Assembly: GCA_001771135.1 (NCBI GenBank) | Contig: MESW01000003.1 | Coordinates: 8,719 to 72,718 of the forward strand | From: a candidate division CPR3 bacterium GWF2_35_18 | GTDB taxonomy: Bacteria > Patescibacteriota > CPR3 > GWF2-35-18 | Direction: 5' to 3' | DNA length: 64,000 nucleotides | Shown here: piece by piece, positions 1 through 64,000 of the stretch | How positions within the stretch are numbered: position 1 is the first letter of the stretch | How the letters are laid out: each line of letters starts with the position of its first letter | The notes under the pieces: model-generated | Databases searched by the model: none | The model's input: only the letters and a program-made list of their open reading frames with translations | What the model was told of the DNA's origin: nothing | Program-made: the position numbers and the translations under genes

Positions 1-238
1 TTTTCAGAAATTGGTTCAATATTCTTTTTAGTCCAGAAAAAGGGAAAATGATTTGGGAAATTAAAATCATTATTACTGACTGTATTAGATTTCGGGGAGT
101 GACGAACTTCTGGGGTATACTTTGTAATTTCGTTCATAATTATTAAATTTTTATAAATATGGGGTCCCCAATATATTCTAACATATGTATAAAACTTTGT
201 ATCCCAACTAGGATACTCTACAATTTATTCTTTTTAAA

Positions 239-312
239 TGCCCCTGGCGTGATTCGAACACGCGACCTACTGCTTAGAAGGCAGTCGCTCTATCCAGCTG
301 AGCTACAGGAGC
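239..312 (-). tRNA. tRNA-Arg (anticodon TCT)
   Basis: Cloverleaf read on minus strand: acceptor GCTCCTG/CAGGGGC, D-arm GCTCAGCTGGATAGAGC, anticodon loop CTTCTAA, T-arm GTTCGAATC; no encoded CCA. Confidence 0.8.
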
Positions 313-472
313 TTATCTAAATGTTAAAGCAGTGTCCTATCTAAAGCTATCTATAGAGAGAAATTTTTTAAATCAACGAATAGCTTGGAACGGGTCGCTC
401 TTTTTACTAACAAAAAGCGGGTGAATGGAATCGAACCGTCGACTATTTGTTGTTTGTCCGCAATGTACAAAG

Positions 473-546
473 TGGAGCGAGTGACGGGAATCGAACCCGT
501 ATCCTCTCCTTGGAAGGGAGATATTCTACCATTTAACTACACTCGC
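473..546 (-). tRNA. tRNA-Gly (anticodon TCC), CCA encoded
   Basis: Minus strand: acceptor GCGAGTG/CACTCGC, anticodon loop CTTCCAA, T-arm CGGGTTCGATTCCCG, 3' CCA. Confidence 0.8.
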
Positions 547-820
547 ATTTTTTTTGGCAGGTGGGGAAAGGATTCAATATTCCTGCCCTCCAATCGCTAT
601 GTTCTAGGTATTAGCAGACGGACCATTTAACCACACCCGCAAAAATATTAGAGAGATATTTTAATTATACACTATTTCGGTTTTTTTAAAGCAGACGACA
701 TTTTATCAAGAAGAAATAATCTTGCCAAGTAAATAACAACATATAAGAGTTGTTACCAAAGTTAGATGCCTTTGCTTTTTATTGCAAATTAAGGGAAGAT
801 AAGTATATAATTCCATTATT

Positions 821-1891
821 ATGAACAAACAAAATGTTATCCCAAATAGCTCTTCTGAAAAGTTTTTTGTCGCTCTTTTTCTCATCGCTACCGTATTTAT
901 TATTTTAATAATTAAACCATTTTTAACGACAATAATTTTTACACTGCTTATTGCCATCTATTTTTATCCTATTTACGATAAACTAGTTAGTTTTTTAAAA
1001 GGGAAAAAAGGAATAGCGTCATTCATAACTGCATCGTTAATACTTTTACTTATTATTATTCCAATAATAATTTTTTTCATAATAGCTATCGATCAGGCAG
1101 TGTCTTTTACAATGAAAATTATGCTTCAGATAAACAATGGGACGATTTCGATAGAAGATTATGTTTCGCAAATCAATAATCTGCTTAGTAGAATTCCCTT
1201 TGTTGATTATCAAATTTCAACAAAGATTGTTGTTAATAAAATCTTAGAAAACTCCCAATCAATAATTCAGACAGGAACAGATATTTTGGTTTTTGGTTCT
1301 CAAACAGCGGTTAGAGTCTTTGAACAGATAGCGGTATTTTTATTTTTGTTATACGGAATATTTCCAATGTTAAAGCCTTTACACGAAAAAATCATTAAAT
1401 TATCTCCACTTCCTCATGAAGTTGATGAAATGATTTTGCATCGGTTATATGATATGGGAAAAGCTGTCTTTTTAGGTATTGTGATTGTCGGTTTGGTTCA
1501 AGCTTCGATTGGCGGATTAGGCTTTATTATTGCTGGTATTCCAGCTGTAGCTTTTTGGATGTTACTACTAATTATTTTTTCAATTATTCCTATCCTTGGA
1601 GTCGGTTTTATCCTCGTTCCGGCAATTGTCTTTACTTTCTTTCAAGGACACGTACTGCAATCAATTATACTATTTATCAGCCTATTAATTGCTATTAATA
1701 TTGATAACTATTTAAGACCACTTCTTGTGGGAAAACAAACTTCTATTAACCCAGTATTACTTATTATCGCCTTACTGGGTGGATTAAAATTCTTTGGATT
1801 AATTGGAGTATTTATCGGACCAATGGTTTTAGTATTTATGCTTACTTTAGTTGAGGCTTATGAGAAGCATTACGTGATAAAGGAGAAGTAA
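821..1891 (+). CDS. Polytopic membrane protein, AI-2E (PerM/UPF0118)-like transporter family
   Basis: 356 aa, ~8 predicted TM helices, size and topology and C-terminal GP-containing helix typical of AI-2E family; family assignment by pattern only. Confidence 0.5.
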   Translation: MNKQNVIPNSSSEKFFVALFLIATVFIILIIKPFLTTIIFTLLIAIYFYPIYDKLVSFLKGKKGIASFITASLILLLIIIPIIIFFIIAIDQAVSFTMKIMLQINNGTISIEDYVSQINNLLSRIPFVDYQISTKIVVNKILENSQSIIQTGTDILVFGSQTAVRVFEQIAVFLFLLYGIFPMLKPLHEKIIKLSPLPHEVDEMILHRLYDMGKAVFLGIVIVGLVQASIGGLGFIIAGIPAVAFWMLLLIIFSIIPILGVGFILVPAIVFTFFQGHVLQSIILFISLLIAINIDNYLRPLLVGKQTSINPVLLIIALLGGLKFFGLIGVFIGPMVLVFMLTLVEAYEKHYVIKEK

Positions 1892-2432
1892 ATCGAGGTA
1901 AAGAGTACCCATGATTAGCATCTTTTTTCATAAAAAGTAAGTCTTTTTTAAAATTTTCAATATCGGTAAAACTATCGGCAATGTCAATTAGATTCTTGGA
2001 ACATGTTTTCCCAAAAGCTATAATTTCTACAAGACATCCTAATGATTGCTGTAAATAGTTAACAACCGGAATATAATCTCCATCTCCGCTAATTAAGATC
2101 ACAGAGTCAACTTTTTGCCCTAAACGAATTGCATCCATGGCAATCCCTACATCCCAGTCCCCTTTTTTGTTTCCTCCGGGGAAAATCTGAAGATCTTTTT
2201 CTTTGACTTCAAAACCAGCTTCATTGATAGCAGAGAAAAAATCACTTTCCTTTTCATTTATATCTGATTTAATTACATAAGCAATAGCTCGAGTCAAATT
2301 GCGGCTTTGAATAGCTAGTTTGAGAAGATTTTTGAAATTTATTCTTGAGTTATAAAGATTTTTGGCTGAATAGTAGAGATTCTGAACATCAACTAAAACC
2401 ACGATTCTCTGTTCTTTATTACGTACGATCAT
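1842..2432 (-). CDS. NYN/LabA-like (PIN-like) domain protein
   Basis: 196 aa; N-terminal VVLVDVQNLYY and GDGDY motifs characteristic of LabA/NYN domain. Confidence 0.6.
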   Translation of the reverse strand: MIVRNKEQRIVVLVDVQNLYYSAKNLYNSRINFKNLLKLAIQSRNLTRAIAYVIKSDINEKESDFFSAINEAGFEVKEKDLQIFPGGNKKGDWDVGIAMDAIRLGQKVDSVILISGDGDYIPVVNYLQQSLGCLVEIIAFGKTCSKNLIDIADSFTDIENFKKDLLFMKKDANHGYSLPRFTSPLSRNASHKPQLK

Positions 2433-2464
2433 AATATACCTTTGTAAATTAAATTATATTTTAA

Positions 2465-3670
2465 TTATACTACAAATTTACCTTTGGAATAGATAACCTT
2501 TTCACATCTATCTTTTAAAATAGCCGTAACCGTTCTATCGGTAGTGGAAATAAAGTCTGTATGTTCTGAGCTATCATTAAATCCTAATTTCTCCCAACTT
2601 TCTTTGGTAATTTGGGTGATATTTCCGTTGTAGCAGTCTTGGTATGCTTTTCCAATAGCAATATGGGTGTTTCCAAAAGGTCCGCCAATATTTTCATCAA
2701 ACAGAGTTTCCGCCATCACATGAGTAATTCGGGACATATCTTTATCTGTTAAAGAGAACTCTCCGATCTTGTTAGCATTTTTGGTTTTTAACATTTCCTG
2801 GAGGAGTTTATTCCCGGTTTTTGCCTTTGCCTTTACCACTATTCCTTTTTTGAATTCAAAATATACATCGCGGATAATATTTCCATATCGATACAAAGGT
2901 TCATTGAAATACATCCATCCTTCTGTTTCTCTCCAATCTGGAGAGGTAAAAATTTCGAAACTAGGGATATTACGACCACTACCGCCATTCCAGATACGAT
3001 TGCCACCTATTTTAATTTTTAAATTAGCATTTTTTCCTTCAATTTTTACATACTCTATTTTTAAACTGTTTAATTTTGTCTTAATTTTATTTTGTTCTTT
3101 AAATAACTTTTTCCATTCCGCGGTTGGATTTGGGAAATCCAGAAAACAACCTTTAATAATCTGTTTCCAGTAGTTTTTCAAAGAAAGATTTACCTCTTTT
3201 GCTTTTGCTTCTGTAGCCCAAAGAGCGATCGTCCAGGTATACTTGTCTTGATTTTCCTTTTTGGTAATCCAATCGCGGTAAGGTTTTTGGCTATTTCGAG
3301 AAAGCATGATTTTGGATGGAGGAATTTTTGAAAGTTCTTCCGGATAAGGATCGGCAATAATCACCACCTGATGATCAAGCATTTGGGCCTTGGCTTTTAA
3401 GAAATTTTCTGGGAAAAAGGTAAGCTGTTTATCTGAAGCGAGAGCATAATAATCTTTATCAAAACCAGTAGGAATTAGTCTTAGAATCGGATGGCCTCCG
3501 GCCTTAAGTGTGGCATTTTGTAGCTCAAGAGCCAGAGGTTTGGCACAATCGGGAATGGAAATTTGTACGACTTCATCTTTTTGAATTCCCTTTCCAGAAT
3601 TCAGGGCAAAATTGATAAGAATCTCAGCGTATTTTTTGAGAATATTTTTTGAAGGATACATATTTAGCAT
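2465..3670 (-). CDS. Aminopeptidase, M29 (AmpS/PepS aminopeptidase T) family
   Basis: 401 aa; C-terminal GNTHIAIG and SEHTDF motifs typical of M29 family. Confidence 0.6.
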   Translation of the reverse strand: MLNMYPSKNILKKYAEILINFALNSGKGIQKDEVVQISIPDCAKPLALELQNATLKAGGHPILRLIPTGFDKDYYALASDKQLTFFPENFLKAKAQMLDHQVVIIADPYPEELSKIPPSKIMLSRNSQKPYRDWITKKENQDKYTWTIALWATEAKAKEVNLSLKNYWKQIIKGCFLDFPNPTAEWKKLFKEQNKIKTKLNSLKIEYVKIEGKNANLKIKIGGNRIWNGGSGRNIPSFEIFTSPDWRETEGWMYFNEPLYRYGNIIRDVYFEFKKGIVVKAKAKTGNKLLQEMLKTKNANKIGEFSLTDKDMSRITHVMAETLFDENIGGPFGNTHIAIGKAYQDCYNGNITQITKESWEKLGFNDSSEHTDFISTTDRTVTAILKDRCEKVIYSKGKFVV

Positions 3671-3832
3671 ATTATATTAATATAATCACTATTTGCAATT
3701 TAAGATGTTGCTGTATGGCTAATACTCAACTACTTTTTTGGCAAATTCAAGGAAGTTGAGTATATATTTCTATGTATAATACAGGTTCAACGTGTTAAAA
3801 TCAATTTTTATAAATAGGATATTCATTTTATT

Positions 3833-4810
3833 ATGAAAGAAAAAGTAAATATTTGGCAAAAACTAAAGAAACCAATTATAGCTCTTGCTCCAATGGAAGG
3901 GGTGACCGATACAGTTTTACGACAAATGATTTGTAAAACTGGAAAACCAGATCTTTTTTTCACCGAATTTGTAAACTGCGATGGTCTTACTTCCGAAGGT
4001 CGAGATGTTGTACAGCGTAGATTAAAATTTGAAAAACATGAAAAACCACTTATTCTGCAACTTTGGGGAAGCAATCCGGATACTTTTTATGAAGCCGCGA
4101 AGTTAGTCTCTGATTTTGGATTTGATGGAATTGATATTAATATGGGATGTCCCCAAAAAGATGTAATGCAACATCAAGCGGGTGCTGCACTCATAGATAA
4201 ATATGATACAGTAAAAGAAATAATCGCGGCAGTTAAAAAGGGTGCACCAAATCTTCCTATCAGTATCAAAATCCGTCTAGGAATAAAAAATAATAATATT
4301 TTACCATGGGTGAATTTTCTTCTTGAACATCAAATTCAAGCTTTGACTATTCATGGTCGAAGCGTCAAAGAAGGGTTTAGTGGTTTGGTTCATTGGGACA
4401 AAATTGGAGAGATTGTAAAATTAAGAGACAGTATGAATTTAAATACTATAATTATCGGTAATGGTAGTATTAAAAATTTAGGACAAGGCTTTGACATTGT
4501 GAAACAATTGAACCTTAATGGTTTTATGATTGGAAGAGAGATTCTCCGAAATCCTTGGGTTTTTGACGATTGTATTAATCCAAATATGGTAACTTTGGGA
4601 AAAAGATTAGATTTATTACAAAAACATATTTTACTTTATGTCAAAACTTGGGGAAAGACGAAAAATTTTGCCAATCTCCGGAAATTTTATACAATGTATT
4701 TATCAGGTTTTCCGGGAGCAAGTAATTTAAGACAACAATTAATGCAACAAAATTCAATTGAAAAATCGATGCAACTATTAAAAAATTATAGAAAGGAAAA
4801 CTATGACTAA
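3833..4810 (+). CDS. dus: tRNA-dihydrouridine synthase
   Basis: 325 aa; ALAPMEGVTD and MGCPQ motifs, TIM-barrel Dus family signature. Confidence 0.85.
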   Translation: MKEKVNIWQKLKKPIIALAPMEGVTDTVLRQMICKTGKPDLFFTEFVNCDGLTSEGRDVVQRRLKFEKHEKPLILQLWGSNPDTFYEAAKLVSDFGFDGIDINMGCPQKDVMQHQAGAALIDKYDTVKEIIAAVKKGAPNLPISIKIRLGIKNNNILPWVNFLLEHQIQALTIHGRSVKEGFSGLVHWDKIGEIVKLRDSMNLNTIIIGNGSIKNLGQGFDIVKQLNLNGFMIGREILRNPWVFDDCINPNMVTLGKRLDLLQKHILLYVKTWGKTKNFANLRKFYTMYLSGFPGASNLRQQLMQQNSIEKSMQLLKNYRKENYD

Positions 4811-5234
4811 AATTCGTATTTTATCTTTTGGAAATATTAAATCATATGCTTTAAAAGATTTAACCAATTATTATCAAAAATTAGTTTCCAAATATAGTAT
4901 GCTAGAGTTAGTAGTCTGTAAAGATCCTGGAGAGAGAAAAATTAGTAGCACTGATTTTCAAAAAATTGGTTATACCGTAGTTCTATCAGATCAAGGTCAA
5001 TCATTTGATACTTTAAAATTCAAAGAATTCATTGTTGATAGATTTAACCAAGAAGGGCAGATCACCTTTCTGATTGGAAATGCATATGGACTAGATGAAT
5101 CGGCTTTGAAACAAGCAGATTTAGTATTATCTCTATCCCCGATGACCTTGAATCATGAGCTGACTTTTATTATTCTTTTAGAACAGCTTTATAGAATTCT
5201 AAACTTACACGCCGGTGGTAAATATCACAAATAA
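4803..5234 (+). CDS. rlmH: 23S rRNA (pseudouridine1915-N3)-methyltransferase RlmH (SPOUT)
   Basis: 143 aa; C-terminal LSLSPMTLNHELTFIILLEQLYRILNLHAGGKYHK aligns with RlmH C-terminus (…LTLPHPLVRVLLAEQLYRA…HPYHR); overlaps dus stop. Confidence 0.8.
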   Translation: MTKIRILSFGNIKSYALKDLTNYYQKLVSKYSMLELVVCKDPGERKISSTDFQKIGYTVVLSDQGQSFDTLKFKEFIVDRFNQEGQITFLIGNAYGLDESALKQADLVLSLSPMTLNHELTFIILLEQLYRILNLHAGGKYHK

Positions 5235-5239
5235 TTTCC

Positions 5240-5974
5240 ATGAACAAAAGAATTAAAATATTCTGTTTACATGGTCTTGGAGGTAGTACAAACTCTTCTT
5301 TAGGGTTATTACAGTATCTTGACCAGAAAAAATTTGAGCTACTCCCAATAGCTTTACCAGGAAGTCGATTTGAAAAATTCCATGCAGAAAAAAGCTTAAA
5401 ACAATACAGCGATTTTGTCGTTAATAAAATAAAAGAATCAAAGTCAGATAGTTTTTATCTATTAGGATTTTCTTTTGGTGGACTGATTGCTCATGATATT
5501 TCCGAGAGATATCCGGAATATTTTTCTAATGAGTTGAAAGGAATCGTCGTTTGGGCGCCTCCCTTCTTAGGTTTGAACCGTTTTTTAAACATTTTTTATA
5601 GTTCCTTAATTCTTACGTCTTTTTTAATGAGTAATCCAAAGAATCTAAATCTAGTCATGAAAGCTGCCAATTTTCTTGGAGTGGGATTAAATAAGGGTGA
5701 TACCGAAGACTTAATTCTGACTGATAAACAGGCTTTGAAATCAGGAATGAATATTATTAAGTCGAGTAAATACAACTTTAACTCTTCATTAAAAAGACTG
5801 TATATTTTTGGAAAACCAGACGTTTTTGTTAGTCCTAAGAATTATGATTATGTTCAGAAGATGATTGAAAATAATCACAACTCACAGGTTTTACTTATTC
5901 CTTCCGGAGGACATTTTGGAAACGAAAAAAGCTTTAGACAGGTAAATTCAGAAATTAGTCACTTTTTAATTTAA
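5240..5974 (+). CDS. alpha/beta-hydrolase fold protein
   Basis: 244 aa; HGLGGS and nucleophile elbow GFSFGG. Confidence 0.6.
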   Translation: MNKRIKIFCLHGLGGSTNSSLGLLQYLDQKKFELLPIALPGSRFEKFHAEKSLKQYSDFVVNKIKESKSDSFYLLGFSFGGLIAHDISERYPEYFSNELKGIVVWAPPFLGLNRFLNIFYSSLILTSFLMSNPKNLNLVMKAANFLGVGLNKGDTEDLILTDKQALKSGMNIIKSSKYNFNSSLKRLYIFGKPDVFVSPKNYDYVQKMIENNHNSQVLLIPSGGHFGNEKSFRQVNSEISHFLI

Positions 5975-6600
5975 GAAATTTTCGGGAACTTTTAGTGGAG
6001 CTAGATGTGATCCTGATGACTTTCCTTTTTCCCCTATATATTTTAAAGTAACAGATTTAGCTTGAGGATATAAGAATCTGGCAAAAATTTCCGGATGGGC
6101 AATACATAAATCTCCAAGTAATTTGTCATCACCACTTTGCATCGCAGTTTCCAGTTGACCTTGTATTTCAGGATTAATCTCTTGAGGATAACCTAAACTT
6201 GCGATCTGTTTTCTAATTGTTCTTCCATATCCAGTTCCAGGAAAAACAAGATCTTCTACCGGAAAAATCGCTTCTACGTCAAAGGTATGGAGTCCATCAC
6301 AGACTGGACTACGAGTTTCGTTTGCAAGTAAATGATGCATTAATTCAGGAGGTGTATGTAAATCAACGAACTGACAGATTGAATTGAAGATTTTAATGCT
6401 TTCACCAAGTTCACGGCGAAAATTAGGATTGGCTGTAACAGCACGATCAATCACATCGGTTAAGAAAGGAATATTCAGGCTAGCCGATTGTTTCAGTTCT
6501 TCTGTAAAGAATTCTCTACCATCCTTATAACTTAAGATATTTCCTAAAGCACCTAAAATTTGAGTGATGGTTTTTTGGTCAAAAGCTTCTTTTGGATCCT
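5966..6600 (-). CDS. Hypothetical protein; reading frame open upstream of the annotated start to ~6600 with no canonical start codon (possible frameshift/split with upstream gene)
   Basis: ORF track 5966..6454 begins at GTG, but same frame stays open to the stop of the upstream gene at 6601 (EDPKEAFDQKTITQ…); conserved-looking core FPGTGYGRTIRKQI. Confidence 0.35.
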
Positions 6601-7416
6601 CTATTCTTTGGAGATTTTTTTCAATAAAGGATAATTTGATTTTCCACTTTCATCTCTAGATCTTAATTCATGTTGAACAGCTTTTGCAAATTCACTTTCT
6701 GGGATAGAAATTTCTCCACTAGCCATTTTTTCATGAACATTTTCGTTTAATCTCTGAGCTTCTTCATCTAGCTGAGCGTTTAAGCGCATTCGCATCTCTT
6801 CTAAAGTAATCCAAGTTACTTGCTCTGTAAATCCTTTAAACATTGTCGTACCATCAGCTTTTTTCCCTTCGTCAATAATGTCAATGACAGCGGTCGGACT
6901 AATCGATCTCAATGTTCTTTTTATATTATCATTTTCTGGAGGAATCTGATTCACAAGACCAGCAAGTTCTACTGCCGTACGAGCTCCGTCCGAAAATCCG
7001 ATAATTTTGACATCATGAGTAGCAAGGTTAAAATCGATTTCTTTGTTGCCATGTTTACTTTCAAGTTCCAGAGCTCTGAGAACAAGTTGGGCTTCAACAT
7101 CGGATCCTGGGTTGTGAGGGAGATTTTCAAAACGAGGAACAATTAAAACACTGTTGCGTTCTTTTGCCTGTTCAATAATTGCGGCGGAAAGTTCATTCGG
7201 TTTTACCGGATCGGTTTCCATGAAGCCCATGGTGTAAAAATCAATGGGATAATCCTGCGCTTTTCCGTGTTCTGTTTCACTACGAAAATCCATGATATAG
7301 ATAGAAAATTCCTCGCCATCGATTTCATAACGACGTTCAAATTCACCAAGATGGTATTGTTGAAGTTGTTCTTTACTGAGTCGGGAATCAACGTAGGGAA
7401 TATGTCTTTTGGGCAT
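6601..7416 (-). CDS. Hypothetical protein (start moved to MPKRH to clear tRNA-Pro)
   Basis: Long ORF, AT-rich host codon usage; 5' 57 nt of track ORF would approach tRNA at 7438. Confidence 0.5.
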   Translation of the reverse strand: MPKRHIPYVDSRLSKEQLQQYHLGEFERRYEIDGEEFSIYIMDFRSETEHGKAQDYPIDFYTMGFMETDPVKPNELSAAIIEQAKERNSVLIVPRFENLPHNPGSDVEAQLVLRALELESKHGNKEIDFNLATHDVKIIGFSDGARTAVELAGLVNQIPPENDNIKRTLRSISPTAVIDIIDEGKKADGTTMFKGFTEQVTWITLEEMRMRLNAQLDEEAQRLNENVHEKMASGEISIPESEFAKAVQHELRSRDESGKSNYPLLKKISKE

Positions 7417-7437
7417 ATTATTTTTCTTTAATAATAT

Positions 7438-7515
7438 TGGTCGGAGCGACTGGACTCGAACCAGCGACCTCACGCTCCCAAAGCGTGCGTTCTAGCCATC
7501 TGAACTACGCTCCGA
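7438..7515 (-). tRNA. tRNA-Pro (anticodon TGG), CCA encoded
   Basis: Minus strand: acceptor CGGAGCG/CGCTCCG, anticodon loop TTTGGGA, T-arm GGTTCGAGTCC, CCA. Confidence 0.85.
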
Positions 7516-7558
7516 CAAAAATCTATAAGCAGTTTAGAAATTACTAATAGTAAAAATA

Positions 7559-7643
7559 TGCCGAGGGCGGGAGTCGAACCCGCACGGAATTTTATTTCCA
7601 CTGGATTTTAAGTCCAGCGTGTCTGCCATTCCACCACCCCGGC
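7559..7643 (-). tRNA. tRNA-Leu (anticodon TAA), class II with long variable arm
   Basis: Minus strand: acceptor GCCGGGG/CCTCGGC (one G-U), anticodon loop CTTAAAA, variable arm, T-arm GGTTCGACTCC. Confidence 0.8.
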
Positions 7644-7812
7644 AAAATAAGAAGTTAAGAGTAAAAAGTACAGTTTCAGATTATACCTGAATTACTTGAA
7701 TTTGCAAAATATACTCATCTTATTAAATTTGTAATAAATGTAGATGAGTGTTACTCATTTAACAACAAATTAAGTTACAAATTGAATTTAAATGGGTATA
7801 ATGTTTGCCTTT

Positions 7813-8670
7813 TTAGTTACAGTTTGCGGCCTTTTTAAATCCAGCGTTTATAGCATCTTCTTCAGTACAAAAATACTTTTCCCCTCTTTTCTCATCTATT
7901 ACTGTCTGATCATAGTCTTTGCAGGTAATTAAATGGTAGATTTTTTCACCAGCCCATGAGATATTACCTTTTATAGTGCATTCATTTGAATCTATTACTG
8001 TTTGTTCTGAATCTGTACTACAAATATTACCCCAAAGACCAATTTCTTGTGTTCGTGCCGTTTCTTCTGCTTGTTCCAAAACTTCTTGGTATTTTACATC
8101 TGGAGGATAGGTTGAGACTTCCGCATATCCTTCTTTTACTAAATATTCATTAACAAAAAGATTATCGAGATATACATAACGCAGCAATCTTCCATAAGAG
8201 TCAGTTTCGGAAACATCTTTTACAAGGCTTACCCGTGTATTTTCTAATAATGATTTCAAAAAGTCAGAGGCTTCTTGGCCATAACACTCAACAGTTTTAT
8301 TTGGAGCGACAGTCTCTGGAGTATTGATGCCTATTAGACGGATTTTTTGTCCGCTATAAATTTCAAAAGTATCTCCATCAATTACCCTGGTTACAAGTAC
8401 AGTGTTTTGATCTTGAGTTGCACTTGAAGTACTTTCATTATTTTTGAAATCATAGGATTTTAAAGTATTTGAATTTGTGTCGTTGGAATTCTTGTTTCCG
8501 GCAGAGATATTGAAAAAAACAATTAACAGAAGTAGAGAGATTATAGAGAATAGAAAGAATTGTTTGCCACCTTTATTAAAACGGGGTTTCCTCCCATATG
8601 CGGCGGCAATAATTACTTCAAATATAAATGCAAACATTTGGGTAAAAAAACGAGACACTTTTTGCAACAT
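7813..8670 (-). CDS. Membrane-anchored thermonuclease (staphylococcal nuclease/SNase-like) with C-terminal Cys-rich domain
   Basis: 285 aa; N-terminal TM; RVIDGDTFEI…IRLIGINTPE…ECYGQEA…YGRLLRYVY SNase motifs; C-terminal 4-Cys segment. Confidence 0.8.
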   Translation of the reverse strand: MLQKVSRFFTQMFAFIFEVIIAAAYGRKPRFNKGGKQFFLFSIISLLLLIVFFNISAGNKNSNDTNSNTLKSYDFKNNESTSSATQDQNTVLVTRVIDGDTFEIYSGQKIRLIGINTPETVAPNKTVECYGQEASDFLKSLLENTRVSLVKDVSETDSYGRLLRYVYLDNLFVNEYLVKEGYAEVSTYPPDVKYQEVLEQAEETARTQEIGLWGNICSTDSEQTVIDSNECTIKGNISWAGEKIYHLITCKDYDQTVIDEKRGEKYFCTEEDAINAGFKKAANCN

Positions 8671-8826
8671 AATTTTTTATCAATTGTTGATTATTATCTA
8701 CTAATCTTATCACAAAACAAAATTGACGAAAATTGGCAAAAGGTGATATATTGACGACTGTGTTTTTTGTTGGTACGTTACTAATACGAATAATTGTTAA
8801 GTAGCCAATTAATTATCATTAAGTGA

Positions 8827-8913
8827 GGGCGAGTGGCGGAATTGGTATACGCGTAACGTTGAGGTCGTTATGGGAGCAATCCCGTGGAGGTTCAAGTCCT
8901 CTCTCGCCCACCA
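8827..8913 (+). tRNA. tRNA-Leu (anticodon GAG), CCA encoded
   Basis: Acceptor GGGCGAG/CTCGCCC, anticodon arm TAACG-TTGAGGT-CGTTA, long variable arm, T-arm GGTTCAAGTCC, CCA. Confidence 0.85.
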
Positions 8914-8938
8914 GTTAGTTAATCTTAATGATGCCAAA

Positions 8939-9015
8939 GGCCGCTTAGCTCAGCTGGTTAGAGCGCTTCGTTTACATCGAAGATGTCGGGGGTTCGAATC
9001 CCTCAGCGGCCACCA
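8939..9015 (+). tRNA. tRNA-Val (anticodon TAC), CCA encoded
   Basis: Acceptor GGCCGCT/AGCGGCC, D-arm GCTCAGCTGGTTAGAGC, anticodon arm CTTCG-TTTACAT-CGAAG, T-arm GGTTCGAATCC, CCA. Confidence 0.9.
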
Positions 9016-9034
9016 GAGTTTATACTTAAATAAA

Positions 9035-9367
9035 ATGCAAATTGGATTACGAGAGCAAAAAGAAGATTTAATTGTACAGGAAACAATTGCTGATAAAGAT
9101 ATTCTTGACTGGATGAGAGTAGTAGAAGATATTGATAATATGGAAGGAAATAAAGTTAGTGGTGATGTTTTGCATTTTATTAAAGGATTAGTTCCTCCAG
9201 AGGAAAATTTTAGTCTTTCAAGAAATTATCTTATAGAACAGATGAGGAATTATTTTGATTCATTAAAAGATAGTGGATATTCTGAAAAGGAATTAGAACA
9301 GGCTTGGAGTATGCTCAGAATAAGTGGTATTAACGAAGCGGAATTATTTGATAATCAAGAAATTTGA
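9035..9367 (+). CDS. Small hypothetical protein inside tRNA array
   Basis: 110-aa ORF (MQIGLREQ…) after trimming the part of track ORF 8870..9367 that overlaps two tRNAs. Confidence 0.35.
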   Translation: MQIGLREQKEDLIVQETIADKDILDWMRVVEDIDNMEGNKVSGDVLHFIKGLVPPEENFSLSRNYLIEQMRNYFDSLKDSGYSEKELEQAWSMLRISGINEAELFDNQEI

Positions 9368-9371
9368 TTTT

Positions 9372-9445
9372 GCCGAGGTAGCTCAGTGGTAGAGCACTGG
9401 TCTGAAAAACCAGGTGTCGACAGTCCGATTCTGTCCCTCGGCACC
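9372..9445 (+). tRNA. tRNA-Phe (anticodon GAA), CCA encoded; atypical anticodon loop length
   Basis: Acceptor GCCGAGG/CCTCGGC, D-arm GCTCAGTGGTAGAGC, anticodon region CTGGT-CTGAAA-ACCAG (6-nt loop, or 4-bp stem with 8-nt loop), T-arm GTCCGATTC. Confidence 0.7.
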
Positions 9446-9479
9446 AAGTTAACAAACACATTTTTTGATTATCGGTTGG

Positions 9480-9556
9480 GCGGGAGTAGTTCAGCTGGCT
9501 AGAACGACACATTGCCAATGTGTAGGTCGCGGGTTCGAACCCCGTCTCCCGCTCCA
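9480..9556 (+). tRNA. tRNA-Gly (anticodon GCC), CCA encoded
   Basis: Acceptor GCGGGAG/CTCCCGC, anticodon arm ACACA-TTGCCAA-TGTGT, T-arm GGTTCGAACCC, CCA. Confidence 0.9.
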
Positions 9557-9563
9557 AAGACTT

Positions 9564-10061
9564 ATGAATGATGAAGTAACCCAAATCCCTTTGTACGAAA
9601 GAATTCCAAATAATGATGCGGTTGCGGAGTGGTTAGCCGTAGGAACTTTAAACGGTGTAGTCAAGAAACTTTTAATGCGTGATGGAATTATTACCGTTAA
9701 TAATGAAGGTGTAATGATTGCTCAAGATGTTGGAATTGAACCTTATCGAATAAGAGATGAAGTGGCTAGACAGATATTTGCAGAAGCAAAAGGCAATGTG
9801 GAAGTTTCAATCAAACTTCCCAAGAGTGAAGTCAAACAAGATCCTCTAAAAGGTAAACGAAAAGGGGTAAACTACATGCAACGCAATGGTATAAAGTTAA
9901 GTATCAAGGATGAACAACATAACATATTTGCTTGTGAACTATATCCAGCGACAGCAGATAAAAAAATAAAAGATGGGAGTGATGAATCTTGGGAAGCTTT
10001 GACAAACCAGGAAGTCCGTACTTTAATACAGGTTATTGAAACAGGAATCCTTGCTAGTTAA
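9564..10061 (+). CDS. Hypothetical protein (start trimmed to MNDEV to clear tRNA-Gly)
   Basis: 165-aa ORF; no recognisable motif; no obvious SD. Confidence 0.35.
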   Translation: MNDEVTQIPLYERIPNNDAVAEWLAVGTLNGVVKKLLMRDGIITVNNEGVMIAQDVGIEPYRIRDEVARQIFAEAKGNVEVSIKLPKSEVKQDPLKGKRKGVNYMQRNGIKLSIKDEQHNIFACELYPATADKKIKDGSDESWEALTNQEVRTLIQVIETGILAS

Positions 10062-10068
10062 TATTTGT

Positions 10069-10139
10069 TGCGGGATAGTGAAATGGTATCACAGCGGCCT
10101 TTGAAGCCGTTTTTCTTGGTTCGAATCCAAGTCCCGCAG
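10069..10139 (+). tRNA. tRNA-Gln (anticodon TTG)
   Basis: Acceptor TGCGGGA/TCCCGCA, anticodon arm GCGGC-CTTTGAA-GCCGT, T-arm GGTTCGAATCC; no CCA. Confidence 0.8.
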
Positions 10140-10184
10140 TAAACACATCTTTACTTTTTTAATAGACTTTAGATATCCTATAGC

Positions 10185-10214
10185 TTGACAATATCTACAC
10201 TTTCAGGTAAAATC
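10185..10214 (+). promoter_or_regulatory. Sigma70-type promoter (TTGACA-17 bp-TAAAAT) for surface protein gene
   Basis: Perfect -35 TTGACA, 17-bp spacer, -10 TAAAAT about 32 bp upstream of ATG at 10247. Confidence 0.6.
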
Positions 10215-10246
10215 TCGCAAATTATTTTAATATTGGAGTTTTTTCA

Positions 10247-11764
10247 ATGAGTAAAAAATTATTAGTCTTTGTCTCTTTAATATCATTATTATTTGCAAAT
10301 TATTTTGTTTATGTACCAAAAGTTTCAGCGGCATATGTTCCTTCATCTTTTACATCAACATCTTATATTACAGGCGAGAAAGCTACATATAAACTATCAT
10401 TTACTTTACCGATGTCTTTAAAAATCGGTAAGATTGGAGTCTCTTTTGCTAATCCCTATGTGGATTTTTCAGGAGCTTCTCTATCTGTTTCCGGTATCTC
10501 AGGGGGTTCTTGTTATGTTGATTATGAACCTGGAATCTCTGGAAACCAAGATTTAGTCTGTAAATTCAACTCTGTCGTTACGACAGCTCCGAATACGACT
10601 ATTGTAATGACAGTTACAAATGCTAAGAATCCAAGTGGCAGTACTGCTAGCATTGGTTGGGATTATATTATGTTGTCGGATAGTCCGACTGCAAATCATG
10701 ATTCTTTCTGGGAATATAATCAAAACAATGATCCTGATTATCGAATTCAATCTAATATTTACGTTAGTTTAACTGATCCGGAGCCGGAGCCAGAGCCGAC
10801 ACCTGTGCCTACTCCAGCACCTACACCGACACTATCTCCGACTCCAGCACCAACTCCGAGTCCAGCTCCTATTAACAACAATGTAGATGTAGATATAGAT
10901 ATTACAATCGTTAGTATCGAAATAAATAGCTATTATTATTTTGAAGGTTCTAATACTACTAAGCTGTCTGATATAAAAGATACAAAGAGTGTCCCCAATT
11001 TTACCCTCGATCGTCAGAATCTTTGTATGATGACTTTTATCGGAAATATTGATATGTCTTCTCAAAATGTCGTGAATACCGTAAAAAATCTTGATCAAAA
11101 TGTCAGTTTTGAATATATGTATTTTTGGGTTTCTTGGGAGTTTTGGGCTTATTTTGAAAAGCCATTAGAAGTTACGTTCTATGATGAAAAAGATCAGATT
11201 AAAGAAGATTCAGAAATAGTTCTTAATGGAAAAGTATTAAACACTAGCGATTATAAAATAACGACAACTGAAAACGGTGATAAACAGGTAGAGGTATCTT
11301 CTGAAGTTATTAAGGAGAATAAAACAGATAACAATAAAATTGAAATCAAGGTCGAACCGAAGCTAACTCTGAATATATCTGATCCAGAGATTAAAGTTTA
11401 TGATTCAAGTTATAATTTGGAAGGTTCAATCTCGGATATATCAAGTGAAATTTACGTTGAATTCAATGGTAAAAATGAAAAAGTTGAAATCGATGAGAAC
11501 GGTAAATTCTCTAAAAATTTAGAATTAATGTTAGGTAGAAACACTTTGAAAGTCGAAGCAAAGAAAGATGGAACAGTTATAAAGTCCCAAGATGCAACTA
11601 TTATTTATGAAAATGATTCTTCTGCCAAACTACTAAATCAACTTAAGGATTTCTTTGATAAATATAGATACTTAATTTTAGGAATACTTGGATTTATACT
11701 ATTAATTCCGGTTTCAATTTTGGGATATGTGATCTTTAAGTTAGCGAAAAAGAAGAAAAACTAA
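10247..11764 (+). CDS. Secreted/cell-surface protein with signal peptide, Pro-Thr-rich linker (PEPEPEPTPVPTPAPTP…) and C-terminal TM anchor + KKKKN tail
   Basis: 505 aa; N-terminal hydrophobic signal, low-complexity PT linker encoded by degenerate repeats ~10790-10880, C-terminal hydrophobic helix followed by basic tail. Confidence 0.7.
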   Translation: MSKKLLVFVSLISLLFANYFVYVPKVSAAYVPSSFTSTSYITGEKATYKLSFTLPMSLKIGKIGVSFANPYVDFSGASLSVSGISGGSCYVDYEPGISGNQDLVCKFNSVVTTAPNTTIVMTVTNAKNPSGSTASIGWDYIMLSDSPTANHDSFWEYNQNNDPDYRIQSNIYVSLTDPEPEPEPTPVPTPAPTPTLSPTPAPTPSPAPINNNVDVDIDITIVSIEINSYYYFEGSNTTKLSDIKDTKSVPNFTLDRQNLCMMTFIGNIDMSSQNVVNTVKNLDQNVSFEYMYFWVSWEFWAYFEKPLEVTFYDEKDQIKEDSEIVLNGKVLNTSDYKITTTENGDKQVEVSSEVIKENKTDNNKIEIKVEPKLTLNISDPEIKVYDSSYNLEGSISDISSEIYVEFNGKNEKVEIDENGKFSKNLELMLGRNTLKVEAKKDGTVIKSQDATIIYENDSSAKLLNQLKDFFDKYRYLILGILGFILLIPVSILGYVIFKLAKKKKN

Positions 11765-12348
11765 TTTAGTAATTCTTCATTCAGCTTTTGAAAATTCTCG
11801 CAATAGATCATGATTTCATAAGAGTTTGACGTAATTTGTTTAGAATCGGAACTTACTTTTTCCTTAATAAGTTGGGAAAACAATTCAAACCATTCTCCTT
11901 CATATAATTTCCGAGGTACTTTTGTATCTAGAAATTTTATTTTTATAGTATTCTTATCCGGATTTTCCAATTGAACCTTCAAACTTGGAGCGAAAAAAGG
12001 AATTGTTTTTTCGATTGTTCGCAAGATTGTTGGATTGAAAAAGGTATTTTTAAAAATATTGGTCTTACTAACCATACTAATTCCGATTTTGGTCATTTTA
12101 GTGGAAATTAATTTTTGCGCCAGAATTCTACCCATTTCAAACAGACTAGATCCATTAGTATTTTTGAATATTACTTTTGTTGCAGCTATCAAAAGACGGA
12201 TATTATCATCTTCAGAGTATATTTCCGTGGCTTTAAAATCAAGGTTTCCATATTCTTCTTCCAGGTTTTTTATTCCAGCCATACCGGCTTTTTTATCAAC
12301 CTCTTCTACAATATATTTCATTCGATAACCTTTGACATTTGCAGGCAT
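11761..12348 (-). CDS. Hypothetical protein
   Basis: 195-aa ORF, host codon usage. Confidence 0.45.
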   Translation of the reverse strand: MPANVKGYRMKYIVEEVDKKAGMAGIKNLEEEYGNLDFKATEIYSEDDNIRLLIAATKVIFKNTNGSSLFEMGRILAQKLISTKMTKIGISMVSKTNIFKNTFFNPTILRTIEKTIPFFAPSLKVQLENPDKNTIKIKFLDTKVPRKLYEGEWFELFSQLIKEKVSSDSKQITSNSYEIMIYCENFQKLNEELLN

Positions 12349-12405
12349 ATAAAAATTGATTATTACTACAAATTAACCTAGAATAATTATAGTTATTATT
12401 AATTA

Positions 12406-13260
12406 TTGATTCAAGCTATGCGATATTTAGGTTGTCATGTCTCAGTTGCTGGTGGGTTACAAAATGCGATCACAAACGCTGAGAAGCTAGTTGTAAACTC
12501 TATTCAGATTCATCCCTCTCCTCCACAACGTTGGATTTCAAAAGAGTTTCAGGATGAAATTGCCAAAAACTTCAATGCAGTAAGAAAAAATAGTAATGTA
12601 GAAAAAGTTTTTTTCCACGGAATTTATCTCATCAATTTAGCAACTCCAAATAAACAAAATTTTCATCTTTCCAAAATTTCTTTAGTTTACTATCTGAATC
12701 TTTGTGAAAAAATCAAAGGTGATGGAGTGATTTTTCATATGGGTTCTTTTAAAGATATTTCTGAGGATGATGGTTTTAAACAGATTATTCTCGGAATTAA
12801 TTGGATTCTGGAACAAACTGAGAATAAGTCGAAGCTGATACTAGAATCTGCCGCTGGTGCTGGGAACATTGTCGGTGACAGATTGGAAGAATTGGCAAAA
12901 GTTTATGATGGAATTAAGAATAAAGACAGGGTAGCGTTTGCTTTGGATACTCAACATATGTGGGCTTCAGGTTATGACTGGGTAAAGAACACAGAAAAAA
13001 TAGTCAAAGACATGGATCATTTTCTGGGATTAGACAAAATATTAGCTTTTCATCTTAATGATAGTAAAACAGACCTGGGTTCAAAAAAAGATCGGCATGA
13101 GAATTTGGGAATGGGTTTAATTGGCGAGAAAGGCATTAAAAACGTGATCAATCATCCAAAATTAAAACAGATACCTTTTATTCTAGAGACTCCGGTACTT
13201 AAAGATATGAGTACTGCCAAATCAGACATTGATAAGCTAAAATCATGGGTTGAAGACTAG
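12406..13260 (+). CDS. nfo: Endonuclease IV (AP endonuclease family 2)
   Basis: 284 aa; N-terminus MRYLGCHVSVAGGL matches Nfo (MKFVGAHVSAAGG); HMGS and HLNDSK metal-ligand motifs. Confidence 0.85.
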   Translation: MIQAMRYLGCHVSVAGGLQNAITNAEKLVVNSIQIHPSPPQRWISKEFQDEIAKNFNAVRKNSNVEKVFFHGIYLINLATPNKQNFHLSKISLVYYLNLCEKIKGDGVIFHMGSFKDISEDDGFKQIILGINWILEQTENKSKLILESAAGAGNIVGDRLEELAKVYDGIKNKDRVAFALDTQHMWASGYDWVKNTEKIVKDMDHFLGLDKILAFHLNDSKTDLGSKKDRHENLGMGLIGEKGIKNVINHPKLKQIPFILETPVLKDMSTAKSDIDKLKSWVED

Positions 13261-13311
13261 GTTTATTGTGAAAGATTTTAGAAAAGCTAATAACTAGTTA
13301 ACCAAAGGAGA

Positions 13312-14028
13312 TTAGATTTTGAAAAGGGCTCTTATTAAAAAGTATATATAGTAAAATCCAATTATCATAAAGACGCTTGCTATCAAATACCGCATTCCTT
13401 TTTCAATTTTTTGAGCGACTTTGAAGGCTTGACCGAGTTTTTGCATACTAAAAACCAGAAGAATAGAGAATAATAGCACTGGTAAACCGGTTCCGATTGC
13501 AAATAATGGCGGTAAGAAAAGTCCTTCTGATGAATTTAAAACGAATGGTATTAACACTCCAAAAAATAGCACACCACTATAAGGACAAAAGGCGAGCGCA
13601 AAAATTACCCCAAGTAAAAATGTTCCCCAGTAACCTTTTTGAGTTAAACTTAATTTGAATTTTTCTAATTTCTCGTTTTTAACTTTGAGATTAAGTTTAA
13701 TAACGCCAAACATTATTAAACTAATTAAGATTAAAATTGGACCTAATATCTTTTCTCCCCAACCTTGAAAGATATTAGAGACATCAAAAGAAGACCAGCC
13801 AAAATAAATTAATGTTGCCAAAAGAGTATAGGTTAATCCTCTTCCTAAAATATAAAAAAAAGCGTTAAAAAGGGTGTGCTTAAGTGTTTTGATTTCTTTG
13901 GAAATAAATGCAATCGCAGTGATGTTAGTAGCTAACGGACAGGGACTAATTGAAGTTAGAATTCCCAAAAGAAAAGCAGTTAATAATGGTATATTGTATT
14001 GATCAATTATTGTATTTATAAAGTTCAT
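13312..14028 (-). CDS. CcdA/DsbD-family thiol-disulfide transporter
   Basis: 238 aa, 6 TM; membrane-embedded Cys in SPCPLA and FCPYSG motifs. Confidence 0.65.
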   Translation of the reverse strand: MNFINTIIDQYNIPLLTAFLLGILTSISPCPLATNITAIAFISKEIKTLKHTLFNAFFYILGRGLTYTLLATLIYFGWSSFDVSNIFQGWGEKILGPILILISLIMFGVIKLNLKVKNEKLEKFKLSLTQKGYWGTFLLGVIFALAFCPYSGVLFFGVLIPFVLNSSEGLFLPPLFAIGTGLPVLLFSILLVFSMQKLGQAFKVAQKIEKGMRYLIASVFMIIGFYYIYFLIRALFKI

Positions 14029-14498
14029 AAATATTCTTTTAATTTATTCTCAAAATACTCTAGGTATTGATTCTCATTAGAAACTAAACGCCAGACTGAC
14101 GTATCTTCCTGAATGTGATTTTTATCGTCATAAATAACATTTACAAAAAGAGACGATCCTCTTGCCTGAAACTTTGATACAATCTCTTCATTCTCTTCTA
14201 AATCAATATTCACATCTAAAAATACCACTTTGTTTGATTTATTTTCTTCAAGCAACTTTTCTTCAACTACTTTCTTGGCATATTTGCCAATCGTAATACA
14301 GGAGTAGCACTGACGGGTAGTATGAAAATGAACCACCTCAATTTTGTCAGCTTTTACATTCTGTGATAGTGAAGATGTGCCTTGTATATTGTTTTGTAAT
14401 TTGGTCTCTTGAGAATTTCGACTGTTTTTATAGACAGAATATACTGTAGCTCCAAAAATTAGAACGATAATTGAAGGGATAATGAGTCTTTTAAGCAT
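14025..14498 (-). CDS. Membrane-anchored CxxC (thioredoxin-like?) protein
   Basis: 157 aa; N-terminal TM; CYSC motif; 4-nt overlap with the CcdA-family gene suggests operon. Confidence 0.4.
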   Translation of the reverse strand: MLKRLIIPSIIVLIFGATVYSVYKNSRNSQETKLQNNIQGTSSLSQNVKADKIEVVHFHTTRQCYSCITIGKYAKKVVEEKLLEENKSNKVVFLDVNIDLEENEEIVSKFQARGSSLFVNVIYDDKNHIQEDTSVWRLVSNENQYLEYFENKLKEYL

Positions 14499-14515
14499 TT
14501 TTTCTCCAATGTTGA

Positions 14516-15505
14516 CTATAAAATTATATTAAAGAGATAACCCATAATCATAATCCCGATAATAGTAATTCCCAAAAATATTGCCAACAATTGCCATCGC
14601 ATCACCTTTTTTAGAATCATTAGCTCTGGAATAGATACCGTTACAATAGCTGTCATAAATGATAATGCGGTTCCAAGTGGGACACCTTTTCCAACTAACG
14701 CTTCCATAACTGGAATAACGCTCACAGAATTAGCATAAAGAGGCGAACCTAATAAAGTAGCCAAGGGTATAGTCCACCAAGTTTTCATAGAAAGATATTT
14801 TTCAACCAGTGAAGCAGGAACAAAACCATGAATAAGTGCTCCAATGCTAACTCCTAAGATAACATATGGAAACACATTTTTCGTTATAACCATACCGTCT
14901 TTCCAAAAATATTTTATAAGTTTTTTCCATGTTAGAGAATTTCCACCATTTTCAGCTTCAATTTGTTGACGAGACTTGAATTTCAAAAGCTCTGGCTTTA
15001 CATATTTTTCGACACTCAATTTTTGAATCAACATTCCCCCCAACATGGCAATTGATATTCCTAATATATTGTAGATAATGGTAACTTTCATTCCAAACAT
15101 AGCCGGAAAAAGATACAAAGAGGATTCGTTTATAAGCGGAGAGCTTATCAAGAAAGCAAAGGTAACACCTAAAGGTATTCCTGCTCCCATAAACCCGATA
15201 AAAAGAGGGATTGATGAACAGGAACAAAAAGGAGTAATCATTCCAAGCAAAGCCGCAAAAAGATAATCCAGTCCGAACCACCGTCGTTTGGTTAAAATAT
15301 TCCGAACCTTTTCCATGGGAAAATAATACCGAATAATTGCCATTACATAGTTAATTACTACAAGAAGTAAACCAATTTTGATGACATCATAAATAAAAAA
15401 ATTAATTGTGTCTCCCCAATATGAATGAGGTATGATGCGGAAAACATCATACGTTATGAAATCTGAAAAGATTTGGATCGGTTTAAAAATATCCATTACT
15501 GACAA
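14516..15505 (-). CDS. ArsP-like permease (DUF318/YraQ family)
   Basis: 329 aa polytopic; conserved TPFCSCSSIP motif characteristic of ArsP/DUF318 permeases. Confidence 0.65.
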   Translation of the reverse strand: MSVMDIFKPIQIFSDFITYDVFRIIPHSYWGDTINFFIYDVIKIGLLLVVINYVMAIIRYYFPMEKVRNILTKRRWFGLDYLFAALLGMITPFCSCSSIPLFIGFMGAGIPLGVTFAFLISSPLINESSLYLFPAMFGMKVTIIYNILGISIAMLGGMLIQKLSVEKYVKPELLKFKSRQQIEAENGGNSLTWKKLIKYFWKDGMVITKNVFPYVILGVSIGALIHGFVPASLVEKYLSMKTWWTIPLATLLGSPLYANSVSVIPVMEALVGKGVPLGTALSFMTAIVTVSIPELMILKKVMRWQLLAIFLGITIIGIMIMGYLFNIIL

Positions 15506-16206
15506 TTACCTCCACAGCTACATTTAACCTTTTCAGTCTTTGTAGTTCCAGAAATAATCGCTTGCTTAATTTCTTCGATATCAGGATTGAATCCCTCCAT
15601 GGCAATTTTTCCGTTAACAATTAATAAAGGACTACTCATTGCCCCTAACTCGATAATTTTTTGTATTCCAGATTCTCCTGAAATATATTCGACATTATTT
15701 ACCATATTCATCTCTGCAACCGCCTTTTGGGTAATTTCATAAAGCTTTTTACAGGTTGGACAACCAGAACCTATAACTTGGATGTTCATTTTTTTCCTTT
15801 CATTGACATTATTATCAGCTATATTACTGAGTCTGTTCATAATAGCTTGTTTTACAAGATTAGTAGGAATTTCTTCATAAACATTTTTTCCTTGATTTAC
15901 CGTCCTGCAATTACAACCTTTGGGATCGTCTATCAAATCCGAACACGAATCACAATAATTAACTCCGGTAGTTGTATTCGGGATAAGATTTTCTAAAAGG
16001 ATTCCATCAATTAGTATCTGATTTGACTCTGCCATACGACTATCGGGAAGTTTTGTTTCTTGAAACTCAATTTCTAACTCTTTTAATGCATATTCATCTT
16101 TAAGCTTTTTTATAACTGCATTCAAATTATCGCCTGTTTGAGAACAACGCTTACAAGTTGCACCGTCTTTATCAAAATGTTTCCACTCGATTGATAATTT
16201 TTTCAT
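15496..16206 (-). CDS. Cys-rich N-terminal domain fused to redox-active-disulfide (thioredoxin-fold, GCPTC) domain
   Basis: 236 aa; C-terminal MNIQVIGSGCPTCKK… typical of 'redox-active disulfide protein 2' family; N-terminal half has CxxC, CxxC, CxC clusters. Confidence 0.6.
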   Translation of the reverse strand: MKKLSIEWKHFDKDGATCKRCSQTGDNLNAVIKKLKDEYALKELEIEFQETKLPDSRMAESNQILIDGILLENLIPNTTTGVNYCDSCSDLIDDPKGCNCRTVNQGKNVYEEIPTNLVKQAIMNRLSNIADNNVNERKKMNIQVIGSGCPTCKKLYEITQKAVAEMNMVNNVEYISGESGIQKIIELGAMSSPLLIVNGKIAMEGFNPDIEEIKQAIISGTTKTEKVKCSCGGNCQ

Positions 16207-16213
16207 ATATAAA

Positions 16214-16525
16214 TTAATTTATGTTAAATAGTAGATTCGTAATCTCTTTACCTTTTTTAGTAAGAGAGTAATAGACATATAATCCTCTTTTCTCATCTTG
16301 AACTATACCTGCTTCTTTAAGATCTTTGAGATGATGAGAAACAAGACTTTGAGAAAGATTTACATGCTCTATTAGTTCACAAACACAATGTGTCCCATTC
16401 CTTAGAATACAGAGAATCTTTAAGCGACTCTCTTCACCAATAATTTTAAGTAAAGAGGAAATAGAAGAAGCCTTATGAAATTCCTTTTTATTAGAATTAC
16501 AACAATTATATGAACTCATATTCAT
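16214..16525 (-). CDS. arsR: ArsR/SmtB-family metalloregulator
   Basis: 103 aa; wHTH with ELCVCEL-type metal site (CVCELIEHVNLSQSLVSHHLKDLKEAG). Confidence 0.85.
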   Translation of the reverse strand: MNMSSYNCCNSNKKEFHKASSISSLLKIIGEESRLKILCILRNGTHCVCELIEHVNLSQSLVSHHLKDLKEAGIVQDEKRGLYVYYSLTKKGKEITNLLFNIN

Positions 16526-16527
16526 GT

Positions 16528-16557
16528 ATAGTACAGATTACATTATTCTATGTCAAC
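16528..16557 (-). promoter_or_regulatory. Putative promoter (TTGACA-17-TACTAT) abutting arsR start; transcript may be leaderless
   Basis: On minus strand TTGACA…TACTAT ends about 6 nt before the arsR ATG. Confidence 0.4.
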
Positions 16558-16668
16558 AATGAAGTGATATTTTAAAAAGATATTTATGATGAATAGTTTT
16601 TGTAAAGTTAATGATTAGATTTATCTCAAAGATGAGACTTAAGCTTCTGCAATTTATTCATAAATTTA

Positions 16669-16752
16669 TGCTGGAGATGGGATTCGAACCCACACGAGGT
16701 TGCCCTCACTAGCTTCTGAGACTAGCTTGTCTGCCAGTTCCAACACTCCAGC
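16669..16752 (-). tRNA. tRNA-Leu (anticodon CAG), class II
   Basis: Minus strand: acceptor GCTGGAG/CTCCAGC, anticodon stem CTAGT/GCTAG with loop CTCAGAA, long variable arm, T-arm GGTTCGAATCC. Confidence 0.75.
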
Positions 16753-16795
16753 ATTCTAAAGCGAATATACCATTCCGCCATCACCGCAAACCAGT

Positions 16796-18424
16796 CTATT
16801 TCAATAAACTATTAAATCTGTCTTCTGGGGTATAAATTTGTGATATGGGCATTTTATCAGCAAAACGATTAATAATAAAATAATAGTAATTAGGTTGATA
16901 AAGCATCACGGCGGGAATTTCACTCTGAAAGTATCTTTGAAAATCTTTATAGGCAGTGATTCTTTTTGCTTGATCGGTCGTTTTTCTCTCTTGTTCTAAT
17001 GCTCTATCGGCAAAACGACTTTTAAATTGGGAAATATTGAGATTTGGATAATCAGTTTGCGTAGAATGCCACAAAGCGTAGCGATCGGGATCATGAAATA
17101 CCTCTTGTCCTAGGAGTAATATTTCGAAGTCACGTGGTCCAACTACGGTATCACGTAGATTGTATAGGGTCACAGAATTTAGTTCTATTTTTAGTCCAAT
17201 ATCTTCCAGATGTTTCTTTAGAATTGTTGCGGTTTCGTAGTTCACTTCAGTATTTGGGTAGGTTAATGTAAATTGAAGTTCTTCCTCAGGGATATCCTTA
17301 ATTAATTCTTTTGCTTTAACAAGATCAAAAGCATAAGTTTTTATATCTTTATCATATGCCCAGGATGATGTTTCAATCGGACCGTTCATCTTGATTACTT
17401 CTTCATTGGGAAAAACGCTTTTAAGTAGTTCATCAAGGTTAATACTACGGGCGATAGCCTCACGTACTTCTATAGTATTAATTTTTTTAGCTGATTTCAA
17501 ATTGAAGAACAATCCGTAATATCGTTGTTCTAAGGGTTTTATATTAACTTTCTTTTTGGTCCAATCTTTCAAAGTATTTTGTAAATTTGAGTTTAACGAG
17601 CCAAATGAATCAATCTCGCCCATTTTAAAAGCATTAAGTAGAGCTTCTTCATTATCGTAGAAGTTGAAGCGTATTTTTGAGATTACGGAGTTGTTGTTTG
17701 TATTATTAAGAATTAAACTCTCAATTTTATGGGCGGCGTCAGAAAAAAGTTCCTTTTTAAAATATTTGAATTTTCCTGTTCCAACTGGGCTAACATTAAA
17801 AATATGGTCTGGTCGTAAAGCATCATTTACATCTTTAAATAGATGTTTTGGTAAGATCCCCACAGTGTTATGTTCTATAAAAGAAGCCAATGGAGCTTTT
17901 AAGGTCATCTTTAATTCTTTATCATTAATCTTTTCAATTTGAACATCGGAAAAGGCATCCTTCCAAAAATCATGGTAGTTATCAGATTGAATGACCTCAT
18001 AAGTAAAAAGAATGTCATCAATGGTGAGTTTTTGGCCGTCATGGAAATAAATATTGTCTTTTAAATAAAAGTGATAAACCTTTCCGTCCTCTTGGATTTC
18101 GTATTTTTCAGCAATATCTCCGATAAAACTTTTGGTATCATAGTCGTATTTGACGAGACCATTAAAAACTAAACTTGTGACGGTGCGATCGATCTCATTT
18201 TCTTCTGAGAAAAGAGGATTCAAAAATCGAGGTTGACCAATGATTCCCTCTCGAAGTTCATTCTGATGAAAAACAGTGGAAGAATAGTTCGTAGTTAGAT
18301 AATAAAGAATTGCGGCGACAATGGTAACACCTAGAATAATCGTTATGATTGAAGAAAAATGAGATTTTTTGATACTTTCTCGAGTTTCATTGATAAACTT
18401 AAGAGGAGAAATGGGTGTTGGCAT
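16796..18424 (-). CDS. ABC transporter substrate-binding protein, family 5 (OppA/DppA-like), membrane-anchored
   Basis: 542 aa; N-terminal TM anchor; SBP_bac_5-like core (…GLVKYD…YHFYLKDNIYFHDGQKLTIDDILFTYE…). Confidence 0.7.
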   Translation of the reverse strand: MPTPISPLKFINETRESIKKSHFSSIITIILGVTIVAAILYYLTTNYSSTVFHQNELREGIIGQPRFLNPLFSEENEIDRTVTSLVFNGLVKYDYDTKSFIGDIAEKYEIQEDGKVYHFYLKDNIYFHDGQKLTIDDILFTYEVIQSDNYHDFWKDAFSDVQIEKINDKELKMTLKAPLASFIEHNTVGILPKHLFKDVNDALRPDHIFNVSPVGTGKFKYFKKELFSDAAHKIESLILNNTNNNSVISKIRFNFYDNEEALLNAFKMGEIDSFGSLNSNLQNTLKDWTKKKVNIKPLEQRYYGLFFNLKSAKKINTIEVREAIARSINLDELLKSVFPNEEVIKMNGPIETSSWAYDKDIKTYAFDLVKAKELIKDIPEEELQFTLTYPNTEVNYETATILKKHLEDIGLKIELNSVTLYNLRDTVVGPRDFEILLLGQEVFHDPDRYALWHSTQTDYPNLNISQFKSRFADRALEQERKTTDQAKRITAYKDFQRYFQSEIPAVMLYQPNYYYFIINRFADKMPISQIYTPEDRFNSLLK

Positions 18425-18518
18425 GGGAATGAATTATCACGAACTTACGTGCGTGATATCTTCTATTTCTCGCTAGGCGAGTGATTTATGCTCAAATATA
18501 AATTAAAAAATAATAAAA

Positions 18519-18755
18519 CTACAGATAAAACAACACAAGTGCATTCGCGACAAAAAGAATCCCTAAGATAATAGTACTGTAGAAAAAAGTTTTTTCAATC
18601 CCCCTTTTGGAACGATAGAAACTTCCCCCTCCACCAAAAGTAAGACTTAAACCAGTTCCCTGTGACTGAGATAAAATAAGTAATACTAAAAGTGCGGCAA
18701 TGATTATCTGAGTAATTGTGAGTATTTTAGTTAAATCCATGATATTCCTTTCCAA
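18519..18755 (-). CDS. secG: Preprotein translocase subunit SecG
   Basis: 78 aa, two TM segments flanking Gly-rich LTFGGGGS loop typical of SecG. Confidence 0.7.
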   Translation of the reverse strand: MERNIMDLTKILTITQIIIAALLVLLILSQSQGTGLSLTFGGGGSFYRSKRGIEKTFFYSTIILGILFVANALVLFYL

Positions 18756-18843
18756 TCCTAATACGTTTCAAGATTATATACACAACTTCTTTTATTTGCA
18801 ACAATTGTAACCTCGTTTATCTTCAATATAGTTCAGAATCGGT

Positions 18844-19245
18844 TCAATCGATAAGCCACCCGATTACACTGGTTATTACTCCAATAATTACCGATGAAAT
18901 AATAGCAGTTCCCCAAACGGGTATTTGGTAAGGATTAATTATAAACCAACTTGTTTCAATTCCCGTAAAATAAAATCCTTGAATCGAAAACTGAGGCACA
19001 AAATAAGCTGTTAGATAAAGCATGGCAGCGTTAATAAGGATTCCGAAAAGTCCTAATGTTACAAGCTCTATGGGTAAGGTGAGGATCTTAATTATCGGTT
19101 TGACAAAGATGTTGGCAATAGCCAAAATGACCGCGATCTCAACTAGAGTAACAATTCCACCTTGATAATTAAGACCCGGAATAAAATGGGCCACGATGGC
19201 AATAGAAATCATGTTGAGAAGCACATTGAAAAAAATACGTTTCAT
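18844..19245 (-). CDS. Small polytopic membrane protein (DUF360/phage-holin-4-like family?)
   Basis: 133 aa, 4 predicted TM helices. Confidence 0.4.
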   Translation of the reverse strand: MKRIFFNVLLNMISIAIVAHFIPGLNYQGGIVTLVEIAVILAIANIFVKPIIKILTLPIELVTLGLFGILINAAMLYLTAYFVPQFSIQGFYFTGIETSWFIINPYQIPVWGTAIISSVIIGVITSVIGWLID

Positions 19246-19287
19246 ATCAATAAAGTTAGCACAAAATTAGAGGTTTAGTCAAAAATA

Positions 19288-20622
19288 TCAAAGATCAAAT
19301 TCCTTTTTTAGCTTCATCTCACGTAATTTACGGTGGTAAGTGATTGCAAAGCGATGAGCTTCATCACGGATTTGTTGCAGTAACTGCAATTCTTTTGATT
19401 TTTTAGAAAGCTTAATCTTATGAAAGTTTACTTTAGATACTTCAAGTAAATTAGGTTGATTTTCCATATAAATCTCTTCTTCCTTTTTTGCCAGAGAGAT
19501 TATTGGAACTTGAAGTTTTAATAATCTTTGAATGGATATTGCTTTTGATAGCTGCCCTTCTCCCCCATCAATCACAATTAAATCGGGTAGTTTCCAATGT
19601 GACTTATCATTCAATCGGGAGAATCTTCTTTTTAGCATTTCATATAACATAAAATAGTCATCTGGAGTATCTTTGAATTTGATTTTAAAACGGCGATATT
19701 CTTTTTTGTCCGCTTCAGCGTTTGTAAAAACAACCATACTTCCGGTAGCCTGTTTTCCTTGAAAATTCGAGATATCATAGCATTCAATACGAGTAGGTAA
19801 TGTTTTCAACTTCAGGACTTTTTGCAAATTAATTAATACTTGAGTTCGAAGATCTTCGAGTAAGTTTGGAGCTTGAAGATATTCCTGAGGTAACCTGAAT
19901 TTTGTAGTTAAATATTCTAGTCTTTCGATTTGATCTCTGATTTGTGCGGCTTTTTCAAAACTTTCTGTTTCTGAGTGTTTTTGCATCTCTCGCTTCAAAT
20001 TCAAAGCGAGTGTTTTAGTTTTTCTTTGCAGGAAAGATTTGAGATAGTTAATCTCTTTTTGGTAATCAACAAAATTAATTTTATCTTCGCAGGGTGCTTG
20101 GCAAAGATGTAGATGATAATAAAGACAAACTTTATGTTTATTAAAACGATTTGTATTACAGCTACGGTAAGGGAAAACTTTTCTAATTTCGTCTAAGGTT
20201 AAACGAACAATCTTTGAGGATAAAAAAGGTCCAAAGCTGACTTTCCTTTCAGACTTCAGAATTTGGTTCATTCTTTCCGCATAAATTCTTGGAAATTCTT
20301 CTTTGGTAAAATGGATAAAAGAAAACGATTTATCGTCCTTGAGTTGATGATTATATTTCGGTTGTTTGCTATTAACTAGTTCCGCTTCAAGAAGTAGTGC
20401 TTCAATCTCTGATTCAACAATAATTGTTTTTATAGTTTTAATTTGGGAAACCATGAGTTTGGTCTTTGGTAAAAGAGTTGAAGATTTTTTGAAATAACTA
20501 GAAACTCTTTTCTGAAGATCTTTAGCTTTCCCGACATATAACAAACTTTTTGTCTCATCAGAAAATTGATAGATTCCTGGTTTATTAGGTATAGTTTTGT
20601 AATTTTTTGGGGTGAAATTCAT
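19288..20622 (-). CDS. uvrC: Excinuclease ABC subunit C (short form)
   Basis: 444 aa; N-terminal GIY-YIG (PGIYQF…LYVGKAKDLQKRVSSYF); followed by UvrC-type central region; no obvious C-terminal HhH pair. Confidence 0.8.
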   Translation of the reverse strand: MNFTPKNYKTIPNKPGIYQFSDETKSLLYVGKAKDLQKRVSSYFKKSSTLLPKTKLMVSQIKTIKTIIVESEIEALLLEAELVNSKQPKYNHQLKDDKSFSFIHFTKEEFPRIYAERMNQILKSERKVSFGPFLSSKIVRLTLDEIRKVFPYRSCNTNRFNKHKVCLYYHLHLCQAPCEDKINFVDYQKEINYLKSFLQRKTKTLALNLKREMQKHSETESFEKAAQIRDQIERLEYLTTKFRLPQEYLQAPNLLEDLRTQVLINLQKVLKLKTLPTRIECYDISNFQGKQATGSMVVFTNAEADKKEYRRFKIKFKDTPDDYFMLYEMLKRRFSRLNDKSHWKLPDLIVIDGGEGQLSKAISIQRLLKLQVPIISLAKKEEEIYMENQPNLLEVSKVNFHKIKLSKKSKELQLLQQIRDEAHRFAITYHRKLREMKLKKEFDL

Positions 20623-22571
20623 CTCTTGTTTTTCTTTCGTTTTGCTCTTTTATGACTTTTTTCTTGGAGGGAAAAAACAAAGAAGATACTTCCAATTAAT
20701 AGAATACCACCCAAAATTCCGATCAGAATGGGAATAAGATTCCACAAAAATGGGGAGAGTTTCAGACTACTTGTGGCTGTTTTTGTATATTCATTACCCA
20801 AAAGATCTTTCGCGGTAAAAGAAATATTCATATCCACCTTATCCATACTCCAAAACTGGGGATTAATTAGACTTACTGTCAGTTCCTTTTTCCCATAAGG
20901 AGAGATTGTCAAATTCTTTAAAACTTCAGAGTTGCGAATTTTTAAAGAATTCGACTTTAATTCAACTATACCATTATAGATAGTAAAAGCACTGTTATTG
21001 GTAATAATAAGCTTCACGTTTTGAGGAATAATTCCGGAAATCTGTAACTCTTTTTGATTTTTTAAAAATCCTGAGATCGGAAATAATTCCAAGGAAACAT
21101 TTGCGGCGATCTCTCTCTGAACATCAGAGAATGAAACCATGATATTTCCCTCTTTACCTGAATCTTTTTTATAAGTTCCGGGAGGATATGGTGTTTCTGA
21201 GGAAATTCCTTTTGTCACTAGAGCAAGATGATTTGTATCCAACTTTGAAAAATAATCCAGACTGGAAGCCGTTGATGACCATGTAGGATCAATTGGTAGC
21301 CATCCAAACGGAGGAATATATACTTCAACCCAGGCATGCAAAGCATCGATATAACCGATATTATCTTTTGCATTATAAGCATATCCATCAATTTCTCGAG
21401 CAGGAATTCCACTACTTCGAGCCAAGGCGATATAAAGATCAGCAAACTCCATACAGACAGCTTGATCTTTTTTGGATAAAGCTTCTTTGGCTCCAAATCG
21501 ATAAGGATTTTCAGTAAGTCTGGCATCGTTATATACAAGATTTTCGGTGACATATTTAAAGATAGATTTAGCTTTATCCGCTACTTTCTCCTGATCTTTG
21601 GTGATCTCATTGGCAATATTTTTGATCTCTGGATCATTTACCTCCCAGTAAGGTAGAGCTTTGGTATAGATAGCAAGATCTTTAGAAATATCAGATAGTT
21701 TTCCGGATTTACTTAAATCATTTTCCAGAAGCCAGACTTTGGCATATCCAGACACGACTACCTGGAATTTGGTGTTAGCTTCAAGTTCGTAATACCCCAA
21801 AATATTATCATCATTATCAAGTCGGGTGTTTATTGGAGATGGGTCAATAGTCTCTAAAAATACTTCTTGATTATTTTTGTCAGATGGAAAGGCAATTTCA
21901 GTATAGACTTTTTCGTTAGTAGGGTTATTGAGTTGATATCTTAGAGTAAAGTCAAAGCTTTGGTATTTTCCAAACGCCGCGTTTACGGAATTTTTGACTA
22001 AGTCCTCTTTCGCAAAAGTATACATATAATATTCACCTTCAGTAGTTTCTGTCTCTGGATTTGGCGAAACATAGCTTTTTTGACCGATTTTATTAGAAAC
22101 TTTCAGAATTAGATTATATGAATTGAACTGATCTAAATTCGCCATCTTGGGAATGGTTACTTCATAAATTTGTCCTTTTTTCTCAGTAATGTCATCCGAA
22201 GTGTAACCTAAATTCCAGGTAAAAGAGGTCTGTGGAGCCACAACGAGAGCGTTAAAATCAAAATCAACAATCAGTTTTTTATCTTCTTTGGTTGTTGTGA
22301 AAGGAATATCTCTTCCACTGTCGGTTTTGGCCCAGATATTTTCAATATTTCCTAGCTCTAAAGTAATTTGATACTCAGGAACATAATGATCATTGGTGAG
22401 ATTCTTTAGAGTTAGGTTTTGGTTAATCGAAGTTTTGCCGGCCTCGTTCACCAAATATTCAGTTTGACTGTCGATATCAAACACTTTATCTACTGCTGAA
22501 GTTACAATAGGAAAAAGGAAGTAAGAGATATTGAGAAAAAAGATAATAAAAAATGTGAAAATCTTTTTCAT
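20619..22571 (-). CDS. Transglutaminase-like (Cys-His-Asp) domain protein with signal peptide and C-terminal TM anchor
   Basis: 650 aa; core C(MEFADLYIALARSSGIPAR)…H(AWVEVY)…D(PT) spacing typical of transglutaminase-like superfamily; 4-nt overlap with uvrC. Confidence 0.65.
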   Translation of the reverse strand: MKKIFTFFIIFFLNISYFLFPIVTSAVDKVFDIDSQTEYLVNEAGKTSINQNLTLKNLTNDHYVPEYQITLELGNIENIWAKTDSGRDIPFTTTKEDKKLIVDFDFNALVVAPQTSFTWNLGYTSDDITEKKGQIYEVTIPKMANLDQFNSYNLILKVSNKIGQKSYVSPNPETETTEGEYYMYTFAKEDLVKNSVNAAFGKYQSFDFTLRYQLNNPTNEKVYTEIAFPSDKNNQEVFLETIDPSPINTRLDNDDNILGYYELEANTKFQVVVSGYAKVWLLENDLSKSGKLSDISKDLAIYTKALPYWEVNDPEIKNIANEITKDQEKVADKAKSIFKYVTENLVYNDARLTENPYRFGAKEALSKKDQAVCMEFADLYIALARSSGIPAREIDGYAYNAKDNIGYIDALHAWVEVYIPPFGWLPIDPTWSSTASSLDYFSKLDTNHLALVTKGISSETPYPPGTYKKDSGKEGNIMVSFSDVQREIAANVSLELFPISGFLKNQKELQISGIIPQNVKLIITNNSAFTIYNGIVELKSNSLKIRNSEVLKNLTISPYGKKELTVSLINPQFWSMDKVDMNISFTAKDLLGNEYTKTATSSLKLSPFLWNLIPILIGILGGILLIGSIFFVFSLQEKSHKRAKRKKNKR

Positions 22572-22692
22572 GGTTACAAGGATAACAAATCTTCGGAATA
22601 AATACTAATATCTAAGAACTAAATTCTAAACAAATCGCAAAAATCAAAACCACAATTACAAGCTTAAAATTGAAACATTTTAAGAATTTGAG

Positions 22693-25692
22693 TTAACCTT
22701 TGATATTTGAGTTTTGAGTTATAAGTTTTTGTAGATATTGACCGGTATAAGATTCTTTAGTATTCGCGATCTCTTCGGGTTTACCCATCGCAATAATTCT
22801 TCCTCCTTCATCTCCACCTTCTGGACCCAAATCAATTACGTAATCAGCATTTTTAATGACATCAAGATTGTGCTCGATAATAATTATTGTGTTACCATGA
22901 GCAACCAGTCGTTTCAAGACATTAAGAAGCTTTTCAATATCGGCAAAATGAAGACCGGTTGTGGGTTCATCAAGAAGATAAAGAGTTCTACCCGTTTGCT
23001 TTTTGGATAGTTCTGAAGCCAATTTCACACGTTGAGCTTCTCCACCGGAGAGCGTTGGAGCCGGTTGACCCAGGCGAATATATGATAATCCCACGTCAAA
23101 AAGAGTTTCCAGTTTCGATGCAATCCGAGGAATATTGGTAAAGAATTTCATTCCCTCTTCAACGGTCATATTTAAAATTTCAGAGATATTTTTATCTTTA
23201 TAATGAATTTCGAGAGTATCACGGTTATATCTTTTACCATTACAAGCTTCACAGGTAACATATACATCAGGTAAAAACTGCATTTCAATTTTAATCATCC
23301 CTTCCCCTTCACAGTTTTCACATCGACCGCCTTTGACATTGAACGAAAATCTTCCCATCTGGTAGCCACGGGCGCGAGATTCCGGAGTATCAGTAAAAAG
23401 ATCTCGAATATGATTAAAAACTCCAGTGTAAGTAGCCGGATTAGAGCGTGGTGTACGACCAATTGGAGACTGATCAATCAAAATAACTTTGTCGATAAAC
23501 TCCATGCCTTTTATTTTTTTGTAAGAGCCGGGCTTAATATTTCCTTCTTTTAATTGTTCTTTGAGAGCGTAATATAGAGTATCATGAATTAAGGTCGATT
23601 TTCCGGATCCAGAAACACCGGTAATACAGATAAATTGGCCTAACGGAAAGGAAACCGTGAGATTCTTGAGATTGTGATCTGTAGCTCCAATAAGCTCTAA
23701 ACTGTGAGTATTCTTTGATTTTTGATGGAGATTATTTTTAAGCAAAAATTCTTCTGAAACATAAGGTTTGATCTGTTTTTGGTTTGACAAATATTTTCCG
23801 GTAACTGAATTTTTATCGTTTTTAATATGCTCCGGAGTTCCCTGACTAACGATCTGTCCACCATGTTCTCCAGCCCCTGGTCCAAAATCAACTACATAAT
23901 CAGCGCTTTCGATCATCTCGGCGTCATGTTCAACGACAATAACCGTGTTTCCGAGGTCTCGTAAACGTTTTAGCGTATTTATAAGTCGAGTGTTGTCTCT
24001 TTGATGTAGTCCAATTGTAGGTTCGTCCAGAATATACAAAACGCCAGTTAATCCGGAACCGATCTGTGAAGCAAGTCTGATTCTTTGCATCTCTCCTCCG
24101 GCTAAAGTATTGGCACTACGGCTTAAAGTCAGATAATCAAGGCCCACGTCAATTAAAAACTGCAAGCGAGCCATAGTTTCTTTTAGGATTGGTTTCGCAA
24201 TGATCGTTTCTCTTTCTGATAGTAAGGAGTTATTGTTTTCGCTTAAATCAGACAACCATTTGTGCAGTTTTCTAATAGCATATTCGCTAATTTGAGCAAT
24301 ATTAATCTCATAAATTGTGACGCCTAGAGATTCTGGTTTCAGTCTTTTTCCTTGACAGGTAGGACAGGGATCAAGACGCATAAATTTTTCAATCTCTCCA
24401 CGGATAAAATCAGAATCAGTCTGTTTATATCGTCTTTCTAAATTGGGAATAATGCCTTCAAAAGTCGTGGTATACTGCTTGATTTTATGAGTAGAGTCAT
24501 CACCGAGAATGGTATAACTTTCGTCTCCAGTGCCATACAGAACTAGATTCAATTCTTTTTCAGAAAAGCGAATAACCGGTTTTTGGAGATCAATTTGGTG
24601 GGATTTTGCAACTTCTTCTAGGAGTCGAAACATCCAAGAATCATAAGAAAGCATGCGAGCATAAGGAATTATCGCTCCCTCTGCAATAGTTAAATTCGGC
24701 GCTAAAATCAGGCTTTTATCCACGTTCAAAGTAGTCCCAATACCAGTACAGGTCGGACAAGCTCCGTGTGGAGTATTAAAGGAAAAATTTCGCGGTTCAA
24801 GCTCTGGTAATGAAATATTACATTCTGGGCAAGCGAATCTTTCAGAAAAAAGATGATCTGCGGTTACTTTAGGAAAGGTAGGAACTTCAAACGAAGCGTC
24901 TTTAATTTCAGCGACGATAAGATTACTTTCCCCAAGTTTCAGTCCTTGCTCCGTAAGTTCAATAATTTTTTGCCGGAGAGTTTCCGGATTTTGGTTATTA
25001 TCAAGAACGATTCGTCCAATTTCTACATCAATACTATGTTTATTAGTCTTTATTAAAACAAAATCTTCTTGAAGACTGCGAAATTCACCGTCAATTCGGA
25101 CGTTAAAATATCCACGTTGACGTAGCGAGTCAAAAAGTTTGGAATATTCTCCTTTACGATCTTTAATAAGTGGAGCGAGAAAAATTAATCGTATCCCCCG
25201 TTTTTTCGCTAATTTGTCATTATTATCACCGATTTTAAAAATCTGATTTACAATTTGGGGAATAGTTTGATGACTGATTTCGCGGCCGCAATTCGGACAA
25301 TGCGGGTGTCCAATGCGAGCATATAATACTCTTAAATAATCATAAATCTCGGTAATTGTTCCCACTGTGGAACGAGGATTGTGGCTTGTGGTCTTTTGAG
25401 TGATCGAGATTGCTGGAGAAAGTCCTTCAATGGAATCGACATCAGGTTTATCCATAACTCCCAAAAATTGACGGGCGTATGATGAAAGAGATTCGACATA
25501 ACGGCGTTGACCCTCCGCATAGATCGTATCAATTGCCAAAGAAGACTTTCCGGAACCTGATAAACCGGTAAAAACCACGAGTTTATTACGTGGGATATCA
25601 ACATTTATATTCTTGAGATTGTGTTGGCGAGCGCCGCGGATAATAATGTTTTGCATAATTACCAAATATAACCCGAAATTATTAGTATACAA
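22693..25692 (-). CDS. uvrA: Excinuclease ABC subunit A
   Basis: 999 aa; two ABC ATPase modules with [10 protein letters not shown] and [10 protein letters not shown] Walker A motifs, LSGGE signatures, Zn-finger Cys clusters. Confidence 0.95.
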
Positions 25693-25928
25693 TATCTATA
25701 TAACTTTTACAATAATAAATGTAATAAATAGATAATAATCATCAACTTTTGATGCAGATTGTAGGAAGATGAGTATATAACTGTCAAGAAAATGTAAGAG
25801 GTAAAAGAATGGAAATTAAAAGATGAGAAGATTGAAGTTAGAAATTAAGAGAAAGAAAAAAGGATCTGGAGTAAAAAAACTCAAGCTGACGGCGAAGCAG
25901 TCAGATCCTTTTAAATTGAAAAAAGCCG

Positions 25929-26132
25929 TTATGAAAGGCGGGGACGATTATAAAAACCAAATCGCCAGATAATAAAAAGCGATTGTGCTATAAATACGAA
26001 CCCGCCGATTCCGGAAAGGTTGGATGATTCGAATATCGATTCGCCAGTGACCATGAAGATGAACGCGAATAGATATGCTACAAACCACCAGAGCCAGAAC
26101 CAAAACTTATTATTTGGATTTTGAGCAAACAT
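25929..26132 (-). CDS. Small hydrophobic hypothetical protein
   Basis: 67 aa, two hydrophobic segments; weak. Confidence 0.25.
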   Translation of the reverse strand: MFAQNPNNKFWFWLWWFVAYLFAFIFMVTGESIFESSNLSGIGGFVFIAQSLFIIWRFGFYNRPRLS

Positions 26133-26373
26133 CTCTTCTCCTCTCTGAATTGAATCGTTTATTAGTGTTTATTAATGTCCTTTTAGGACAATGATAACTT
26201 CTTGAGAAAGAAAAAGGGAACGATGAAACCAAAGATATTGACGCTAACATGCAAGCATGTCAAGGTGAATAATTTTTGGGTCGTTCCCCCTTCTCTCTTT
26301 TTTTCTTCCTGCGAAGGCAGGTTCAGAACCTTCGTACAGATGCACGAAATTCTGGTTCTGAACCAACCCTCAA

Positions 26374-26444
26374 TTGGGAGGGTGGGATTTGAACCCACAA
26401 CCTGAGATTGTGAATCTCATGCTCAGCCGTTGAGCTTCCTCCCA
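26374..26444 (-). tRNA. tRNA-Val (anticodon CAC)
   Basis: Minus strand: acceptor TGGGAGG/CCTCCCA (U1-A72), D-arm GCTCAACGGCTGAGC, anticodon arm TGAGA-TTCACAA-TCTCA, T-arm GTGGGTTCAAATCCCAC. Confidence 0.75.
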
Positions 26445-26446
26445 AG

Positions 26447-26519
26447 TGGCGCTGCGTGGATTTGAACCACGGTTTCAGGATCATGAGTCCTGACGGCGTC
26501 CAGACTGCCTTACAGCGCC
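26447..26519 (-). tRNA. tRNA-Met/Ile2 type (anticodon CAT)
   Basis: Minus strand: acceptor GGCGCTG/CAGCGCC, anticodon arm CAGGA-CTCATGA-TCCTG, T-arm GTGGTTCAAATCCAC; 2 nt from tRNA-Val. Confidence 0.8.
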
Positions 26520-26732
26520 TAATGAAAACGAAAGTCTGTTTAGATACAGTAAAATCATAATTTCCGTCGAAACTTAGATTATGGATTCTCTGTACCTCCA
26601 CGGTTCCATCGAGGTAAGCGCTAATCTTCCCGAGCTAGTAACTTCCAAGAAACGAATTCTTGGGAAACTCGAGACAGAATGCTTAACACCGTTTGGCTCC
26701 AGACTTTCATGATGTGCCTCATCACATCATCT

Positions 26733-26805
26733 GCGCGCCTGCTGCGAATTGAACGCAGTACCTTTTGCTCCGAGAGCGAACGCTCTACCAGATGAGCTAC
26801 AGGCG
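26733..26805 (-). tRNA. tRNA, probably Arg (anticodon TCG); anticodon stem has one C·A mismatch
   Basis: Minus strand: acceptor GCGCCTG/CAGGCGC, D-arm GCTCATCTGGTAGAGC, loop TCTCGGA, T-arm CTGCGTTCAATTCGCAG. Confidence 0.6.
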
Positions 26806-27095
26806 CGATTATAAATCCTTTGGAATCTGAAGTATTAAAAATCAGCAAAGACAAAAGTCTTTGAACCCGACTAAAATTTACTCCATCAGATTCCTTTGGA
26901 TGAGGGTTACCTCTTGCTGTTATCCTCGGGCGGGATATAACTCTATTAATGTAGAGCTTGAAAAAAACAATTCCAGATTCCCTTTTTGTGGGAACCTCCA
27001 GAGAACCTGGAATTGTTTGGTTTGCCGTGGGCGCCTTCAGTTCCCTTACGGCGGGGATGTCAGTTTTCCTTTAGGAGGAGTAAGGAAACACTGTT

Positions 27096-27560
27096 TTATT
27101 CTTCATCATCAATGACGAACGGGTGGCAATTGCCACAACGGTCGCAGAGGTTGGTCTCTGGATTTCTCAACACACGGTGCGGTGACAGAAAGTTCTTACA
27201 ACCATACGTGGTGCAGCGACCCCAACGGCCGGTTTCCATTCGAGCAAAGATGTCCAGAACTCCTTTGACATAGGCTTGATCGTGATCCAGTAGAGCAGCT
27301 TGACGTTGGAACTCAGCAGTAGCGCTTGCCAGATCGAGGTCGTCAGGACAACACTCTACAACCGTGTCAGGGGCTGGTTTTTGCCAGTTTTTGAAGCCGT
27401 TGGCTTTCGTGGTCAGATGCTTCAAAGCATACGGCAATAACACTGGAACCCATTGTTCAGGTTTGAGCTGTTGTAGGATCACATCGGCTCGACTAGGGAC
27501 GCTTTTCGGATCAGCCTTTTCCAGCAAGGCTTCCAATTCGTGAATCAAATCAGTAATCAC
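27096..27560 (-). CDS. Island hypothetical protein with C-terminal Cys-rich (zinc-ribbon-like) tail
   Basis: 154 aa, GC-rich codons; C-terminus CTTYGC…CDRCGNCH. Confidence 0.5.
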   Translation of the reverse strand: MITDLIHELEALLEKADPKSVPSRADVILQQLKPEQWVPVLLPYALKHLTTKANGFKNWQKPAPDTVVECCPDDLDLASATAEFQRQAALLDHDQAYVKGVLDIFARMETGRWGRCTTYGCKNFLSPHRVLRNPETNLCDRCGNCHPFVIDDEE

Positions 27561-27682
27561 AGGTTATACTCCTAAGTTGAATGTTCCCGGGCGTGGCGCC
27601 TCGAGAGGAGGGCCGACACACACCGGGTGGATTGATGGAACAAAATGTTCGGTGTGCAAAACTTTATGTTGTCGGTAACCTC

Positions 27683-28162
27683 CTATTGATCAAAATCGTA
27701 ACCGGGAAATTCGGCGGAGTTCAACACTTTAACCCCATGATACATGCGTCCAAGCTCCATGAAACCGATCTGCAAGGGTTCTAGAGAACCTAATCCAGGT
27801 TTCAGCGCGTACTGCCAATCGCAGACTGAGGGAAAACGTACTGCTCCATGCCACATACATGGACTCCACGCTGAAAGCTGTGGACAAGTGATGTCAGGTT
27901 CGGCTTTTGGGCAGAAAGAGCAACCCAACTGGTGCCAGCGGAGAGCATAAGCCTGGTAGAGGTCTTTGTCAGAGGGGTTGTTCACCCATAACATTACCAT
28001 CGGCCAAGTAATTACGCCGCTGGAAAAGCCAGGGATGGCTTTCACGACTTTGAGCAGTTCTGGGGTTGTAACCTGATCGAACCAACGTGGATCGACAAAT
28101 TGAGCTGCTCGCAGATCAAAGCCCAGAAGCGGTTCATGGTTGATAATAAGGAGTTGACTCAC
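27683..28162 (-). CDS. Island hypothetical Cys/Trp-rich protein
   Basis: 159 aa; GTG start preceded by AGGAGG; multiple Cys (CSFCP, CPQLSAWSPCMWHG, CDW). Confidence 0.5.
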   Translation of the reverse strand: MSQLLIINHEPLLGFDLRAAQFVDPRWFDQVTTPELLKVVKAIPGFSSGVITWPMVMLWVNNPSDKDLYQAYALRWHQLGCSFCPKAEPDITCPQLSAWSPCMWHGAVRFPSVCDWQYALKPGLGSLEPLQIGFMELGRMYHGVKVLNSAEFPGYDFDQ

Positions 28163-28174
28163 GGATACCTCCTA

Positions 28175-28411
28175 TTAATTTACCACGGCAAGAACCGGAA
28201 TGGATTGCTGAAGGGTGATCAAATACTGGCGACCGGTATTGGTAATGCGAACAATACGGTTTTCGTCGATAGTGATATAGCCAGCATTTTTCAGGTAACC
28301 CAGATTCGTGGATTTGTTAATGACACGTTGACGAACCTGAATACCTTCTTCTCCTGCAGTTTGAAGGTTTTCCAGAATCTTGCCAATGGGGGTAGAGCAG
28401 ATAATGTACAT
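28175..28411 (-). CDS. Island small hypothetical protein
   Basis: 78 aa; AAGGAG RBS 6 nt upstream; first gene of a 3-gene minus-strand operon. Confidence 0.45.
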   Translation of the reverse strand: MYIICSTPIGKILENLQTAGEEGIQVRQRVINKSTNLGYLKNAGYITIDENRIVRITNTGRQYLITLQQSIPVLAVVN

Positions 28412-28652
28412 GGTTCTCCTTAGAACGAAAATAAGCTGATTGTTATTGGAGTCTATTACGACTTTTTGAAGGACTTGGAGACGTCAATCGGTTCTCCGAA
28501 TGACGTTATGAAATAGGACAGAAAAGTTCCACGGTCTCCTCCTTTCGAATTGACCCGCGATTGGGGAAAGCGGGTTAAAAATGATCATATCGGCTTTTTA
28601 GCCGGGATGATTACAAGTGATAAATTATGAGGTGCAAAAAATATTAGGTAGT

Positions 28653-28709
28653 TCTTCGACTACGTTCAGAAACTAAATATTTGCTGAGTGCAATCGAAGC
28701 ATTACCTAT
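28653..28709. repeat. 57-bp repeat copy 1 (TCTTCGACTACGTTCA-N14-GCTGAGTGCAATCGAAGCATTACCTAT), 3' of csp-like gene
   Basis: Identical 16-nt and 27-nt blocks shared with 29931-29987; CTTCGA/TCGAAG arms can pair. Confidence 0.8.
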
Positions 28710-28942
28710 AAATCCGCCTTCGGCGAGATTGATAAACTCTAAGTTCATTCTTTACTAAGATTTCATCAAAAGAAAAAGCAGGGCTAGTAATAAGTATGAG
28801 AATTATATATGAAAAATAATAAATTCGCTATTTTTACTAGCCCTTTTTGTCTCTCTCTTTCTCTTTGTGGTAAAAAACCACAGATAATTGCGTGTACGCA
28901 TCAACCTGACGGTCGGTGCGTACGTGGTGGAGACAGATTCCC

Positions 28943-29650
28943 CTAATCCCCCTTTTGATCCTCCTGGAATTGAGCAACAACTTTTGGTTCGAATTCAACG
29001 CCTACGTCCAAGCCGCCAGCATAGTACTTACGGGCGCGTGCCAGATCGCCTTGATTCAAAGCAAGGTTTACAAAGAACGGGATATACAAGCACATGGCTT
29101 GCATGTTCAACTTTTCCCATTCCTCGCCTTTGCCCTTGCGAGCTTTTTTCTTCCGTACATCCTTGAGATTTTCCGCATTTACCTCAGTAGGATTTGCCTC
29201 AAAATCGGCAATAGCTTGACGTAAAACTTCCAAACTATATTCAGGTGATGCTGTCGGGATGGAACTTGATACTTTTGGTGTCAAGGATTGGCGTGGAGCT
29301 GCAGGAGGTTCAACCAAGTGTGAGCGATATGGTTGATCGTAAGATTGAATCGGCGTCCGAGTTGGCGTGCGTACCTGTTGATACTGATCTTGATGATTTG
29401 GTTCAGGATCGAAGCAACGTTGTCCTTTTGGTGGTTGACCAACAAGCGTTGCAGAAACAACCTGTTTTTGACCAAACTTTTTGGGGTTTGGACCAATAGT
29501 AACGTTATCAAGATACAATTCACGCAAGTTAGCTCCATACTCTGGTTGGTTTGTTAACGCAGTTACGTGAAAATACAAGCCATCTTGAAAATCCGGATGT
29601 TCAATAAAACCAAACCCTTTTCCCGGAAAGAAAACATATATCCTATACAT
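28943..29650 (-). CDS. Cold-shock-domain protein with long low-complexity C-terminal extension
   Basis: 235 aa; N-terminal GKGFGFIEHP…GLYFHVTAL CSD/RNP1-like motifs (~70 aa), then Pro/Gln/Lys-rich tail. Confidence 0.75.
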   Translation of the reverse strand: MYRIYVFFPGKGFGFIEHPDFQDGLYFHVTALTNQPEYGANLRELYLDNVTIGPNPKKFGQKQVVSATLVGQPPKGQRCFDPEPNHQDQYQQVRTPTRTPIQSYDQPYRSHLVEPPAAPRQSLTPKVSSSIPTASPEYSLEVLRQAIADFEANPTEVNAENLKDVRKKKARKGKGEEWEKLNMQAMCLYIPFFVNLALNQGDLARARKYYAGGLDVGVEFEPKVVAQFQEDQKGD

Positions 29651-29930
29651 AGTCTGTCTCCAAATGTGTAATGTGTGATATTCATGTGGCTAAATTTTAA
29701 CGATGGGTCATTAAACGACCTGAAAAGATAAGAATTCTAAAGGTTGTTTGAGATAGGAATCCTCCTTGAATTTGAACTTGTTCTCCAGTCAGCTTTTGCC
29801 GAGCGGAGTTTGGTAAAACCTTTTCCACTTTTGTGGTCAAGGGAAGAGAAAACAGGAAAAAAGTTATTAATTCCTATCCTCTATTCCCTTGAACACTAGA
29901 TTTAAGGTGCTAGTTATATATAAAGGTAAA

Positions 29931-29987
29931 TCTTCGACTACGTTCATATGATAATTAATTGCTGAGTGCAATCGAAGCATTACCTAT
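29931..29987. repeat. 57-bp repeat copy 2, 5' of csp-like gene
   Basis: See copy 1; loose similarity extends about 25 bp further upstream (AGGTGC…AGGTA…). Confidence 0.8.
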
Positions 29988-30002
29988 TTTTAAAAAGAGA
30001 CG

Positions 30003-30061
30003 GAGGCAGAAAGCTAAAAACACGATAATAAAAATATTTGTGTTTTGGAAGCTTTCTGCCT
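30003..30061 (-). terminator. Compound long hairpin (13-bp outer stem GAGGCAGAAAGCT/AGCTTTCTGCCTC, inner AAAACAC/GTGTTTT) followed by T-run on minus strand
   Basis: Inverted repeats read directly; T5 follows on minus strand about 85 nt after stop of 30149..30433; T-rich tract also follows on plus strand (bidirectional). Confidence 0.6.
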
Positions 30062-30148
30062 CAGATTGTCTCTCTCTTTTCTTTTTCCAGCATAAGCTGG
30101 AGATGATTGCTTCAGAAGGAGTGCGATGCACCCCTCCTGAAATAGATT

Positions 30149-30433
30149 TTAGTGGAATCTGCATCCATAATCGCCGTTGTGCATTTGACGACGCAGGTTG
30201 ATATGTCCACCTTTTTGGACCAAACCCAGGTATAGGACTGGGATACGAAAATCTCCGTCTGAGGGGATTACTTCTTCGTAATCACGTTTATCCTCTTGGA
30301 GTATTACCGCTCCCTGTAATCCTTTGACCCGGATTCGGTAGAACGTCCACGCTATCCAGTAGAACTCTCGAGTTACCTCGGCGAGCCAGTGGATTTTGTG
30401 AACTAATTCCTCGATACGTGTGGGGTGCATCAT
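30149..30433 (-). CDS. Island hypothetical protein
   Basis: 94 aa; AAAGGAGAAC RBS. Confidence 0.45.
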   Translation of the reverse strand: MMHPTRIEELVHKIHWLAEVTREFYWIAWTFYRIRVKGLQGAVILQEDKRDYEEVIPSDGDFRIPVLYLGLVQKGGHINLRRQMHNGDYGCRFH

Positions 30434-30507
30434 ACCCGTTCTCCTTTCGAAAAGATTTTGTGCTGCAATGTGAGCTCTTTGTTATACGGGTGATGATGTA
30501 GAAGTGA

Positions 30508-30849
30508 TTAACTACAGCGCTGCTCTTTTAAAAGCAGGTAGCGCATGATCGCGCCATGGTAGCAAACAAGAGGGCAGTGTGTGCAGCCGATCTCATCCCA
30601 TGGCCAATTGCCATCGTCCAAATTAATCTGGTAATCAGATATTCCTACGATTTCAACCAAATGGACACCCCAAACATCCAAGAGAACTGCGAAATCAGGA
30701 TGCAGAGATGAACCAAATTGGTTGATGATGTAACTCATGCTGGCTGCGATTTGCATAGGAAGAGCCTCTTTAAACAGTTCCGGGTCCACGAAAAATTGCA
30801 CTCCATTGATGCGGAGCATGACCGTGGGTGGTTGTGGATTTGCGCTCAT
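30508..30849 (-). CDS. Island hypothetical protein (start at MSANPQ, ATGA overlap with upstream gene)
   Basis: ~113 aa; translational coupling overlap with 30846..32105. Confidence 0.45.
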   Translation of the reverse strand: MSANPQPPTVMLRINGVQFFVDPELFKEALPMQIAASMSYIINQFGSSLHPDFAVLLDVWGVHLVEIVGISDYQINLDDGNWPWDEIGCTHCPLVCYHGAIMRYLLLKEQRCS

Positions 30850-32105
30850 GGCTGTACCTGTCTTACTCGAAGACCAGTGTCCCGATCCCACAGATTGGGC
30901 GGATTGTGAACAATCTGCCAGAGATCAACCATATTAGCTCCTGCGAGAACTTGAGCTTTTAGTGCATCTGCTGATATTTTTTCCAGTGAAGCAGCACGAG
31001 CGATGAATTCATCAAACAGGGTGGATACGTCTTCTTCTCTACTTGCTTCAGCACCCCAGCCTTGTTCTTCAGTGATTCGGGTGACATCATAGATGATTCG
31101 GTTAAGTGAATAAGCCATGCCGGCCTTTTCATCTTTGACATCCTGGGTGAGTTTTGCCAGTTGACGAATGATTTGCAGCAGCAAATTAGCCTGGTAGACA
31201 AAGTCCTTTCGGTCAAAACCACCGTATTCCTTGACCGGGAAAAACATCTGCCCAATGCCCAATCCGCTCCAGTTTAGGAGGAACCCATCCCAATACCTTT
31301 CCAATCCTGTACCAGGAGTCTTCCCACCAGGTTCGCCAGGAGATGAAATCTTAGTCTGACCGAAATCAGTCGGGCTAGCGATAGAGATGAACAGCATCCC
31401 TTCGGGCGCGGTGACTTTGACAAAGATGATCTGTTTGCGATACCAGATCATGACGTCATGGGTGCGATTCCACTCGCCGATGAAAAAGGCCTTGACGACC
31501 GGAAATAGGCACCACAACAGTGAGATAGCCATTCCAGCCAGGATACCCAGAAGCAATGGTTGCCAGACGACATTGATGTAACCAGATAGCAACCATTCTG
31601 TTAAGGTTCCATTCATCAGAGCATTGTAGGCAGGGAGCAAGGTTAGTCCCACTGCGACTATTAAGCCTCCGGTGAAGCCCAGAAAAAGAACCCAATACGC
31701 CTGACGGAGACCTTTACCGATGGCTTTGAACATGTCTTCGATGACGATAGTAATGTCTTCGAATATGACGATCTGGCATCTATCATCTTTCTCGAACCAC
31801 CACTGGATAGGGTTTTCGTACATGGTGTCCATCCAGCGGAATACCGGACTGAAGATCGCGACCGTGAAGACATAGAAACGGCGGATGGCCATGAATGATG
31901 TTCGGACGACCTCCTTCAAAAAATTGACCAACCGAGTTGGACCAATGAAGAACAGGATCAACATTGGTGATGAGATGATGAGAAGGGCCAAAAGCCCCCA
32001 TAATAACCAACCTTTGGTTGTAAAAACCAGAAGAGTGGCGCCGGCGAGGAGATAGAGAATCCAGGCGGCTAGGATAGATCGGAAATCAAGTTTGAAAATA
32101 CTCAT
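30846..32105 (-). CDS. Island polytopic membrane protein with cytoplasmic C-terminal domain (start at MSIFKLDF)
   Basis: ~419 aa; GAAAGGAGACCCC RBS before MSIFK; N-terminal half with several TM helices. Confidence 0.55.
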   Translation of the reverse strand: MSIFKLDFRSILAAWILYLLAGATLLVFTTKGWLLWGLLALLIISSPMLILFFIGPTRLVNFLKEVVRTSFMAIRRFYVFTVAIFSPVFRWMDTMYENPIQWWFEKDDRCQIVIFEDITIVIEDMFKAIGKGLRQAYWVLFLGFTGGLIVAVGLTLLPAYNALMNGTLTEWLLSGYINVVWQPLLLGILAGMAISLLWCLFPVVKAFFIGEWNRTHDVMIWYRKQIIFVKVTAPEGMLFISIASPTDFGQTKISSPGEPGGKTPGTGLERYWDGFLLNWSGLGIGQMFFPVKEYGGFDRKDFVYQANLLLQIIRQLAKLTQDVKDEKAGMAYSLNRIIYDVTRITEEQGWGAEASREEDVSTLFDEFIARAASLEKISADALKAQVLAGANMVDLWQIVHNPPNLWDRDTGLRVRQVQP

Positions 32106-32418
32106 GGGGTCTCCTTTCAACAAGATACTCCTTTCGAAATTGGTGGAGAGGGCCATTTGGCGCACTCCATGGAAAAACAACCCGCATTTTACGGGGACCA
32201 AACAGAATTAAGCTGCACATCGTGCAGGTTAAAAAAGAAATATTTAGTTTTAATGTACTTATAATTTTCTCTTCTAATTTCTAGAATTAAAGATTATTAA
32301 TCCCAGGAATCAGAAGAGAGGGTGGGTGACGATACAGTAATGTATGTCATGAAGGCAGCCACCCTCGTCTCTCTCCTGATGTTTGTATCACCGCGCGTAA
32401 GCAGGGTGAAGATTGATG

Positions 32419-32787
32419 TTACTTGATTTCTTGGACTTCGGCTTCCACGACTTCTTCTTCATAGCCAAGAGGCTCAGAATCAGATTGTTGGACACCGATG
32501 TCGGCGCGAGCTAAATCCAGAAACCATTGGGATCCAAAATACAAGACGATCACGTCGTCAAAGGGTCCAAAGAAGATATCCACTGGTACGATCACGTAAA
32601 GAATCGTGCCTATGAAGATCAGTTTGTGCCGAAAGAGCACCTTGGGGTGACGAAAGAGCATCCAGACCTCTTTCGCATTGGCGACAATGTCGGCAATAAG
32701 ATCCTTACGATTCTGTTCAGGCAGGCGACGGAGTCGCGCTCGTCCGGACGGAGAAGGTTGTGGATTTGCAGGAGGTGTTTTCTTCAT
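32419..32787 (-). CDS. DUF1232 (YkvA-like) small membrane protein
   Basis: 122 aa; YVIVPVDIFFGPFDDVIVL resembles DUF1232 signature (…SPIDLIPDFIP..G.LDD…). Confidence 0.5.
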   Translation of the reverse strand: MKKTPPANPQPSPSGRARLRRLPEQNRKDLIADIVANAKEVWMLFRHPKVLFRHKLIFIGTILYVIVPVDIFFGPFDDVIVLYFGSQWFLDLARADIGVQQSDSEPLGYEEEVVEAEVQEIK

Positions 32788-33545
32788 GGTTGTACCGTGA
32801 CCAATTCCGTGCGGATGTAGCAGGTCTGCCCTTCGGCGGTCGTAATCTGGTAAAGAGCATTGGAGCCATTCCAGGAGACCGGGGCGGTTGCTTCTCCGAT
32901 TATGATGATCACATCGCCAGTTGAAAGCTTGATGATCGAGGTCTGCCAGGTGCTTTCGTTCAAATCAGTATGGCAGTTGACGCCGTCATCATCCTGGAAG
33001 GTCACAGTGCCTTGGCGGTTCGCCGGAGTTGCAGTTGGAGCAGGTGTTGGAGTGTTTTGCGGAACTGCAGTTGCCTGGTTCATCACAACCTGGGTCGGAT
33101 TGGCAGTTGGTATAGTCGGACGGTCAATGCTCAGAATCAGTTCAATCCGGATGTAGCAGATTTGGCCGGTTTGATTAACCTTGACCCTGTACAGGTTGTT
33201 GGAGCTATTCTGCCAGGAAACAGGGGCTGTTCCGAATCCAATTACTTCGAGTTCTGTCCCATTTGGCAGAGAGATGATCTGGCTGGGTGTTGACCAAGTT
33301 GCTTCATCAGTGTTCAAATGGCATTGAACAGATCCAGAGCCATCGGTGGCGGCGACTTTTAGCCATTTCGCGGTGTTCCAGGGAGTAACCGTAGCCGCAA
33401 CGCGAACCGGGTCGATACTTCCGCCTAAAGTAATGGTCCTGCATAAACCGCAAAAACAAGCAACACAGATTATGGGAATGAGCAGGATCCAAAGCCAGGG
33501 GCGGCGTTTGCGATTTTGAGCGATTGAGGAAGTTGAAGTTGTCAT
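32784..33545 (-). CDS. Membrane-anchored protein with two tandem ~65-aa Cys-containing beta-rich repeats (SH3b-like?)
   Basis: 253 aa; N-terminal TM; repeats GSVQCHLN…APVSWQNS…CYIRIEL and GVNCHTDL…APVSWNGS…CYIRTEL separated by Pro/Thr linker. Confidence 0.55.
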   Translation of the reverse strand: MTTSTSSIAQNRKRRPWLWILLIPIICVACFCGLCRTITLGGSIDPVRVAATVTPWNTAKWLKVAATDGSGSVQCHLNTDEATWSTPSQIISLPNGTELEVIGFGTAPVSWQNSSNNLYRVKVNQTGQICYIRIELILSIDRPTIPTANPTQVVMNQATAVPQNTPTPAPTATPANRQGTVTFQDDDGVNCHTDLNESTWQTSIIKLSTGDVIIIIGEATAPVSWNGSNALYQITTAEGQTCYIRTELVTVQP

Positions 33546-33554
33546 AGCAATCTC

Positions 33555-34052
33555 CTATTGCTGAATATTTTGCACTTGCACAAGCTCCTGCCGGAGGTAG
33601 CAAGTTTGATTTTGGCCATCAAGTCTGACGAGGTATACATCTTTTGATCCATTCCAGATAGTGGGTGCAATATCTTCACCCAAAATCGTTACCGTCGTTC
33701 CAACATTCAACCTGACGATTGTGTTCGGATCAGTCCAGGTTTCATATGCCAGAGTGAGGTGGCATTGTACCGATCCGGAAGGATCATTGTAGGTGATGGT
33801 TCCCACAGTAATTACTACTGGGGTTGTGGTATCAGGAATAGCTGGAGTGACATTTTCTCCTTTTGATACCATTGGTAGAAAAACATAATTATAGTTGCCC
33901 AGACGCGCCGGGATAAAATCACCGTAGTACTCCGAGGTATCTGGGTTTACGTTTTGAGGTGTCGAAGACAGCGCCTGTAAACCAATCCAGGCAACGAACA
34001 CCAACAAAATGCCGATGATAAGATGCGGAATTCCAATTCTTGAAATCTTCAT
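33555..34052 (-). CDS. Membrane-anchored protein with one copy of the same SH3b-like repeat (paralogue of 32784..33545)
   Basis: 165 aa; N-terminal TM; SVQCHLTL…APTIWNGS…CYLRQEL. Confidence 0.55.
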   Translation of the reverse strand: MKISRIGIPHLIIGILLVFVAWIGLQALSSTPQNVNPDTSEYYGDFIPARLGNYNYVFLPMVSKGENVTPAIPDTTTPVVITVGTITYNDPSGSVQCHLTLAYETWTDPNTIVRLNVGTTVTILGEDIAPTIWNGSKDVYLVRLDGQNQTCYLRQELVQVQNIQQ

Positions 34053-34212
34053 GCCTTTAACCTCCGATAGAGCCTCCTGATTGGATGATGCTGGGGGGAA
34101 TTTTTCCGCCCAGTTTGATTTAAAGACCGATTTTGGTCTTTAACGATAACAAGAATAAAAAAAGGGATAATAGCAAATCCGTCAGCATAAGCTGGCGGAT
34201 TAATAGGTTGGA

Positions 34213-36204
34213 TCAGGAAGATCCGTTTGATCCGTACAGCTTGGAAGGCGAAGTTTTACCATCCTTGAGTTGATCATATGCAGATTCAGGAGTGATTCCA
34301 GCTTCAACTAACTTTTCCGCGACTTTACGGGTGAAGCTTTTTCCGCCTTCGGTAACCAGGCGCTCCGAAACTGCGAGCATAGCTACGACAGGATTATCAG
34401 TAGCAACTTGAACTAGCTCTGACGGCTCAATGCTCATCATTCTCAACGCCTTAAGCATCGTTGGAATAACATCATCTTTACCCTGTAGTGCTTGGGCCGC
34501 TTGAAGAAGTTGATCTACCGGCGAGATGGTTCCCACTCTTTGCTGGATTAAAACGAAAGCTCGTTGACGTGAGTCTGGTTGTAAAGAAGCAAAAAGCTGC
34601 TCCAGAACTTGTTCAGGAACTGGGATTCCGGCCGTGCGCCACATAGCGAAGGTTGCCGCAGCTTTGTTAGGAACCGAACGTAGTTTCGCACCGGCTTCGG
34701 TAGCGATGAGACGATAGGCTTCTTCAACTTCACGATGAGCCCATTCTTCATCCTCGACTTTCCAGGCCGTTCTGATGGCTCCTTCTTCAAAAGGAATCGT
34801 GAGCAAAAACTGACGCAGATAAGCGAGGATTGCTTTGTGGGCATCAAATCCCTTTTCGCCGGCAGCAGCACGTTCCATTCTAACCGCAAAGTCAGTATGA
34901 ATTTGCAGTCGATCAGGAGATAGCATATCTTCTAACTCGCGAGTACCGGTTTCGGTCATGTCAATCCACGGACGCGGGGTGGTCGGATTCTTCTCCGTGT
35001 AATGCATGATCAGAGAAGTTGCAGTTGGTTTCCCGATTTCATGGGCCACAGTGCCCGATGAAGTTTTCTCACCTTCGTAAAGGCTTGTTACAATCGGTGT
35101 CAAGGAACCACCTCCTGGCACTGAGCCGAAGAAGAGATAGTTATTGACAACCCAACTCAAAGCACCGGTCGGAATACCTGATCCTGCGAAGCCCTCACCG
35201 GCGATAGATTTGATTTGTCCCAATCCTTTAACAAGGCCAATGGCCGAGTCCAGGAAATAGAACACATCATAGCCTTCCGTAACGAAAGTCTGGGCGACCG
35301 ATCTTGACAGTTCAGCGTTGAGAAGAATTGTAGCTGGTGTTGCTCCAGTGAAGAAGAACGTATTAAGATGTGGATATTTAGCCAAACCAGCCGCCATTTT
35401 CCGGGCATCCCCTACTCTTTCACCAACGCTTAGGCAAATGATCACCGTGTTGTCTTTTTTGAGACCCAGTTCTTGATCGGTACAAGCCAAGACAGCATCG
35501 AGATAGGCACGCGCCGTCCAGGTTTTACCTGATTTCGATGGACCAAGGATTAGGCTGAGAGCACCGATACCGAAAGGCGCTTTGGCGCGGAGAATCTTCA
35601 TGGTCACATTGCCATTGACTGTTGACTCAAGCTCTCTGACCGAGTGCGCCAGCTTGCGTTGGCCGACGAGATGCTTCATGAAACTGGGTCTCATAGTTTT
35701 CTGAACACGTCCATTAACTGCCAGGATGACAATCAGGTTTCCTTGCAAGGTATACTTCACGATGTCACCCATACGAATATCCCATGTTTCAAGGACTTTG
35801 GTATCTAATATAGGAACTCTTCGCATGAATTCTTTCTTGTCTTCAGTCGTGAGTAGAAGCTCGCCTGCAGGAACCAGAAGATACGTGTTTTTTTCTACGA
35901 AACAGAAACGTTCAACAGCCAAGATCCTACCAGAAGCTGGATCAATCCAGACTACTTCGTTGACACTGAGTCCCCAACGAGTAACTTCCGCGTCGGAGAG
36001 AGGAATTCCAGACTTCGCCGTTCGTTCTTTGAGAGCAAGAACTTCAGCTTTTTTTTGATCATCAGGCTTGTCGGAGATATGAATTTCGTCTTCCTGAATA
36101 AGATAATTTCCATTCATCTGCGGAGTGATAGCATAGAATGGATTTTGACGCGCATGGTAATTCGCGTCATGAATTGAAAAAACAAAACGTTTCTCCATTT
36201 TCAC
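34213..36204 (-). CDS. rho: Divergent Rho-family transcription termination factor/RecA-like hexameric ATPase with ~190-aa C-terminal extension
   Basis: 663 aa; OB/CSD-like segment (WDIRMGDIVKYTL…IVILAVNG cf. Rho FNLRTGDTIEGKI…LKVEAVNG); Walker A LILGPSKSGKT; FLDSAIGL; GGGSLTPIVTSL (cf. Rho EGGSLTIIATAL); PWIDMTETGTRELEDML (cf. PAIDYNRSGTRKEELL). Confidence 0.7.
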   Translation of the reverse strand: MKMEKRFVFSIHDANYHARQNPFYAITPQMNGNYLIQEDEIHISDKPDDQKKAEVLALKERTAKSGIPLSDAEVTRWGLSVNEVVWIDPASGRILAVERFCFVEKNTYLLVPAGELLLTTEDKKEFMRRVPILDTKVLETWDIRMGDIVKYTLQGNLIVILAVNGRVQKTMRPSFMKHLVGQRKLAHSVRELESTVNGNVTMKILRAKAPFGIGALSLILGPSKSGKTWTARAYLDAVLACTDQELGLKKDNTVIICLSVGERVGDARKMAAGLAKYPHLNTFFFTGATPATILLNAELSRSVAQTFVTEGYDVFYFLDSAIGLVKGLGQIKSIAGEGFAGSGIPTGALSWVVNNYLFFGSVPGGGSLTPIVTSLYEGEKTSSGTVAHEIGKPTATSLIMHYTEKNPTTPRPWIDMTETGTRELEDMLSPDRLQIHTDFAVRMERAAAGEKGFDAHKAILAYLRQFLLTIPFEEGAIRTAWKVEDEEWAHREVEEAYRLIATEAGAKLRSVPNKAAATFAMWRTAGIPVPEQVLEQLFASLQPDSRQRAFVLIQQRVGTISPVDQLLQAAQALQGKDDVIPTMLKALRMMSIEPSELVQVATDNPVVAMLAVSERLVTEGGKSFTRKVAEKLVEAGITPESAYDQLKDGKTSPSKLYGSNGSS

Positions 36205-36535
36205 CTTTCCTTTCTTGAAAAAATCCGCAACCGCTTCGGAGTAAAGGGATTGCTTCTGAAATACAAATTAACCCGATTAACCGGGATAATTAACAAAGTA
36301 TTGTTCTTTCAAATTTAAATTTGAAAAGAAGATTTTCTAAGCAATAACTTAGAAAGATTCATTTTTTAGGTGCAAAAGAGTTTTTTAAAAGTATTTTTTA
36401 GATAACTCTTTGTTTACGCTCAGAGATTGAAGCTGAAAGCAAACAAAGTATTATCTAAGTTATAAAGTGAGAGAGGATAGTCCTAAATGAGAGGTTTCAA
36501 GGCGGATGCCAAGAAAAATTCATAAAGGACTATCC

Positions 36536-37969
36536 TTATGGTGTAGTCTCGTTGTTCTCCTCTCCCACTGTTTGAAAGGTGATCATGTTCGGATTATCCG
36601 ATACAGTCACCCATTGACCAATTATAGTGTAGTTCGTTGTGTTTTTGATAATCAAATCCATACCGCCACTAGCTCCAGCATGAGATTCACCACCGGTGCA
36701 GTTAATTGCCACCGTAAAAAATGATGAGCCACCGCTATGAGCTGGTGAGTTCAGGATTTGAAGACCTGGAGTATGTTGTGCCCAGGAATCAATGAAAGTG
36801 GCGTTGGCACAAAGTCCACCGGCGTTGATACCTGCCGCGTAAACATAACCTGACCAACCCGTCTCATTGACAGAAGCGCAAAAACTCCATTGTTGGCCAG
36901 CGGCGATTCGAACGGTTGAAACGTTATGAGTGTAAATCATGAAGTTTCCCGACTGACCATCGTGCGGAATGTTTCCAGATCGAATATCCACACTGATGAT
37001 TTCGCCCGAAGCGGTGCCAGTTGATGGCAGAGAGGATCTCTGCGTATCCAAACTTCGATAGAGATCATTGGGCAGAAGCCCAAAGAAGTTCATAACTGAC
37101 GCAAAAGTGCGTAGAGTATCACCGTCGAGATTGGTATCTCCAAAGGTGAGACCGGATACAATGCGTGAGTTATAAACCTCAGACAGATTGACCATCGCAT
37201 CAACATCGGCGATAAGTTGAACTCGATAGCTTTCGCTTTGATTCCAACCTCGCAGTTCTTGAATGCGTTGTTCAACAGAATGGTCTGACCGGTAACCGAT
37301 AGCGTAAACATACCAGGCTGTAGCATGCCAGCGAACGCGATCATTCCAGAAGTTACAGGTCATGAGAACCGGATCACCGGAGGGAATAAGGCCTTTTTCG
37401 CAGACTAGCTTTGCGGTTGAGGCGATAAATCCACCCGGAAGTTCACCAGTCGAAGCATGTCCTGTATAACCTGTATAACCATCGTAGATGTGACCATCGG
37501 TCACATTGTTTTCTTTCCAATGGTTAAGAAGCCAGGTTTGGGCTGCAACTTCCACGGCACAGTTAACATTCGGGTTTGAGCATGCCGCAGTTTTTGCGTC
37601 GTAAGCGGCAGAACGACCCTCATGTTGATCAAGTATAATGTACACACCTGGATCTCCAGCAGATGCTTCAATAGTGTTACTAATCCAGAGACTAGCTTCG
37701 ATGGAACCAGCGACATCCACAGGGTTTAAACCTTGAGCCGTTAATTGCTCTTCTTGAGCCTCCGTGAGGACAGGGTATCCGGACATGTCAATGTCCAGTA
37801 GCTCAGATACCGCTGTATCCCAAGTCCGGGGGATCATGGACTGCACTTGCCAAGCCGCCACTAGGGCAGCAAAGAAAATACAGCCCATGATTATCACCCC
37901 GCAGACCAGGAAAAAGGCAAAACGGCCTAGACGTTTTTCGAAGAACTTTCTCGACCGTTTTTTGCTCAT
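36536..37969 (-). CDS. Secreted/membrane-anchored protein of unknown function, immediately downstream of VirB4-like gene
   Basis: ~478 aa from MSKKRSRKFF (AGGGAGG RBS); N-terminal TM/signal; many Cys, Gly/Ser/Thr-rich. Confidence 0.55.
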   Translation of the reverse strand: MSKKRSRKFFEKRLGRFAFFLVCGVIIMGCIFFAALVAAWQVQSMIPRTWDTAVSELLDIDMSGYPVLTEAQEEQLTAQGLNPVDVAGSIEASLWISNTIEASAGDPGVYIILDQHEGRSAAYDAKTAACSNPNVNCAVEVAAQTWLLNHWKENNVTDGHIYDGYTGYTGHASTGELPGGFIASTAKLVCEKGLIPSGDPVLMTCNFWNDRVRWHATAWYVYAIGYRSDHSVEQRIQELRGWNQSESYRVQLIADVDAMVNLSEVYNSRIVSGLTFGDTNLDGDTLRTFASVMNFFGLLPNDLYRSLDTQRSSLPSTGTASGEIISVDIRSGNIPHDGQSGNFMIYTHNVSTVRIAAGQQWSFCASVNETGWSGYVYAAGINAGGLCANATFIDSWAQHTPGLQILNSPAHSGGSSFFTVAINCTGGESHAGASGGMDLIIKNTTNYTIIGQWVTVSDNPNMITFQTVGEENNETTP

Positions 37970-37983
37970 GTAGGCCTCCCTTG

Positions 37984-40329
37984 TTAGTTTGGCACACCGA
38001 GCAAGTCCAACAGACTGCGTTCGAGATGAGGATTGAACCAACCGCGCCATCCTGGAGGTGGACCCATTCTTTTCTTTGCTTCTTCAGGACCTTCTACCCC
38101 ATCCAACTGTTGTTCCATTGATTCATAACCAGAAGGGGGTTTTACTTCCCAAAGATTTGAGAGGGTTACATTTGGAGGGTAAAACACTTCGGCCAGCCGG
38201 TGCTTGCGATTCGGTTCATTACTGAAGACTAAGGCAACAGGGAAATCGTTTAAGATTGCCTGACCAAAGTTCTCCACGATGCTGGCGAAGCTGTGGAATA
38301 TACCGAAGAAACCGGTATTGTACTTCCGACAGGTGTTCATCACGATACTGAAGGATCGGCGAAAGTTTTTTGTTACCACTGGAGCTTGATCTCCAATGAC
38401 GGAATCTCGCTCAGCTTCTGACGCCGCAACCATATCGTCCACGATGACAACCATCTCTTCACCTAAATCGCAGGCCAGCTTTCCGACTGCTGGAATCGTG
38501 ATTTCCTGAATTAGTCTCAGGTATTCCAGATAGACAAACTGATTTCCCGATTCTCTGCGAATCACCCAAGGAAAGCCTAAAATCCGACCATTCTTTTTGA
38601 TTTGCTGCACCAATATTTCGGTGCTGGCCATAACTTCTTTCCGAAGCTGAACTGCCATTTGATTGAACTGCTCAGGGCTTTCGGGATTACCGAAGGTGTA
38701 GATCGGTGCTTGGCCTCCAAGCTTAATCGCCAACTCGCTGGTCCACGGTTCTTGGGTATCTGAAACATGCAGAACGATAACGTTCCTCGTTCGCATGTAG
38801 GCTGATATGACTGCCATTACCGTTTTCCCCGAACCTGATGGGCCTAAGAATAACGCCGATGGGGTTTTGTCCCATGAGACGAGACGATGAGTTACCGGAT
38901 GACGACCGAGTGGCCAGGCTCCGCCAGAAACGCCCACAGCTTCGGTGCTGTCCGCAACGACCTTGAGCATTTCACTCCACTTCCGGACGGCGAAGCGTTT
39001 TGCTTGATAAGCAGTTACAGGAGTCGCCATTAGATTGAGGAACCAATCCCAGACCTTTCCCGTCATTCGGAAGAACCGATTGTTTGAGTATTGACGTTGA
39101 ATAGGAGTGGTTCCAATCTTCCAAGGCGATCCAGGAATCATACTATACAGTGTTCTGCGAAGATAATCCGGATCTTGGTTTTCGACACCCATCACGCGTT
39201 CGTGGCGAGAAGGCAGACTATTTTCTGTCTGAGTTAGATCTATTTCCGTACCTGCCGCCATGACCAAAACCGATGTCCAGATTTCCGGACTAGAGAGGTT
39301 CTCTTGCTCGATACAAACATGAACATCGAGAGAGAAAAGCACCTCCCATTCCTCTTTTGTCGCCGGATACACTCGCCAAAGGGCAACGTGTTTGTCGCCA
39401 TGAGTATAATCGGCTTCATGAAAACGAAGATCTGGCAAAGCTCCGAGAATTGGCTTTGGCATGGGATTGTCACCATGGGTTGTTGACCCTGAAGTGAGGA
39501 ATGCATATGCCAGATTTGCCCATTGTGATGGGTTTAAAGGTGTAGCTCCCGCTAATGCGGTAGTCGCCATTTTGGGATTGAAACAGTGATTAGCCAGTCC
39601 GGTCATGACAAGCATTCGTCCACGATCATTTGCACCAGCCGCATAATACCGTTCTAGCTCCTGGTGAAGATTTACCCAGAGAGCATTTCCTGGCATCTGC
39701 CGTGTGGCGGTTGTGATTAACTGATGAAACGCTCTATTGTCGTGTGGAACACTCATTGAAATCATTTTCCACCACATTGGATTGACTCCGCGACCAGATG
39801 GATCGAGTAAATGGTCAGCAAGCATCGGTGGCGTTTGATGAACACCAACGACCATTGATCGACCATCATTTACCGAATTTGAATCAATCGGTATCAGAAT
39901 GGCAACAGGACCATTAACACCTACCGGAGTATAAGACTGCACTTTAAAGCCATAAAGCGCTTCCGCTTCAGCCACAAGATCTTCAATGGGCATTGGCGCG
40001 AACGGCATGCTAGCGTGTAGAATTTGGGTCAAAGCCGGGTGGCCGCGACCTTTGATCGTTATTGTGGCTGGAACTGGTCCTTGCGCAGTAACGTGGCGTT
40101 TTCCTTCTCGACCTGGAATTTGAGATTTACCGATGGTTTGGCCAATCACAACAGTTTCCAGACCTAAACGTAGAGAAGCTTTGAAGAAAGGAGTGTCGCT
40201 TTTGATAGTAAGCAATCCAGCTTGACGAAGTTCAAAATGATTATATCCGTTCGGACTCATTACCCGAACATCTGCCAACACCGATGGTGGTGGCAATTGA
40301 AAGAGGGAGGGTAAGTTTGTATTTTTCAT
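37984..40329 (-). CDS. VirB4/TraC/TrbE-family conjugation/secretion ATPase-like protein
   Basis: 781 aa; Walker A LFLGPSGSGKT in C-terminal half; Walker B MVVIVDDMVAASEAE; RKYNTGFFGIFHS resembles VirB4 motif (…RKfN…ATQS); size as VirB4. Confidence 0.65.
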   Translation of the reverse strand: MKNTNLPSLFQLPPPSVLADVRVMSPNGYNHFELRQAGLLTIKSDTPFFKASLRLGLETVVIGQTIGKSQIPGREGKRHVTAQGPVPATITIKGRGHPALTQILHASMPFAPMPIEDLVAEAEALYGFKVQSYTPVGVNGPVAILIPIDSNSVNDGRSMVVGVHQTPPMLADHLLDPSGRGVNPMWWKMISMSVPHDNRAFHQLITTATRQMPGNALWVNLHQELERYYAAGANDRGRMLVMTGLANHCFNPKMATTALAGATPLNPSQWANLAYAFLTSGSTTHGDNPMPKPILGALPDLRFHEADYTHGDKHVALWRVYPATKEEWEVLFSLDVHVCIEQENLSSPEIWTSVLVMAAGTEIDLTQTENSLPSRHERVMGVENQDPDYLRRTLYSMIPGSPWKIGTTPIQRQYSNNRFFRMTGKVWDWFLNLMATPVTAYQAKRFAVRKWSEMLKVVADSTEAVGVSGGAWPLGRHPVTHRLVSWDKTPSALFLGPSGSGKTVMAVISAYMRTRNVIVLHVSDTQEPWTSELAIKLGGQAPIYTFGNPESPEQFNQMAVQLRKEVMASTEILVQQIKKNGRILGFPWVIRRESGNQFVYLEYLRLIQEITIPAVGKLACDLGEEMVVIVDDMVAASEAERDSVIGDQAPVVTKNFRRSFSIVMNTCRKYNTGFFGIFHSFASIVENFGQAILNDFPVALVFSNEPNRKHRLAEVFYPPNVTLSNLWEVKPPSGYESMEQQLDGVEGPEEAKKRMGPPPGWRGWFNPHLERSLLDLLGVPN

Positions 40330-40520
40330 GCCTTTCTCCTTGCGGAATGGGACCGGGGGCGGAACAGCGCCCGGCTATTACAAAACTCGCTTTTGTAAGC
40401 GAGATAACCAACATATTTATTTTTATTTGCTTTTTTAAATGTGCCTGTCTCTTCCTCCTTTTAGACTCTTTGATTAATAAGAATTATTTCCAGAATACAA
40501 AGAATCAAAAGGAGAGAGAG

Positions 40521-40567
40521 GAATGATCCGTACAACGAGTGTTGTGCGTCCGTTATACGGATCATTC
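40521..40567. repeat. 12-bp-arm perfect palindrome GAATGATCCGTA-N23-TACGGATCATTC
   Basis: Inverted repeat read directly; lies between VirB3-like and VirB4-like genes; loop carries smaller hairpins. Confidence 0.8.
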
Positions 40568-40596
40568 TTTATTGTAGTCTCGTTGTTCCTCTCTTT

Positions 40597-40857
40597 CTAC
40601 TGAGGTTTAGGGTTTTCGAGTTTGTGCTTCACGGAGAAGCGAATAAAGGCGATCAGTCGCCAGCATCCAACTCCGATCAGATACAAGCCGAAGATACCCA
40701 TTTCGATGAGAATCAACTGAATCAAGCCGATCCGGAAGATCATGGGTCCAATGATCCAGCTGAAAACGATAACAAAAGCCAGGGTGATGATGACCAGGAT
40801 GGTCAACACCGTGGGCTTCTCACCTTGATTTGTAAGGAGATACATCAGTTTTTTCAT
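40597..40857 (-). CDS. VirB3-like small 2-TM membrane protein
   Basis: 86 aa, two hydrophobic helices; directly upstream of VirB4-like gene; ATGA overlap with the VirB6-like upstream gene. Confidence 0.5.
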   Translation of the reverse strand: MKKLMYLLTNQGEKPTVLTILVIITLAFVIVFSWIIGPMIFRIGLIQLILIEMGIFGLYLIGVGCWRLIAFIRFSVKHKLENPKPQ

Positions 40858-42344
40858 GATTCTTCTCCTGAAGTGTGTGTCTCTACATAATGAACAACAG
40901 CTTCTTCGGCAATAGAACCAGCAATCGGAGCAGCTTCTGGTGCACCCAAAGCAGTTGCGGCGGTAGCTCCAGCTATATATCCGATTTCTCCAAGGAGTTC
41001 TCCATTTACGTTTCGTTGCTCGACTTTCGTAGGAACGCCGTTGACCGATACATCGTCACCAGAAATTTCCGGATAAACCTGGCTTCCAGCTCGCGCATAA
41101 ACAGTGCCATCAGGACCAACAATATCCTCTGAAGCAAAGTAACGCTCTTCAGGTGCTGGAGTATTTTCCGGTAGGACGTTTGGATCAGCGTTAGGAAGAG
41201 TTTCTTTTCCAGTTTGAGAGTCATCACCGTCTGTAGGAATTCCAGTCGTTGGAGCAGGAGTGATGATGGGTTTACCATCGCTACCGTCGTTTACCGGTCG
41301 GAATTCTCCTTCGACGATCTCTGACTCAGAGGTGCTTGGAGATGGAGTCTTTCCATTACCGCCATGACCACCATTACCACCGCCATTGGTTTGACCAGTT
41401 GGAAGCTGACGCTGACCTGGCTTAGGCGCTGGGGCGTTGGGATTACTGACTTTGATATCAGGATCTTTATCCTTATGACGGGATAAAATCCATGTCTGGA
41501 AACCTTCCCAAAGCGTTTCCGCTTTGTCGTCCCACCAGCTATGGTCATGTCCATCTTCATCTTCGGGCAGCATGGATTTGATGACCGTGAGTCCGGCGAT
41601 GATCGGGAAGATCAGTAAAGCTCCCATAAGGAAGGCATAAGTGGAACCTGGCTGGTTCATGTTTGCAGCAAGCAACTGCATCATGAGACCCCAACTCAAG
41701 TCCATAAGAAGAAAGAGACCAAAGGCAGTAAACCAAGCCATGATTGGTTTCAGGCTTTTACGGAAAATCGCCATTGGGATGAGGATAATCGGCGCAATTG
41801 CGAGGAGGATCTCGTACGCCAGATGGCCTGCGAGATAGCCGTACGTTAGTGGAATGCCCACGAACGACATGAAGTCGACGCTCGTGTTGAGGCTGAGCCA
41901 GTCAACCGTGAATCCCATTGCCCTCCGGGCAAGATCAGGGCCGATGCCGAATACTTGCCATAGCAATTTGCCGATTTCATCCGCCATGGTATAGGTGACA
42001 AATGGTGCCGGTAGGACAAACATCATCTCTAGCCAAAACCAGTGCCGTTTAGCAATCGCTTCGGGAACATTTTCCCTTTTTACCGCCGACACAATTACAT
42101 TCAGGCAGAAAATCAGGAATAGTCCTAGACCAATTGCAAGCATTCCCCATACCAAGACAGGATTGGAGTCAAAGATTTGCTGGATACTACTGACATTGAT
42201 CCAAGCTTTGTTCTCAAAATCAATGACTCCATTGACGAATGTTTCGACTTGATCAATTAATTCGCCGGCAGCGCTGCACCCGGTCAACAGAGTTGACAGG
42301 AGCACGACGCCGGACAGGCGCAGCACGAGTTTAGTTTTTTTCAT
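40854..42344 (-). CDS. VirB6/TrbL-like polytopic membrane lipoprotein with long disordered Pro/Gly/Asp-rich C-terminal tail
   Basis: 496 aa; lipobox LLTGCS; >=5 TM helices; C-terminal ~200 aa low complexity. Confidence 0.5.
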   Translation of the reverse strand: MKKTKLVLRLSGVVLLSTLLTGCSAAGELIDQVETFVNGVIDFENKAWINVSSIQQIFDSNPVLVWGMLAIGLGLFLIFCLNVIVSAVKRENVPEAIAKRHWFWLEMMFVLPAPFVTYTMADEIGKLLWQVFGIGPDLARRAMGFTVDWLSLNTSVDFMSFVGIPLTYGYLAGHLAYEILLAIAPIILIPMAIFRKSLKPIMAWFTAFGLFLLMDLSWGLMMQLLAANMNQPGSTYAFLMGALLIFPIIAGLTVIKSMLPEDEDGHDHSWWDDKAETLWEGFQTWILSRHKDKDPDIKVSNPNAPAPKPGQRQLPTGQTNGGGNGGHGGNGKTPSPSTSESEIVEGEFRPVNDGSDGKPIITPAPTTGIPTDGDDSQTGKETLPNADPNVLPENTPAPEERYFASEDIVGPDGTVYARAGSQVYPEISGDDVSVNGVPTKVEQRNVNGELLGEIGYIAGATAATALGAPEAAPIAGSIAEEAVVHYVETHTSGEES

Positions 42345-42361
42345 AGTCGTGCTCCTTAGCG

Positions 42362-42700
42362 TTACTGGTTGAGGTTGATGCCGTTGCTGGCGAGACTGAT
42401 CAACCAGTTAATCAAGGCGATAGCTGCGTTGATAATCGTCATGATGAGGCCGGCTCCGTTGACCGCCAGATTGATGAGGTCGGTGAGCATGAAGATGCCG
42501 AAACCGATCCAGCCAATAGTTACAGCCACGTTTTTGAGGTGGCTATTGGCTCCGGACTTGATTTTGTCATCTGACGACATCTTGGCCTGGATGGTGTACC
42601 AGAGGGCTGCAACTAAGCAGATAAGTGCCGTAAGAACGCCCAAGATGGCACCACCATAGAGCATTGCCTGAAATGCAGCAGGTGCTGTATTGATAGTCAT
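42362..42700 (-). CDS. VirB2/TrbC pilin-like small 2-TM protein
   Basis: 112 aa; hydrophobic-hydrophilic-hydrophobic layout typical of T4SS pilin-like subunits; first gene of module. Confidence 0.45.
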   Translation of the reverse strand: MTINTAPAAFQAMLYGGAILGVLTALICLVAALWYTIQAKMSSDDKIKSGANSHLKNVAVTIGWIGFGIFMLTDLINLAVNGAGLIMTIINAAIALINWLISLASNGINLNQ

Positions 42701-43211
42701 AGCGGAATTCTCCTTTCGAGATAGTCTTGAACATAGTTTTTAGTTGATCTTACTTGATATCAGGACAAACTTAATCTTAGATTTGGTTCGGATGCCTCCT
42801 TAATCTGAATAGGCGGAGGGGCTTTTTGGCGCCTCCATAGTTTTATCGGCCTATGGCCGGATTGAACGAGTTAGGTTTGAAATGTGCTATTTAATTTATT
42901 AATTCCCCTAAATCTAATTTTTTAAAAATGATAAAAAATTAATTTCAGATAATTAATTACGCGAAAAAACGGCACTTTAGGTGTCGTTTCTCTCGATTAA
43001 TATTAAATTTTATCTCTCTCAAAAAGGGGTAAATAATAGTAAAGTTGTTGGGGATTAACGTTTACTATTAAAATTTTCTATTACTTTCTGCTTTAAGCAA
43101 ACAAATGACTTTGTTTTCTTAAGGTAAAAAGAGTGTCTTGGGTGGTAAAAAAGATATAGATGAAGCGAATAATTGCTAGATGTATATGTTTTTTCAAGAC
43201 ACTTCCTGAAA

Positions 43212-43257
43212 GGGAGTCGCCTGACGGCGGACTTCAAGCCAAGCGGCTCCCTTTTTT
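43212..43257 (+). terminator. Orphan plus-strand intrinsic terminator (GC-rich hairpin + T6) in island intergenic region
   Basis: AGGGAGTCGCC…GGCGGA…GCGGCTCCC hairpin followed by TTTTTT; no plus-strand CDS upstream. Confidence 0.45.
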
Positions 43258-43389
43258 GGAATTGTGTGGAGCGCGCAGGCGGATGGCAGTTAGCCTATGA
43301 AATTTGGATCAAGGGTACGAATACCCAAGACCTCAGGTATGTTTGTTAAACATGTGGTTGAAGGTTTTTCTCCTTGAACGAAAAGTGAA

Positions 43390-44142
43390 TCAGACGGCGA
43401 CAGGGGTCGGCGCAGGGAAGATCTGCCGGAAATCGGCAATCATTTCGGCCGTCATGTTGATGCCAGCGAGATGTTCATCGGTCATCGTGATGATCTCTTC
43501 CAGCGTGCGGCCGGTTGCGTCCAGGTGGACACCGGTGCCATTGCTGAAGAACAGGCTGGGCTTCAGGTCGGTCATCGCGTAAAAGTTCTCGCTGAGCTTG
43601 ATCAGATCAGCCTTAGCATCTTTGGCCATCTGGGCGACAGCTTTCGGACTGTAGAATCCCCGCTCGGGATTCTCCTGATTCCGATATTGCGCACGGTGGG
43701 CCTTGAGGACCCGACCGAAGGTGGCTGACAGACTCATGGAGCGATCGCGGAAATCTGGGTCAACGAACCGAACCAGTGCCTTGAAGATGGGATTCGCCAT
43801 CAGGACGCCCAGTTCCTTCTGGCCGGCTTCCGCCTGATCGAGAGCCCAATTCCACTGACAATCGCTGAACATGTTCCAGAGACGTTGGACATTGTTGCAG
43901 AAGATGCGGACTTCATCGGCGACCACGTCTAGGAATGCTTCATCGGCGAATTTCAAAACGTCCTGGAGGCGGCGTTGCTCGCCATTGGCTTCGCCAAACT
44001 GTTCTTCGAAATCGGCGCTGAACAGGCCTGTCTGGTTTGGATCGGTAACGATGGCGCGGTGAATGCCGAACAAAGTGCGCATTTTGCCGGCGGCATTTTC
44101 AAAGTCTGAACGAACGGTCTTGAGGGTCAAATTTACAGACAT
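43390..44142 (-). CDS. Island hypothetical cytoplasmic protein
   Basis: 250 aa; AGGAG RBS; GC-rich codons; no recognised motif. Confidence 0.5.
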   Translation of the reverse strand: MSVNLTLKTVRSDFENAAGKMRTLFGIHRAIVTDPNQTGLFSADFEEQFGEANGEQRRLQDVLKFADEAFLDVVADEVRIFCNNVQRLWNMFSDCQWNWALDQAEAGQKELGVLMANPIFKALVRFVDPDFRDRSMSLSATFGRVLKAHRAQYRNQENPERGFYSPKAVAQMAKDAKADLIKLSENFYAMTDLKPSLFFSNGTGVHLDATGRTLEEIITMTDEHLAGINMTAEMIADFRQIFPAPTPVAV

Positions 44143-44895
44143 GAGTTTTTCTCCTAGAGGAAAATGAACGTGAATGGGTGAAATTTTGGAAGGTTAAACT
44201 GACAATTTTGATGCTCTACTAAACTGAAAGTGATTTTTCGATACAGCCTCCTTTGCTAATCGAAACGATTGTGATTTTCCACGTGCTTACGCAGGTGGAT
44301 TTAATAAAATTTCCTTTACCCTTTTGGGCTTGGGAGGGAAAAATACAAATTATTAGGTACTTCTCTATCGGTTAAAACCTCATCGAAGTATAATAACATT
44401 ATGTTCTTCGCTCCCATGCCCAAGGAATTATTTTCCCTGGAGGTCCTTATTACAAAGGGTTTATCTGCATGTCTATTGCTATTAATTTTTAAGTGCGATG
44501 TATTATAGATGTATACTTCAAAAAATAACTAAAAATTGCCCCACGGTTGACGTAGCTGCAAACATGAAATATACAATTTTGCTCTCTCCAACAAGGGCAA
44601 ATGGCAGTCTAAAATTTAAAAAAAGAAACCGCAAAAGAGTAAAATTAAGCGAAAAAAATATGGATTTATTGTCCATATTTTTTAATCTTTCCCAAATTAT
44701 TCTCTTTTAAGATTTCTTCAGCAAGTTTAAAAAGAGGTAAAAGGTTATAATTCTTATTTCTTCAGTCTTAATTGTAATTAACATTGACCTCTTCTTGGTA
44801 TAAGTTATTCTGCGATACTCTAACATACTACAGGTTATTTTGTCAAGAGAAAAAACAAGAAAAAGAGAATAAGCAAAAAAAGATATTTACATAAA

Positions 44896-46992
44896 TTATA
44901 CGGAAAGTTTTTTGATGACATCTCGAATCTGAGCGGCACGTTCGAAATCTAAATTTTTGGCGGAATTGCGCATCAATCTTTGGAGTCTATTTAAAGCCTG
45001 TTTCTTTTGATCGGGAAGCATTTCCGGCCAAGACTCCTCTATTTCAATGAGATCGGAGATATCAATATAAATCTCTTTTTTTGATAACTGAGATTTCCGT
45101 TTTAGATCTTCAGCAATCTCTTCAGTAAGTTCTATCAGTTTGGGACGAATCTGTTTTTTTATCGATTTGGGAACAATGTGATGCTCTTTATTATATCTAT
45201 TTTGAATAAGTCGACGCCTATTTACCTCATTAATAGCTGCTTTCATTGATTTTGTCATATTATCTGCATACATAATGACGTAACCGTTTTCATGACGAGC
45301 CGCTCTACCCATAGTTTGGATGAGGCTGGTAGCGGAGCGTAAAAAAGATTCCTTATCAGCATCTAGAATCGCGACCAAAGAGACTTCCGGAAGATCAAGT
45401 CCTTCTCGCAAAAGGTTAATTCCTACAAGTACATCATACTTACCATTACGTAAATCAGCTAAAATATCGGTACGCTCCAAAGTATCCACATCAGAATGAA
45501 GATACATTGATTTTATTTTTTTCTCTTTGAGGTAGGTAGATAGATCTTCGGACATTTTCTTCGTTAAAGTGGTAATTAAAACTCGTTGACCTTTGTCTAT
45601 CCTTTTGTTAATCTCTTTCAGTAAATCCGGAATCTGACCTTCAGTAGGTCGTATGGAAATCTCTGGATCAATAAGTCCGGTAGGTCGAATCAGTTGTTGC
45701 GTGATTGGCGACCAGGTCTTTTTAAATTTGAACTTTTGCGCTTTACTTCTAGTTAACTCCCACTCTGAAGGTGTGGCGGAAACATAAACGGTTTGGGGCA
45801 TTCTGGCCTGGAATTCATCAAAGTTCAAAGGGCGATTATCAAAAGCGGCTTTGAGACGGAAACCGTAATCAATCAGGGTCTGTTTACGGGAACGATCACC
45901 GGCATACATTCCCCCGATTTGGGGTACAGTCATATGTGATTCATCAATCATCAGAAGCCAGTTATTATTTTCTGGCTGTTGTTTATTCTTCAATTTAGAA
46001 TCAAATAATCGGAAATAGTCTAGTAAGGTATAGGGAGGATCATTGATCTTTCGACCATCAAAATAGCGAGAGTAGTTTTCTATTCCAGAGCAAAAACCAA
46101 GCTCCCGAATCATTTCCAGATCATATTTAACTCGTTGTTTTAACCTTTCGGCTTCAAGATGATGTCCGTGACTCAAAAACAATTTTACCTCTTTTTCCAT
46201 ATCCGACTCTATTTCCTGTAAAATCTTTTCCCGATTATCTTCTCCGGCAATATAGTGTCGAGCGGAAAAAACTTGAAAGATAGGATATTCAAATTTTTTC
46301 TTCCCATTGATTGGATCAAAAGCATAAATCTGTTTAATTATTTCATTTTCAGTAAATTCTACGCGAGTAGGGCTGTCTTCCCAAGAAGGATAAATGTCAA
46401 ATGAACCACCACGGATACGGAAAGTGCTACGGCGGAAATCAAAATCATTACGTTCGTAATATAACTTCAGAAGTTCTGTAATTAATTTTTTCTGCGGATA
46501 ATGCTTCCCTATTTTTAAGGTAATTATACTTTTCCCAAATTCAATGGGAGAACCAATATTATAGATACAAGAAACTGAAGCAACGACGATCACATCTTTA
46601 CGAGTAAGCAGAGAGGCTGTAGTTGATAATCTCAATTTTTCAATCATATCGTTAATATCAGACTCTTTGTCAATATAAGTATCGGTTTGGGGAATATACG
46701 CTTCTGGTTGATAATAGTCATAATAAGAAACAAAATATTCCACGGCATTATCGGGAAAGAACTCTTTAAATTCCTGAGCAAGTTGAGCGGCTAAAGTTTT
46801 ATTATGAGAGATTACCAGTGTCGGTCGCTGGGTTTTTGCAATTACATTCGCCATAGTAAAGGTTTTTCCACTACCTGTTACGCCAAGTAGAACTTGATCT
46901 TTAACGCCATTATCAAGACCATAAATTAAATTATCAATGGCTTGAGGTTGATCACCGGTAGGTTTAAATTGAGATTGTAATTTAAATTTCAT
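44896..46992 (-). CDS. uvrB: Excinuclease ABC subunit B
   Basis: 698 aa; N-terminal GDQPQAI…GVTGSGKTFT helicase motif I, DESH, C-terminal UVR domain. Confidence 0.95.
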   Translation of the reverse strand: MKFKLQSQFKPTGDQPQAIDNLIYGLDNGVKDQVLLGVTGSGKTFTMANVIAKTQRPTLVISHNKTLAAQLAQEFKEFFPDNAVEYFVSYYDYYQPEAYIPQTDTYIDKESDINDMIEKLRLSTTASLLTRKDVIVVASVSCIYNIGSPIEFGKSIITLKIGKHYPQKKLITELLKLYYERNDFDFRRSTFRIRGGSFDIYPSWEDSPTRVEFTENEIIKQIYAFDPINGKKKFEYPIFQVFSARHYIAGEDNREKILQEIESDMEKEVKLFLSHGHHLEAERLKQRVKYDLEMIRELGFCSGIENYSRYFDGRKINDPPYTLLDYFRLFDSKLKNKQQPENNNWLLMIDESHMTVPQIGGMYAGDRSRKQTLIDYGFRLKAAFDNRPLNFDEFQARMPQTVYVSATPSEWELTRSKAQKFKFKKTWSPITQQLIRPTGLIDPEISIRPTEGQIPDLLKEINKRIDKGQRVLITTLTKKMSEDLSTYLKEKKIKSMYLHSDVDTLERTDILADLRNGKYDVLVGINLLREGLDLPEVSLVAILDADKESFLRSATSLIQTMGRAARHENGYVIMYADNMTKSMKAAINEVNRRRLIQNRYNKEHHIVPKSIKKQIRPKLIELTEEIAEDLKRKSQLSKKEIYIDISDLIEIEESWPEMLPDQKKQALNRLQRLMRNSAKNLDFERAAQIRDVIKKLSV

Positions 46993-47074
46993 AGTATTTC
47001 GGATTATCCTTTGTATTTTACTCTAATTTTCACCTAATTTGAAGTTTCTTTAGATACGCTTTACAATACATGTT

Positions 47075-48577
47075 ATGAATAAAACTATTGAAAGACTAGA
47101 AAAACCGATTGGTCGAGGAGTAGAGATTACTATTGGAGTAATTACCTGGTTGGCGATTACTTCTCCAATTTGGGCTTCATATTTCTTTCCGAACATTATC
47201 GCGATATTTATATTATTAATGACTTTTTATTGGTTTTGGAAGAGTTTAAACTATGCTTTTGCGGCGATTTTTGGATTTTACCGAATTTATAAAGATAGCC
47301 GTATAAAATGGATTGAGCTAGTTAAAAATGAAAAGGATTATCAAAAACTCCGGCATATTATTTTGCTTCCAAACTATAAAGAGCTTGAAGATAAGCTAGA
47401 AATCACCATAAATCATATCTTAAGTCAAACTATTTCTCCGCTTAAAATTGGTATTGTGCTGGCTATGGAAGAAAGAGAAGCAGAAAAAGGGAGAGAAAAG
47501 GCCCGACATTTAATTGAAAAATATAAGTCAAAGTTTGGAGATATGATTGCCACTTTTCATCCTGAGATCGTGGGTGAAGTTGCCGGAAAATCTTCCAATC
47601 AGGCATGGGCAGGAAAAAAAGCGAAGGAATATTTTATTGATAAACTGGGATGGAATTTGGATTACACCACGATTACTTCTTGTGATGCTGATTCGCTGTT
47701 TCCAAAAGAATATTTTAGCTGTCTTTCTTATAAATTCCTAAAAAATGAAGATCGATATAGCCGTTTCTGGCAAGGTCATCTGACAGAATATTCGAACTTC
47801 AAAAGAGTCATTCTGCCTATTAAGCTTATGTGTAGTATGAATTCAGTCCTGCGTATGGGTTACTCTCTCCAAGGAGATTTCTTTATACCTTATTCAACCT
47901 ACAGTAGCAGTTTGAAACTTATTCATGAAGCTGGATATTGGGATGTAAATGTAATTCCCGAAGATTGGCATATGTATATGAAAGCGTTTTTTCACAAAAA
48001 AGGAGAGATCAAAACCGAAGCGATTAACATGACTATTCATGGTGATGCCATCGAAGGAATAAACTTCATTGACGCTCTCAAAAATAGATATATCCAAAAT
48101 CGCCGTCATGCTTGGGGAGTCACGGATATCCCCTATTTTATTAAAGAATTTATGAGACAACCGAAAGAACGATTTCTTAAAAAATTATATGTTTTATTTA
48201 GAATTTACGAGGTACATTTTTTGTGGCCAACTTCATGGTTTCTCCTAACTCTTGGAATCAATCTTCCAACGATTATCAATCCTGCCTTAAAAGAAACCGT
48301 ATTGGGATATAATTTCTCTAGAATCTCCGGGACAATCTTGGGTCTTTCCTTTTTCTTCACAATTTTCTTCATTGTTCTTGACCGAATGGCCCGACCACGC
48401 GAAACTCAAAATGAAACTTTTAAGGACAAAATTCTGTCACTGTTACAATGGGTTTTAATGCCTATTATTTCACTCTTTGCGACAGCTTTACCTGGGTTGG
48501 ACGCTCACACACGGTTAATGATGAATAAAAAAATAGAATATATCGTAGCCCCAAAGGGAATTAGCAAGAAAAAATAA
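47075..48577 (+). CDS. Membrane-embedded family-2 glycosyltransferase (processive beta-glycan synthase-like)
   Basis: 500 aa; N-terminal and C-terminal TM bundles; SCDADS (DxD) and QNRRHAWG (QxxRW-like) motifs. Confidence 0.55.
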   Translation: MNKTIERLEKPIGRGVEITIGVITWLAITSPIWASYFFPNIIAIFILLMTFYWFWKSLNYAFAAIFGFYRIYKDSRIKWIELVKNEKDYQKLRHIILLPNYKELEDKLEITINHILSQTISPLKIGIVLAMEEREAEKGREKARHLIEKYKSKFGDMIATFHPEIVGEVAGKSSNQAWAGKKAKEYFIDKLGWNLDYTTITSCDADSLFPKEYFSCLSYKFLKNEDRYSRFWQGHLTEYSNFKRVILPIKLMCSMNSVLRMGYSLQGDFFIPYSTYSSSLKLIHEAGYWDVNVIPEDWHMYMKAFFHKKGEIKTEAINMTIHGDAIEGINFIDALKNRYIQNRRHAWGVTDIPYFIKEFMRQPKERFLKKLYVLFRIYEVHFLWPTSWFLLTLGINLPTIINPALKETVLGYNFSRISGTILGLSFFFTIFFIVLDRMARPRETQNETFKDKILSLLQWVLMPIISLFATALPGLDAHTRLMMNKKIEYIVAPKGISKKK

Positions 48578-48588
48578 TAATTTTTATA

Positions 48589-49755
48589 ATGGAAACTGAT
48601 CGTTCAATCATAAACAAAGCTTATTCTATAGCTGAAAAATCTTTAAAATCTTGTTATAACGATTATGGAGTATCAGCAGGAAAACATCATTTTGTTGATA
48701 TTTGGGCTAGAGATAGCTTTTTTGCTTTACTTGGAACGGATGACTACAAAACTTTGAAACTTAATCTTCAAACCTTTTTATCATATACAAATAAAAACGG
48801 GCATGTTCCATATAGGATTTTATTAAGCTCAATAAACTTGATGAAGTATTTAGGCAAACCTACTTATCTTGATTCACCAAAAGCAAATTATCGATCATTA
48901 CAAACTGGAGGAAAGATAGTTGATGGAGGTCTTTTGTTAGTTATTTCATTAAATTATTACATTCAAAAAACTAAGGATCTTAAATTTCTAAACCAGCACT
49001 GGCAAACAATTAAAAATATCTTTTATTTCTATAATAAATATCGTAAGAATGATTTGTTAAAACAAGATTTGTTATGCGAATGGTACGATGCCGTATACAA
49101 ATCAGGATATAGTTTATATTTAAATGTTCTCTATTTAAGATTTTTGAAAGATTTTTCTGATCTTGCTTCAATACAAAATGATTTGTCATTAAAAAATGAA
49201 TCCTTCGAAATAAAAGCTAAACTATATGAAGATTTTATTATAAAATTTTGGAATGATGATTATTTCGACGATTGGATAGATTTTAAAAATAATCATATCT
49301 TCAATCCTAATTATAATCTTCTTGCGGTAATATTTGATGTGATTGATAAAAAATATCAACATACTATTATTCATTATCTTGATAAAAACTATAAATCAAA
49401 TGATTTTGCCCTCGAAACAAGTTATCCCAAGTATCCATTTTGGAGAATTCCCTTTTATAATTATTTACTCGGTGTTGGCGATTACTGTAATGGTTTAAAA
49501 TGGCTGCAATCAATTTGTTTCTATAGCGTGGCGTTAAAAAATATAGGGAAATTGAAGGAATCACAGAAAATTTTGAGAGTTGTCGCAGAGAAAATAGTAG
49601 AATATAATGATGTTTACGAAGTTTATGAAAGGAATGGTAAACCCTTAAAAAGATTGTTCTATAAATCTGAATCTCCTTTTGCATGGAGTTCAGGTTTATT
49701 CTTATTTGCATACAAAGTTTTGTACGAAGATTTTAGATATTTATGGAATAATTAA
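48589..49755 (+). CDS. (alpha/alpha)6-barrel glycoside hydrolase-like protein (GDE_C/GH63-like)
   Basis: 388 aa; DIWARDSFFALLG motif typical of amylo-alpha-1,6-glucosidase-like folds. Confidence 0.45.
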   Translation: METDRSIINKAYSIAEKSLKSCYNDYGVSAGKHHFVDIWARDSFFALLGTDDYKTLKLNLQTFLSYTNKNGHVPYRILLSSINLMKYLGKPTYLDSPKANYRSLQTGGKIVDGGLLLVISLNYYIQKTKDLKFLNQHWQTIKNIFYFYNKYRKNDLLKQDLLCEWYDAVYKSGYSLYLNVLYLRFLKDFSDLASIQNDLSLKNESFEIKAKLYEDFIIKFWNDDYFDDWIDFKNNHIFNPNYNLLAVIFDVIDKKYQHTIIHYLDKNYKSNDFALETSYPKYPFWRIPFYNYLLGVGDYCNGLKWLQSICFYSVALKNIGKLKESQKILRVVAEKIVEYNDVYEVYERNGKPLKRLFYKSESPFAWSSGLFLFAYKVLYEDFRYLWNN

Positions 49756-49757
49756 TA

Positions 49758-50882
49758 ATGTATATTAATGGTTATGGTTCTTGGGGTAATTGTAGTGATG
49801 CACATACTAGAATAGATATTTTAAACCGTTTTTCTCCTTGGTATACAAACAATTTTAGGATACGTTCGTATGGATACATCGATGATGGTCATATTTTATA
49901 TTGCAGAACTAATCCACATTCTCAAGATATTTTTGATTATCATGAACTAGATAAAAATGCTAATCTAATAAAGATTCAGGGAGAGACATATGCAAAAAGA
50001 ATTGATAATTTTGTTTCTCACTGTTTTCATAACTTCAAATTAAAACAAGTTATTCCCTTAAAGGGTTGGTGTTCTTGGAATACTTATTTTCAATACATTT
50101 CTCCAGAAAAAATTAAGACTCAAATCAGTTATGCCAAAATAATTAAAGAGAATCTGGATAAAGATTTTAAATATTTTCTCATTGATTTTGGCTATAGTAA
50201 TGTTGGAGATCTTATAACTAACAACAATCAGTGGATATACAAATCAATAGAAGATATTAATTCCCAAGGATTAATATCTGGTATTTGGATAAATCCTTTT
50301 ACTTCAATCCATAAGTTTGAACATAATACTCATATTAAATCCAAATTTAAAAAGTTATTTTTAAGAACGGTTGCTTGTAATTCAAATAAGATAATACCAT
50401 TATATTTAATGTCCATACACGACTTTGAATATCAAGAGTTACTTCTAAATAGAATTAAATATTTATATGATTTAGGAATACGTTTATTTAAATTTGATTT
50501 TAATATCTTTTTATTTTGGCAGAATGAAAATTATTTAGACATTTTAAAAATATATAGGAAATTTTATTTAAATGTAAGAAAAGTTGCACCCAAAGCTATT
50601 TTGATCGGTTGTGGTGTCCCCCTTTTTGATTCTATTGGTTTATTTGATTATGTTAGAGTAACTAAAGATTCTTTAATTGCGCCTTTTTCACCAAAACAAA
50701 TAAGGAACTTTGTCCAAAATATCCGTCAGCAAGACATAAACAGAGCAATTAAAGTCAGAAAGCCATTTGACGGTCTTCTTTGGCACGCGGACTATGATCA
50801 AATTGATGATCCGAAAATATATATAAAGAGTAATGATAAAATAAAAATGGCTGGATTTGATTTGAAGAAAATGTTAACTTAG
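49758..50882 (+). CDS. Putative glycoside hydrolase (clan GH-D alpha-galactosidase-like?)
   Basis: 374 aa; GWCSWNTYF… resembles GWNSW start of GH27/36 catalytic barrel; weak. Confidence 0.35.
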   Translation: MYINGYGSWGNCSDAHTRIDILNRFSPWYTNNFRIRSYGYIDDGHILYCRTNPHSQDIFDYHELDKNANLIKIQGETYAKRIDNFVSHCFHNFKLKQVIPLKGWCSWNTYFQYISPEKIKTQISYAKIIKENLDKDFKYFLIDFGYSNVGDLITNNNQWIYKSIEDINSQGLISGIWINPFTSIHKFEHNTHIKSKFKKLFLRTVACNSNKIIPLYLMSIHDFEYQELLLNRIKYLYDLGIRLFKFDFNIFLFWQNENYLDILKIYRKFYLNVRKVAPKAILIGCGVPLFDSIGLFDYVRVTKDSLIAPFSPKQIRNFVQNIRQQDINRAIKVRKPFDGLLWHADYDQIDDPKIYIKSNDKIKMAGFDLKKMLT

Positions 50883-50912
50883 ATAACGTATAATTTTGAA
50901 AAAATATAAAAC

Positions 50913-52049
50913 ATGAGTCTTCAAAAGAATATCGAGAAAAAACGAATACTACTTTTATATGCGTCTATGGGTATGGGTCATAAAAAGGCCGCTGATGTGT
51001 TAGAGAAAGAACTATCAAAGATAGATAATATAGAAATATTAAATATTAATGTGCTTTCGATTATTAGTTCTTTTATTGTAAAAGCTCTCCCAGACCTCAA
51101 TTTGTTATATAGAACTTTGTACAGTTTTTCCATAATTAACACTAAAATGTTACGGTTTACTTTAAGAAGAAAAAAAAGTATTTCTTATTTTAATGAATTA
51201 TTTATCGATAGCGCCAAAAGTGACGTTCTAGAATTCATTAAACAAATAAAGCCAGATATTATTATATGTACTCATGCTTTTCCTGCAAATATAATTTCAA
51301 ACTTAATAGAAAATCGAAGTATAAAAAATACGAAATTTTTTATTGTAGCAACTGATTATGTGTCACATAAAACCTGGCCGCTTAAAAACGTTACTGAATA
51401 TTTTGTTCCAAATAAAGAATATAGAGATTCTTTAATATTACAAAATGTTAAAGATCCGATAACGATATCCGGAATTCCAGTTTCTAAGAAGTTTTATGAA
51501 CTTTACTATCATCAAAAATTCAAAGATAATAAAGAAGTACTTTTTATTATCGGTTCGAATAGGTATGATTTAGAAAATTTAAAAATAACTAAAAAGTTAG
51601 ATAAATTTATTAAACTATTTAATAAGTATAAACCGGATTATAGTCTTAATATAGTTTGTGGAAAAAGTGAATCACTGAAGAAAAAATATGAGAAAATTTG
51701 TCAGAATAATAAAAAAATAAAAGTTTATGGATTAGTCGAGAATATGTCTGAGGTATTAGAAAAATGCGAATTAGTAATAACCAAAGCAGGAGGAATAACC
51801 TCTACTGAAATAATTGCTGCGGGTAAAATTTTAGTTTTTATAGCAGGACTTGGAATACAAGAGCTTGAAAATATTGAATATTTAGAGAATAATAAAGTAG
51901 CTAAATATTATGATAATATTAAAGATCTTTATAATGATATACCATTGTTATTAAGTAATGAGAATTTAAAAAAAGTTTCAACTAGTTGTAAAATTTTTCA
52001 GAAAACTTCGACGTTAAAAATAATTGTAAATGAGATTTTAAAAAAATAG
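50913..52049 (+). CDS. GT28-family glycosyltransferase (MGDG synthase/UgtP/MurG-like)
   Basis: 378 aa; N-terminal ILLLYASMGMGHKKAA and C-terminal LVITKAGGITSTEIIAAGK motifs. Confidence 0.7.
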   Translation: MSLQKNIEKKRILLLYASMGMGHKKAADVLEKELSKIDNIEILNINVLSIISSFIVKALPDLNLLYRTLYSFSIINTKMLRFTLRRKKSISYFNELFIDSAKSDVLEFIKQIKPDIIICTHAFPANIISNLIENRSIKNTKFFIVATDYVSHKTWPLKNVTEYFVPNKEYRDSLILQNVKDPITISGIPVSKKFYELYYHQKFKDNKEVLFIIGSNRYDLENLKITKKLDKFIKLFNKYKPDYSLNIVCGKSESLKKKYEKICQNNKKIKVYGLVENMSEVLEKCELVITKAGGITSTEIIAAGKILVFIAGLGIQELENIEYLENNKVAKYYDNIKDLYNDIPLLLSNENLKKVSTSCKIFQKTSTLKIIVNEILKK

Positions 52050-52053
52050 TTAT

Positions 52054-53508
52054 ATGCGTATTGTTTTTACCTCTTTTTATGAAAAGCCATCAATGGGCGG
52101 TGGACCGGGAGTCATAACACATGAACTGCCACAAGTTTTTTCCAAGAATCATGAAGTGCTTTTTATCTGTCCGGGACGAAAAAATAGTCTAAAAAAAGTT
52201 AACAAAAACCTAAAAGTTGCTTATATATCTAGTGAAACAAACAGAGAAATTTCAATTCCTTTCTTAAGTGTTCCTAATGTTTTTCATATATTTAAAACGC
52301 TATCTGATTTCAAACCGGATGTGATACATTCCCAGGACTTTGATCCTATTTCTCTAATCTGTCAGATCTGGGCGATCGTTCATAATGTTGCTTTTTTCCA
52401 TACTATTCACATTTTTCCAGGAAAACGAAGCGAATTTGGAATTTCGGAAGCCTCAAAAACATTCTCGAAATTCTATGCTTCAAAGTTTTTTGGAAGTTAT
52501 GTCATGAATTATTTTGATAACTGCGACGCTCTAATTACCTTAAATCAATCTGTGGAGGACAACGTCCGTAGCTTTGGTTATCAAGGAAATACCTTTATAA
52601 TTCCAAACGGAATTAGATTAGAAAATTATCAAAAGACGAAAAAAACAGATATTAAAGCAACTAAAAAAGAGCTTCTTTTTGTCGGGTTCCTTTCCAAAAG
52701 AAAAAATCAAGAGTACTTAATTAATGTTATGAAGTATCTTCCTCAAAATTATCATCTTACTTTGATTGGAGATTCTATAAATCAAAGTTTCAAAAAGGAG
52801 ATGTTACACTATATTCATGAAAACAATTTAGATAAAAAGATTACTATTAAAAATAAATTGCCACATGACATAGTTACAAAATACTTAAAAAATACGCACG
52901 TGTTTGTCTCAGCCTCTATTATGGAGTTGCAAAGCTTAGTAATTCTGGAGTCACTTGCTTCAGGAACTCCAGTGGTTGGATTATCAAACGATACAATCAA
53001 CGAACTTATTGATAGTGATACCGGTTCAAAATTGCCTCAAAATACCACCCCTATGCATTTTGCAAAAGAGGTAGAAAGGATCTGTAAATTATCGGAAAAG
53101 GACTATTTGATTCTTTCTGAAAACGCACGCTCAAAGATCTCTCACTTAGATTGGAATATTGTTTCCGAAAAAATGGTTGCTGCTTATAAAAGAACCATTG
53201 AATACAAAAAGATTCGCGATCAAAAACAGAAATATAAGATGATTACCAGAATAATTCCGATTTTTAATGATCTTAATTTCGTCAAGTTTATTCGTAGCTA
53301 TATTAAAAAAATCTTGTCATATTTACCATTTGAGGTAGAAAAGAAAGAAATTGAAGATTACAAAATGCAACCGAAAAAGCTACTTGAGTTGAAGTGGCAG
53401 TATCTATATCTATTTATTATGATTTTAACAACGCTTTCGGGAGTATTTACCTTTAGATTGATTCGCAACACCAAAAAAATTAAAAGCATATTATCAAAAA
53501 AGATTTAA
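52054..53508 (+). CDS. GT4-family glycosyltransferase with C-terminal TM segment
   Basis: 484 aa; ESLASGTPVVG (E-x7-E region) typical of GT4/GT1 retaining transferases. Confidence 0.65.
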   Translation: MRIVFTSFYEKPSMGGGPGVITHELPQVFSKNHEVLFICPGRKNSLKKVNKNLKVAYISSETNREISIPFLSVPNVFHIFKTLSDFKPDVIHSQDFDPISLICQIWAIVHNVAFFHTIHIFPGKRSEFGISEASKTFSKFYASKFFGSYVMNYFDNCDALITLNQSVEDNVRSFGYQGNTFIIPNGIRLENYQKTKKTDIKATKKELLFVGFLSKRKNQEYLINVMKYLPQNYHLTLIGDSINQSFKKEMLHYIHENNLDKKITIKNKLPHDIVTKYLKNTHVFVSASIMELQSLVILESLASGTPVVGLSNDTINELIDSDTGSKLPQNTTPMHFAKEVERICKLSEKDYLILSENARSKISHLDWNIVSEKMVAAYKRTIEYKKIRDQKQKYKMITRIIPIFNDLNFVKFIRSYIKKILSYLPFEVEKKEIEDYKMQPKKLLELKWQYLYLFIMILTTLSGVFTFRLIRNTKKIKSILSKKI

Positions 53509-54615
53509 TTGAGCTTCATATTTTCCATTTACGGTGATAAATTGAGAGGCTCTTCTTATTGAAATTCCCATCTTTTTTAACTCAAAATGTGAATTGATCT
53601 TTCCATATTTTATCCTTCTTTGTATTATTTTATCGACATTATCAGGTCCAATTCCCGGTATTTTTAATAAGTTATTTCTAGGTGAGGTGTTAATTTCTAT
53701 TGGATATAATTCAGGATGGCTTTCCGCAAAAGCAAGCTTTGGATCTTTTTGTAGGCTCAACATTTTATTTTTCCCGAGAACTATGTCGTTTTTCTGAAAA
53801 CCATAAAACCGCAAGAGAAAATCTGCTTGATATAATCGATGACCTCGTTTTGTAGTTGAAGCGGTTACATCCTGAAGTGGCGATCCGGAAACTGGCGAAA
53901 AAGAAGAATAAAAAATCCGCGTCAATTTAAGCTGTCTATATAATAACTGCATTGTATCTAGAATTTCAGCATCACTATCTCGAGTTGCTCCAACTACAAA
54001 CTGCGTGGTTTGAGAAATATTTCTTTTATATTTAAGATTATATTTTTGACGGATTGTATTCAGACGAATGACTGTTTTTAATACCTCGTTTTCATAATTT
54101 TTGTCGGGAGAAATTTCCTTTAACCTCTCAGAATTAGGAGCTTCAAGGTTGAGAGAAACACGGTTACTTAATTTTAGTGCTTCTTCTAAATAAATATCAG
54201 TAACTCCAGGCATAATTTTAAGATGAATATACCCATGATAATGATATCTCTGACGGATAATCGTTGCCGTTTCCAAAATCTTTGACATCGCTGTTTGGGA
54301 ATTTCCCAAAATTCCGGATGAAAGAAATAAGCCATCAACAAGTCTTTTTCCTATAAGCTCCATAAAAGTTCTAGCCATATCATCAGGACTTAAAACAACA
54401 CGAGGGGTATTCATACAAGCCTGATTAACACAGTAACGGCAGTGTTTGATACAAGAATTAGTTTGTAAAACTTTAAAAAGTCGACAATATCCATTACCTG
54501 TTTTTGCAAAATACACTCCCGGAATTTTTTGGTCAATTCCTTCTTTGGGACCACAAGTATCATATTTTGCTGAAGGCCCTAAAATTTGAAGTTTTTTATA
54601 TACAGAATCTAACAT
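53494..54615 (-). CDS. Radical-SAM DNA modification/repair protein with C-terminal helix-hairpin-helix
   Basis: 373 aa; CIKHCRYC (Cx3Cx2C); C-terminal IPGIGPDNVDKII HhH; divergent from lexA. Confidence 0.6.
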   Translation of the reverse strand: MLDSVYKKLQILGPSAKYDTCGPKEGIDQKIPGVYFAKTGNGYCRLFKVLQTNSCIKHCRYCVNQACMNTPRVVLSPDDMARTFMELIGKRLVDGLFLSSGILGNSQTAMSKILETATIIRQRYHYHGYIHLKIMPGVTDIYLEEALKLSNRVSLNLEAPNSERLKEISPDKNYENEVLKTVIRLNTIRQKYNLKYKRNISQTTQFVVGATRDSDAEILDTMQLLYRQLKLTRIFYSSFSPVSGSPLQDVTASTTKRGHRLYQADFLLRFYGFQKNDIVLGKNKMLSLQKDPKLAFAESHPELYPIEINTSPRNNLLKIPGIGPDNVDKIIQRRIKYGKINSHFELKKMGISIRRASQFITVNGKYEAQLNLF

Positions 54616-54625
54616 AATGATACTC

Positions 54626-54674
54626 TTGACATTCGGTTTTTATTCGGGTAACATATATCCAAAGAATACCCGAA
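54626..54674 (+). promoter_or_regulatory. lexA promoter (TTGACA-17-TAACAT) overlapped by palindrome TTCGGGTA-N16-TACCCGAA (candidate LexA operator)
   Basis: -35/-10 hexamers and inverted repeat read directly; located in 86-bp divergent intergenic region between radical-SAM repair gene and lexA. Confidence 0.5.
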
Positions 54675-54701
54675 TATTTATTTCAAGTCAAGGAGTACAA
54701 A

Positions 54702-55322
54702 ATGTCACCAGTAACTATTTATAAAAAACAGAGGCTAATTGTCGATTACATAAAACAATACATTCAAAAATATGGAAGCTCCCCTACTTTAAGTGAAATT
54801 GCTGACGCGATGGGTGTAAGATCACTTGCAACCGTACACGAACATCTGGAAACATTAGAGAAAAAAGGTTTGATCAAAAGATTTCAAGGTGCAGTTCGCG
54901 GAATTCAGATTTTGGAAGAAAAGATTAGTGATAATTTACAAGGAATTGAACTCCCTCTAATTGGATATATTGCGGCTGGCAAACCAATTGAAGCCATTGA
55001 AGATCATACGCAAACAATCTCTGTTTCACCATCAATGTTGACCGGTAAAAAACGTGGATTTGTACTCCAAGTCAAAGGTGAATCAATGATTGAAGAAGGA
55101 ATCCTTGATGGGGATTATGTGGTAATTGAACAGCAAAATACGGCCAATAATGGAGATATTGTGGTCGCTTTATTAGAAAACGAATTTGCGACCTTAAAAA
55201 GATATTATCGTGAAGCAACCCGGATTCGCTTAGAACCGGCAAATGCAAAGATGAAACCGATATACAGTAATGATGTCCAAATACAAGGCAAGGTTGTTGG
55301 AGTAATCCGAAGATTTCACTAA
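54702..55322 (+). CDS. lexA: LexA repressor (S24 peptidase)
   Basis: 206 aa; N-terminal wHTH, Ala-Gly cleavage site (IAAGKP), catalytic GESM Ser and LKRY Lys. Confidence 0.9.
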   Translation: MSPVTIYKKQRLIVDYIKQYIQKYGSSPTLSEIADAMGVRSLATVHEHLETLEKKGLIKRFQGAVRGIQILEEKISDNLQGIELPLIGYIAAGKPIEAIEDHTQTISVSPSMLTGKKRGFVLQVKGESMIEEGILDGDYVVIEQQNTANNGDIVVALLENEFATLKRYYREATRIRLEPANAKMKPIYSNDVQIQGKVVGVIRRFH

Positions 55323-55400
55323 AAGTATTTATTTATATTCCCTTCTTCCTACTAATTATGTTAAGATAGTAATCTGTGATCTTTTCATTGTAAAAACACT

Positions 55401-56042
55401 ATGCAGACGATTAAATTCATAATTGATCTATTTATTCATTTAGATAGATATCTCGCCCAAATTATAGACGCCACGGGGTCATTAACTTACCTGATTCTAT
55501 TTCTGGTTATTTTTGCCGAAACCGGTTTTGTTATTACTCCTTTTCTCCCTGGTGATTCTTTACTCTTTGCCGCTGGAGCTTTGGCAGCGAAAAATATATT
55601 GAATATATACGTTTTGTATTTTAGTTTATTATTAGCAGCTTTTTTAGGAGACACTATTAACTACTGGATTGGAAAGAAGATAGGTTCAGAAGCTTTCAGA
55701 TCTAACTCAAAGATTTTCAAGAAAAAATATTTACATAAGGCCCAAGATTTCTACGAAAAACACGGAGGAAAGGCTATCATTCTGGCTCGATTTGTTCCTA
55801 TTGTGAGAACGTTTGCTCCATTTGTAGCTGGAATAGGAGTAATGAGTTATCCCAAATTTTTACTTTATAATTTAATTGGTGGTTTTCTCTGGGTTTCTTT
55901 ATTTTTGCTGGGTGGATTTTTTCTAGGAAATATCCCTTTTATCAAAAATAATTTTCATTACACGGTTATTTTAATTATCCTCATCTCCATAATTCCAATC
56001 ATTGTCGAAATAATAAAGTCAAAAAAAGAACCAAAGGATTAA
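55401..56042 (+). CDS. DedA-family membrane protein
   Basis: 213 aa; TPFLPGDSLLFAAG DedA signature. Confidence 0.8.
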   Translation: MQTIKFIIDLFIHLDRYLAQIIDATGSLTYLILFLVIFAETGFVITPFLPGDSLLFAAGALAAKNILNIYVLYFSLLLAAFLGDTINYWIGKKIGSEAFRSNSKIFKKKYLHKAQDFYEKHGGKAIILARFVPIVRTFAPFVAGIGVMSYPKFLLYNLIGGFLWVSLFLLGGFFLGNIPFIKNNFHYTVILIILISIIPIIVEIIKSKKEPKD

Positions 56043-56088
56043 AGTTTGGTTTTTGTGATATACTTTCTCCAAAGTTACTTCTAATACA

Positions 56089-57135
56089 ATGAAAATTGCT
56101 TGTTTAGTTTCCGGAGGAGTTGATAGTTCAACTTCATTATATCTTTTACAACAACAGGGTTTTAAACCGGAAGCCTTTTATATCAAAATCTGGATGGAAG
56201 ATGATTTTTTTGATTGTCCTTGGAAAGAAGATCTTGAGTATGTGAAAAAAGTGACGAAGAAGTTGAAAGTAAAACTAAATGTTGTTTCAATGCAAAAGGA
56301 ATATTGGGATAAGATAATTAAATATACACTAAATGAAGTTCGGATTGGAAGAACTCCAAATCCAGATGTCTTTTGTAATACCTTTATTAAGTTTGGACTT
56401 TTTTACGAAAAATACGGAAAAGACTTTGATAAGGTTGCTACGGGGCATTACGCAAGAATAATTAACGATGATAAAGCATACTTAGCTAAAGCAAAAGATC
56501 CCAGTAAAGATCAGGCTTACTTTTTGTCTCAAATGACAAAAAGACAACTTTCCCGTTGTATGTTCCCTGTAGGCGATTTATTAAAAACCGAAGTACGTAA
56601 AATCGCCAAAGAAGCTAATTTAGCTACTCATAGTAGACCTGATTCACAAGGTTTATGTTTTTTAGGAAAGGTTAATTTTAAACAATTTTTAGAAAAGTAT
56701 GTGGGGATAAAAAATGGAGATATTATCGACTTAGATTCAAAACAAGTTATTGGAAATCATCAAGGACATTGGTTTTTTACCCTCGGTCAAAGAGAAGGAC
56801 TGAAGATTGGAGGAGCCGGATTACCATATTACGTAGCTGATAAAGATGCGTTAAAAAATATAGTATATGTAGTCAAAGGACAAGATCATAAAGCGCTTTG
56901 GAAAAATAAATTAGGAATCTCCAATTTGAATATTCTGGTATCAGATAGTTTAGATGAAACCAAAATATATGACGTCCAACTTCGCTATCACAGCAGTATT
57001 ATAAAAGCAACAATTAAAAAACAAAAAAATAATCTGAAGTTGATTCTACAAAAACCCTATTTTGCTGTCGCTCCAGGACAAATCGGAGTTTTATATGATA
57101 AAGATTTAATTGTTGCTTCTGGAATAATAAAGTAA
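56089..57135 (+). CDS. mnmA: tRNA-specific 2-thiouridylase MnmA
   Basis: 348 aa; PP-loop SGGVDSS, catalytic Cys positions, C-terminal beta-barrel. Confidence 0.85.
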   Translation: MKIACLVSGGVDSSTSLYLLQQQGFKPEAFYIKIWMEDDFFDCPWKEDLEYVKKVTKKLKVKLNVVSMQKEYWDKIIKYTLNEVRIGRTPNPDVFCNTFIKFGLFYEKYGKDFDKVATGHYARIINDDKAYLAKAKDPSKDQAYFLSQMTKRQLSRCMFPVGDLLKTEVRKIAKEANLATHSRPDSQGLCFLGKVNFKQFLEKYVGIKNGDIIDLDSKQVIGNHQGHWFFTLGQREGLKIGGAGLPYYVADKDALKNIVYVVKGQDHKALWKNKLGISNLNILVSDSLDETKIYDVQLRYHSSIIKATIKKQKNNLKLILQKPYFAVAPGQIGVLYDKDLIVASGIIK

Positions 57136-57150
57136 CTAGAATTAAAACAT

Positions 57151-57774
57151 ATGAAATATAAAAAATCAGATAAAGAATTAAAGGATAATCTTAATCAACA
57201 AATTATATTTTTGAAAAGATCTTTTGATACTTTCGACAAAGGTAATTTTGACGAAGGGATTAGAATTGCTACTAGTATTAGAGTATTACTTCATGATACA
57301 CAAAGACAGAAATCACTATTAACTTTATTGGGTATAAAAGAAGATCTATTGTTCTATGATACGGCTATAAGTTATAACCCTAATAGTCTCACGAGACAGA
57401 TTTTACTTGTAGAAATTCAATTAAGTAGTTTACCAAATGAATCAAGGTATAAAGCTCCATTAAGCGAAGGTGTCCCTATTAGATATATTAACCCAAAAAT
57501 TCAATTTGAAACTTGGTGGTCAAAAAATATTGTAATAAAAGATGAATCTGGGAATACTTTTTCCAGAAAGGATTTAATTCTAAATATCTGCGATAAAGAA
57601 GGTGGTGCTCATGTGGATTTGAACTTAGACAACAATTTTGCTTTATTAAGTAAAAAAAACTTGAAAATGTTTCAGATTAATAAAAATACAGAAATCTTAA
57701 TATCTGGAGGAGAATTAGTTTCGATAAGACAAATTGGTTATGAGGTTCTTAGAAGTCTTGAAGATAAAATATAA
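57151..57774 (+). CDS. Hypothetical protein
   Basis: 207-aa ORF; no recognised motif. Confidence 0.4.
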   Translation: MKYKKSDKELKDNLNQQIIFLKRSFDTFDKGNFDEGIRIATSIRVLLHDTQRQKSLLTLLGIKEDLLFYDTAISYNPNSLTRQILLVEIQLSSLPNESRYKAPLSEGVPIRYINPKIQFETWWSKNIVIKDESGNTFSRKDLILNICDKEGGAHVDLNLDNNFALLSKKNLKMFQINKNTEILISGGELVSIRQIGYEVLRSLEDKI

Positions 57775-57776
57775 AT

Positions 57777-59684
57777 CTACAATCCGATGTATTTGTGATC
57801 GTTATTAAGGGTAACTTCTATTGGTTTAGTAAATTCTTCAATTGGGTACTTTTTAACGGCTTCTTCCATAAAGGAATCCCAAATTGGAGCGGCAACATTA
57901 ATCCCATCAGCATCGTTTTTCAGTAAACTTCCATCATTATTTCCGGACCAAACTACAGAAGCTAGATTTGGAGTATAACCCATTAACCAAACGTCTTTAG
58001 GCCCTGAAGTGGTTCCTGTTTTAGCCGCTGCCGGTCTATCTGACAGAGAATAATTTCTAAACCAAGAGCTATTGTAAAAAGCTTGTTTGGTCTGATAATC
58101 AGAAAGAATATTATTTACAAGAGCAACGGCGTTGCTGTCAGCAATCTGCTTTTCACTTTTTATCCATTCATTACTCATTAACAAGTTTCCATCCTCCTTC
58201 TCTATCTTTAGAATAGACACAGGAATAACTTCTTTTCCTCCTGTAGCTAATAAAGAAGCTCCAGTGACCATTTCTAAAGGAGTGACTTCTACTGATCCTA
58301 AGGCCATAGAAAGACCATAATACACATTTGGATCAAGACTCATAAAACCCAGATCTTTTATCCTTTGAGTTGTTTCAGTGACTCCAATTTTATTTAGAGT
58401 CGCTACAGCGGGAATATTCAAAGATCTAATTAAAGTTTGACGAATTGTTAACCATTGTCCAGTTGCTCCTCCACCATAATCTTCAGGTTTATATCCTCCG
58501 CCAAAATCACGTACGGAATCCAAGACTATAGTTTTATCAGAATAACCATTTTCAAAGGCAGTCAGATAGACGAACGGCTTAAAAGAAGATCCTGGTTGGC
58601 GTTTGGACGTAATAATATTGACTTGAGTTTCAAAATAATCATAACTACCAACCATTGCGAGAATTTGACCGGTTTTAGGATCCATGACCACTATCCCAGC
58701 ATCACGTGCTAACCACTTATTTGTGTTTATATCTTTAGCTTCTTTAATCTTTTGTTCCGCTAGATTTTGCAAATCTGGGTCAATTGTGGTGTAAATTTTA
58801 TATCCACCGTATTCGATTTTTTCCTTACCATATTTATCTTCTAACAGCTTTTTGACGTACATTATAAAATGAGGATATTTAATAGTTTCAATATCTGCAG
58901 CAAAAGTTAATTTTTGCCTTTTTGCTTCATCAGAAGAAGATTTAGTTATATAGTCTAAATCTACCATCTGATCCAGAATAATATCGGTTCTTTCTTTCAG
59001 GTTGGTTTCAGCATTATAAGGAGAAAGACGTGAAGGAGCGTTAATTAAAGCAGCAATTGTTGTACCTTCTGCCAAAGACAGATCTTTAACTTCTTTTTGA
59101 AAATATACCTCAGCCGCAGTAGCGATACCCACTAAATTTCCACCTACGGGAACCTCATTTAAATAACGTTCTAGAATCTGATCTTTTGAATATCGAGTAT
59201 TGATTAAAATAGCAATAATAATCTCTTTCAGTTTTCTCTCAATTGTTTTATCGTTTGTTAAAACAAGGTTTCGGGATAACTGCATTGGAATTGTAGAAGC
59301 ACCACGTTCAACTTCTTCGTTTGACAGGTTTTCTTTTATGGATGCAATAATATTCTTTAAAGAAACTCCGGAATGAGTATAAAATTCATGGTCTTCAGCG
59401 GCAATAAAGGCTTGCTGGACATATAACGGAACTTCACTAAGATTAACATTTTTTTGACGAATATTACCATGTATTTCATAGAGAAAATTACCATTTCGAT
59501 CATAGATTTTAGAAGGCTCTCCGGATCGTTCTTCAATGCGAGGTTGAGGTAAAGATTCAGCATATGTAGCTCCAATATTTACAGTATCTTTAATTAAGTT
59601 CAAACCTCTAATTACTAAAAAACAACAGGTAGTCACTAAAAACATTAAGACACTATATTTTATGACGAAATTTACAATTTTCAT
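57777..59684 (-). CDS. Bifunctional class A penicillin-binding protein (GT51 transglycosylase + transpeptidase)
   Basis: 635 aa; N-terminal TM; AAEDHEFYTHSG (GT51), SGSSFKP (SxxK), KTGTT (KTG). Confidence 0.9.
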   Translation of the reverse strand: MKIVNFVIKYSVLMFLVTTCCFLVIRGLNLIKDTVNIGATYAESLPQPRIEERSGEPSKIYDRNGNFLYEIHGNIRQKNVNLSEVPLYVQQAFIAAEDHEFYTHSGVSLKNIIASIKENLSNEEVERGASTIPMQLSRNLVLTNDKTIERKLKEIIIAILINTRYSKDQILERYLNEVPVGGNLVGIATAAEVYFQKEVKDLSLAEGTTIAALINAPSRLSPYNAETNLKERTDIILDQMVDLDYITKSSSDEAKRQKLTFAADIETIKYPHFIMYVKKLLEDKYGKEKIEYGGYKIYTTIDPDLQNLAEQKIKEAKDINTNKWLARDAGIVVMDPKTGQILAMVGSYDYFETQVNIITSKRQPGSSFKPFVYLTAFENGYSDKTIVLDSVRDFGGGYKPEDYGGGATGQWLTIRQTLIRSLNIPAVATLNKIGVTETTQRIKDLGFMSLDPNVYYGLSMALGSVEVTPLEMVTGASLLATGGKEVIPVSILKIEKEDGNLLMSNEWIKSEKQIADSNAVALVNNILSDYQTKQAFYNSSWFRNYSLSDRPAAAKTGTTSGPKDVWLMGYTPNLASVVWSGNNDGSLLKNDADGINVAAPIWDSFMEEAVKKYPIEEFTKPIEVTLNNDHKYIGL

Positions 59685-59702
59685 GGTGAAAAAAGAATTT
59701 TG

Positions 59703-60035
59703 TTATCCAAAAAGCTGCGGGAATCGTGAATAAACGTAAAAAGAAACAATGCCAAGCAGGATCATGAATGAGACTAAAAATCCGATACAGAATCCGACTC
59801 CCATAAGAAGCCCAAAGAAAAATCCAGAAGTATGTTTTACCCTTATTTGATCAGGTATTTTTAGTAATGAAGATTCGCTTTTTTTAATTTCATGAAGTAA
59901 GGATTCGGCGTTTTTAAGCTCGGTCCATTTAGATTCGTTTTTTTCGCTTCCCATGATAATCTCCTTTGACTTACTGAACTTTGATGAGTAAAATCTACTC
60001 ATATTCATAGTAGAGTTTATAAACTTAAGAGTCAA
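59703..60035 (-). CDS. Small membrane protein, hypothetical
   Basis: 110 aa; C-terminal TM helix. Confidence 0.4.
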   Translation of the reverse strand: MTLKFINSTMNMSRFYSSKFSKSKEIIMGSEKNESKWTELKNAESLLHEIKKSESSLLKIPDQIRVKHTSGFFFGLLMGVGFCIGFLVSFMILLGIVSFYVYSRFPQLFG

Positions 60036-60053
60036 GTCAAAGGTTAAAAGCGC

Positions 60054-60278
60054 ATGAAAAAAATTGAAGTAACTATAAAATCAAATGCTAGGGAACAACG
60101 AATTGATCAACTAAATGACAATTGTTATAAGGTTTGGGTAAAAAATCCAGCGACAGAGGGAAAAGCTAACGCCGAAATGATAAGATTACTCGCAAGATTA
60201 TTTAAAGTTCATCTGAATCAGATAAATATCATTATCGGTTGGAAGTGCAGGAAAAAAATTGTGGAGATTAAGGGTTAA
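60054..60278 (+). CDS. DUF167 (YggU/UPF0235) family protein
   Basis: 74 aa; …ATEGKANAEMIRLLARLF… resembles DUF167 core. Confidence 0.55.
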   Translation: MKKIEVTIKSNAREQRIDQLNDNCYKVWVKNPATEGKANAEMIRLLARLFKVHLNQINIIIGWKCRKKIVEIKG

Positions 60279-61646
60279 TTAAAGTGATTTCACCATATAG
60301 GTGTTTTGGAGTGTATAACCAAACTTACGATAGTATTCACGCACACCCACTCCAGAGATAACGGCAATTTTTGAAAGTCGATACTCTTTTTTGGCAATTT
60401 CCTCAGCTCTTTCCAGAAGTTTTGTGCCAAGTCCTTTATGTTGGACTTTTCCCTTACTATTTATGGGTGTACTTTGACCATAAATGTGAAGCTCTCGAAT
60501 AATAGCTGTGTTTTTTAGACATTTAAATGCCATTTTCATTTTAGGATTGTTTATTCGCAACCGTAAAAATCCGTATAGATTTCCTTTACTATCAATATAT
60601 TCGAGAAATAGTTCTGTTCCTTTACTGGCCTCATATTTAGTTATTCTAAAATTCAAATCTTTTTCCTGATTCTGATTCCTAATTTCCCGGCAACGAATAC
60701 ATTGACATTTTATTTTCTTTTTTAGCATTTCTTTTTCCAGCATCTCCCGGATATTCGAATTGATTGATCCGGCGAGAATGTACTCTTTGGGAATGTCTCG
60801 ATAAAATCGCATAATACGTACATATGGAGGAATCCGTTTTTTTATTTCTATACCGATATCCATAAGCTCTTTATTCGTATACGGAAAATACTTGTTTTGT
60901 TGGTACCATTTATAAGCTAAAGTATTTCTGAGCAGTACACAAGGATAAACTTTTAACATATCGGGTTGGAAATCTGGATTTTGAAAAAGAGTTTCGAACA
61001 TTTGAATATCTTTTTCCTTGGTACTTCCGGGTAAGTTCGGCATAACATGGTAGTTTATTTTAAAACCGGATTCCTTTAATAACTCTGTAGCTTTAACAGT
61101 TTCTTTCAATGTATGACCACGTAAATTCATCTTTAGAACATCTTCGTAAACGGTTTGAACTCCTAGTTCGACTCGTGTAACGCCAAAATTTCGAAGTCGT
61201 TTTACTTCAAGTGGAAAGATATAATCAGGTCTGGTTTCTATTGTGAGACCGATAATTCGGTGTTTAGCTGTTTCATTAAGCCTCTGTGCTTCTTTTAAAG
61301 TTTTTGATTTTTTCCTGTTTAGGGTATCAAAACAGTTTTTGATAAACCAAGATTGATAGCGTTTAGGATAATATGACCAGGTTCCACCTAAAATAATAAG
61401 CTCAATTTTGTCAGTAGGATGATTGTTATCAAAATATTGTTGTAATCGGTAATTAATCTGTTTTTCGGGAGAAAAGTGAGATGCTTTAGCTCTTGCCGCC
61501 GCCGGTTCTTTACTCAAATAACTTTTAGGCATATCTACCTCTGTAGGACAAAAAGAGCATTTTCCCGGACAAGGGAAAGGTTTTGTAAGTATTGTAATTG
61601 GAGTTACTCCCGATAAGGTTCGGGTAGGTTTATGAATAATTGGCAT
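60279..61646 (-). CDS. Elp3-like radical-SAM/GNAT tRNA wobble-uridine modification enzyme
   Basis: 455 aa; CPGKCSFCP radical-SAM cluster; C-terminal GNAT (…IRELHIYGQSTPI…HKGLGTKLLERAEEIAKKEYRLSKIAVISGVGVREYYRKFGY) closely matches Elp3 C-terminus. Confidence 0.8.
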   Translation of the reverse strand: MPIIHKPTRTLSGVTPITILTKPFPCPGKCSFCPTEVDMPKSYLSKEPAAARAKASHFSPEKQINYRLQQYFDNNHPTDKIELIILGGTWSYYPKRYQSWFIKNCFDTLNRKKSKTLKEAQRLNETAKHRIIGLTIETRPDYIFPLEVKRLRNFGVTRVELGVQTVYEDVLKMNLRGHTLKETVKATELLKESGFKINYHVMPNLPGSTKEKDIQMFETLFQNPDFQPDMLKVYPCVLLRNTLAYKWYQQNKYFPYTNKELMDIGIEIKKRIPPYVRIMRFYRDIPKEYILAGSINSNIREMLEKEMLKKKIKCQCIRCREIRNQNQEKDLNFRITKYEASKGTELFLEYIDSKGNLYGFLRLRINNPKMKMAFKCLKNTAIIRELHIYGQSTPINSKGKVQHKGLGTKLLERAEEIAKKEYRLSKIAVISGVGVREYYRKFGYTLQNTYMVKSL

Positions 61647-61687
61647 TTTTAGTACTTAGAATTTCTTAACTATGGTATTATACCAGT

Positions 61688-62401
61688 ATGAACAAATCAA
61701 ACAGCAGTCTTTATTTGATTTCCACTCCAATTGGAAATTTAAACGATATCACCTTACGGGGTTTAGAAACAATTTTCAAAGTAGATATTTTACTTTGTGA
61801 AGATAGCAGAGTTACAGGCAATCTGGTACATCAATATAAAGAAAAATTTCCTCAATACGAAAATTATAATCCAAAACTAATTTCCTATCATGATCATAAT
61901 GAGGAACGAATGAATCCGCAAATTTTAGATTGGCTGCAAACTGGTAAGAATGTTGGTCTTGTAACTGACGCCGGAACTCCCCTCATTTCTGACCCGGGTT
62001 ATAAACTAGTTCGAGATTGTTTTTCCAAAAATATCAAAGTAGAATCAATTCCTGGATCATCTTCAGTACTTACAGCTTTAACTCTTTCCTCTTTTCCGCC
62101 AGATAAATTTATGTTCATTGGATATCTACCACGCAAGTCTGGACAACGTCAAAATTTATTTAAAAATCTTCATCCAAAACCATTTAAACACATCACGGTG
62201 ATCGCTTTTGAATCACCTCATCGAATAATCTCAAGCCTAAAAGACATGAAACAAGTATTAGGAGATATTGAGGTATGTGTATGTCGAGAATTAACGAAGA
62301 TGTATGAAGAAATAAAAAAAGGAAAAGTGTCTGAAGTGACAGAATATTTTGAAAAGAAAAGTATTAAAGGCGAAATAGTGTTACTTTTTGAAGTTTCATA
62401 A
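61688..62401 (+). CDS. rsmI: 16S rRNA (cytidine1402-2'-O)-methyltransferase RsmI (tetrapyrrole-methylase fold)
   Basis: 237 aa; LYLISTPIGNLNDITLRGLETI…DILLCEDSR motif. Confidence 0.85.
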   Translation: MNKSNSSLYLISTPIGNLNDITLRGLETIFKVDILLCEDSRVTGNLVHQYKEKFPQYENYNPKLISYHDHNEERMNPQILDWLQTGKNVGLVTDAGTPLISDPGYKLVRDCFSKNIKVESIPGSSSVLTALTLSSFPPDKFMFIGYLPRKSGQRQNLFKNLHPKPFKHITVIAFESPHRIISSLKDMKQVLGDIEVCVCRELTKMYEEIKKGKVSEVTEYFEKKSIKGEIVLLFEVS

Positions 62402-62413
62402 AAAGAGGAGAAA

Positions 62414-62461
62414 GGTACGGTGCATAATAATGCAGATGCTGTAAAGCACCGTACCTTTTTG
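62414..62461. terminator. Bidirectional intrinsic terminator (GGTACGGTGC-N22-GCACCGTACC + T-run)
   Basis: 10-bp stem followed by TTTTT on plus (after rsmI) and T-rich tract on minus (after 62484..62918). Confidence 0.7.
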
Positions 62462-62483
62462 TAAAACATCTCTCTCCTTCAAT

Positions 62484-62918
62484 TCATGAAAAACCATCCA
62501 AATGAAAGAAACCATTTTCTTCAGGTCTAAGTTTTTGCCAAAGAGGCGTGACATTATCTTCTATTATTTCGTCCCAACCATCTGGTACATAGAAATATGA
62601 TTTATTAGTTTTGGCTAATTGCAATGACCGAGTTGGCCAAGCAGAATTTGTCATCTCTACCCAATGCATACAGCTAGACCTGAAACAACTAAAAGAATAC
62701 ATATGTGGCATTTGAAGTGATAACAAGCTTCGAATCTTTTCAATTCGTATTGCAACAACACGGTATTGTTCAGCCCAAAATACGCAACCGGATGAGTGAC
62801 ATCCACTCACCTCGTTATTTGCGACAAACATAGCATTGACATGCAAAATTAGAGTCTCAAGATATCTGAGCTCCTCATGAAGTGTCATATAGGGTATGGT
62901 TATATGATGGGACAACAC
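62484..62918 (-). CDS. Hypothetical protein (moderately GC-richer than backbone)
   Basis: 144-aa ORF; His/Cys-containing; no recognised family. Confidence 0.4.
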   Translation of the reverse strand: MLSHHITIPYMTLHEELRYLETLILHVNAMFVANNEVSGCHSSGCVFWAEQYRVVAIRIEKIRSLLSLQMPHMYSFSCFRSSCMHWVEMTNSAWPTRSLQLAKTNKSYFYVPDGWDEIIEDNVTPLWQKLRPEENGFFHLDGFS

Positions 62919-62959
62919 CTTTTTTCTCCTTTCCTTTCTTCATCAACTAAGGATTTTTA

Positions 62960-63003
62960 AAAGGGCGCGATGATGTAATCGCGATGCTAGGCGCCCTTTT
63001 TTG
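62960..63003 (-). terminator. Intrinsic terminator (AGGGCGC-N22-GCGCCCT + T-run) 12 nt after stop of 63015..63956
   Basis: GC-rich hairpin followed by T4-6 on both strands. Confidence 0.65.
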
Positions 63004-63014
63004 GTTGGAAGATT

Positions 63015-63956
63015 TTATTCTTGTGAAACAGCAACCTCCTCTGCATGTCTAGAACAGACTAAGCCTCTGTCAAAACGGATTACTCCCATCAAAGCGCCAT
63101 CAGTTGACTGTGACACATGGAATTGACAGCCACAAGGAGCGGAGTAAAATTCTCCAACATCACATGATTTTGGAGGGTGCAAATCAACACGCCAACAAGA
63201 ATCAATAGAGATTGGAGTTTTTGGATTCATCGGCTTACGCAGTTGAAGCAAAACAGGAATAGCTAACGTTTGCTCAAATCGACGGTAACCGTTACCTTTT
63301 TGACCGTTTTTATGCTTAATGTTCTTTCCACAAGCCCGATCATAGGCAACAGCACGTTCGCAGGCGCCGTCCTGAGGACAATCAAACCAAGCTGTCTTAC
63401 CATTCCAAGGAATGATTCGACGACAACCACAGCCCCAGTTAGTTATAGTTCCTCGACCTTGAAAAAGCTTCATTTGCGCGGGTTTCCAACCACCACGCCA
63501 ATGAGTTAAAACATCGTCAGCTTCTTGCCAAGAAACTCTACCACCGGCGCTTTCGAGATCACACTGAAATTCACGCTTGGCTTTGGAAACCCACCACTCT
63601 CTACGAAGATCTTTTTCCGTTAGAGAAATAATTTTTTGTCGGAGTTCTCGAATGGATGGAATATTACCATTACTTTTTCTATTTCCGTAAGGAATAACAG
63701 AAGCACCTCCAAAAAGAGATCGTTGAACTCCTGAGTTTACCGGACACCAAAAAACTCCAGAATCCAAACGATTACTCGAAACGAGTCCAATTTTCTCCAA
63801 AAACTGGAGGTCGTCTCGAGTTTGAGAAGTTGACCGCACTTGTGAAGCATAACTAGACGCAATACCTCTAGTGGTTTGTCCTGGACAGAGTAAGACGTGA
63901 TGTAAAATTGTAGCTCTGTCTTTGAGGACTTCATCGGAATTGCGCTTTCGATTCAC
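63015..63956 (-). CDS. GC-rich hypothetical protein: N-terminal winged-helix-like segment plus Cys-rich C-terminal region (start set at GTG after GAAAGGAGGTG)
   Basis: ~313 aa; strong SD 5 nt before GTG; ≥14 Cys incl. CGC, CPQDGAC, CGC motifs; composition differs from AT-rich backbone. Confidence 0.5.
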   Translation of the reverse strand: MNRKRNSDEVLKDRATILHHVLLCPGQTTRGIASSYASQVRSTSQTRDDLQFLEKIGLVSSNRLDSGVFWCPVNSGVQRSLFGGASVIPYGNRKSNGNIPSIRELRQKIISLTEKDLRREWWVSKAKREFQCDLESAGGRVSWQEADDVLTHWRGGWKPAQMKLFQGRGTITNWGCGCRRIIPWNGKTAWFDCPQDGACERAVAYDRACGKNIKHKNGQKGNGYRRFEQTLAIPVLLQLRKPMNPKTPISIDSCWRVDLHPPKSCDVGEFYSAPCGCQFHVSQSTDGALMGVIRFDRGLVCSRHAEEVAVSQE

Positions 63957-64000
63957 AAAACACCTCCTTTCAAAATGGGGGAACAAAGGGTTTTTTATCG

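What the first reader, a model, noticed from the sequence alone, without database searches (positions are those of the whole stretch)
26806..44500. 17.6-kb compositionally foreign, integrase-less island between uvrA/tRNA cluster and uvrB
GC and codon usage change abruptly from the AT-rich backbone to a much GC-richer block. All 17 island genes are co-directional on the minus strand with strong AGGAGG-type RBSs, which the backbone mostly lacks. The block begins right after a Val-Met-Arg tRNA cluster and ends in an AT-rich gap before uvrB. No integrase, transposase, relaxase or flanking direct repeat of the tRNA 3' end was found. It carries housekeeping-type genes (rho, csp) alongside secretion-type genes. 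Two explanations seem possible: a real horizontally acquired island from a higher-GC lineage, or a chimeric assembly joining two genomes at tRNA genes. If real, it is a non-canonical accessory region with a coherent functional theme (envelope/secretion plus RNA handling).
Basis: partly seen in the sequence, partly recalled or inferred. Interest (0 to 1): 0.85.

Follow-up and report, generated by a model that had tools for sequence, protein, structure and literature searches.

The report
Foreign island encoding hidden VirB4 secretion machine
A real, horizontally acquired 19-kb insertion splits the uvrB-uvrA gene pair of a groundwater CPR3 bacterium; it carries its own tRNAs and a very divergent type-IV-secretion-like machine always paired with a Rho-like ATPase, a combination not described in the T4SS literature I could search.

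Summary
The interval is GC 0.47 against 0.33 in the backbone and GC3 0.51 against 0.26, with no overlap. SD motifs precede 13/17 island genes against 8/38 backbone genes (p=2e-4).

A chimeric assembly is rejected. Both junctions recur at ~100% identity in independent assemblies from different samples and assemblers, and one 171-kb contig spans everything.

In the nearest relatives available, the order is uvrB-uvrA-transglutaminase-uvrC with no tRNAs between uvrB and uvrA. The whole 19.2-kb interval (25693-44895) is therefore the insertion, including the Val/Met/Arg tRNAs and a 67-aa ORF.

Related contigs keep the order: polytopic protein, small TM protein, VirB4-like, wall enzyme (VanW or M23), Rho-clade ATPase, anchored beta-domain proteins, DUF1232/CSD. 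One complete relative sits in a different host and site. It is also GC-richer than its flanks, SD-led, tRNA-bearing and integrase-less.

No integrase, relaxase, coupling protein, att repeat or phage gene was found. Best reading: an acquired, undescribed T4SS-like variant. Its substrate and mobility mechanism are inferred only.

The parts
25693..44895 (.). Whole inserted interval between the uvrA start and the uvrB stop (19.2 kb)
   Evidence: In L020 and L025 uvrB is followed directly by uvrA-TGase-uvrC with no tRNAs.
25858..25912 (-). Terminator-like hairpin (11-bp stem plus U-rich tail) closing the island next to the uvrA promoter
   Evidence: Fold gives -17.4 kcal/mol, z=-2.8. The uvrA promoter-like TTGACA-18-TACAAT lies at 25787-25758.
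25929..26132 (-). 67-aa two-TM ORF with a GAGGAG SD, GC3 0.44
26373..26445 (-). tRNA-Val(CAC), directly abutting tRNA-Met, no encoded CCA
26446..26519 (-). tRNA-Met(CAT)
26733..26806 (-). tRNA-Arg(TCG)
27096..27560 (-). 154-aa soluble protein with a C-terminal Cys-rich zinc-finger-like motif (R-x4-P-x4-C-x2-C resembles the DksA/TraR pattern; read by eye, no HMM hit)
   Evidence: Sequence. No Pfam hit.
27683..28162 (-). 159-aa ORFan
28175..28411 (-). 78-aa protein, weak winged-helix (Mrr_N/HTH_34) similarity; possible regulator
   Evidence: 18.6 bits, below cut-off.
28646..28709 (-). Copy 1 of a 64-nt repeat that forms a long hairpin, followed by a U-run
28943..29650 (-). 235-aa protein with an N-terminal cold-shock-domain motif (GKGFGFI...YFHV)
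   Evidence: PF00313, E 0.002, below cut-off. A CSD fused to DUF1232 occurs in the related loci L101/L103.
29924..29987 (-). Copy 2 of the 64-nt hairpin repeat (88% identical)
30149..30433 (-). 94-aa ORFan
30508..30891 (-). 127-aa ORFan (called as 113 aa in other records)
30846..32201 (-). 451-aa four-TM membrane protein with a conserved C-terminal domain (called 436/419 aa elsewhere)
   Evidence: Homologues in L101 and L106 at E 6e-21 and 5e-20. TM prediction.
32419..32787 (-). 122-aa DUF1232-like membrane protein
   Evidence: Matches the DUF1232 part of the L101 193-aa protein and the L106 100-aa protein (PF06803).
32784..33545 (-). 253-aa N-terminally anchored protein with two copies of a ~78-aa Cys-His-Trp beta domain
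33555..34052 (-). 165-aa N-terminally anchored protein with one copy of the same domain
34213..36204 (-). 663-aa Rho-clade hexameric-type ATPase paralogue: Walker A GPSKSGKTW, GER, Walker B DVFYFLDS, TGTR, plus a ~200-aa helical C-terminal extension
   Evidence: family profile against Rho structures, E 6e-23.
36536..38050 (-). 504-aa (477 aa from the ATG used by other callers) membrane-anchored wall-enzyme protein with a VanW-like C-terminal domain
   Evidence: weak hit. The L101 homologue has PF04294 on record. An M23 domain replaces it in L108.
37984..40329 (-). 781-aa VirB4-like ATPase (Walker A GPSGSGKT 496-503, Walker B VVIVDD 627-632, invariant R668)
40597..40857 (-). 86-aa small TM protein immediately upstream of VirB4 (VirB3-like position)
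   Evidence: No HMM support.
40854..42344 (-). 496-aa lipoprotein-signal polytopic membrane protein with a Pro/Gly-rich exterior tail (VirB6-like position)
   Evidence: weak homology to the L108 and L102 counterparts. No HMM support.
42362..42700 (-). 112-aa three-TM pilin-like protein
   Evidence: NF045849 Mbov_0395 pilin-like conjugal transfer protein, E 1.5e-4, 21 bits against a cut-off of 40.
43390..44142 (-). 250-aa soluble ORFan with the highest GC3 (0.68); not conserved in the related elements
22693..25692 (-). uvrA (backbone flank)
44896..46992 (-). uvrB (backbone flank)

Best explanation
The interval 25.7-44.9 kb is a genuine horizontally acquired insertion that split the ancestral uvrB-uvrA pair of a candidate division CPR3 (Patescibacteria) genome. 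It brought 18 co-directional, SD-led, GC-richer genes and three tRNA genes. Its core is a very divergent member of the VirB4-based (type IV secretion/conjugation-like) machines of single-membrane bacteria. The proposed parts are: a pilin-like small TM protein; a VirB6-position polytopic lipoprotein; a VirB3-position small TM protein; a VirB4 ATPase; a membrane-anchored wall-remodelling enzyme (VanW-like here, M23 peptidase in a relative); anchored extracytoplasmic beta-domain proteins; and further membrane proteins. A Rho-clade ring ATPase is always present in place of a VirD4/TcpA coupling ATPase, and a cold-shock (single-strand nucleic-acid binding) module is associated with a DUF1232 membrane protein. 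Shown here: foreignness, insertion, the VirB4 fold, Rho-clade homology, conserved synteny, and recurrence of the same signature in another host. Inferred: that these proteins form one envelope-spanning translocon; that the Rho-like ATPase and CSD act on the substrate, possibly a single-stranded nucleic acid, at the membrane; and that the tRNAs help to decode the island's GC-richer codons. How the island was inserted is unknown, since no integrase, relaxase or att site was found.
Against: Only VirB4 is identified with confidence. The VirB2/3/6-like roles rest on size, topology and gene order, without consistent HMM support. Walker B is hhhhDD rather than the usual DE. No coupling protein, relaxase or VirB8-like protein was detected. 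The Rho-like model was too poor to use (pLDDT 49). The CSD hit in the window protein is below threshold, and no CSD was seen in L106. The relatives used for the empty-site argument are distant (uvrA 56-61% identical), so the tRNAs could in principle have arrived separately. I could not check whether the three tRNAs are the genome's only copies. No expression or protein data exist.
Confidence: 0.75

Rival explanations
1. Chimeric assembly: two genomes were joined at the tRNA genes, so the island belongs to another organism.
For: The composition switches abruptly next to tRNA genes. Several short contigs in other samples end in the tRNA region or inside the 250-aa gene.
Against: Each junction is crossed at 99.8-100% identity by several independent assemblies made with different assemblers and samples: LBQB01000001.1 (313 kb), a JGI contig (274 kb), a megahit contig (171 kb) spanning both junctions, and Logan contigs. 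No alternative junction was found. The same island signature occurs in a second host.
Confidence: 0.02
2. A still-active integrative conjugative or plasmid-like element. Its integrase, relaxase and origin of transfer are among the ORFans (the 250, 159, 154, 127 and 94-aa proteins) or are supplied in trans, and it transfers itself as DNA through the VirB4 machine.
For: There is a VirB4 core. Foreign composition is retained in two different hosts and sites. It carries tRNAs. An 80%-identical variant exists in another sample. The final gene has a TraR/DksA-like zinc-finger pattern (read by eye).
Against: No integrase, relaxase, coupling protein or replication protein is detectable. No att-like repeats exceed chance in the window or in L106. 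No relatives occur among 72,556 plasmids. All Rifle assemblies show the island fixed at one site.
Confidence: 0.2
3. The Rho-like ATPase, the CSD protein, the tRNAs and the strong SD sites form an expression toolkit. They would provide termination/antitermination and decoding, letting foreign GC-richer genes be expressed in a host that hardly uses SD. On this view they are not parts of the transport mechanism.
For: Rho and cold-shock proteins are classical termination and antitermination factors (established knowledge). Island tRNAs read codons enriched in the island. Hairpin repeats flank the CSD gene. 30 of 38 backbone genes lack an SD motif.
Against: The Rho-like gene keeps a fixed position between the wall enzyme and the anchored membrane proteins in all loci long enough to show it. 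It has a conserved extra C-terminal domain. In L101/L103 the CSD is fused to a DUF1232 membrane module, which places it at the membrane.
Confidence: 0.25
4. An integrated virus or virus-like element, such as a membrane-containing virus that uses an FtsK/HerA-type packaging ATPase.
Against: There are no PHROG hits for ten proteins. No relatives occur in INPHARED phages or in IMG/VR. No capsid, portal or terminase was found. The ATPase aligns over its full length, N-terminal domain included, to VirB4, which is well above the viral ATPases.
Confidence: 0.06
5. Native, vertically inherited genes whose unusual composition reflects selection, for example for high expression.
For: In AT-rich genomes, highly expressed genes can be somewhat GC3-richer (general knowledge).
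Against: GC1, GC2 and amino-acid usage shift as well. The block interrupts a conserved uvrBA pair. The family is extremely rare and patchy, with 21 representatives among 1.84 billion proteins.
Confidence: 0.02

Closest known systems
Monoderm (MPF-FATA-type) type IV secretion systems, including the chromosomal T4SS of Patescibacteria (PMC12102498; PMC12857230)
   Same: VirB4-fold ATPase with N- and C-terminal domains. A small TM protein lies just upstream, a polytopic membrane protein further upstream, and a peptidoglycan-acting enzyme directly downstream. There is a pilin-like small protein. The locus is chromosomal and lacks a relaxase, as in most Patescibacteria T4SS loci.
   Different: VirB4 is not recognisable by Pfam or NCBIfam models. 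Walker B is DD. No VirD4/TcpA, TrsD, PrgI/PrgH or VirB8 signal was found. A Rho-clade ATPase and CSD/DUF1232 modules are conserved parts. The wall enzyme is VanW-like or M23 on a family-specific N-terminal domain. The block is compositionally foreign and carries tRNAs.
Minimal ICEs of Mycoplasma/Mollicutes (Mbov_0395 pilin-like protein family NF045849)
   Same: A compact T4SS-like module in a wall-reduced or small-genome bacterium. The only family hit of the 112-aa protein is to their pilin-like conjugal transfer protein.
   Different: That hit is below the cut-off (21 bits against 40). Mycoplasma ICEs have a DDE transposase, TraG/VirD4 and inverted repeats, and none of these is present here.
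Transcription termination factor Rho
   Same: Clear homology across the OB-like region and the RecA-type ATPase core. The Walker A, catalytic GER, Walker B and TGTR arginine motifs are conserved.
   Different: Scores are about 10-fold below the equivalog cut-offs. The position that holds K/R in the Rho SG[KR]xLSGG loop is not conserved (my reading of the alignments). There is an extra ~200-aa helical C-terminal domain. It is encoded inside a secretion-like operon rather than as a housekeeping gene.
tRNA-carrying phages and genomic islands
   Same: A foreign block with its own tRNA genes and its own codon usage.
   Different: The tRNAs lie inside the element rather than serving as the integration target. 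There is no partial tRNA repeat, no integrase and no virion genes.

Membership tests
VirB4-based type IV secretion / conjugation machinery | VirB4 ATPase: two-domain protein (N-terminal domain plus RecA-like C-terminal domain of the FtsK/HerA/VirB4 clade) | tested here: met
VirB4-based type IV secretion / conjugation machinery | Recognition by VirB4 sequence profiles | tested here: not met
   No Pfam, NCBIfam or PHROG family at E<=0.01 apart from T4SS-DNA_transf at 16.9 bits, below its cut-off. CONJscan profiles were not available.
VirB4-based type IV secretion / conjugation machinery | Intact nucleotide-binding motifs | tested here: met
   Walker A G496-x4-GKT503 and R668 are invariant, and D631-D632 nearly invariant, across 21 family members. 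Walker B is hhhhDD rather than DE.
VirB4-based type IV secretion / conjugation machinery | VirB3-like, VirB6-like and pilin-like membrane partners next to virB4 | tested here: inconclusive
   Size, TM topology and order fit, and they are conserved in L102, L106, L108 and L109. No consistent HMM hit was found. The only hint is NF045849 at 21 bits.
VirB4-based type IV secretion / conjugation machinery | Cell-wall enzyme (VirB1/PrgK analogue) in the locus | tested here: met
   The gene directly downstream of VirB4 has a VanW domain (on record for L101/L103; weak in the window) or Peptidase_M23 (L108) on a shared N-terminal region.
VirB4-based type IV secretion / conjugation machinery | Type IV coupling protein (VirD4 or TcpA) | tested here: not met
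   The island has no second FtsK-like ATPase. Its only other ATPase is Rho-clade.
Integrative conjugative element | Integrase or other recombinase, and flanking att repeats | tested here: not met
   No recombinase family hit. The best bracketing repeat is a 12-mer within the shuffled range, and L106 has none.
Integrative conjugative element | Relaxase and origin of transfer | tested here: not met
   No relaxase family hit. An oriT cannot be recognised without a relaxase family.
Prophage | Virion and packaging genes (capsid, portal, terminase) | tested here: not met
   No PHROG hit for ten proteins. No match in phage genomes or in IMG/VR.
Transcription termination factor Rho (housekeeping) | Score above the equivalog cut-off of Rho models; canonical length and domain set | tested here: not met
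   35-42 bits against cut-offs of 315-628. The protein is 663 aa with an extra C-terminal region.
Rho clade of RecA-type ring ATPases (homology only) | Specific similarity to Rho rather than to F1, FliI or V-type ATPases | tested here: met
   A family profile built without true Rho hits Rho structures at 6e-23, and the next-best group at 1e-6.
tRNA-targeted genomic island | Insertion at the 3' end of a tRNA gene, with a partial tRNA copy at the far end | tested here: not met
   The tRNA 3' ends point away from the gene block. There is no tRNA-derived repeat at 44.1-44.9 kb. Relatives have no tRNA at this site.
Anti-phage defence island | Match to known defence-system proteins | tested here: not met
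   PADLOC gives only a 13.6-bit P-loop match.

The most novel reading that the evidence does not exclude
This is a previously unrecognised class of VirB4-driven envelope machine. In it, a Rho-type ring translocase and a membrane-tethered cold-shock domain replace the relaxase and coupling-protein module, so the machine would move single-stranded RNA or DNA rather than a relaxase-piloted strand. It rides on integrase-less, tRNA-bearing islands that keep their own GC content and SD-dependent translation signals across different hosts that make little use of SD.
Probability: 0.18. Interest if true: 0.85.

Novelty: new variant of a known kind. Interest (0 to 1): 0.62.

Why it matters
T4SSs have recently been shown to be essential for the epibiotic life of Patescibacteria. 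Surveys find them with VirB4 sequence profiles. This island shows that a whole lineage of VirB4 machines escapes the general-purpose sequence profiles tested here (Pfam, NCBIfam, PHROGs), although the CONJscan profiles those surveys use could not be run. The lineage has only about 21 representatives in 1.84 billion proteins, all about 22-35% identical to one another. It comes with a fixed Rho-like ATPase partner instead of a coupling protein. If the Rho-like and CSD parts act on the cargo, that would point to a different way of feeding a T4SS-type channel. The case is also a clean example of an island that carries its own translation signals and tRNAs into a host with different initiation habits. 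Finally, it settles a practical question: a sharp composition break next to tRNAs in a MAG is not necessarily a misassembly.

Tried and rejected
1. The word-index homology searches with the 781-aa protein and with the family alignment returned only the query itself. Only the exhaustive HMMER search found relatives.

2. The genome-collection scan with uvrB found no close CPR3 relative; the best match was 59% identical. A true sister-genome empty site was therefore not available. The same loci did give the uvrB-uvrA synteny argument.

3. Metagenome pattern scans failed. The VirB4 alignments were too divergent, and the Rho-like alignment gave one short contig.

4. The AF2 model of the Rho-like protein was too poor to use (pLDDT 49). 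The afdb50 library was unavailable.

5. att-site searches gave only a chance-level 12-mer (AAGAGGTAAAAG at 25796 and 44732) and nothing in L106.

6. The encoded-CCA test for foreign tRNAs was not significant: 0/3 against 6/10, p=0.19.

7. The guess that the 165/253-aa repeat is SH3-like was not supported.

8. The Zn-finger proteins at the ends of the window element and of L106 are not detectably homologous.

9. Rfam found only the tRNAs. PADLOC, PHROGs, plasmid and phage searches were all negative.

10. The taxonomy of the hosts of the related elements could not be established. Cluster names give only 'MAG... [bacterium]'.

Full report
**Observation.** The compositional break is real. One-kb windows give GC 0.27-0.39 outside and 0.40-0.50 inside roughly 26.4-44.2 kb. 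For 38 backbone genes, mean GC is 0.332 and GC3 is 0.262 (maximum 0.351). For the 17 island genes, GC is 0.482 and GC3 is 0.507 (minimum 0.364). GC1, GC2 and amino-acid usage shift as well, for example Lys 4.2% against 9.1%. All 17 ORFs lie on the minus strand. SD-like motifs precede 13/17 island genes but only 8/38 backbone genes (p=1.8e-4). For strong motifs the counts are 11/17 against 3/38 (p=2.5e-5). Backbone genes hit ordinary Pfam families strongly. No island protein reaches a curated cut-off in Pfam, NCBIfam, PHROGs or PADLOC.

**Not a chimera.** Exact-protein look-ups show the host is 'candidate division CPR3 bacterium GWF2_35_18' from groundwater metagenomes. The uvrB-island junction is present in six displayed places. 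The island-uvrA junction is present in several others. Both include contigs from different samples and assemblers. One 171-kb megahit contig spans the whole region (L001 plus L012). All these contigs are collinear with the window at 99.8-100% identity, and none shows an alternative junction. Contigs that stop near the tRNAs or inside the 250-aa gene simply end there.

**It is an insertion, and the tRNAs belong to it.** No close CPR3 sister genome was found; the best uvrB match is 59% identical. In the nearest genomes retrieved, Daviesbacteria (L025) and Blackburnbacteria (L020), the order is uvrB-uvrA-transglutaminase-like-uvrC. That is exactly the window's backbone order. The uvrB-uvrA gap is 178 nt in L020 and 1.27 kb in L025, and there are no tRNAs between the two genes. 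uvrB-uvrA adjacency also holds in about 50 of the 80 loci. The full 25693-44895 interval is therefore inserted DNA. It includes tRNA-Val(CAC), Met(CAT) and Arg(TCG), and an SD-led 67-aa two-TM ORF (25929-26132). That ORF is followed by a terminator-like hairpin, just before the uvrA promoter-like site at 25787-25758. Independent support comes from a complete related element (L106), which carries an internal, co-directional tRNA cluster (Val, Trp, Glu) near its distal end. Codons read by two of the island tRNAs, GTG and CGG, are 2-3x more frequent in island genes than in backbone genes. This fits a decoding role but does not prove it.

**The Rho-like protein.** The 663-aa protein is a Rho-clade ATPase. 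Its E-value against M. tuberculosis Rho is 5e-10, covering the OB-like region and the ATPase core. A profile built only from its syntenic relatives hits Rho structures at 6e-23, against >=1e-6 for F1 and FliI-type ATPases. It scores far below the Rho equivalog cut-offs and has a conserved extra C-terminal region. It is a paralogue belonging to the system, not the housekeeping terminator.

**Conserved system.** Contigs carrying family members keep the same gene order. Where they are long enough, the order is: pilin-like small TM protein; ~500-560-aa polytopic protein; 65-86-aa TM protein; VirB4-like; ~470-500-aa anchored wall enzyme; Rho-like; anchored beta-domain protein(s); DUF1232 protein; 4-TM protein. 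The wall enzyme shares an N-terminal region of about 320 aa in all loci. It ends in a VanW domain in most and in Peptidase_M23 in L108. VanW has been reported as a peptidoglycan transpeptidase family (PMC10980060). In L101/L103 a cold-shock domain is fused to the DUF1232 membrane module. In the window they are separate genes, of 235 aa and 122 aa. The VirB2/3/6-like labels rest on size, topology and position only. HMM scans gave nothing consistent, apart from a sub-threshold hit of the 112-aa protein to a Mycoplasma ICE pilin-like family.

**Same signature in another host.** The 26-kb contig behind L105/L106 shows a complete relative lying between chromosomal genes: Trp-repressor-like and PGA_cap on one side, a GDE_C-like gene on the other. 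None of these has a homologue in the window. There too the element is GC-richer (0.52-0.59 against 0.44-0.48; GC3 0.51-0.69 against 0.43-0.53). Every element gene has an AGGAG(G)-type SD, and the flanking genes have none. It also lacks any integrase or relaxase and has no bracketing repeat above chance. An 80%-identical variant of the Rho-like gene (74% at the DNA level) exists in yet another sample.

**How it probably works.** Shown: acquisition by insertion; a VirB4 ATPase with intact motifs; a Rho-clade ATPase; a wall enzyme; and many membrane or anchored proteins in a conserved operon-like order. Inferred, by analogy with monoderm T4SSs: VirB4 docks on the small TM and polytopic proteins to form a membrane translocon, the wall enzyme opens or remodels peptidoglycan locally, and the anchored Cys-containing beta-domain proteins reach into the wall. 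That analogy includes the chromosomal, mostly relaxase-less T4SS of Patescibacteria (PMC12102498; PMC12857230). The Rho-like ring ATPase occupies the place where a coupling ATPase would be expected. Together with a membrane-linked cold-shock domain, this suggests handling of a single-stranded nucleic acid at the membrane. That step is speculative, at about one chance in three. The main alternative is that Rho-like, CSD, tRNAs and SD sites serve the island's own expression in a host with few SD sites. The insertion mechanism is unknown.

**Comparison and novelty.** Genomic islands are common in Patescibacteria (PMC12455944), and T4SSs are widespread there (PMC12102498). The island as such is therefore not surprising. 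What is new is the kind of T4SS-like module. Its VirB4 is cryptic to the profiles tested. It has a Rho-clade partner and CSD/DUF1232 modules, and a recent comprehensive T4SS review does not mention these together with T4SSs. It has no coupling protein, carries tRNAs, and keeps a foreign GC and SD signature in two hosts. I rate it a new variant of a known kind.

**Limits.** The relatives used for the synteny argument are distant. The hosts of the related elements are unidentified. Only one protein has a confident structural assignment. No read-level, expression or biochemical data were available.

Noticed in passing
window 28646-28709 and 29924-29987: A 64-nt direct repeat (88% identical) sits in the two AT-rich spacers flanking the CSD gene. 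On the transcribed strand each copy folds into a long hairpin (z=-4.8 and -3.3), and the first is followed by a U-run. It may be a terminator, attenuator or RNA-processing element.
   Followed up: partly
window 26445/26446: tRNA-Met(CAT) and tRNA-Val(CAC) abut with no spacer, and a 213-nt unassigned stretch (26520-26732, GC ~0.45) separates them from tRNA-Arg. None of the three tRNAs encodes CCA, whereas 6 of 10 backbone tRNAs do (not significant).
   Followed up: partly
window 49000-52000: A very AT-rich stretch of the backbone (GC 0.245-0.27) covers genes for glycosyltransferase-type proteins (MGDG_synth, Glyco_transf families in the records). It may be a second, oppositely skewed variable region for surface glycosylation.
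   Followed up: no
window backbone genes (whole window outside 25.7-44.9 kb): 30 of 38 backbone genes have no SD-like motif upstream, so the host seems to rely little on SD-led initiation. The flanking genes of the related element in L106 show the same.
   Followed up: partly
window 43640-43810: Several independent assemblies break inside the 250-aa gene, the GC-richest part of the island (0.56-0.58), rather than at the compositional junction. This may reflect coverage bias or strain variation.
   Followed up: no
L106 18165-19000: An 835-nt GC-rich non-coding stretch with many short inverted repeats lies inside the related element, between a response-regulator gene and the last element gene. 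It could be a structured RNA or a DNA site.
   Followed up: no
L025 11969-13242: In the Daviesbacteria relative the uvrB-uvrA spacer holds two small unannotated ORFs (152 and 199 aa) with slightly raised GC (0.42 against ~0.37). The same intergenic site may be a recurrent landing place for foreign DNA.
   Followed up: no
window 25796-25807 and 44732-44743: An exact 12-mer, AAGAGGTAAAAG, occurs in direct orientation just inside both ends of the inserted interval. Its score lies within the range of shuffled controls, so it is only a candidate target duplication.
   Followed up: yes
L015 1-277 (corresponds to window ~31.36 kb, inside the 451-aa gene): One contig from another sample diverges from the window over its first 277 nt, and gene callers give 419, 436 or 451 aa for this gene in different records. 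This suggests strain-level variation at the 5' part of the membrane-protein gene.
   Followed up: no
window 18844-19245 and 54702-55322: A Phage_holin_4_2-family small protein lies next to uvrC, and a LexA-like repressor lies downstream of uvrB. Both are ordinary backbone genes, noted only for context on the DNA-repair neighbourhood.
   Followed up: no

What the first reader, a model, noticed from the sequence alone, without database searches (positions are those of the whole stretch)
28630..29990. Cold-shock-domain protein with long disordered tail, bracketed by ~57-80-bp direct repeats
The csp-like gene (28943..29650) has a canonical CSD (KGFGFI, VFVHF-type) followed by ~160 aa of P/Q/K/E-rich low complexity. 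Two copies of a repeat lie at 28653-28709 and 29931-29987. They share identical 16-nt and 27-nt blocks, can form a CTTCGA/TCGAAG hairpin, and show looser upstream similarity. One copy is 3' of the gene and one is 5', about 1.3 kb apart. This could be a regulatory RNA element (e.g. a cold-shock 5'UTR-like switch on one side), a REP/MITE-like element, or the ends of a small mobile cassette.
Basis: seen in the sequence. Interest (0 to 1): 0.6.

Follow-up and report, generated by a model that had tools for sequence, protein, structure and literature searches.

The report
Three-copy intergenic RNA hairpin module
The two repeats around the cold-shock-like gene are real, but they belong to a three-copy family of ~64-base hairpins lying ahead of three regulator-type gene units in a foreign DNA island of a CPR3 bacterium, so they are more likely RNA control signals than the ends of a mobile cassette.

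Summary
The 64-nt direct repeat (28646-28709 and 29924-29987) is real: 56/64 bases are identical, and shuffled sequence never gave the 27-mer. It is not a pair. A covariance model built from the two copies finds a diverged third copy at 36398-36460, 6.4 kb away beside unrelated genes. All three copies lie in intergenic regions of a 47%-GC island inside a 33%-GC CPR3 genome, on the gene (minus) strand. Each folds into a 21-24 bp hairpin with a variable loop. The third copy keeps the helix through three double compensatory changes, and G-U pairs make the sense strand the better RNA fold. Each hairpin is followed 8-24 nt later by (T/A)TGCACCT. Each sits 193-273 nt upstream of a unit encoding a nucleic-acid or transcription-type protein: a distant Rho homologue, the CSD-like protein, and a possible wHTH protein with a DksA/TraR-like protein. 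Best reading: a cis-acting RNA hairpin module in long structured leaders, serving as a processing site or factor-binding site. Cassette ends, attC, REP/MITE and terminator readings fit less well. The "CSD" is divergent (Pfam 18.4 bits, below the cut-off of 27), and its tail is a linker plus a helical domain. No relatives were found elsewhere. Interest is modest.

The parts
28646..28709 (-). Hairpin copy c1 (64 nt). It lies 233 nt after the CSD-like gene stop and 234 nt before the start of the 78-aa gene.
   Evidence: RNA fold on the minus strand is -25.3 kcal/mol, z -6.4. CM R2 scores 93.3 bits.
29924..29987 (-). Hairpin copy c2 (64 nt). It lies 161 nt after the stop of the 94-aa ORF and 273 nt before the CSD-like gene start.
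   Evidence: RNA fold is -22.3 kcal/mol, z -5.4. CM R2 scores 88.4 bits.
36398..36460 (-). Hairpin copy c3, diverged, with a near-continuous 24-bp helix. It lies 75 nt after the stop of the 504-aa ORF and 193 nt before the Rho-like gene start.
   Evidence: Found by CM R1, which was built from c1 and c2 only: 45.5 bits, E 4.5e-8. RNA fold is -24.1 kcal/mol, z -6.6. Three double compensatory changes.
28630..28637 (-). TTGCACCT box, 8 nt downstream of c1.
   Evidence: Exact TTGCACCT occurs only twice in the window, both times just after a hairpin copy.
29905..29912 (-). TAGCACCT box, 11 nt downstream of c2.
36368..36375 (-). TTGCACCT box, 24 nt downstream of c3.
28943..29650 (-). 235-aa protein: a divergent N-terminal cold-shock-like domain (about residues 1-71), a P/Q-rich linker, and a predicted helical C-terminal domain. 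It is an orphan sequence.
   Evidence: Its GC3 of 0.364 is the lowest in the island.
34213..36204 (-). 663-aa distant Rho homologue; the gene downstream of c3.
   Evidence: NCBIfam Rho models give E 7e-11 to 7e-9, far below their cut-offs. All top PDB hits are Rho (7oqh, E 5e-10) and align through the P-loop, GGSLT and TGTR motifs.
28175..28411 (-). 78-aa possible winged-helix protein; the first gene downstream of c1. It is followed by a 159-aa ORF and the 154-aa DksA/TraR-like ORF (27096-27560).
   Evidence: Pfam Mrr_N E 0.002 and a PHROG 'transcriptional regulator' family E 0.006. DksA-like and yteA models give E 2e-4 to 4e-3. The homologue in L016 carries a weak zf-dskA_traR hit.
28770..28862 (-). 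Terminator-like long hairpin (AGGGCTAGTAA...TTACTAGCCCT plus a U tract) with an (AG)n/(CU)n base, upstream of c1.
   Evidence: (I7, D4).
29993..30079 (-). Terminator-like long hairpin (GAGGCAGAAAGC...GCTTTCTGCCTC plus a U tract) with an (AG)n/(CU)n base, upstream of c2.
   Evidence: (I1, D4).
36474..36536 (-). Long-range hairpin (AGGATAGTCCT...AGGACTATCCT) directly after the stop of the 504-aa ORF, upstream of c3.

Best explanation
The repeats are members of a small family of cis-acting RNA hairpins with three copies in this window. They are transcribed with the genes, on the minus strand. Each module is a 21-24 bp helix with two conserved mismatch positions and a free apical loop, followed 8-24 nt later by a single-stranded UUGCACCU box. 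Each module sits at the head of a 190-270 nt hairpin-rich leader, just downstream of the previous gene's terminator-like hairpin. The three modules precede three units: a Rho-like ATPase, the CSD-like protein, and the wHTH/159-aa/DksA-like genes. SHOWN: the three copies, their shared orientation and intergenic position, the conserved helix with compensatory changes, the sense-strand bias under RNA energy parameters, the associated box, and restriction to the GC-rich island. INFERRED: the RNA helix plus box is recognised by a trans-acting factor that sets the fate of the transcript entering the leader, and so co-regulates the three units. The most likely concrete form is a double-strand-specific processing or stability site. 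RNase III-type cleavage of a leader or intercistronic helix of about 22 bp would uncouple the downstream mRNA from the upstream one. Binding by an island RNA-binding protein (the Rho-like or the CSD-like one) that controls premature termination in the leader is almost as likely. The CSD-like gene is simply one of the regulated genes; the repeats do not delimit it.
For: The third copy was found with a model built only from c1 and c2 (45.5 bits, E 4.5e-8). There are exactly three hits in the 64-kb window with filters off, all in the island, all intergenic and all on the gene strand. None occurs in about 15 kb of extra host DNA. Of 21 modelled pairs, 95% of cells are paired, against 30-44% when the partner column is slid. 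Three pairs show double compensatory changes (G-C to A-U, C-G to U-A, A-U to U-A) and one shows U-G to U-A. Every stem substitution in c3 keeps pairing. All 8 differences between c1 and c2 fall in the apical loop or an internal loop. As RNA the minus strand folds at -25.3, -22.3 and -24.1 kcal/mol (z -6.4, -5.4, -6.6). The plus strand folds at -20.6, -14.7 and -19.2 because G-U pairs become A-C mismatches. With DNA parameters the folds are weak (-8.6 to -11.9) and show no strand bias. Exact TTGCACCT occurs only twice in the window, both times just after a hairpin, and a one-mismatch version follows the third hairpin. Flanks outside hairpin and box do not align, so the module is conserved against a diverged background. 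The downstream genes are a Rho homologue, a CSD-like protein and wHTH and DksA-like proteins. All island intergenic regions are unusually structured (z -4.3 to -11) compared with host ones (z -2.2 to +0.15).
Against: No expression data exist, so transcription through the hairpins is assumed. c1 and c2 lie directly after strong terminator-like hairpins, and no convincing sigma-70 promoter was found upstream of them, so how much RNA reaches them is unknown. Covariation rests on a single diverged copy: 23 of 500 shuffles reach the observed score. No relatives were found in other genomes, so there is no phylogenetic support. No consistent pairing partner exists for the box. Neither RNase III cleavage nor protein binding can be tested here. 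The functional assignments of the 78-aa and 154-aa proteins are weak.
Confidence: 0.55

Rival explanations
1. Selfish palindromic repeat (REP/MITE/PATE-like). In this reading a short hairpin element copied itself into intergenic sites of the island and has no dedicated regulatory role.
For: The element has sharp boundaries within otherwise unalignable intergenic DNA. It has terminal inverted repeats (TAGGTA...TACCTA), multiple same-sequence copies, and a GTAG motif inside the 3' arm. Possible degenerate relics lie near 43050-43110 and 44340-44410.
Against: There are only three copies, all in the 18-kb island and none in about 60 kb of host DNA. No transposase or RAYT-type gene was detected in the island. 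All copies share the gene orientation and a similar distance to the next start codon. A separate box at variable spacing is also conserved. c1 and c2 differ in 8 loop positions while their stems are identical, which points to selection rather than recent copying. c3 keeps the helix through compensatory changes.
Confidence: 0.14
2. A DNA-level element. This could be an operator or promoter-associated palindrome, or a single-stranded-DNA hairpin such as an ssi or Frpo-type priming or promoter signal of a conjugative element, used when the island is single-stranded.
For: The hairpins sit in promoter-plausible positions between a terminator and the next gene. TTGCAC resembles a -35 hexamer, and c1 has TGTAAT 16 nt downstream of it (read from the sequence). 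One island protein has a faint match to a T4SS coupling protein (E 0.003). Patescibacteria are known to carry chromosomal T4SS clusters (PMC12102498).
Against: Arms complementary over 21-24 bp, and compensatory changes within a single genome, are not expected for a protein operator. No conserved -10 follows TTGCAC in c2 or c3, and the consensus promoter scan finds nothing there. With DNA parameters the hairpins are weak and show no strand preference. Frpo-type hairpins need about 30 bp or more of duplex to hold both promoter hexamers and form on the template strand, whereas here the better strand is the sense strand (own knowledge).
Confidence: 0.12
3. Ends or recombination sites of a small mobile gene cassette carrying the CSD-like gene. 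Candidates are integron attC-like sites, IS200/IS605-like subterminal hairpins, or attL/attR.
For: Direct repeats bracket one gene at 1278-bp spacing. Each repeat folds like an attC bottom strand, with a lower stem, an unpaired spacer, a stem and a variable loop. The CSD gene has the lowest GC3 in the island, 0.364 against 0.43-0.68.
Against: A third copy stands alone next to unrelated genes. The AAC/GTT triplets that define attC R boxes are not conserved among the copies (read from the alignment). No integrase, TnpA or TnpB was found. The repeats lie 161-233 nt from the preceding stop codons, with terminator-like hairpins in between. All of the roughly 20 contigs carry both repeats and the gene.
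Confidence: 0.07
4. Extra intrinsic terminators or insulators between transcription units.
For: The hairpins are stable and lie in intergenic regions. c1 is followed by AAUAUUUUUU. Island intergenic regions are full of terminator-like hairpins.
Against: c3 is followed by an A tract and c2 by UUAUAUAUAA, so no U tract is conserved. The base of the stem is A/U-rich. Each copy already follows a better terminator. The conserved box at variable distance is left unexplained.
Confidence: 0.07

Closest known systems
RNase III processing hairpins in phage T7 polycistronic mRNAs, and in bacterial leaders such as rnc, pnp and lambda N (own knowledge)
   Same: Several sequence-related hairpins of about 50-65 nt. 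Each has about two helical turns of dsRNA interrupted by small internal loops. They lie between genes or in leaders of a mobile element, in the sense orientation, and have variable apical parts.
   Different: Cleavage is untested here. Here the hairpins follow terminator-like structures, whereas T7 early sites lie within uninterrupted polycistronic RNA. A conserved single-stranded box follows each copy. There are only three copies, and no relatives were found outside this lineage.
Processive antitermination sites: lambda nut and rrn boxB-boxA, and HK022 put (own knowledge)
   Same: A hairpin plus a short conserved linear box, present in a few copies per element, placed ahead of regions that contain terminators. 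The element also encodes transcription-elongation-type proteins (Rho-like, CSD-like, DksA-like).
   Different: The box UUGCACCUnAnAA matches the rrn boxA consensus at only about 8 of 14 positions (my own alignment by eye). The hairpin is far longer than boxB. No N/Q-like or Nus-related partner was identified. No promoter was located upstream of the modules.
Repeated intergenic palindromes transcribed into mRNA (Neisseria Correia/nemis elements, ERIC, REP/BIME) (own knowledge)
   Same: Short imperfect palindromes in intergenic DNA that fold as RNA hairpins and can change the stability or processing of neighbouring mRNAs.
   Different: Those families have tens to hundreds of copies across the chromosome in both orientations. 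Here there are three copies, one orientation, island-only location, and an extra conserved box.
Integron attC sites
   Same: Direct-orientation imperfect palindromes flanking a gene, with conserved stems and a variable central loop.
   Different: The conserved AAC/GTT core triplets are missing, no integron integrase is present, the hairpins are not adjacent to ORF ends, and one copy is not part of any array.
cspA 5'UTR thermosensor or cold box
   Same: A long structured leader ahead of a cold-shock-domain gene.
   Different: No Rfam match. The same module also precedes non-CSD genes. The protein is a 235-aa multi-part orphan, not a 70-aa Csp.

Membership tests
Cold-shock domain (Pfam PF00313) | Profile HMM score at or above the gathering threshold (27 bits) | tested here: not met
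   18.4 bits, E 0.0021, residues 10-35 only. NCBIfam and PHROGs gave no hit.
Cold-shock domain (Pfam PF00313) | RNP1 (K/R-G-F-G-F-I) and RNP2 (V-F-V-H-F) motifs on adjacent strands | tested here: inconclusive
   KGFGFI is present at residues 11-16. The RNP2 position reads LYFHV. Residues 7-71 align to whole CSD repeats of P0002 at 35% identity, pairwise E 3e-7. All six non-self hits among 1.84 billion representatives are CSD proteins.
Cold-shock domain (Pfam PF00313) | Five-stranded OB-fold beta barrel | tested here: inconclusive
   The single-sequence AlphaFold model has mean pLDDT 40.5. Beta strands are predicted across residues 2-70, but the model is not reliable.
Integron attC site | Conserved R''/R' boxes with AAC...GTT triplets at the base of the hairpin | tested here: not met
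   In the alignment of the three copies, AAC is present only in c1 (in an internal loop) and GTT only in c3. Neither is conserved in position.
Integron attC site | Integron integrase nearby, and attC directly after each cassette ORF | tested here: not met
   No recombinase domain was found in the island ORFs that were scanned. The hairpins lie 75-233 nt after stop codons.
REP/MITE-type dispersed repeat | Many copies scattered through the host chromosome, usually in both orientations | tested here: not met
   CM R2 with filters off finds 3 copies, all in the island and all on the minus strand. It finds none in about 45 kb of host DNA in the window or about 15 kb beyond it. The rest of the genome was not available.
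REP/MITE-type dispersed repeat | Cognate transposase (RAYT or DDE) and target-site duplications | tested here: inconclusive
   No transposase was found in the window's island ORFs. The flanks are A/T-rich with no clear duplication.
Intrinsic terminator | G+C-rich stem immediately followed by a U tract | tested here: not met
   The stem base is A/U-rich. The tails are AAUAUUUUUU (c1), UUAUAUAUAA (c2) and AAAAAAUACUUUU (c3). The terminator scan did not flag them.
RNase III substrate hairpin | About 20 bp or more of near-continuous dsRNA helix | tested here: met
   Predicted helices of 21-24 bp with 1x1 to 3x3 internal loops.
RNase III substrate hairpin | Cleavage by RNase III, and presence of rnc in the host | not testable with these tools
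   There are no RNA-end data and the whole host genome is not available.
nut / rrn-type antitermination site | boxA consensus (UGCUCUUUAACAA or CGCUCUUA) next to a short boxB hairpin, downstream of a promoter | tested here: inconclusive
   The box UUGCACCUnAnAA matches at only about 8 of 14 positions by eye. No promoter was found upstream. The hairpin is four times longer than boxB.
Any Rfam family (including the cspA thermoregulator) | Covariance-model score at the gathering threshold | tested here: not met
   Only tRNAs pass the gathering threshold in the window. At E up to 5 the region gives only sub-threshold matches, mostly to miRNA-precursor hairpin models, 14-28 bits against cut-offs of 40-184.
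ssDNA promoter or priming signal (Frpo/ssi) | A long ssDNA hairpin holding -35 and -10 hexamers on the template strand | tested here: not met
   The helix is only 21-24 bp. DNA-parameter folds are -8.6 to -11.9 kcal/mol with no strand bias. The better-pairing strand is the sense strand.

The most novel reading that the evidence does not exclude
The hairpin plus UUGCACCU modules are recognition sites of an element-borne system that controls transcription elongation and termination. In this reading, a foreign island in a CPR bacterium carries its own Rho-like helicase, a CSD-type RNA chaperone and a DksA/TraR-like RNA polymerase binder. It uses a nut/put-like RNA signal in three leaders to decide read-through of its many intergenic terminators, and so autoregulates exactly those factor genes.
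Probability: 0.12. Interest if true: 0.7.

Novelty: new member of a known kind. Interest (0 to 1): 0.38.

Why it matters
Almost nothing is known about gene regulation in Candidate Phyla Radiation bacteria or in their mobile DNA. This is a compact, testable case. A conserved RNA helix plus box is repeated ahead of three units that encode a Rho homologue, a cold-shock-like protein and a DksA-like protein. The island that holds them has intergenic regions far more structured than those of its host. If the module is a processing or anti-/termination signal, it would give a first handle on post-initiation control in this group. It would also give a function to several orphan proteins. If it is only a lineage-specific hairpin repeat, it is an ordinary feature of a poorly known element.

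Tried and rejected
- **Search for copies or relatives elsewhere.** The exact 24-mer and a degenerate stem pattern gave nothing in viral contigs. blastn of the region against phages and of c1 against plasmids gave nothing.
- **Stem pattern in reference genomes.** One hit, inside a coding region of a high-GC genome, judged chance.
- **Stem pattern in metagenomes.** Four hits. L012 and L014 are unstructured and look like coding sequence. L013 (upstream of rpsA) and L015 (between ftsQ and ftsA) are perfect hairpins, but they lack the lower stem and the box and sit in unrelated organisms. I treat them as probable chance matches among natural hairpins.
- **Comparative route through proteins.** The CSD-like protein has no relative beyond itself in the word-indexed search. 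The 159-aa and 78-aa neighbours have one diverged relative (71% and 87% identity) on a 1323-nt contig that starts 15 nt upstream of the 78-aa gene, so no intergenic sequence is available. The Rho-like and 451-aa proteins have no relatives in viral contigs.
- **Population variation.** About 20 contigs are essentially identical, with no SNP in any hairpin and no deletion variant.
- **Promoters.** The consensus scan found none near the modules. Hand-picked -10/-35 candidates were not conserved across the copies.
- **Pairing partner for the box.** None is consistent across the three units.
- **Other elements.** A DGR template/variable repeat pair, a retron and IS200/IS605 ends were rejected, because no reverse transcriptase or TnpA/TnpB is present and both repeats are intergenic.
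- **Defence systems.** PADLOC gave nothing.
Full report
**Observation.** The repeat is real. The repeat finder reports one 64-nt family at 28646-28709 and 29924-29987 with 56/64 identical bases. It is by far the longest direct repeat in the region and in the whole island. Outside the 64 nt the two intergenic regions do not align. The exceptions are an AAAGAGAGAGACAA motif next to a terminator-like hairpin on the upstream side (in the direction of transcription) and a GCACCT box on the downstream side. The ORF at 28943-29650 (-) is present and is called identically in more than 20 public assemblies.

**Setting.** The window comes from a candidate division CPR3 bacterium; NCBI names the protein as coming from GWF2_35_18. 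The host DNA is about 33% G+C and carries uvrA, uvrC, uvrB, many tRNA genes and cell-wall genes. From about 26.8 to 44.1 kb, between a tRNA cluster next to uvrA and uvrB, the G+C content rises to about 47%. Every ORF in this stretch lies on the minus strand, and almost none has a family match. Every contig that carries the same uvrB also carries the island. Both repeats lie inside this island.

**A third copy.** I built a covariance model from the two copies only. With filters off over the whole window, it found a diverged third copy at 36398-36460 on the minus strand (45.5 bits, E 4.5e-8). This copy lies in the intergenic region between a 504-aa ORF and a 663-aa ORF. A model built from all three copies still finds exactly three in the window. 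It finds none in about 15 kb of additional host sequence fetched beyond both window ends. The repeats are therefore not a bracket around the csp-like gene. They form a small dispersed family confined to the island, as far as the available sequence shows.

**Structure and strand.** On the minus strand, which is the gene strand, the copies fold as RNA into a single long hairpin:
- a lower stem of 5-9 bp;
- a small internal loop with a conserved purine-A mismatch;
- a 10-bp middle stem containing G-U pairs;
- a second small internal loop;
- a 3-5 bp upper stem;
- an apical loop of 9-16 nt (5 nt where copy 1 forms an extra 4-bp stem).

The fold energies and z-scores from shuffles are below.

| Copy | Minus strand, kcal/mol (z) | Plus strand, kcal/mol |
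|---|---|---|
| c1 | -25.3 (-6.4) | -20.6 |
| c2 | -22.3 (-5.4) | -14.7 |
| c3 | -24.1 (-6.6) | -19.2 |

The plus strand folds less well because the G-U pairs become A-C mismatches. With DNA parameters all six folds are weak (-8.6 to -11.9 kcal/mol), and the strand difference disappears.

All eight differences between copies 1 and 2 lie in the apical loop or an internal loop. Copy 3 differs from them at seven stem positions, and every one preserves pairing. There are three double compensatory changes (G-C to A-U, C-G to U-A, A-U to U-A) and one U-G to U-A change. In that count, 95% of cells pair, against 30-44% when partners are slid by 1-3 columns. With only three sequences the shuffle control is modest: 23 of 500 shuffles reach the observed value.

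**The box.** Each hairpin is followed after 8, 11 or 24 nt by TTGCACCT (TAGCACCT after copy 2) and then by an A-rich stretch. Exact TTGCACCT occurs only twice in the window, both times in this position. I found no consistent pairing partner for it.

**Position.** Each hairpin lies after a terminator-like hairpin that closes the previous gene. Those upstream of copies 1 and 2 have G+C-rich stems, U tracts and an (AG)n/(CU)n base. Each hairpin is 234, 273 or 193 nt upstream of the next start codon, at the head of a leader that contains further hairpins. All island intergenic regions are unusually structured (z -4.3 to -11) compared with host intergenic regions (z -2.2 to +0.15). Dinucleotide-shuffle z-scores for the three regions holding a hairpin copy are -8.4, -13.0 and -7.4.

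**The genes behind the three modules.**
- Copy 3 precedes a 663-aa protein that is a distant Rho homologue. NCBIfam Rho models give E 7e-11 to 7e-9, far below their family cut-offs. The top eleven PDB sequence hits are all Rho chains (best 7oqh, E 5e-10). The alignment runs from the region before the ATPase through the P-loop, GGSLT and TGTR motifs.
- Copy 2 precedes the CSD-like protein.
- Copy 1 precedes a 78-aa protein with weak winged-helix and 'transcriptional regulator' matches, then a 159-aa ORF, then a 154-aa protein with weak DksA/TraR-family matches.

The other island intergenic regions precede membrane, lipoprotein-like or unassigned proteins and lack the module.

**The CSD-like protein.** Pfam CSD scores 18.4 bits against a cut-off of 27 and covers residues 10-35 only. 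However, a HMMER scan of 1.84 billion representative proteins returns only six non-self hits, and all six are multi-CSD proteins. Residues 7-71 align to a complete CSD at 35% identity. The single-sequence structure model is unreliable (pLDDT 40.5). It predicts strands in residues 2-70, no regular structure in 71-135 and helices in 137-230. The C-terminal part has no detectable relative. This is a divergent cold-shock-like domain with a linker and a helical domain. It is not a canonical Csp with a 160-aa low-complexity tail. Its GC3 of 0.364 is the lowest in the island, so it may be a later addition.

**Interpretation.** Several features point the same way:
- arms complementary over more than 20 bp;
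- compensatory changes within one genome;
- G-U pairs on the sense strand only;
- a fixed orientation and fixed placement relative to genes;
- conservation against unalignable flanks.

Together they favour a cis-acting RNA hairpin module over a protein operator, a recombination site or a selfish repeat. Copies 1 and 2 have identical stems despite near-saturated loop divergence. That argues for sequence-specific recognition as well as structure. I therefore favour a factor-recognised RNA signal.

The most concrete candidate is an RNase III-type processing or stability site. The helix length and the interrupted-helix design match known phage and leader substrates (own knowledge). Nearly as likely is a binding site for an island RNA-binding protein that governs termination in the hairpin-rich leaders. 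These mechanistic steps are inferred, not shown.

The main weakness is that copies 1 and 2 follow strong terminators, and no promoter could be placed upstream of them. Transcription through them therefore remains an assumption.

**Alternatives.**
- Cassette ends or attC: the third, solitary copy argues against this. So do the non-conserved AAC/GTT triplets, the absence of any recombinase, the distance from ORF ends, and the lack of any deletion variant.
- REP/MITE: disfavoured by copy number and distribution, but not excluded without the whole genome.
- Terminator: no conserved U tract.
- ssDNA promoter or priming signal: the helix is too short and the favoured strand is the wrong one.
- cspA-type thermosensor: no Rfam match, and the module is not specific to the csp-like gene.

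**Breadth.** I could not find the family elsewhere. Two metagenomic hairpins share the middle-stem sequence. L013, upstream of rpsA, shares a 16-nt run; L015 lies between ftsQ and ftsA. Both lack the lower stem and the box and come from unrelated genomes. Given the size of the collection and the abundance of natural hairpins, I treat them as probable coincidences. The one diverged relative of the island is a 1.3-kb contig that ends 15 nt before the relevant intergenic region.

**Verdict.** The element is a lineage-restricted, three-copy RNA-hairpin-plus-box module ahead of regulator-type genes in a foreign island. It is a new member of a known kind of feature. Interest is modest, raised somewhat by its association with a Rho homologue, a CSD-like protein and a DksA-like protein in a CPR genome.

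Noticed in passing
window 26807-44142 (G+C shift from about 26000 to about 44500): A 47%-G+C island sits in a 33%-G+C CPR3 chromosome, between a tRNA-Val/Met/Arg cluster next to uvrA and uvrB. All of its ORFs are on the minus strand and nearly all lack family matches. No integrase or flanking att repeat was found.
   Followed up: partly
window 34213-36204 (-): The 663-aa island protein is a distant homologue of transcription termination factor Rho. All top PDB hits are Rho, and the P-loop, GGSLT and TGTR motifs align. It scores far below the curated family cut-offs and is about 240 aa longer than typical Rho.
   Followed up: partly
window 27096-27560 (-): This 154-aa protein has a C-terminal four-cysteine motif and weak DksA/TraR-family matches. 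Its homologue in L016 also carries a weak zf-dskA_traR hit.
   Followed up: partly
island intergenic regions, e.g. 28770-28862, 29993-30079, 32330-32390, 40519-40600: All island intergenic regions are far more structured than host ones (z -4.3 to -11 against -2.2 to +0.15). Several terminator-like hairpins share an (AG)n...(CU)n base, including the 14-nt TTGTCTCTCTCTTT repeat at 28847-28860 and 30066-30079.
   Followed up: partly
L016 (SRR22388160 contig, 1323 nt): This is the only diverged relative of the island found. It carries homologues of the 78-aa (87% identity), 159-aa (71%) and DksA-like genes, and the intergenic region between the last two is 83% identical to the window. The contig starts 15 nt upstream of the 78-aa gene, so the hairpin region is missing.
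   Followed up: yes
L013 503-540 (-); L015 8850-8915 (-): Two unrelated metagenomic contigs carry perfect hairpins with the same middle-stem sequence (CUUCGAUUGCA...CGUAGUCGAAG). One lies about 85 nt upstream of an S1 (rpsA) gene in a 67%-G+C contig and shares a 16-nt run with the window copies. The other lies between ftsQ and ftsA. They are probably coincidental, but this was not resolved.
   Followed up: partly
window about 43683-43806: Five independent assemblies (L022-L026) end within about 120 bp of each other inside the 250-aa ORF near the uvrB-side edge of the island. This suggests a strain-variable junction or a coverage change there.
   Followed up: no
L008 2021-2781 and window 28387-28406; L005 1-277: One short contig joins the island just after the start of the 159-aa gene (about window 28154) to an unrelated membrane-protein gene and lacks 20 nt at the start of the 78-aa gene. 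Another contig has 277 nt that match nothing in the window. These are likely assembly chimeras or variants.
   Followed up: partly
window 28506-28532 (-): The leader below hairpin c1 holds a strong Shine-Dalgarno-like AAAGGAGGAG followed by GTG and an 8-codon ORF (MELFCPIS). A similar AAGGAGGA with no ORF lies in the leader below c2. TCGAAAGGAG recurs at two real ribosome-binding sites in the island.
   Followed up: no
window 43050-43110 (-) and 44340-44410 (-): Both stretches look like degenerate fragments of the hairpin family. The first contains TTTGTTTGCTTAAAGC, similar to the c3 5' arm. The second contains GAAGTACCTAATAATTTG, similar to the c1 3' end. Neither is reported by the covariance model at E up to 10.
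   Followed up: partly
window 44817-44846 (-): This is the best sigma-70-like promoter in the island scan (TTGACA, 18 nt, TAGAGT with an upstream TG). It lies in the host-like A/T-rich spacer just after uvrB and points into the island.
   Followed up: no

What the first reader, a model, noticed from the sequence alone, without database searches (positions are those of the whole stretch)
34213..36204. Island-encoded divergent Rho homologue with ~190-aa C-terminal extension
The 663-aa protein shows Rho-specific motif collinearity: an OB/CSD-like segment ending IVILAVNG; Walker A LGPSKSGKT; GGGSLTPIVTSL; and PWIDMTETGTRELEDML (cf. PAIDYNRSGTRKEELL). It adds ~40 aa N-terminally and ~190 aa C-terminally relative to canonical Rho. 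It is preceded by a 330-bp AT-rich leader (36205-36535), reminiscent of autoregulated rho leaders. A Rho gene inside a foreign island next to a CSD protein is unusual. It may be a second, specialised Rho for island gene expression, or evidence that the island is a fragment of another chromosome.
Basis: partly seen in the sequence, partly recalled or inferred. Interest (0 to 1): 0.7.

Follow-up and report, generated by a model that had tools for sequence, protein, structure and literature searches.

The report
Rho-derived ring ATPase in a mobile envelope module
The gene is a real but extremely divergent relative of the transcription terminator Rho that keeps Rho's ATP-burning machinery, has lost Rho's RNA-contact residues, has gained a new 190-residue tail domain, and always travels inside a conserved cluster of membrane and cell-wall genes on horizontally acquired DNA, so it is probably a motor for that cluster and not a second terminator.

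Summary
A 661-aa ORF (34213-36198, minus strand; the listed GTG start is two codons too early) has Rho as its closest relative by sequence profile (hhalign 99.7%, E 4e-27) and by fold (top 50 PDB hits are all Rho). It is not an orthodox Rho. It scores 35-42 bits against curated Rho cut-offs of 315-628. It lacks the Rho_N domain, the primary-site aromatic residues and the Q-loop and R-loop lysines. It keeps every catalytic residue: Walker A and B, the catalytic Glu/Arg pair and the arginine finger.

It belongs to a tiny undescribed family: 24 representatives at E<=1e-10 among 1.84 billion. Most members share a conserved, structured C-terminal helical domain of about 190 aa with no Pfam or PDB match. 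In four independent loci the gene occupies the same slot in one cassette: polytopic membrane protein, small TM protein, second P-loop ATPase, VanW/M23 envelope protein, Rho-like, surface proteins, DUF1232 (CSD-fused in one locus), membrane protein.

The host is a CPR3 (Patescibacteria) genome. The 18-kb island (46% GC against 33%) lies beside a tRNA cluster, between uvrA and uvrB.

Best reading: a Rho-derived motor of a mobile, envelope-spanning apparatus. Function is inferred, and homology to T4SS ATPases was tested and not found.

The parts
34213..36198 (-). Rho-like ring ATPase gene, 661 aa (G2; KKP70135.1, deposited as 'hypothetical protein')
   Evidence: ORF; start corrected; Rho is the closest family; under purifying selection against L001
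35818..36198 (-). N-terminal region (aa 3-129 in 663-numbering). Present at this length only in the window protein, P0001 and P0005, and poorly modelled
   Evidence: Alignment A2; pLDDT below 50 for residues 14-103; no Rho_N hit; the idea of an internal duplication is not supported (E=1.4)
35635..35817 (-). OB-fold segment homologous to the second half of Rho's RNA-binding domain (W141..R144.GD147..IVILAVNG)
   Evidence: hhalign aligns query 130-190 with Rho 78-150; W141 is invariant, D147 nearly so and R144 mostly conserved, but Y80 and Y110 equivalents are not conserved
34795..35634 (-). RecA-type ATPase core: Walker A K227/T228, catalytic E262/R263, Walker B D319/S320, arginine finger R422
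   Evidence: K227, E262, R263 and R422 are invariant in 21 family members, and T228 and D319 vary only conservatively (one S, two E). pLDDT is mostly 85-97, with a dip to about 65 at residues 331-340; pN 0.068 against L001
34213..34794 (-). Family-specific C-terminal all-alpha domain (about 190 aa) ending in a conserved tail F.RK.A..LV.AG..P.EV...L..G..P..L
   Evidence: Alignments A2 and A3; 11 predicted helices, pLDDT 73; no Pfam hit; no PDB fold match, best E 2.2; constrained, pN 0.215 against pS 0.73
36199..36535 (-). 337-nt AT-rich spacer or leader (31.8% GC). The proximal 110 nt is conserved with L001 and folds into three hairpins (about 36266-36291, 36228-36253, 36203-36225). The last hairpin pairs a U-run with the Shine-Dalgarno GGAAAGG
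   Evidence: Only two sequences are available; the window fold z-score is -0.97 and the L001 fold z-score is -3.7
36474..36536 (-). Very stable hairpin that starts at the stop codon of the upstream gene; likely a 3'-end or terminator element separating the two transcription units
   Evidence: Inverted repeat I10; -30.1 kcal/mol, z = -7.95
36536..37972 (-). G1: single-TM envelope protein with a weak VanW-like C-terminal domain; always immediately upstream of the Rho-like gene
   Evidence: Pfam VanW E 7e-4; orthologues upstream of the Rho-like gene in L005, L006, L008, L017, L018 and L021; the L018 orthologue carries Peptidase_M23
37984..40329 (-). G5: soluble 781-aa P-loop ATPase (Walker A GPSGSGKT at about residue 496); the second ATPase of the cassette
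   Evidence: It is not detectably VirB4 or VirD4
40597..40857 (-). 86-aa small membrane protein between G4 and G5. A small ORF occupies this slot in every locus
40854..42344 (-). G4: 496-aa polytopic membrane protein with a lipoprotein-type signal (LTGC)
42362..42700 (-). 112-aa hydrophobic protein with weak similarity to ICE pilin-like conjugal transfer proteins
   Evidence: NF045849 E 1.5e-4, below its cutoff; the L017 orthologue hits PF18895 T4SS_pilin at E 0.016
32784..34052 (-). G7: two single-TM or secreted proteins (165 aa and 253 aa) sharing a repeated domain. This is the variable surface-protein slot downstream of the Rho-like gene
32419..32787 (-). G6: DUF1232 membrane protein
   Evidence: Orthologues in L002, L005, L017 (fused to CSD) and L021
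30846..32201 (-). G3: 451-aa polytopic membrane protein; the distal conserved member of the cassette
28943..29650 (-). CSD-like protein (N-terminal KGFGFI / YFHV cold-shock motifs plus a long tail)
   Evidence: Pfam CSD E 0.002. In L017 a CSD is fused to the DUF1232 protein two genes after the Rho-like gene
26807..44895 (.). The foreign island: about 18 kb, all genes on the minus strand, between the tRNA-Val/Met/Arg cluster with uvrA and uvrB
   Evidence: GC profile; tRNAs; uvrA and uvrB; no integrase and no att repeat found

Best explanation
The gene encodes a soluble, catalytically competent ring ATPase descended from Rho (an OB fold followed by a RecA-type ATPase). It founds a small, undescribed family. 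The family keeps every residue needed to bind and hydrolyse ATP at subunit interfaces. It has lost Rho's N-terminal HeH domain and the residues that contact RNA in Rho's primary and secondary sites. It has gained a conserved helical C-terminal domain of about 190 aa. The gene is a fixed component of a conserved, horizontally mobile cassette that is otherwise made of membrane, surface and cell-wall proteins plus a second P-loop ATPase. I propose that it is the cytoplasmic motor of this envelope-spanning apparatus. In this model a hexamer docks through the C-terminal domain. It uses Rho-like sequential ATP hydrolysis to thread a linear polymer through its pore to or from the membrane complex. 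The most likely substrate is single-stranded nucleic acid of the element. It would not be the cell's transcription terminator. Shown: Rho homology and fold, catalytic-residue conservation, loss of RNA-contact residues, the conserved extension, conserved synteny, purifying selection and island context. Inferred: hexamer formation, docking role of the extension, nature of the substrate and the transport function of the cassette.
For: Rho is the closest family by HMM, by PDB sequence search, by profile-profile alignment (99.7%, E 4e-27), by the family profile hitting bona fide Rho at 1e-37 to 1e-28 and by fold (the top 50 hits are all Rho, target-normalised TM 0.64-0.78). The catalytic residues K227, E262, R263 and R422 are invariant in 21 members, and T228 and D319 vary only conservatively. 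The RNA-contact positions are not conserved, and the OB segment and C-terminal extension are mostly acidic or neutral. The extension is conserved, helical and under constraint. Synteny G4 - small TM - G5 ATPase - G1 VanW/M23 - Rho-like - surface proteins - DUF1232 - G3 holds in the window, L017, L018 and L021, and partly in L005, L006 and L008. These loci have 22-35% identity between Rho-like proteins and different flanks. Nine of the cassette's neighbouring genes encode proteins with TM-like segments, and both ATPases are soluble. A cold-shock (single-strand-binding) domain is fused to the DUF1232 membrane protein in L017 and encoded separately in the window island. Orthologous small proteins give two independent weak hits to T4SS or ICE pilin families. 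The mobile context consists of a GC-deviant island beside tRNAs and an integrase, HTH_17 and PDDEXK nuclease next to the module in L005.
Against: No component of the cassette could be assigned to a known secretion or conjugation family at significance. The G5 ATPase shows no detectable homology to VirB4 (hhalign prob 9%) or VirD4 (prob 1%). No relaxase, integrase or replication gene was found in the window island. Loss of the Rho RNA-contact residues, together with an acidic OB segment in most members, also weakens any nucleic-acid substrate. The gene has its own long leader and a strong hairpin separating it from the upstream operon, so it may be regulated independently. Synteny is evidence for functional linkage only. 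It does not show a motor role. Hexamer formation was not modelled.
Confidence: 0.42

Rival explanations
1. It is a genuine, element-encoded Rho-type transcription termination factor. On this view it is a specialised second Rho, or the only Rho of this reduced genome. It would load on nascent RNA and terminate or silence transcription, for example to control island genes or to interfere with the host. The C-terminal domain would replace the lost N-terminal RNA- or RNAP-recognition functions.
For: Rho is by far the closest known family, and the whole Rho body from residue 78 to 408 is alignable. The catalytic machinery is intact. Atypical Rho proteins with added regions, or lacking the N-terminal domain, are known and thought to be functional (Moreira et al. 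2024, PMC11347177). The gene has its own structured leader, as rho genes often do. JGI named one family member 'transcription termination factor Rho'.
Against: Scores are 35-42 bits against curated Rho cutoffs of 315-628, and there is no Rho_N or Rho_RNA_bind Pfam hit. The primary-site residues Y80, E108 and Y110 and the secondary-site residues K283, T286 and K326 are replaced and not conserved in the family. The OB segment is acidic in most members. The family is very rare and always sits in a membrane and cell-wall cassette, never with transcription or translation genes. Known Rho extension regions are at most about 69-107 aa and predicted disordered, whereas this one is about 190 aa and helical.
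Confidence: 0.2
2. It is the motor of the cassette but moves or unfolds polypeptide, not nucleic acid. It would then be functionally analogous to the related FliI/SctN export ATPases and would feed secreted surface proteins (the variable genes just downstream) to the membrane complex.
For: FliI/SctN ATPases are the next-best sequence relatives. The RNA-contact lysines are lost. In the closer subclade the Q-loop reads G-[FLMY]-A-[GAS], a glycine-flanked hydrophobic or aromatic residue. The OB segment and extension are acidic in most members. Secreted or single-TM proteins of variable sequence always follow the gene.
Against: The Q-loop hydrophobic residue is not conserved across the whole family. 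The fold and domain order are Rho's (OB N-domain) and not those of F1/FliI. The presence of a CSD protein in the cassette points to nucleic acid. No known protein-export system uses a Rho-type ATPase (my knowledge).
Confidence: 0.15
3. It is a replication, maintenance or partition helicase of the mobile element (a DnaB-like role taken over by a Rho-type ring), unrelated mechanistically to the neighbouring envelope genes.
For: Rho is a 5'-3' ring helicase. The only viral structural neighbours are DnaB-like and RecA-like helicases. No other replication gene is recognisable in the island.
Against: Those viral matches are weak and generic (TM 0.15-0.4). The family is absent from the phage, plasmid and IMG/VR collections as far as these searches could see. 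Its fixed position in the middle of the envelope gene block argues for a role with those genes.
Confidence: 0.08
4. It is a decaying, non-functional relic of a transferred rho gene, or an assembly or binning artefact.
For: The divergence from Rho is extreme, the composition is foreign and the host is a metagenome-assembled genome.
Against: The 661-codon frame is intact. pN is 0.126 against pS 0.746 relative to L001, with the ATPase core at pN 0.068. The catalytic residues are invariant or nearly so across 21 members. The same protein and junction were recovered in many independent assemblies.
Confidence: 0.02

Closest known systems
Transcription termination factor Rho (TIGR00767 / NF006886; E. 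coli Rho, PDB 1PV4, 3ICE, 5JJI)
   Same: Same fold and domain order (OB domain then RecA-type ATPase). It is alignable from Rho residue 78 to 408. Walker A and B, catalytic E211/R212, arginine finger R366 and the GGSLT and P.ID..SGTR motifs are conserved.
   Different: About 18-21% identity, and 35 bits against cutoffs of 315-509. There is no Rho_N HeH domain and no RNP1 motif. Y80, E108, Y110, K283, T286, K326 and R269 are replaced. It has an extra structured C-terminal domain of about 190 aa. It is encoded in an envelope-gene cassette on a mobile island and not at a housekeeping locus.
Atypical Rho types of Moreira et al. 2024 (PMC11347177): Type 3 (C-terminal extension) and Type 4 (no N-terminal domain); NCBIfam NF041509 'paralog_Rho2, short form'
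   Same: It lacks a recognisable N-terminal domain like Type 4 and Rho2, which is its best NCBIfam hit at 42 bits. It carries an addition after the ATPase domain like Type 3.
   Different: Type 3 extensions are short (up to 69 aa in the survey, with a +107 aa example), mostly in Bacillota, and predicted disordered. This extension is about 190 aa, helical and conserved. The score is 42 against a cutoff of 628 for Rho2. Those types retain detectable Pfam Rho domains and this protein does not.
FliI / SctN (T3SS and flagellar export) and F1/V1 ATPase catalytic subunits
   Same: RecA-type ring ATPases of the same superfamily. It gives a sub-threshold PF00006 hit (23 bits) and weak FliI/SctN hits. 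Like FliI/SctN, it is a soluble ATPase encoded among membrane-apparatus genes.
   Different: The matches are much weaker than to Rho (E 1e-3 against 1e-10) and cover only about 90 residues of the core. The N-terminal domain is Rho's OB fold and not the F1-type beta-barrel.
Monoderm conjugative T4SS (MPF-FATA; e.g. pCF10 PrgH-PrgI-PrgJ-PrgK...PcfC) and the Patescibacteria T4SS described by Quinonero-Coronel et al. 2025 (PMC12102498)
   Same: The gene order is analogous: polytopic membrane protein, small membrane protein, an ATPase of about 650-800 aa, then a cell-wall-active protein, with a pilin-like small protein upstream and surface proteins nearby. There are weak pilin-family hits. The Patescibacteria systems also usually lack a relaxase.
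   Different: The cassette's big ATPase has no detectable similarity to VirB4 or VirD4, and VirB4 is the defining T4SS component. No known T4SS contains a Rho-type ATPase, and the Patescibacteria T4SS paper does not mention one.

Membership tests
Rho transcription termination factor | Score at or above the curated family cutoffs (TIGR00767 509 bits; NF006886 315 bits; NF041509 628 bits) | tested here: not met
   35.5, 34.9 and 42 bits
Rho transcription termination factor | N-terminal HeH domain (Pfam Rho_N, PF07498) | tested here: not met
   No hit even at E<=10; hhalign coverage starts at Rho residue 78
Rho transcription termination factor | OB/CSD-type RNA-binding domain (Pfam Rho_RNA_bind, PF07497) with primary-site residues (RNP1 GFGFLR, Y80, E108, Y110) | tested here: not met
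   No PF07497 hit. The second half of the OB fold aligns and the fold matches, but Y80 is I, E108 is a gap, Y110 is L, and these positions vary across the family
Rho transcription termination factor | RecA-type ATPase with Walker A K184/T185, catalytic E211, R212, Walker B D265 and arginine finger R366 | tested here: met
   K227, T228, E262, R263, D319 and R422; four invariant and two (T228, D319) varying only conservatively in 21 members
Rho transcription termination factor | Secondary RNA-binding site: Q-loop K283/T286 and R-loop K326 | tested here: not met
   K283 is G338, T286 is G341 and K326 is T381; not conserved as Lys or Thr in the family
Rho transcription termination factor | Homohexameric ring with RNA-dependent ATPase and 5'-3' translocase activity and termination activity | not testable with these tools
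   Needs multimer modelling and biochemistry
Type IV secretion / conjugation system (MPF-FATA type) | VirB4-family ATPase | tested here: not met
   G5 has no VirB4 hit in Pfam, NCBIfam or PDB; hhalign against pCF10 PrgJ gives prob 9%
Type IV secretion / conjugation system (MPF-FATA type) | Type IV coupling protein (VirD4 or TcpA) | tested here: not met
   Only a sub-threshold PF02534 hit on the P-loop of G5 (16.9 bits against 20.1); hhalign against PcfC gives prob 1%
Type IV secretion / conjugation system (MPF-FATA type) | VirB2-like pilin, VirB3/VirB6-like membrane proteins and a cell-wall hydrolase near the ATPase | tested here: inconclusive
   Pilin-like hits are below cutoff (E 1.5e-4; E 0.016). 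Membrane proteins of the right size and order are present. Peptidase_M23 is found only in the L018 orthologue of G1, and VanW is weak elsewhere
Type IV secretion / conjugation system (MPF-FATA type) | Relaxase | tested here: not met
   No relaxase domain in any island protein scanned
F1/V1/FliI/SctN ATPase | Best homology to PF00006 ATP-synt_ab family members, with an F1-type N-terminal beta-barrel | tested here: not met
   PF00006 scores 23.4 bits, below the 29.5 cutoff. FliI/SctN reach E 0.008-0.02 against Rho at 7e-11. All top folds are Rho
Integrated mobile element / genomic island | Deviant composition and insertion next to tRNA genes | tested here: met
   The island is 46% GC (genes 43-55%) against a 33% backbone, and it starts at tRNA-Arg 26733-26806
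Integrated mobile element / genomic island | Integrase or recombinase, flanking direct repeats, and an empty-site allele | tested here: not met
   No integrase in the window island. The longest boundary repeat is 10 nt. Every contig long enough carries the island. A tyrosine integrase, HTH_17 and PDDEXK nuclease flank the module in L005 only

The most novel reading that the evidence does not exclude
A lineage of Rho has been exapted away from transcription. It would be the first Rho-family ring ATPase that serves as the energising or translocating motor of a previously unrecognised envelope-spanning transfer or secretion apparatus. None of that apparatus's parts is assignable to known T4SS, T3SS or T7SS families. 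The apparatus would be carried on mobile islands of Patescibacteria and other uncultivated bacteria.
Probability: 0.3. Interest if true: 0.8.

Novelty: new variant of a known kind. Interest (0 to 1): 0.6.

Why it matters
Rho is regarded as a single-purpose machine: a ring helicase dedicated to transcription termination. Its known diversification is limited to insertions and extensions around an otherwise highly conserved core (PMC11347177, PMC12360218). This family keeps the motor, discards the RNA-recognition residues and adds a new domain. It is also locked into a cassette of membrane and cell-wall genes that spreads horizontally. If it really is the motor of that cassette, this would be a case of motor exaptation comparable to F1-like ATPases recruited for other functions in Mycoplasma (my knowledge, not tested here). 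It would also define a new envelope apparatus in CPR bacteria, whose epibiotic lifestyle depends on poorly understood surface machinery. Even on the conservative reading, it extends the known sequence and architecture space of Rho well beyond current classifications. It also supplies a natural set of separation-of-function variants, with catalysis retained and RNA sites altered.

Tried and rejected
1. My idea that the C-terminal extension is built from three HeH/SAP/Rho_N-like repeats found no support. No Pfam hit appeared for any of 11 C-terminal regions, and there was no PDB fold match (best E 2.2).

2. The idea that the N-terminal extra region is a duplicated half-OB was not supported (BLASTP E 1.4), and the model is poor there.

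3. VirB4 or VirD4 identity for the 781-aa ATPase was rejected by Pfam, NCBIfam, PDB profile search and hhalign.

4. A defence-system reading found nothing in PADLOC.

5. A prophage reading found no PHROG hit for any of 10 island proteins. There were no family members in INPHARED phages, in BFVD or in four IMG/VR scans.

6. A plasmid reading found only canonical rho genes in PLSDB records.

7. The search for an island-free allele at uvrB found none.

8. The search for att repeats found none of 11 nt or longer.

9. Attempts to name other host organisms failed. Two genome-contig scans were negative, two family alignments were too divergent for the scanner, one metagenome scan was negative and exact look-ups returned no organism names. 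The only taxonomic labels obtained are CPR3 for the window and 'Patescibacteria group bacterium' for P0077.

10. The word-index homology search was nearly blind to this family. Only the exhaustive HMMER search found it.

11. The afdb50 fold library was unavailable.

12. Whether a canonical rho exists elsewhere in the CPR3 genome could not be tested. Only 64 kb is in hand, and the literature searched says nothing about Rho in CPR.
Full report
OBSERVATION. The ORF is real. It lies at 34213-36204 on the minus strand and is 663 aa when read from a GTG. The true start is the ATG at 36198, giving 661 aa. The deposited protein (KKP70135.1, 'hypothetical protein', candidate division CPR3 bacterium GW2011_GWF2_35_18) begins there. 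A GGAAAGG Shine-Dalgarno sequence lies upstream. In the one close relative (P0001 on L001, 80% identity) the GTG is out of frame and a TTG occupies the ATG position. The gene sits in an 18-kb block in which all genes are on the minus strand. That block is 43-55% GC per gene in a 33% GC backbone. It is bounded by a tRNA-Val/Met/Arg cluster with uvrA on one side and uvrB on the other.

IS IT RHO? By every measure, Rho is the closest known family.
- NCBIfam gives the Rho2 paralogue at 7e-11 and rho at 5e-9, against FliI/SctN at 0.008-0.02.
- phmmer against PDB gives M. tuberculosis Rho at 5e-10 and E. coli Rho at 7.5e-7, against T3SS ATPases at 1e-3.
- A 21-member family profile hits bona fide Rho proteins at 1e-37 to 1e-28.
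- The same profile aligns to E. coli Rho with 99.7% probability (E 4.4e-27) over query 130-471 and Rho 78-408. I confirmed the Rho sequence I used as identical to 1PV4 chain A.
- An AlphaFold2 model has mean pLDDT 78 and is mostly above 85 over residues 130-500. Against the PDB it returns Rho chains as all 50 top hits (E down to 7e-18, target-normalised TM 0.64-0.78).

It nevertheless fails the membership tests for Rho. Its scores are 35-42 bits against curated cut-offs of 315-628. No Rho_N or Rho_RNA_bind domain is detected, and only a sub-threshold ATP-synt_ab hit appears. Mapping through the hhalign alignment gives two contrasting results.
- The catalytic set is complete: K227/T228 (Rho K184/T185), E262/R263 (E211/R212), D319 (D265) and R422 (R366). 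Four of these are invariant across 21 family members, and T228 and D319 vary only conservatively.
- The RNA-contact residues are gone and not conserved. Y80 is I, E108 is a gap, Y110 is L, and the RNP1 region is not alignable. K283 is G, T286 is G, K326 is T and R269 is G.

The OB segment is acidic in most members, and so is the C-terminal extension.

THE FAMILY. The word-index search found only one relative. The exhaustive HMMER search of 1.84 billion representatives found 45 hits, 24 of them at E<=1e-10. The weakest hits are probably ordinary Rho, judging by their scores and lengths. Most members share the C-terminal addition. Its tail carries a conserved motif, F.RK.A..LV.AG..P.EV...L..G..P..L. 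The extension is predicted to be all-helical, with 11 helices at pLDDT 73. It has no Pfam match and no PDB fold match (best E 2.2).

Comparison with L001 shows strong purifying selection in every segment. Whole-gene pN is 0.126 against pS 0.746 (synonymous sites are saturated). The ATPase core has pN 0.068 and the extension pN 0.215. This is a functional gene with a functional extension.

Known Rho 'extension regions' are at most about 69-107 aa and predicted disordered (Moreira et al. 2024, PMC11347177). This architecture therefore falls outside their Types 1-4.

CONTEXT. Contexts were retrieved for 12 family members. All-against-all comparison defines a conserved cassette in the window, L017, L018 and L021-L023, and partly in L005, L006 and L008. 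Its order is:
- G4, a polytopic membrane protein
- a small TM protein
- G5, a soluble 650-780-aa P-loop ATPase
- G1, a single-TM envelope protein (VanW-like, or carrying Peptidase_M23 in L018)
- G2, the Rho-like protein
- variable secreted or surface proteins
- G6, DUF1232
- G3, a polytopic membrane protein

The Rho-like proteins in these loci are only 22-35% identical to the window protein, and the flanking genes differ. This is conserved linkage and not recent shared ancestry of a whole region.

In L017 the DUF1232 protein is fused to a cold-shock domain. The window island encodes a separate CSD-like protein with KGFGFI and YFHV motifs. A hydropathy scan shows that both ATPases are soluble and that nine of the cassette's neighbouring genes encode proteins with TM-like segments. 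In L005 the module lies next to an HTH_17 protein, a tyrosine integrase and a PDDEXK nuclease.

WHAT IS THE CASSETTE? Its order resembles the monoderm conjugation core. In pCF10 that core runs PrgH (VirB6-like), PrgI (VirB3-like), PrgJ (VirB4) and PrgK (hydrolase). Two orthologous small proteins give weak, independent hits to pilin-like conjugal-transfer families: NF045849 at E 1.5e-4 and PF18895 at E 0.016.

The decisive test failed. A three-sequence profile of G5 shows no similarity to VirB4 (prob 9%) or VirD4 (prob 1%). PDB and Pfam see only a generic P-loop. No relaxase or integrase is present in the window island.

PADLOC, PHROGs, phage records, plasmid records, BFVD and IMG/VR gave nothing specific. 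The cassette is therefore an unclassified envelope-associated module. 'T4SS-like' is an analogy and not a membership.

IS THE ISLAND AN ARTEFACT? No. The uvrB-island junction recurs in the independently assembled contigs from ENA, NCBI and JGI that extend far enough past uvrB, and the protein is identical in three deposited assemblies. I found no island-free allele and no att-like repeats. Mobility of this particular copy is therefore inferred from three things: its composition, its position beside tRNA genes, and the occurrence of the cassette elsewhere.

THE LEADER. The 337-nt spacer is the most AT-rich internal spacer of the island (31.8% GC), but all island spacers are AT-rich. Its proximal 110 nt is conserved with L001. 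In both sequences it folds into the same three hairpins, with some compensatory changes. The last hairpin pairs a U-run with the Shine-Dalgarno sequence. A very stable hairpin (z -7.95) begins at the stop codon of the upstream gene. This suggests a separate, regulated transcription unit. With only two sequences it is a lead and not a finding.

MECHANISM. Several things are shown:
- the protein has Rho's fold
- it has a complete set of residues for ATP hydrolysis at subunit interfaces
- Rho's RNA-contact residues are lost
- a new conserved domain has been added
- it is genetically linked to an envelope module
- it is under purifying selection

The rest is inferred. The protein would form a Rho-like hexamer and dock through its C-terminal domain. 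It would power movement of a linear polymer for the cassette. Single-stranded nucleic acid is the more likely substrate, given Rho ancestry, the CSD partner and the mobile-element context. I put this at about 0.4.

The rivals are:
- a true specialised terminator (0.2)
- the same motor acting on polypeptide (0.15)
- an element helicase (0.08)
- a relic or artefact (0.02)

VERDICT. It is probably wrong about function. This is a new variant of a known kind, namely a Rho-derived ATPase family in a non-transcriptional genomic context. It is of moderately high interest. The functional claim remains unproven.

Noticed in passing
window 28646-28709 and 29924-29987: A 64-nt direct repeat (88% identical) lies in two AT-rich spacers of the island. 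Each copy is upstream (minus strand) of a small gene: the 78-aa ORF at 28175-28411 and the CSD-like gene at 28943-29650. It looks like a shared promoter or operator element.
   Followed up: no
L017 10258-11127: A single 289-aa protein combines a cold-shock domain with DUF1232. In the window these are separate genes (28943-29650 and 32419-32787). The fusion implies a membrane-tethered single-strand nucleic-acid-binding protein in the cassette.
   Followed up: partly
window 36474-36536: An exceptionally stable hairpin (-30 kcal/mol, z = -7.95) begins at the stop codon of the VanW-like gene. It is not followed by a U-run.
   Followed up: partly
L011 and L012 (ends of contigs), corresponding to window about 43390-44142: Several independent metagenome contigs that carry uvrB stop inside the first island gene. 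This may reflect strain heterogeneity or a coverage change at the island border. No island-free contig was seen.
   Followed up: partly
window 27096-27560: The 154-aa island protein ends in a four-cysteine motif (C..C...C..C) that looks like a zinc ribbon by eye. It has no family hit.
   Followed up: no
window 19288-25692 and 44896-46992: uvrC, an unannotated 650-aa gene, uvrA and uvrB are clustered in the backbone, and the island splits uvrA from uvrB. A LexA-like repressor lies nearby at 54702-55322 (Pfam LexA_DNA_bind and Peptidase_S24 on the corresponding gene of L009).
   Followed up: no
window 60279-61646: A bacterial Elp3-family radical-SAM/GNAT tRNA-modification enzyme is present (TIGR01211, 549 bits). 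Such enzymes are uncommon in bacteria (my knowledge).
   Followed up: no
window 1-26806: There are 13 tRNA genes in 64 kb, several in tight clusters (7438-7644, 8827-10140, 26373-26806). The ORF listing output shows long ORFs overlapping some of them, which are therefore spurious.
   Followed up: no
L021 18211-21767: In the JGI contigs the cassette is followed by a UPF0182-family membrane protein and an FtsK/SpoIIIE-type ATPase. The host of these contigs is unknown, and at 52% GC it may not be a Patescibacterium.
   Followed up: no
window 36536-38050 versus 37984-40329: The mechanical 504-aa ORF for the VanW-like gene overlaps the end of the 781-aa ATPase gene by 67 nt. Public gene calls give shorter products of 477 or 450 aa. 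Reading from the internal ATG at 37972 gives 478 aa, 11 nt after the ATPase stop, which suggests translational coupling.
   Followed up: partly
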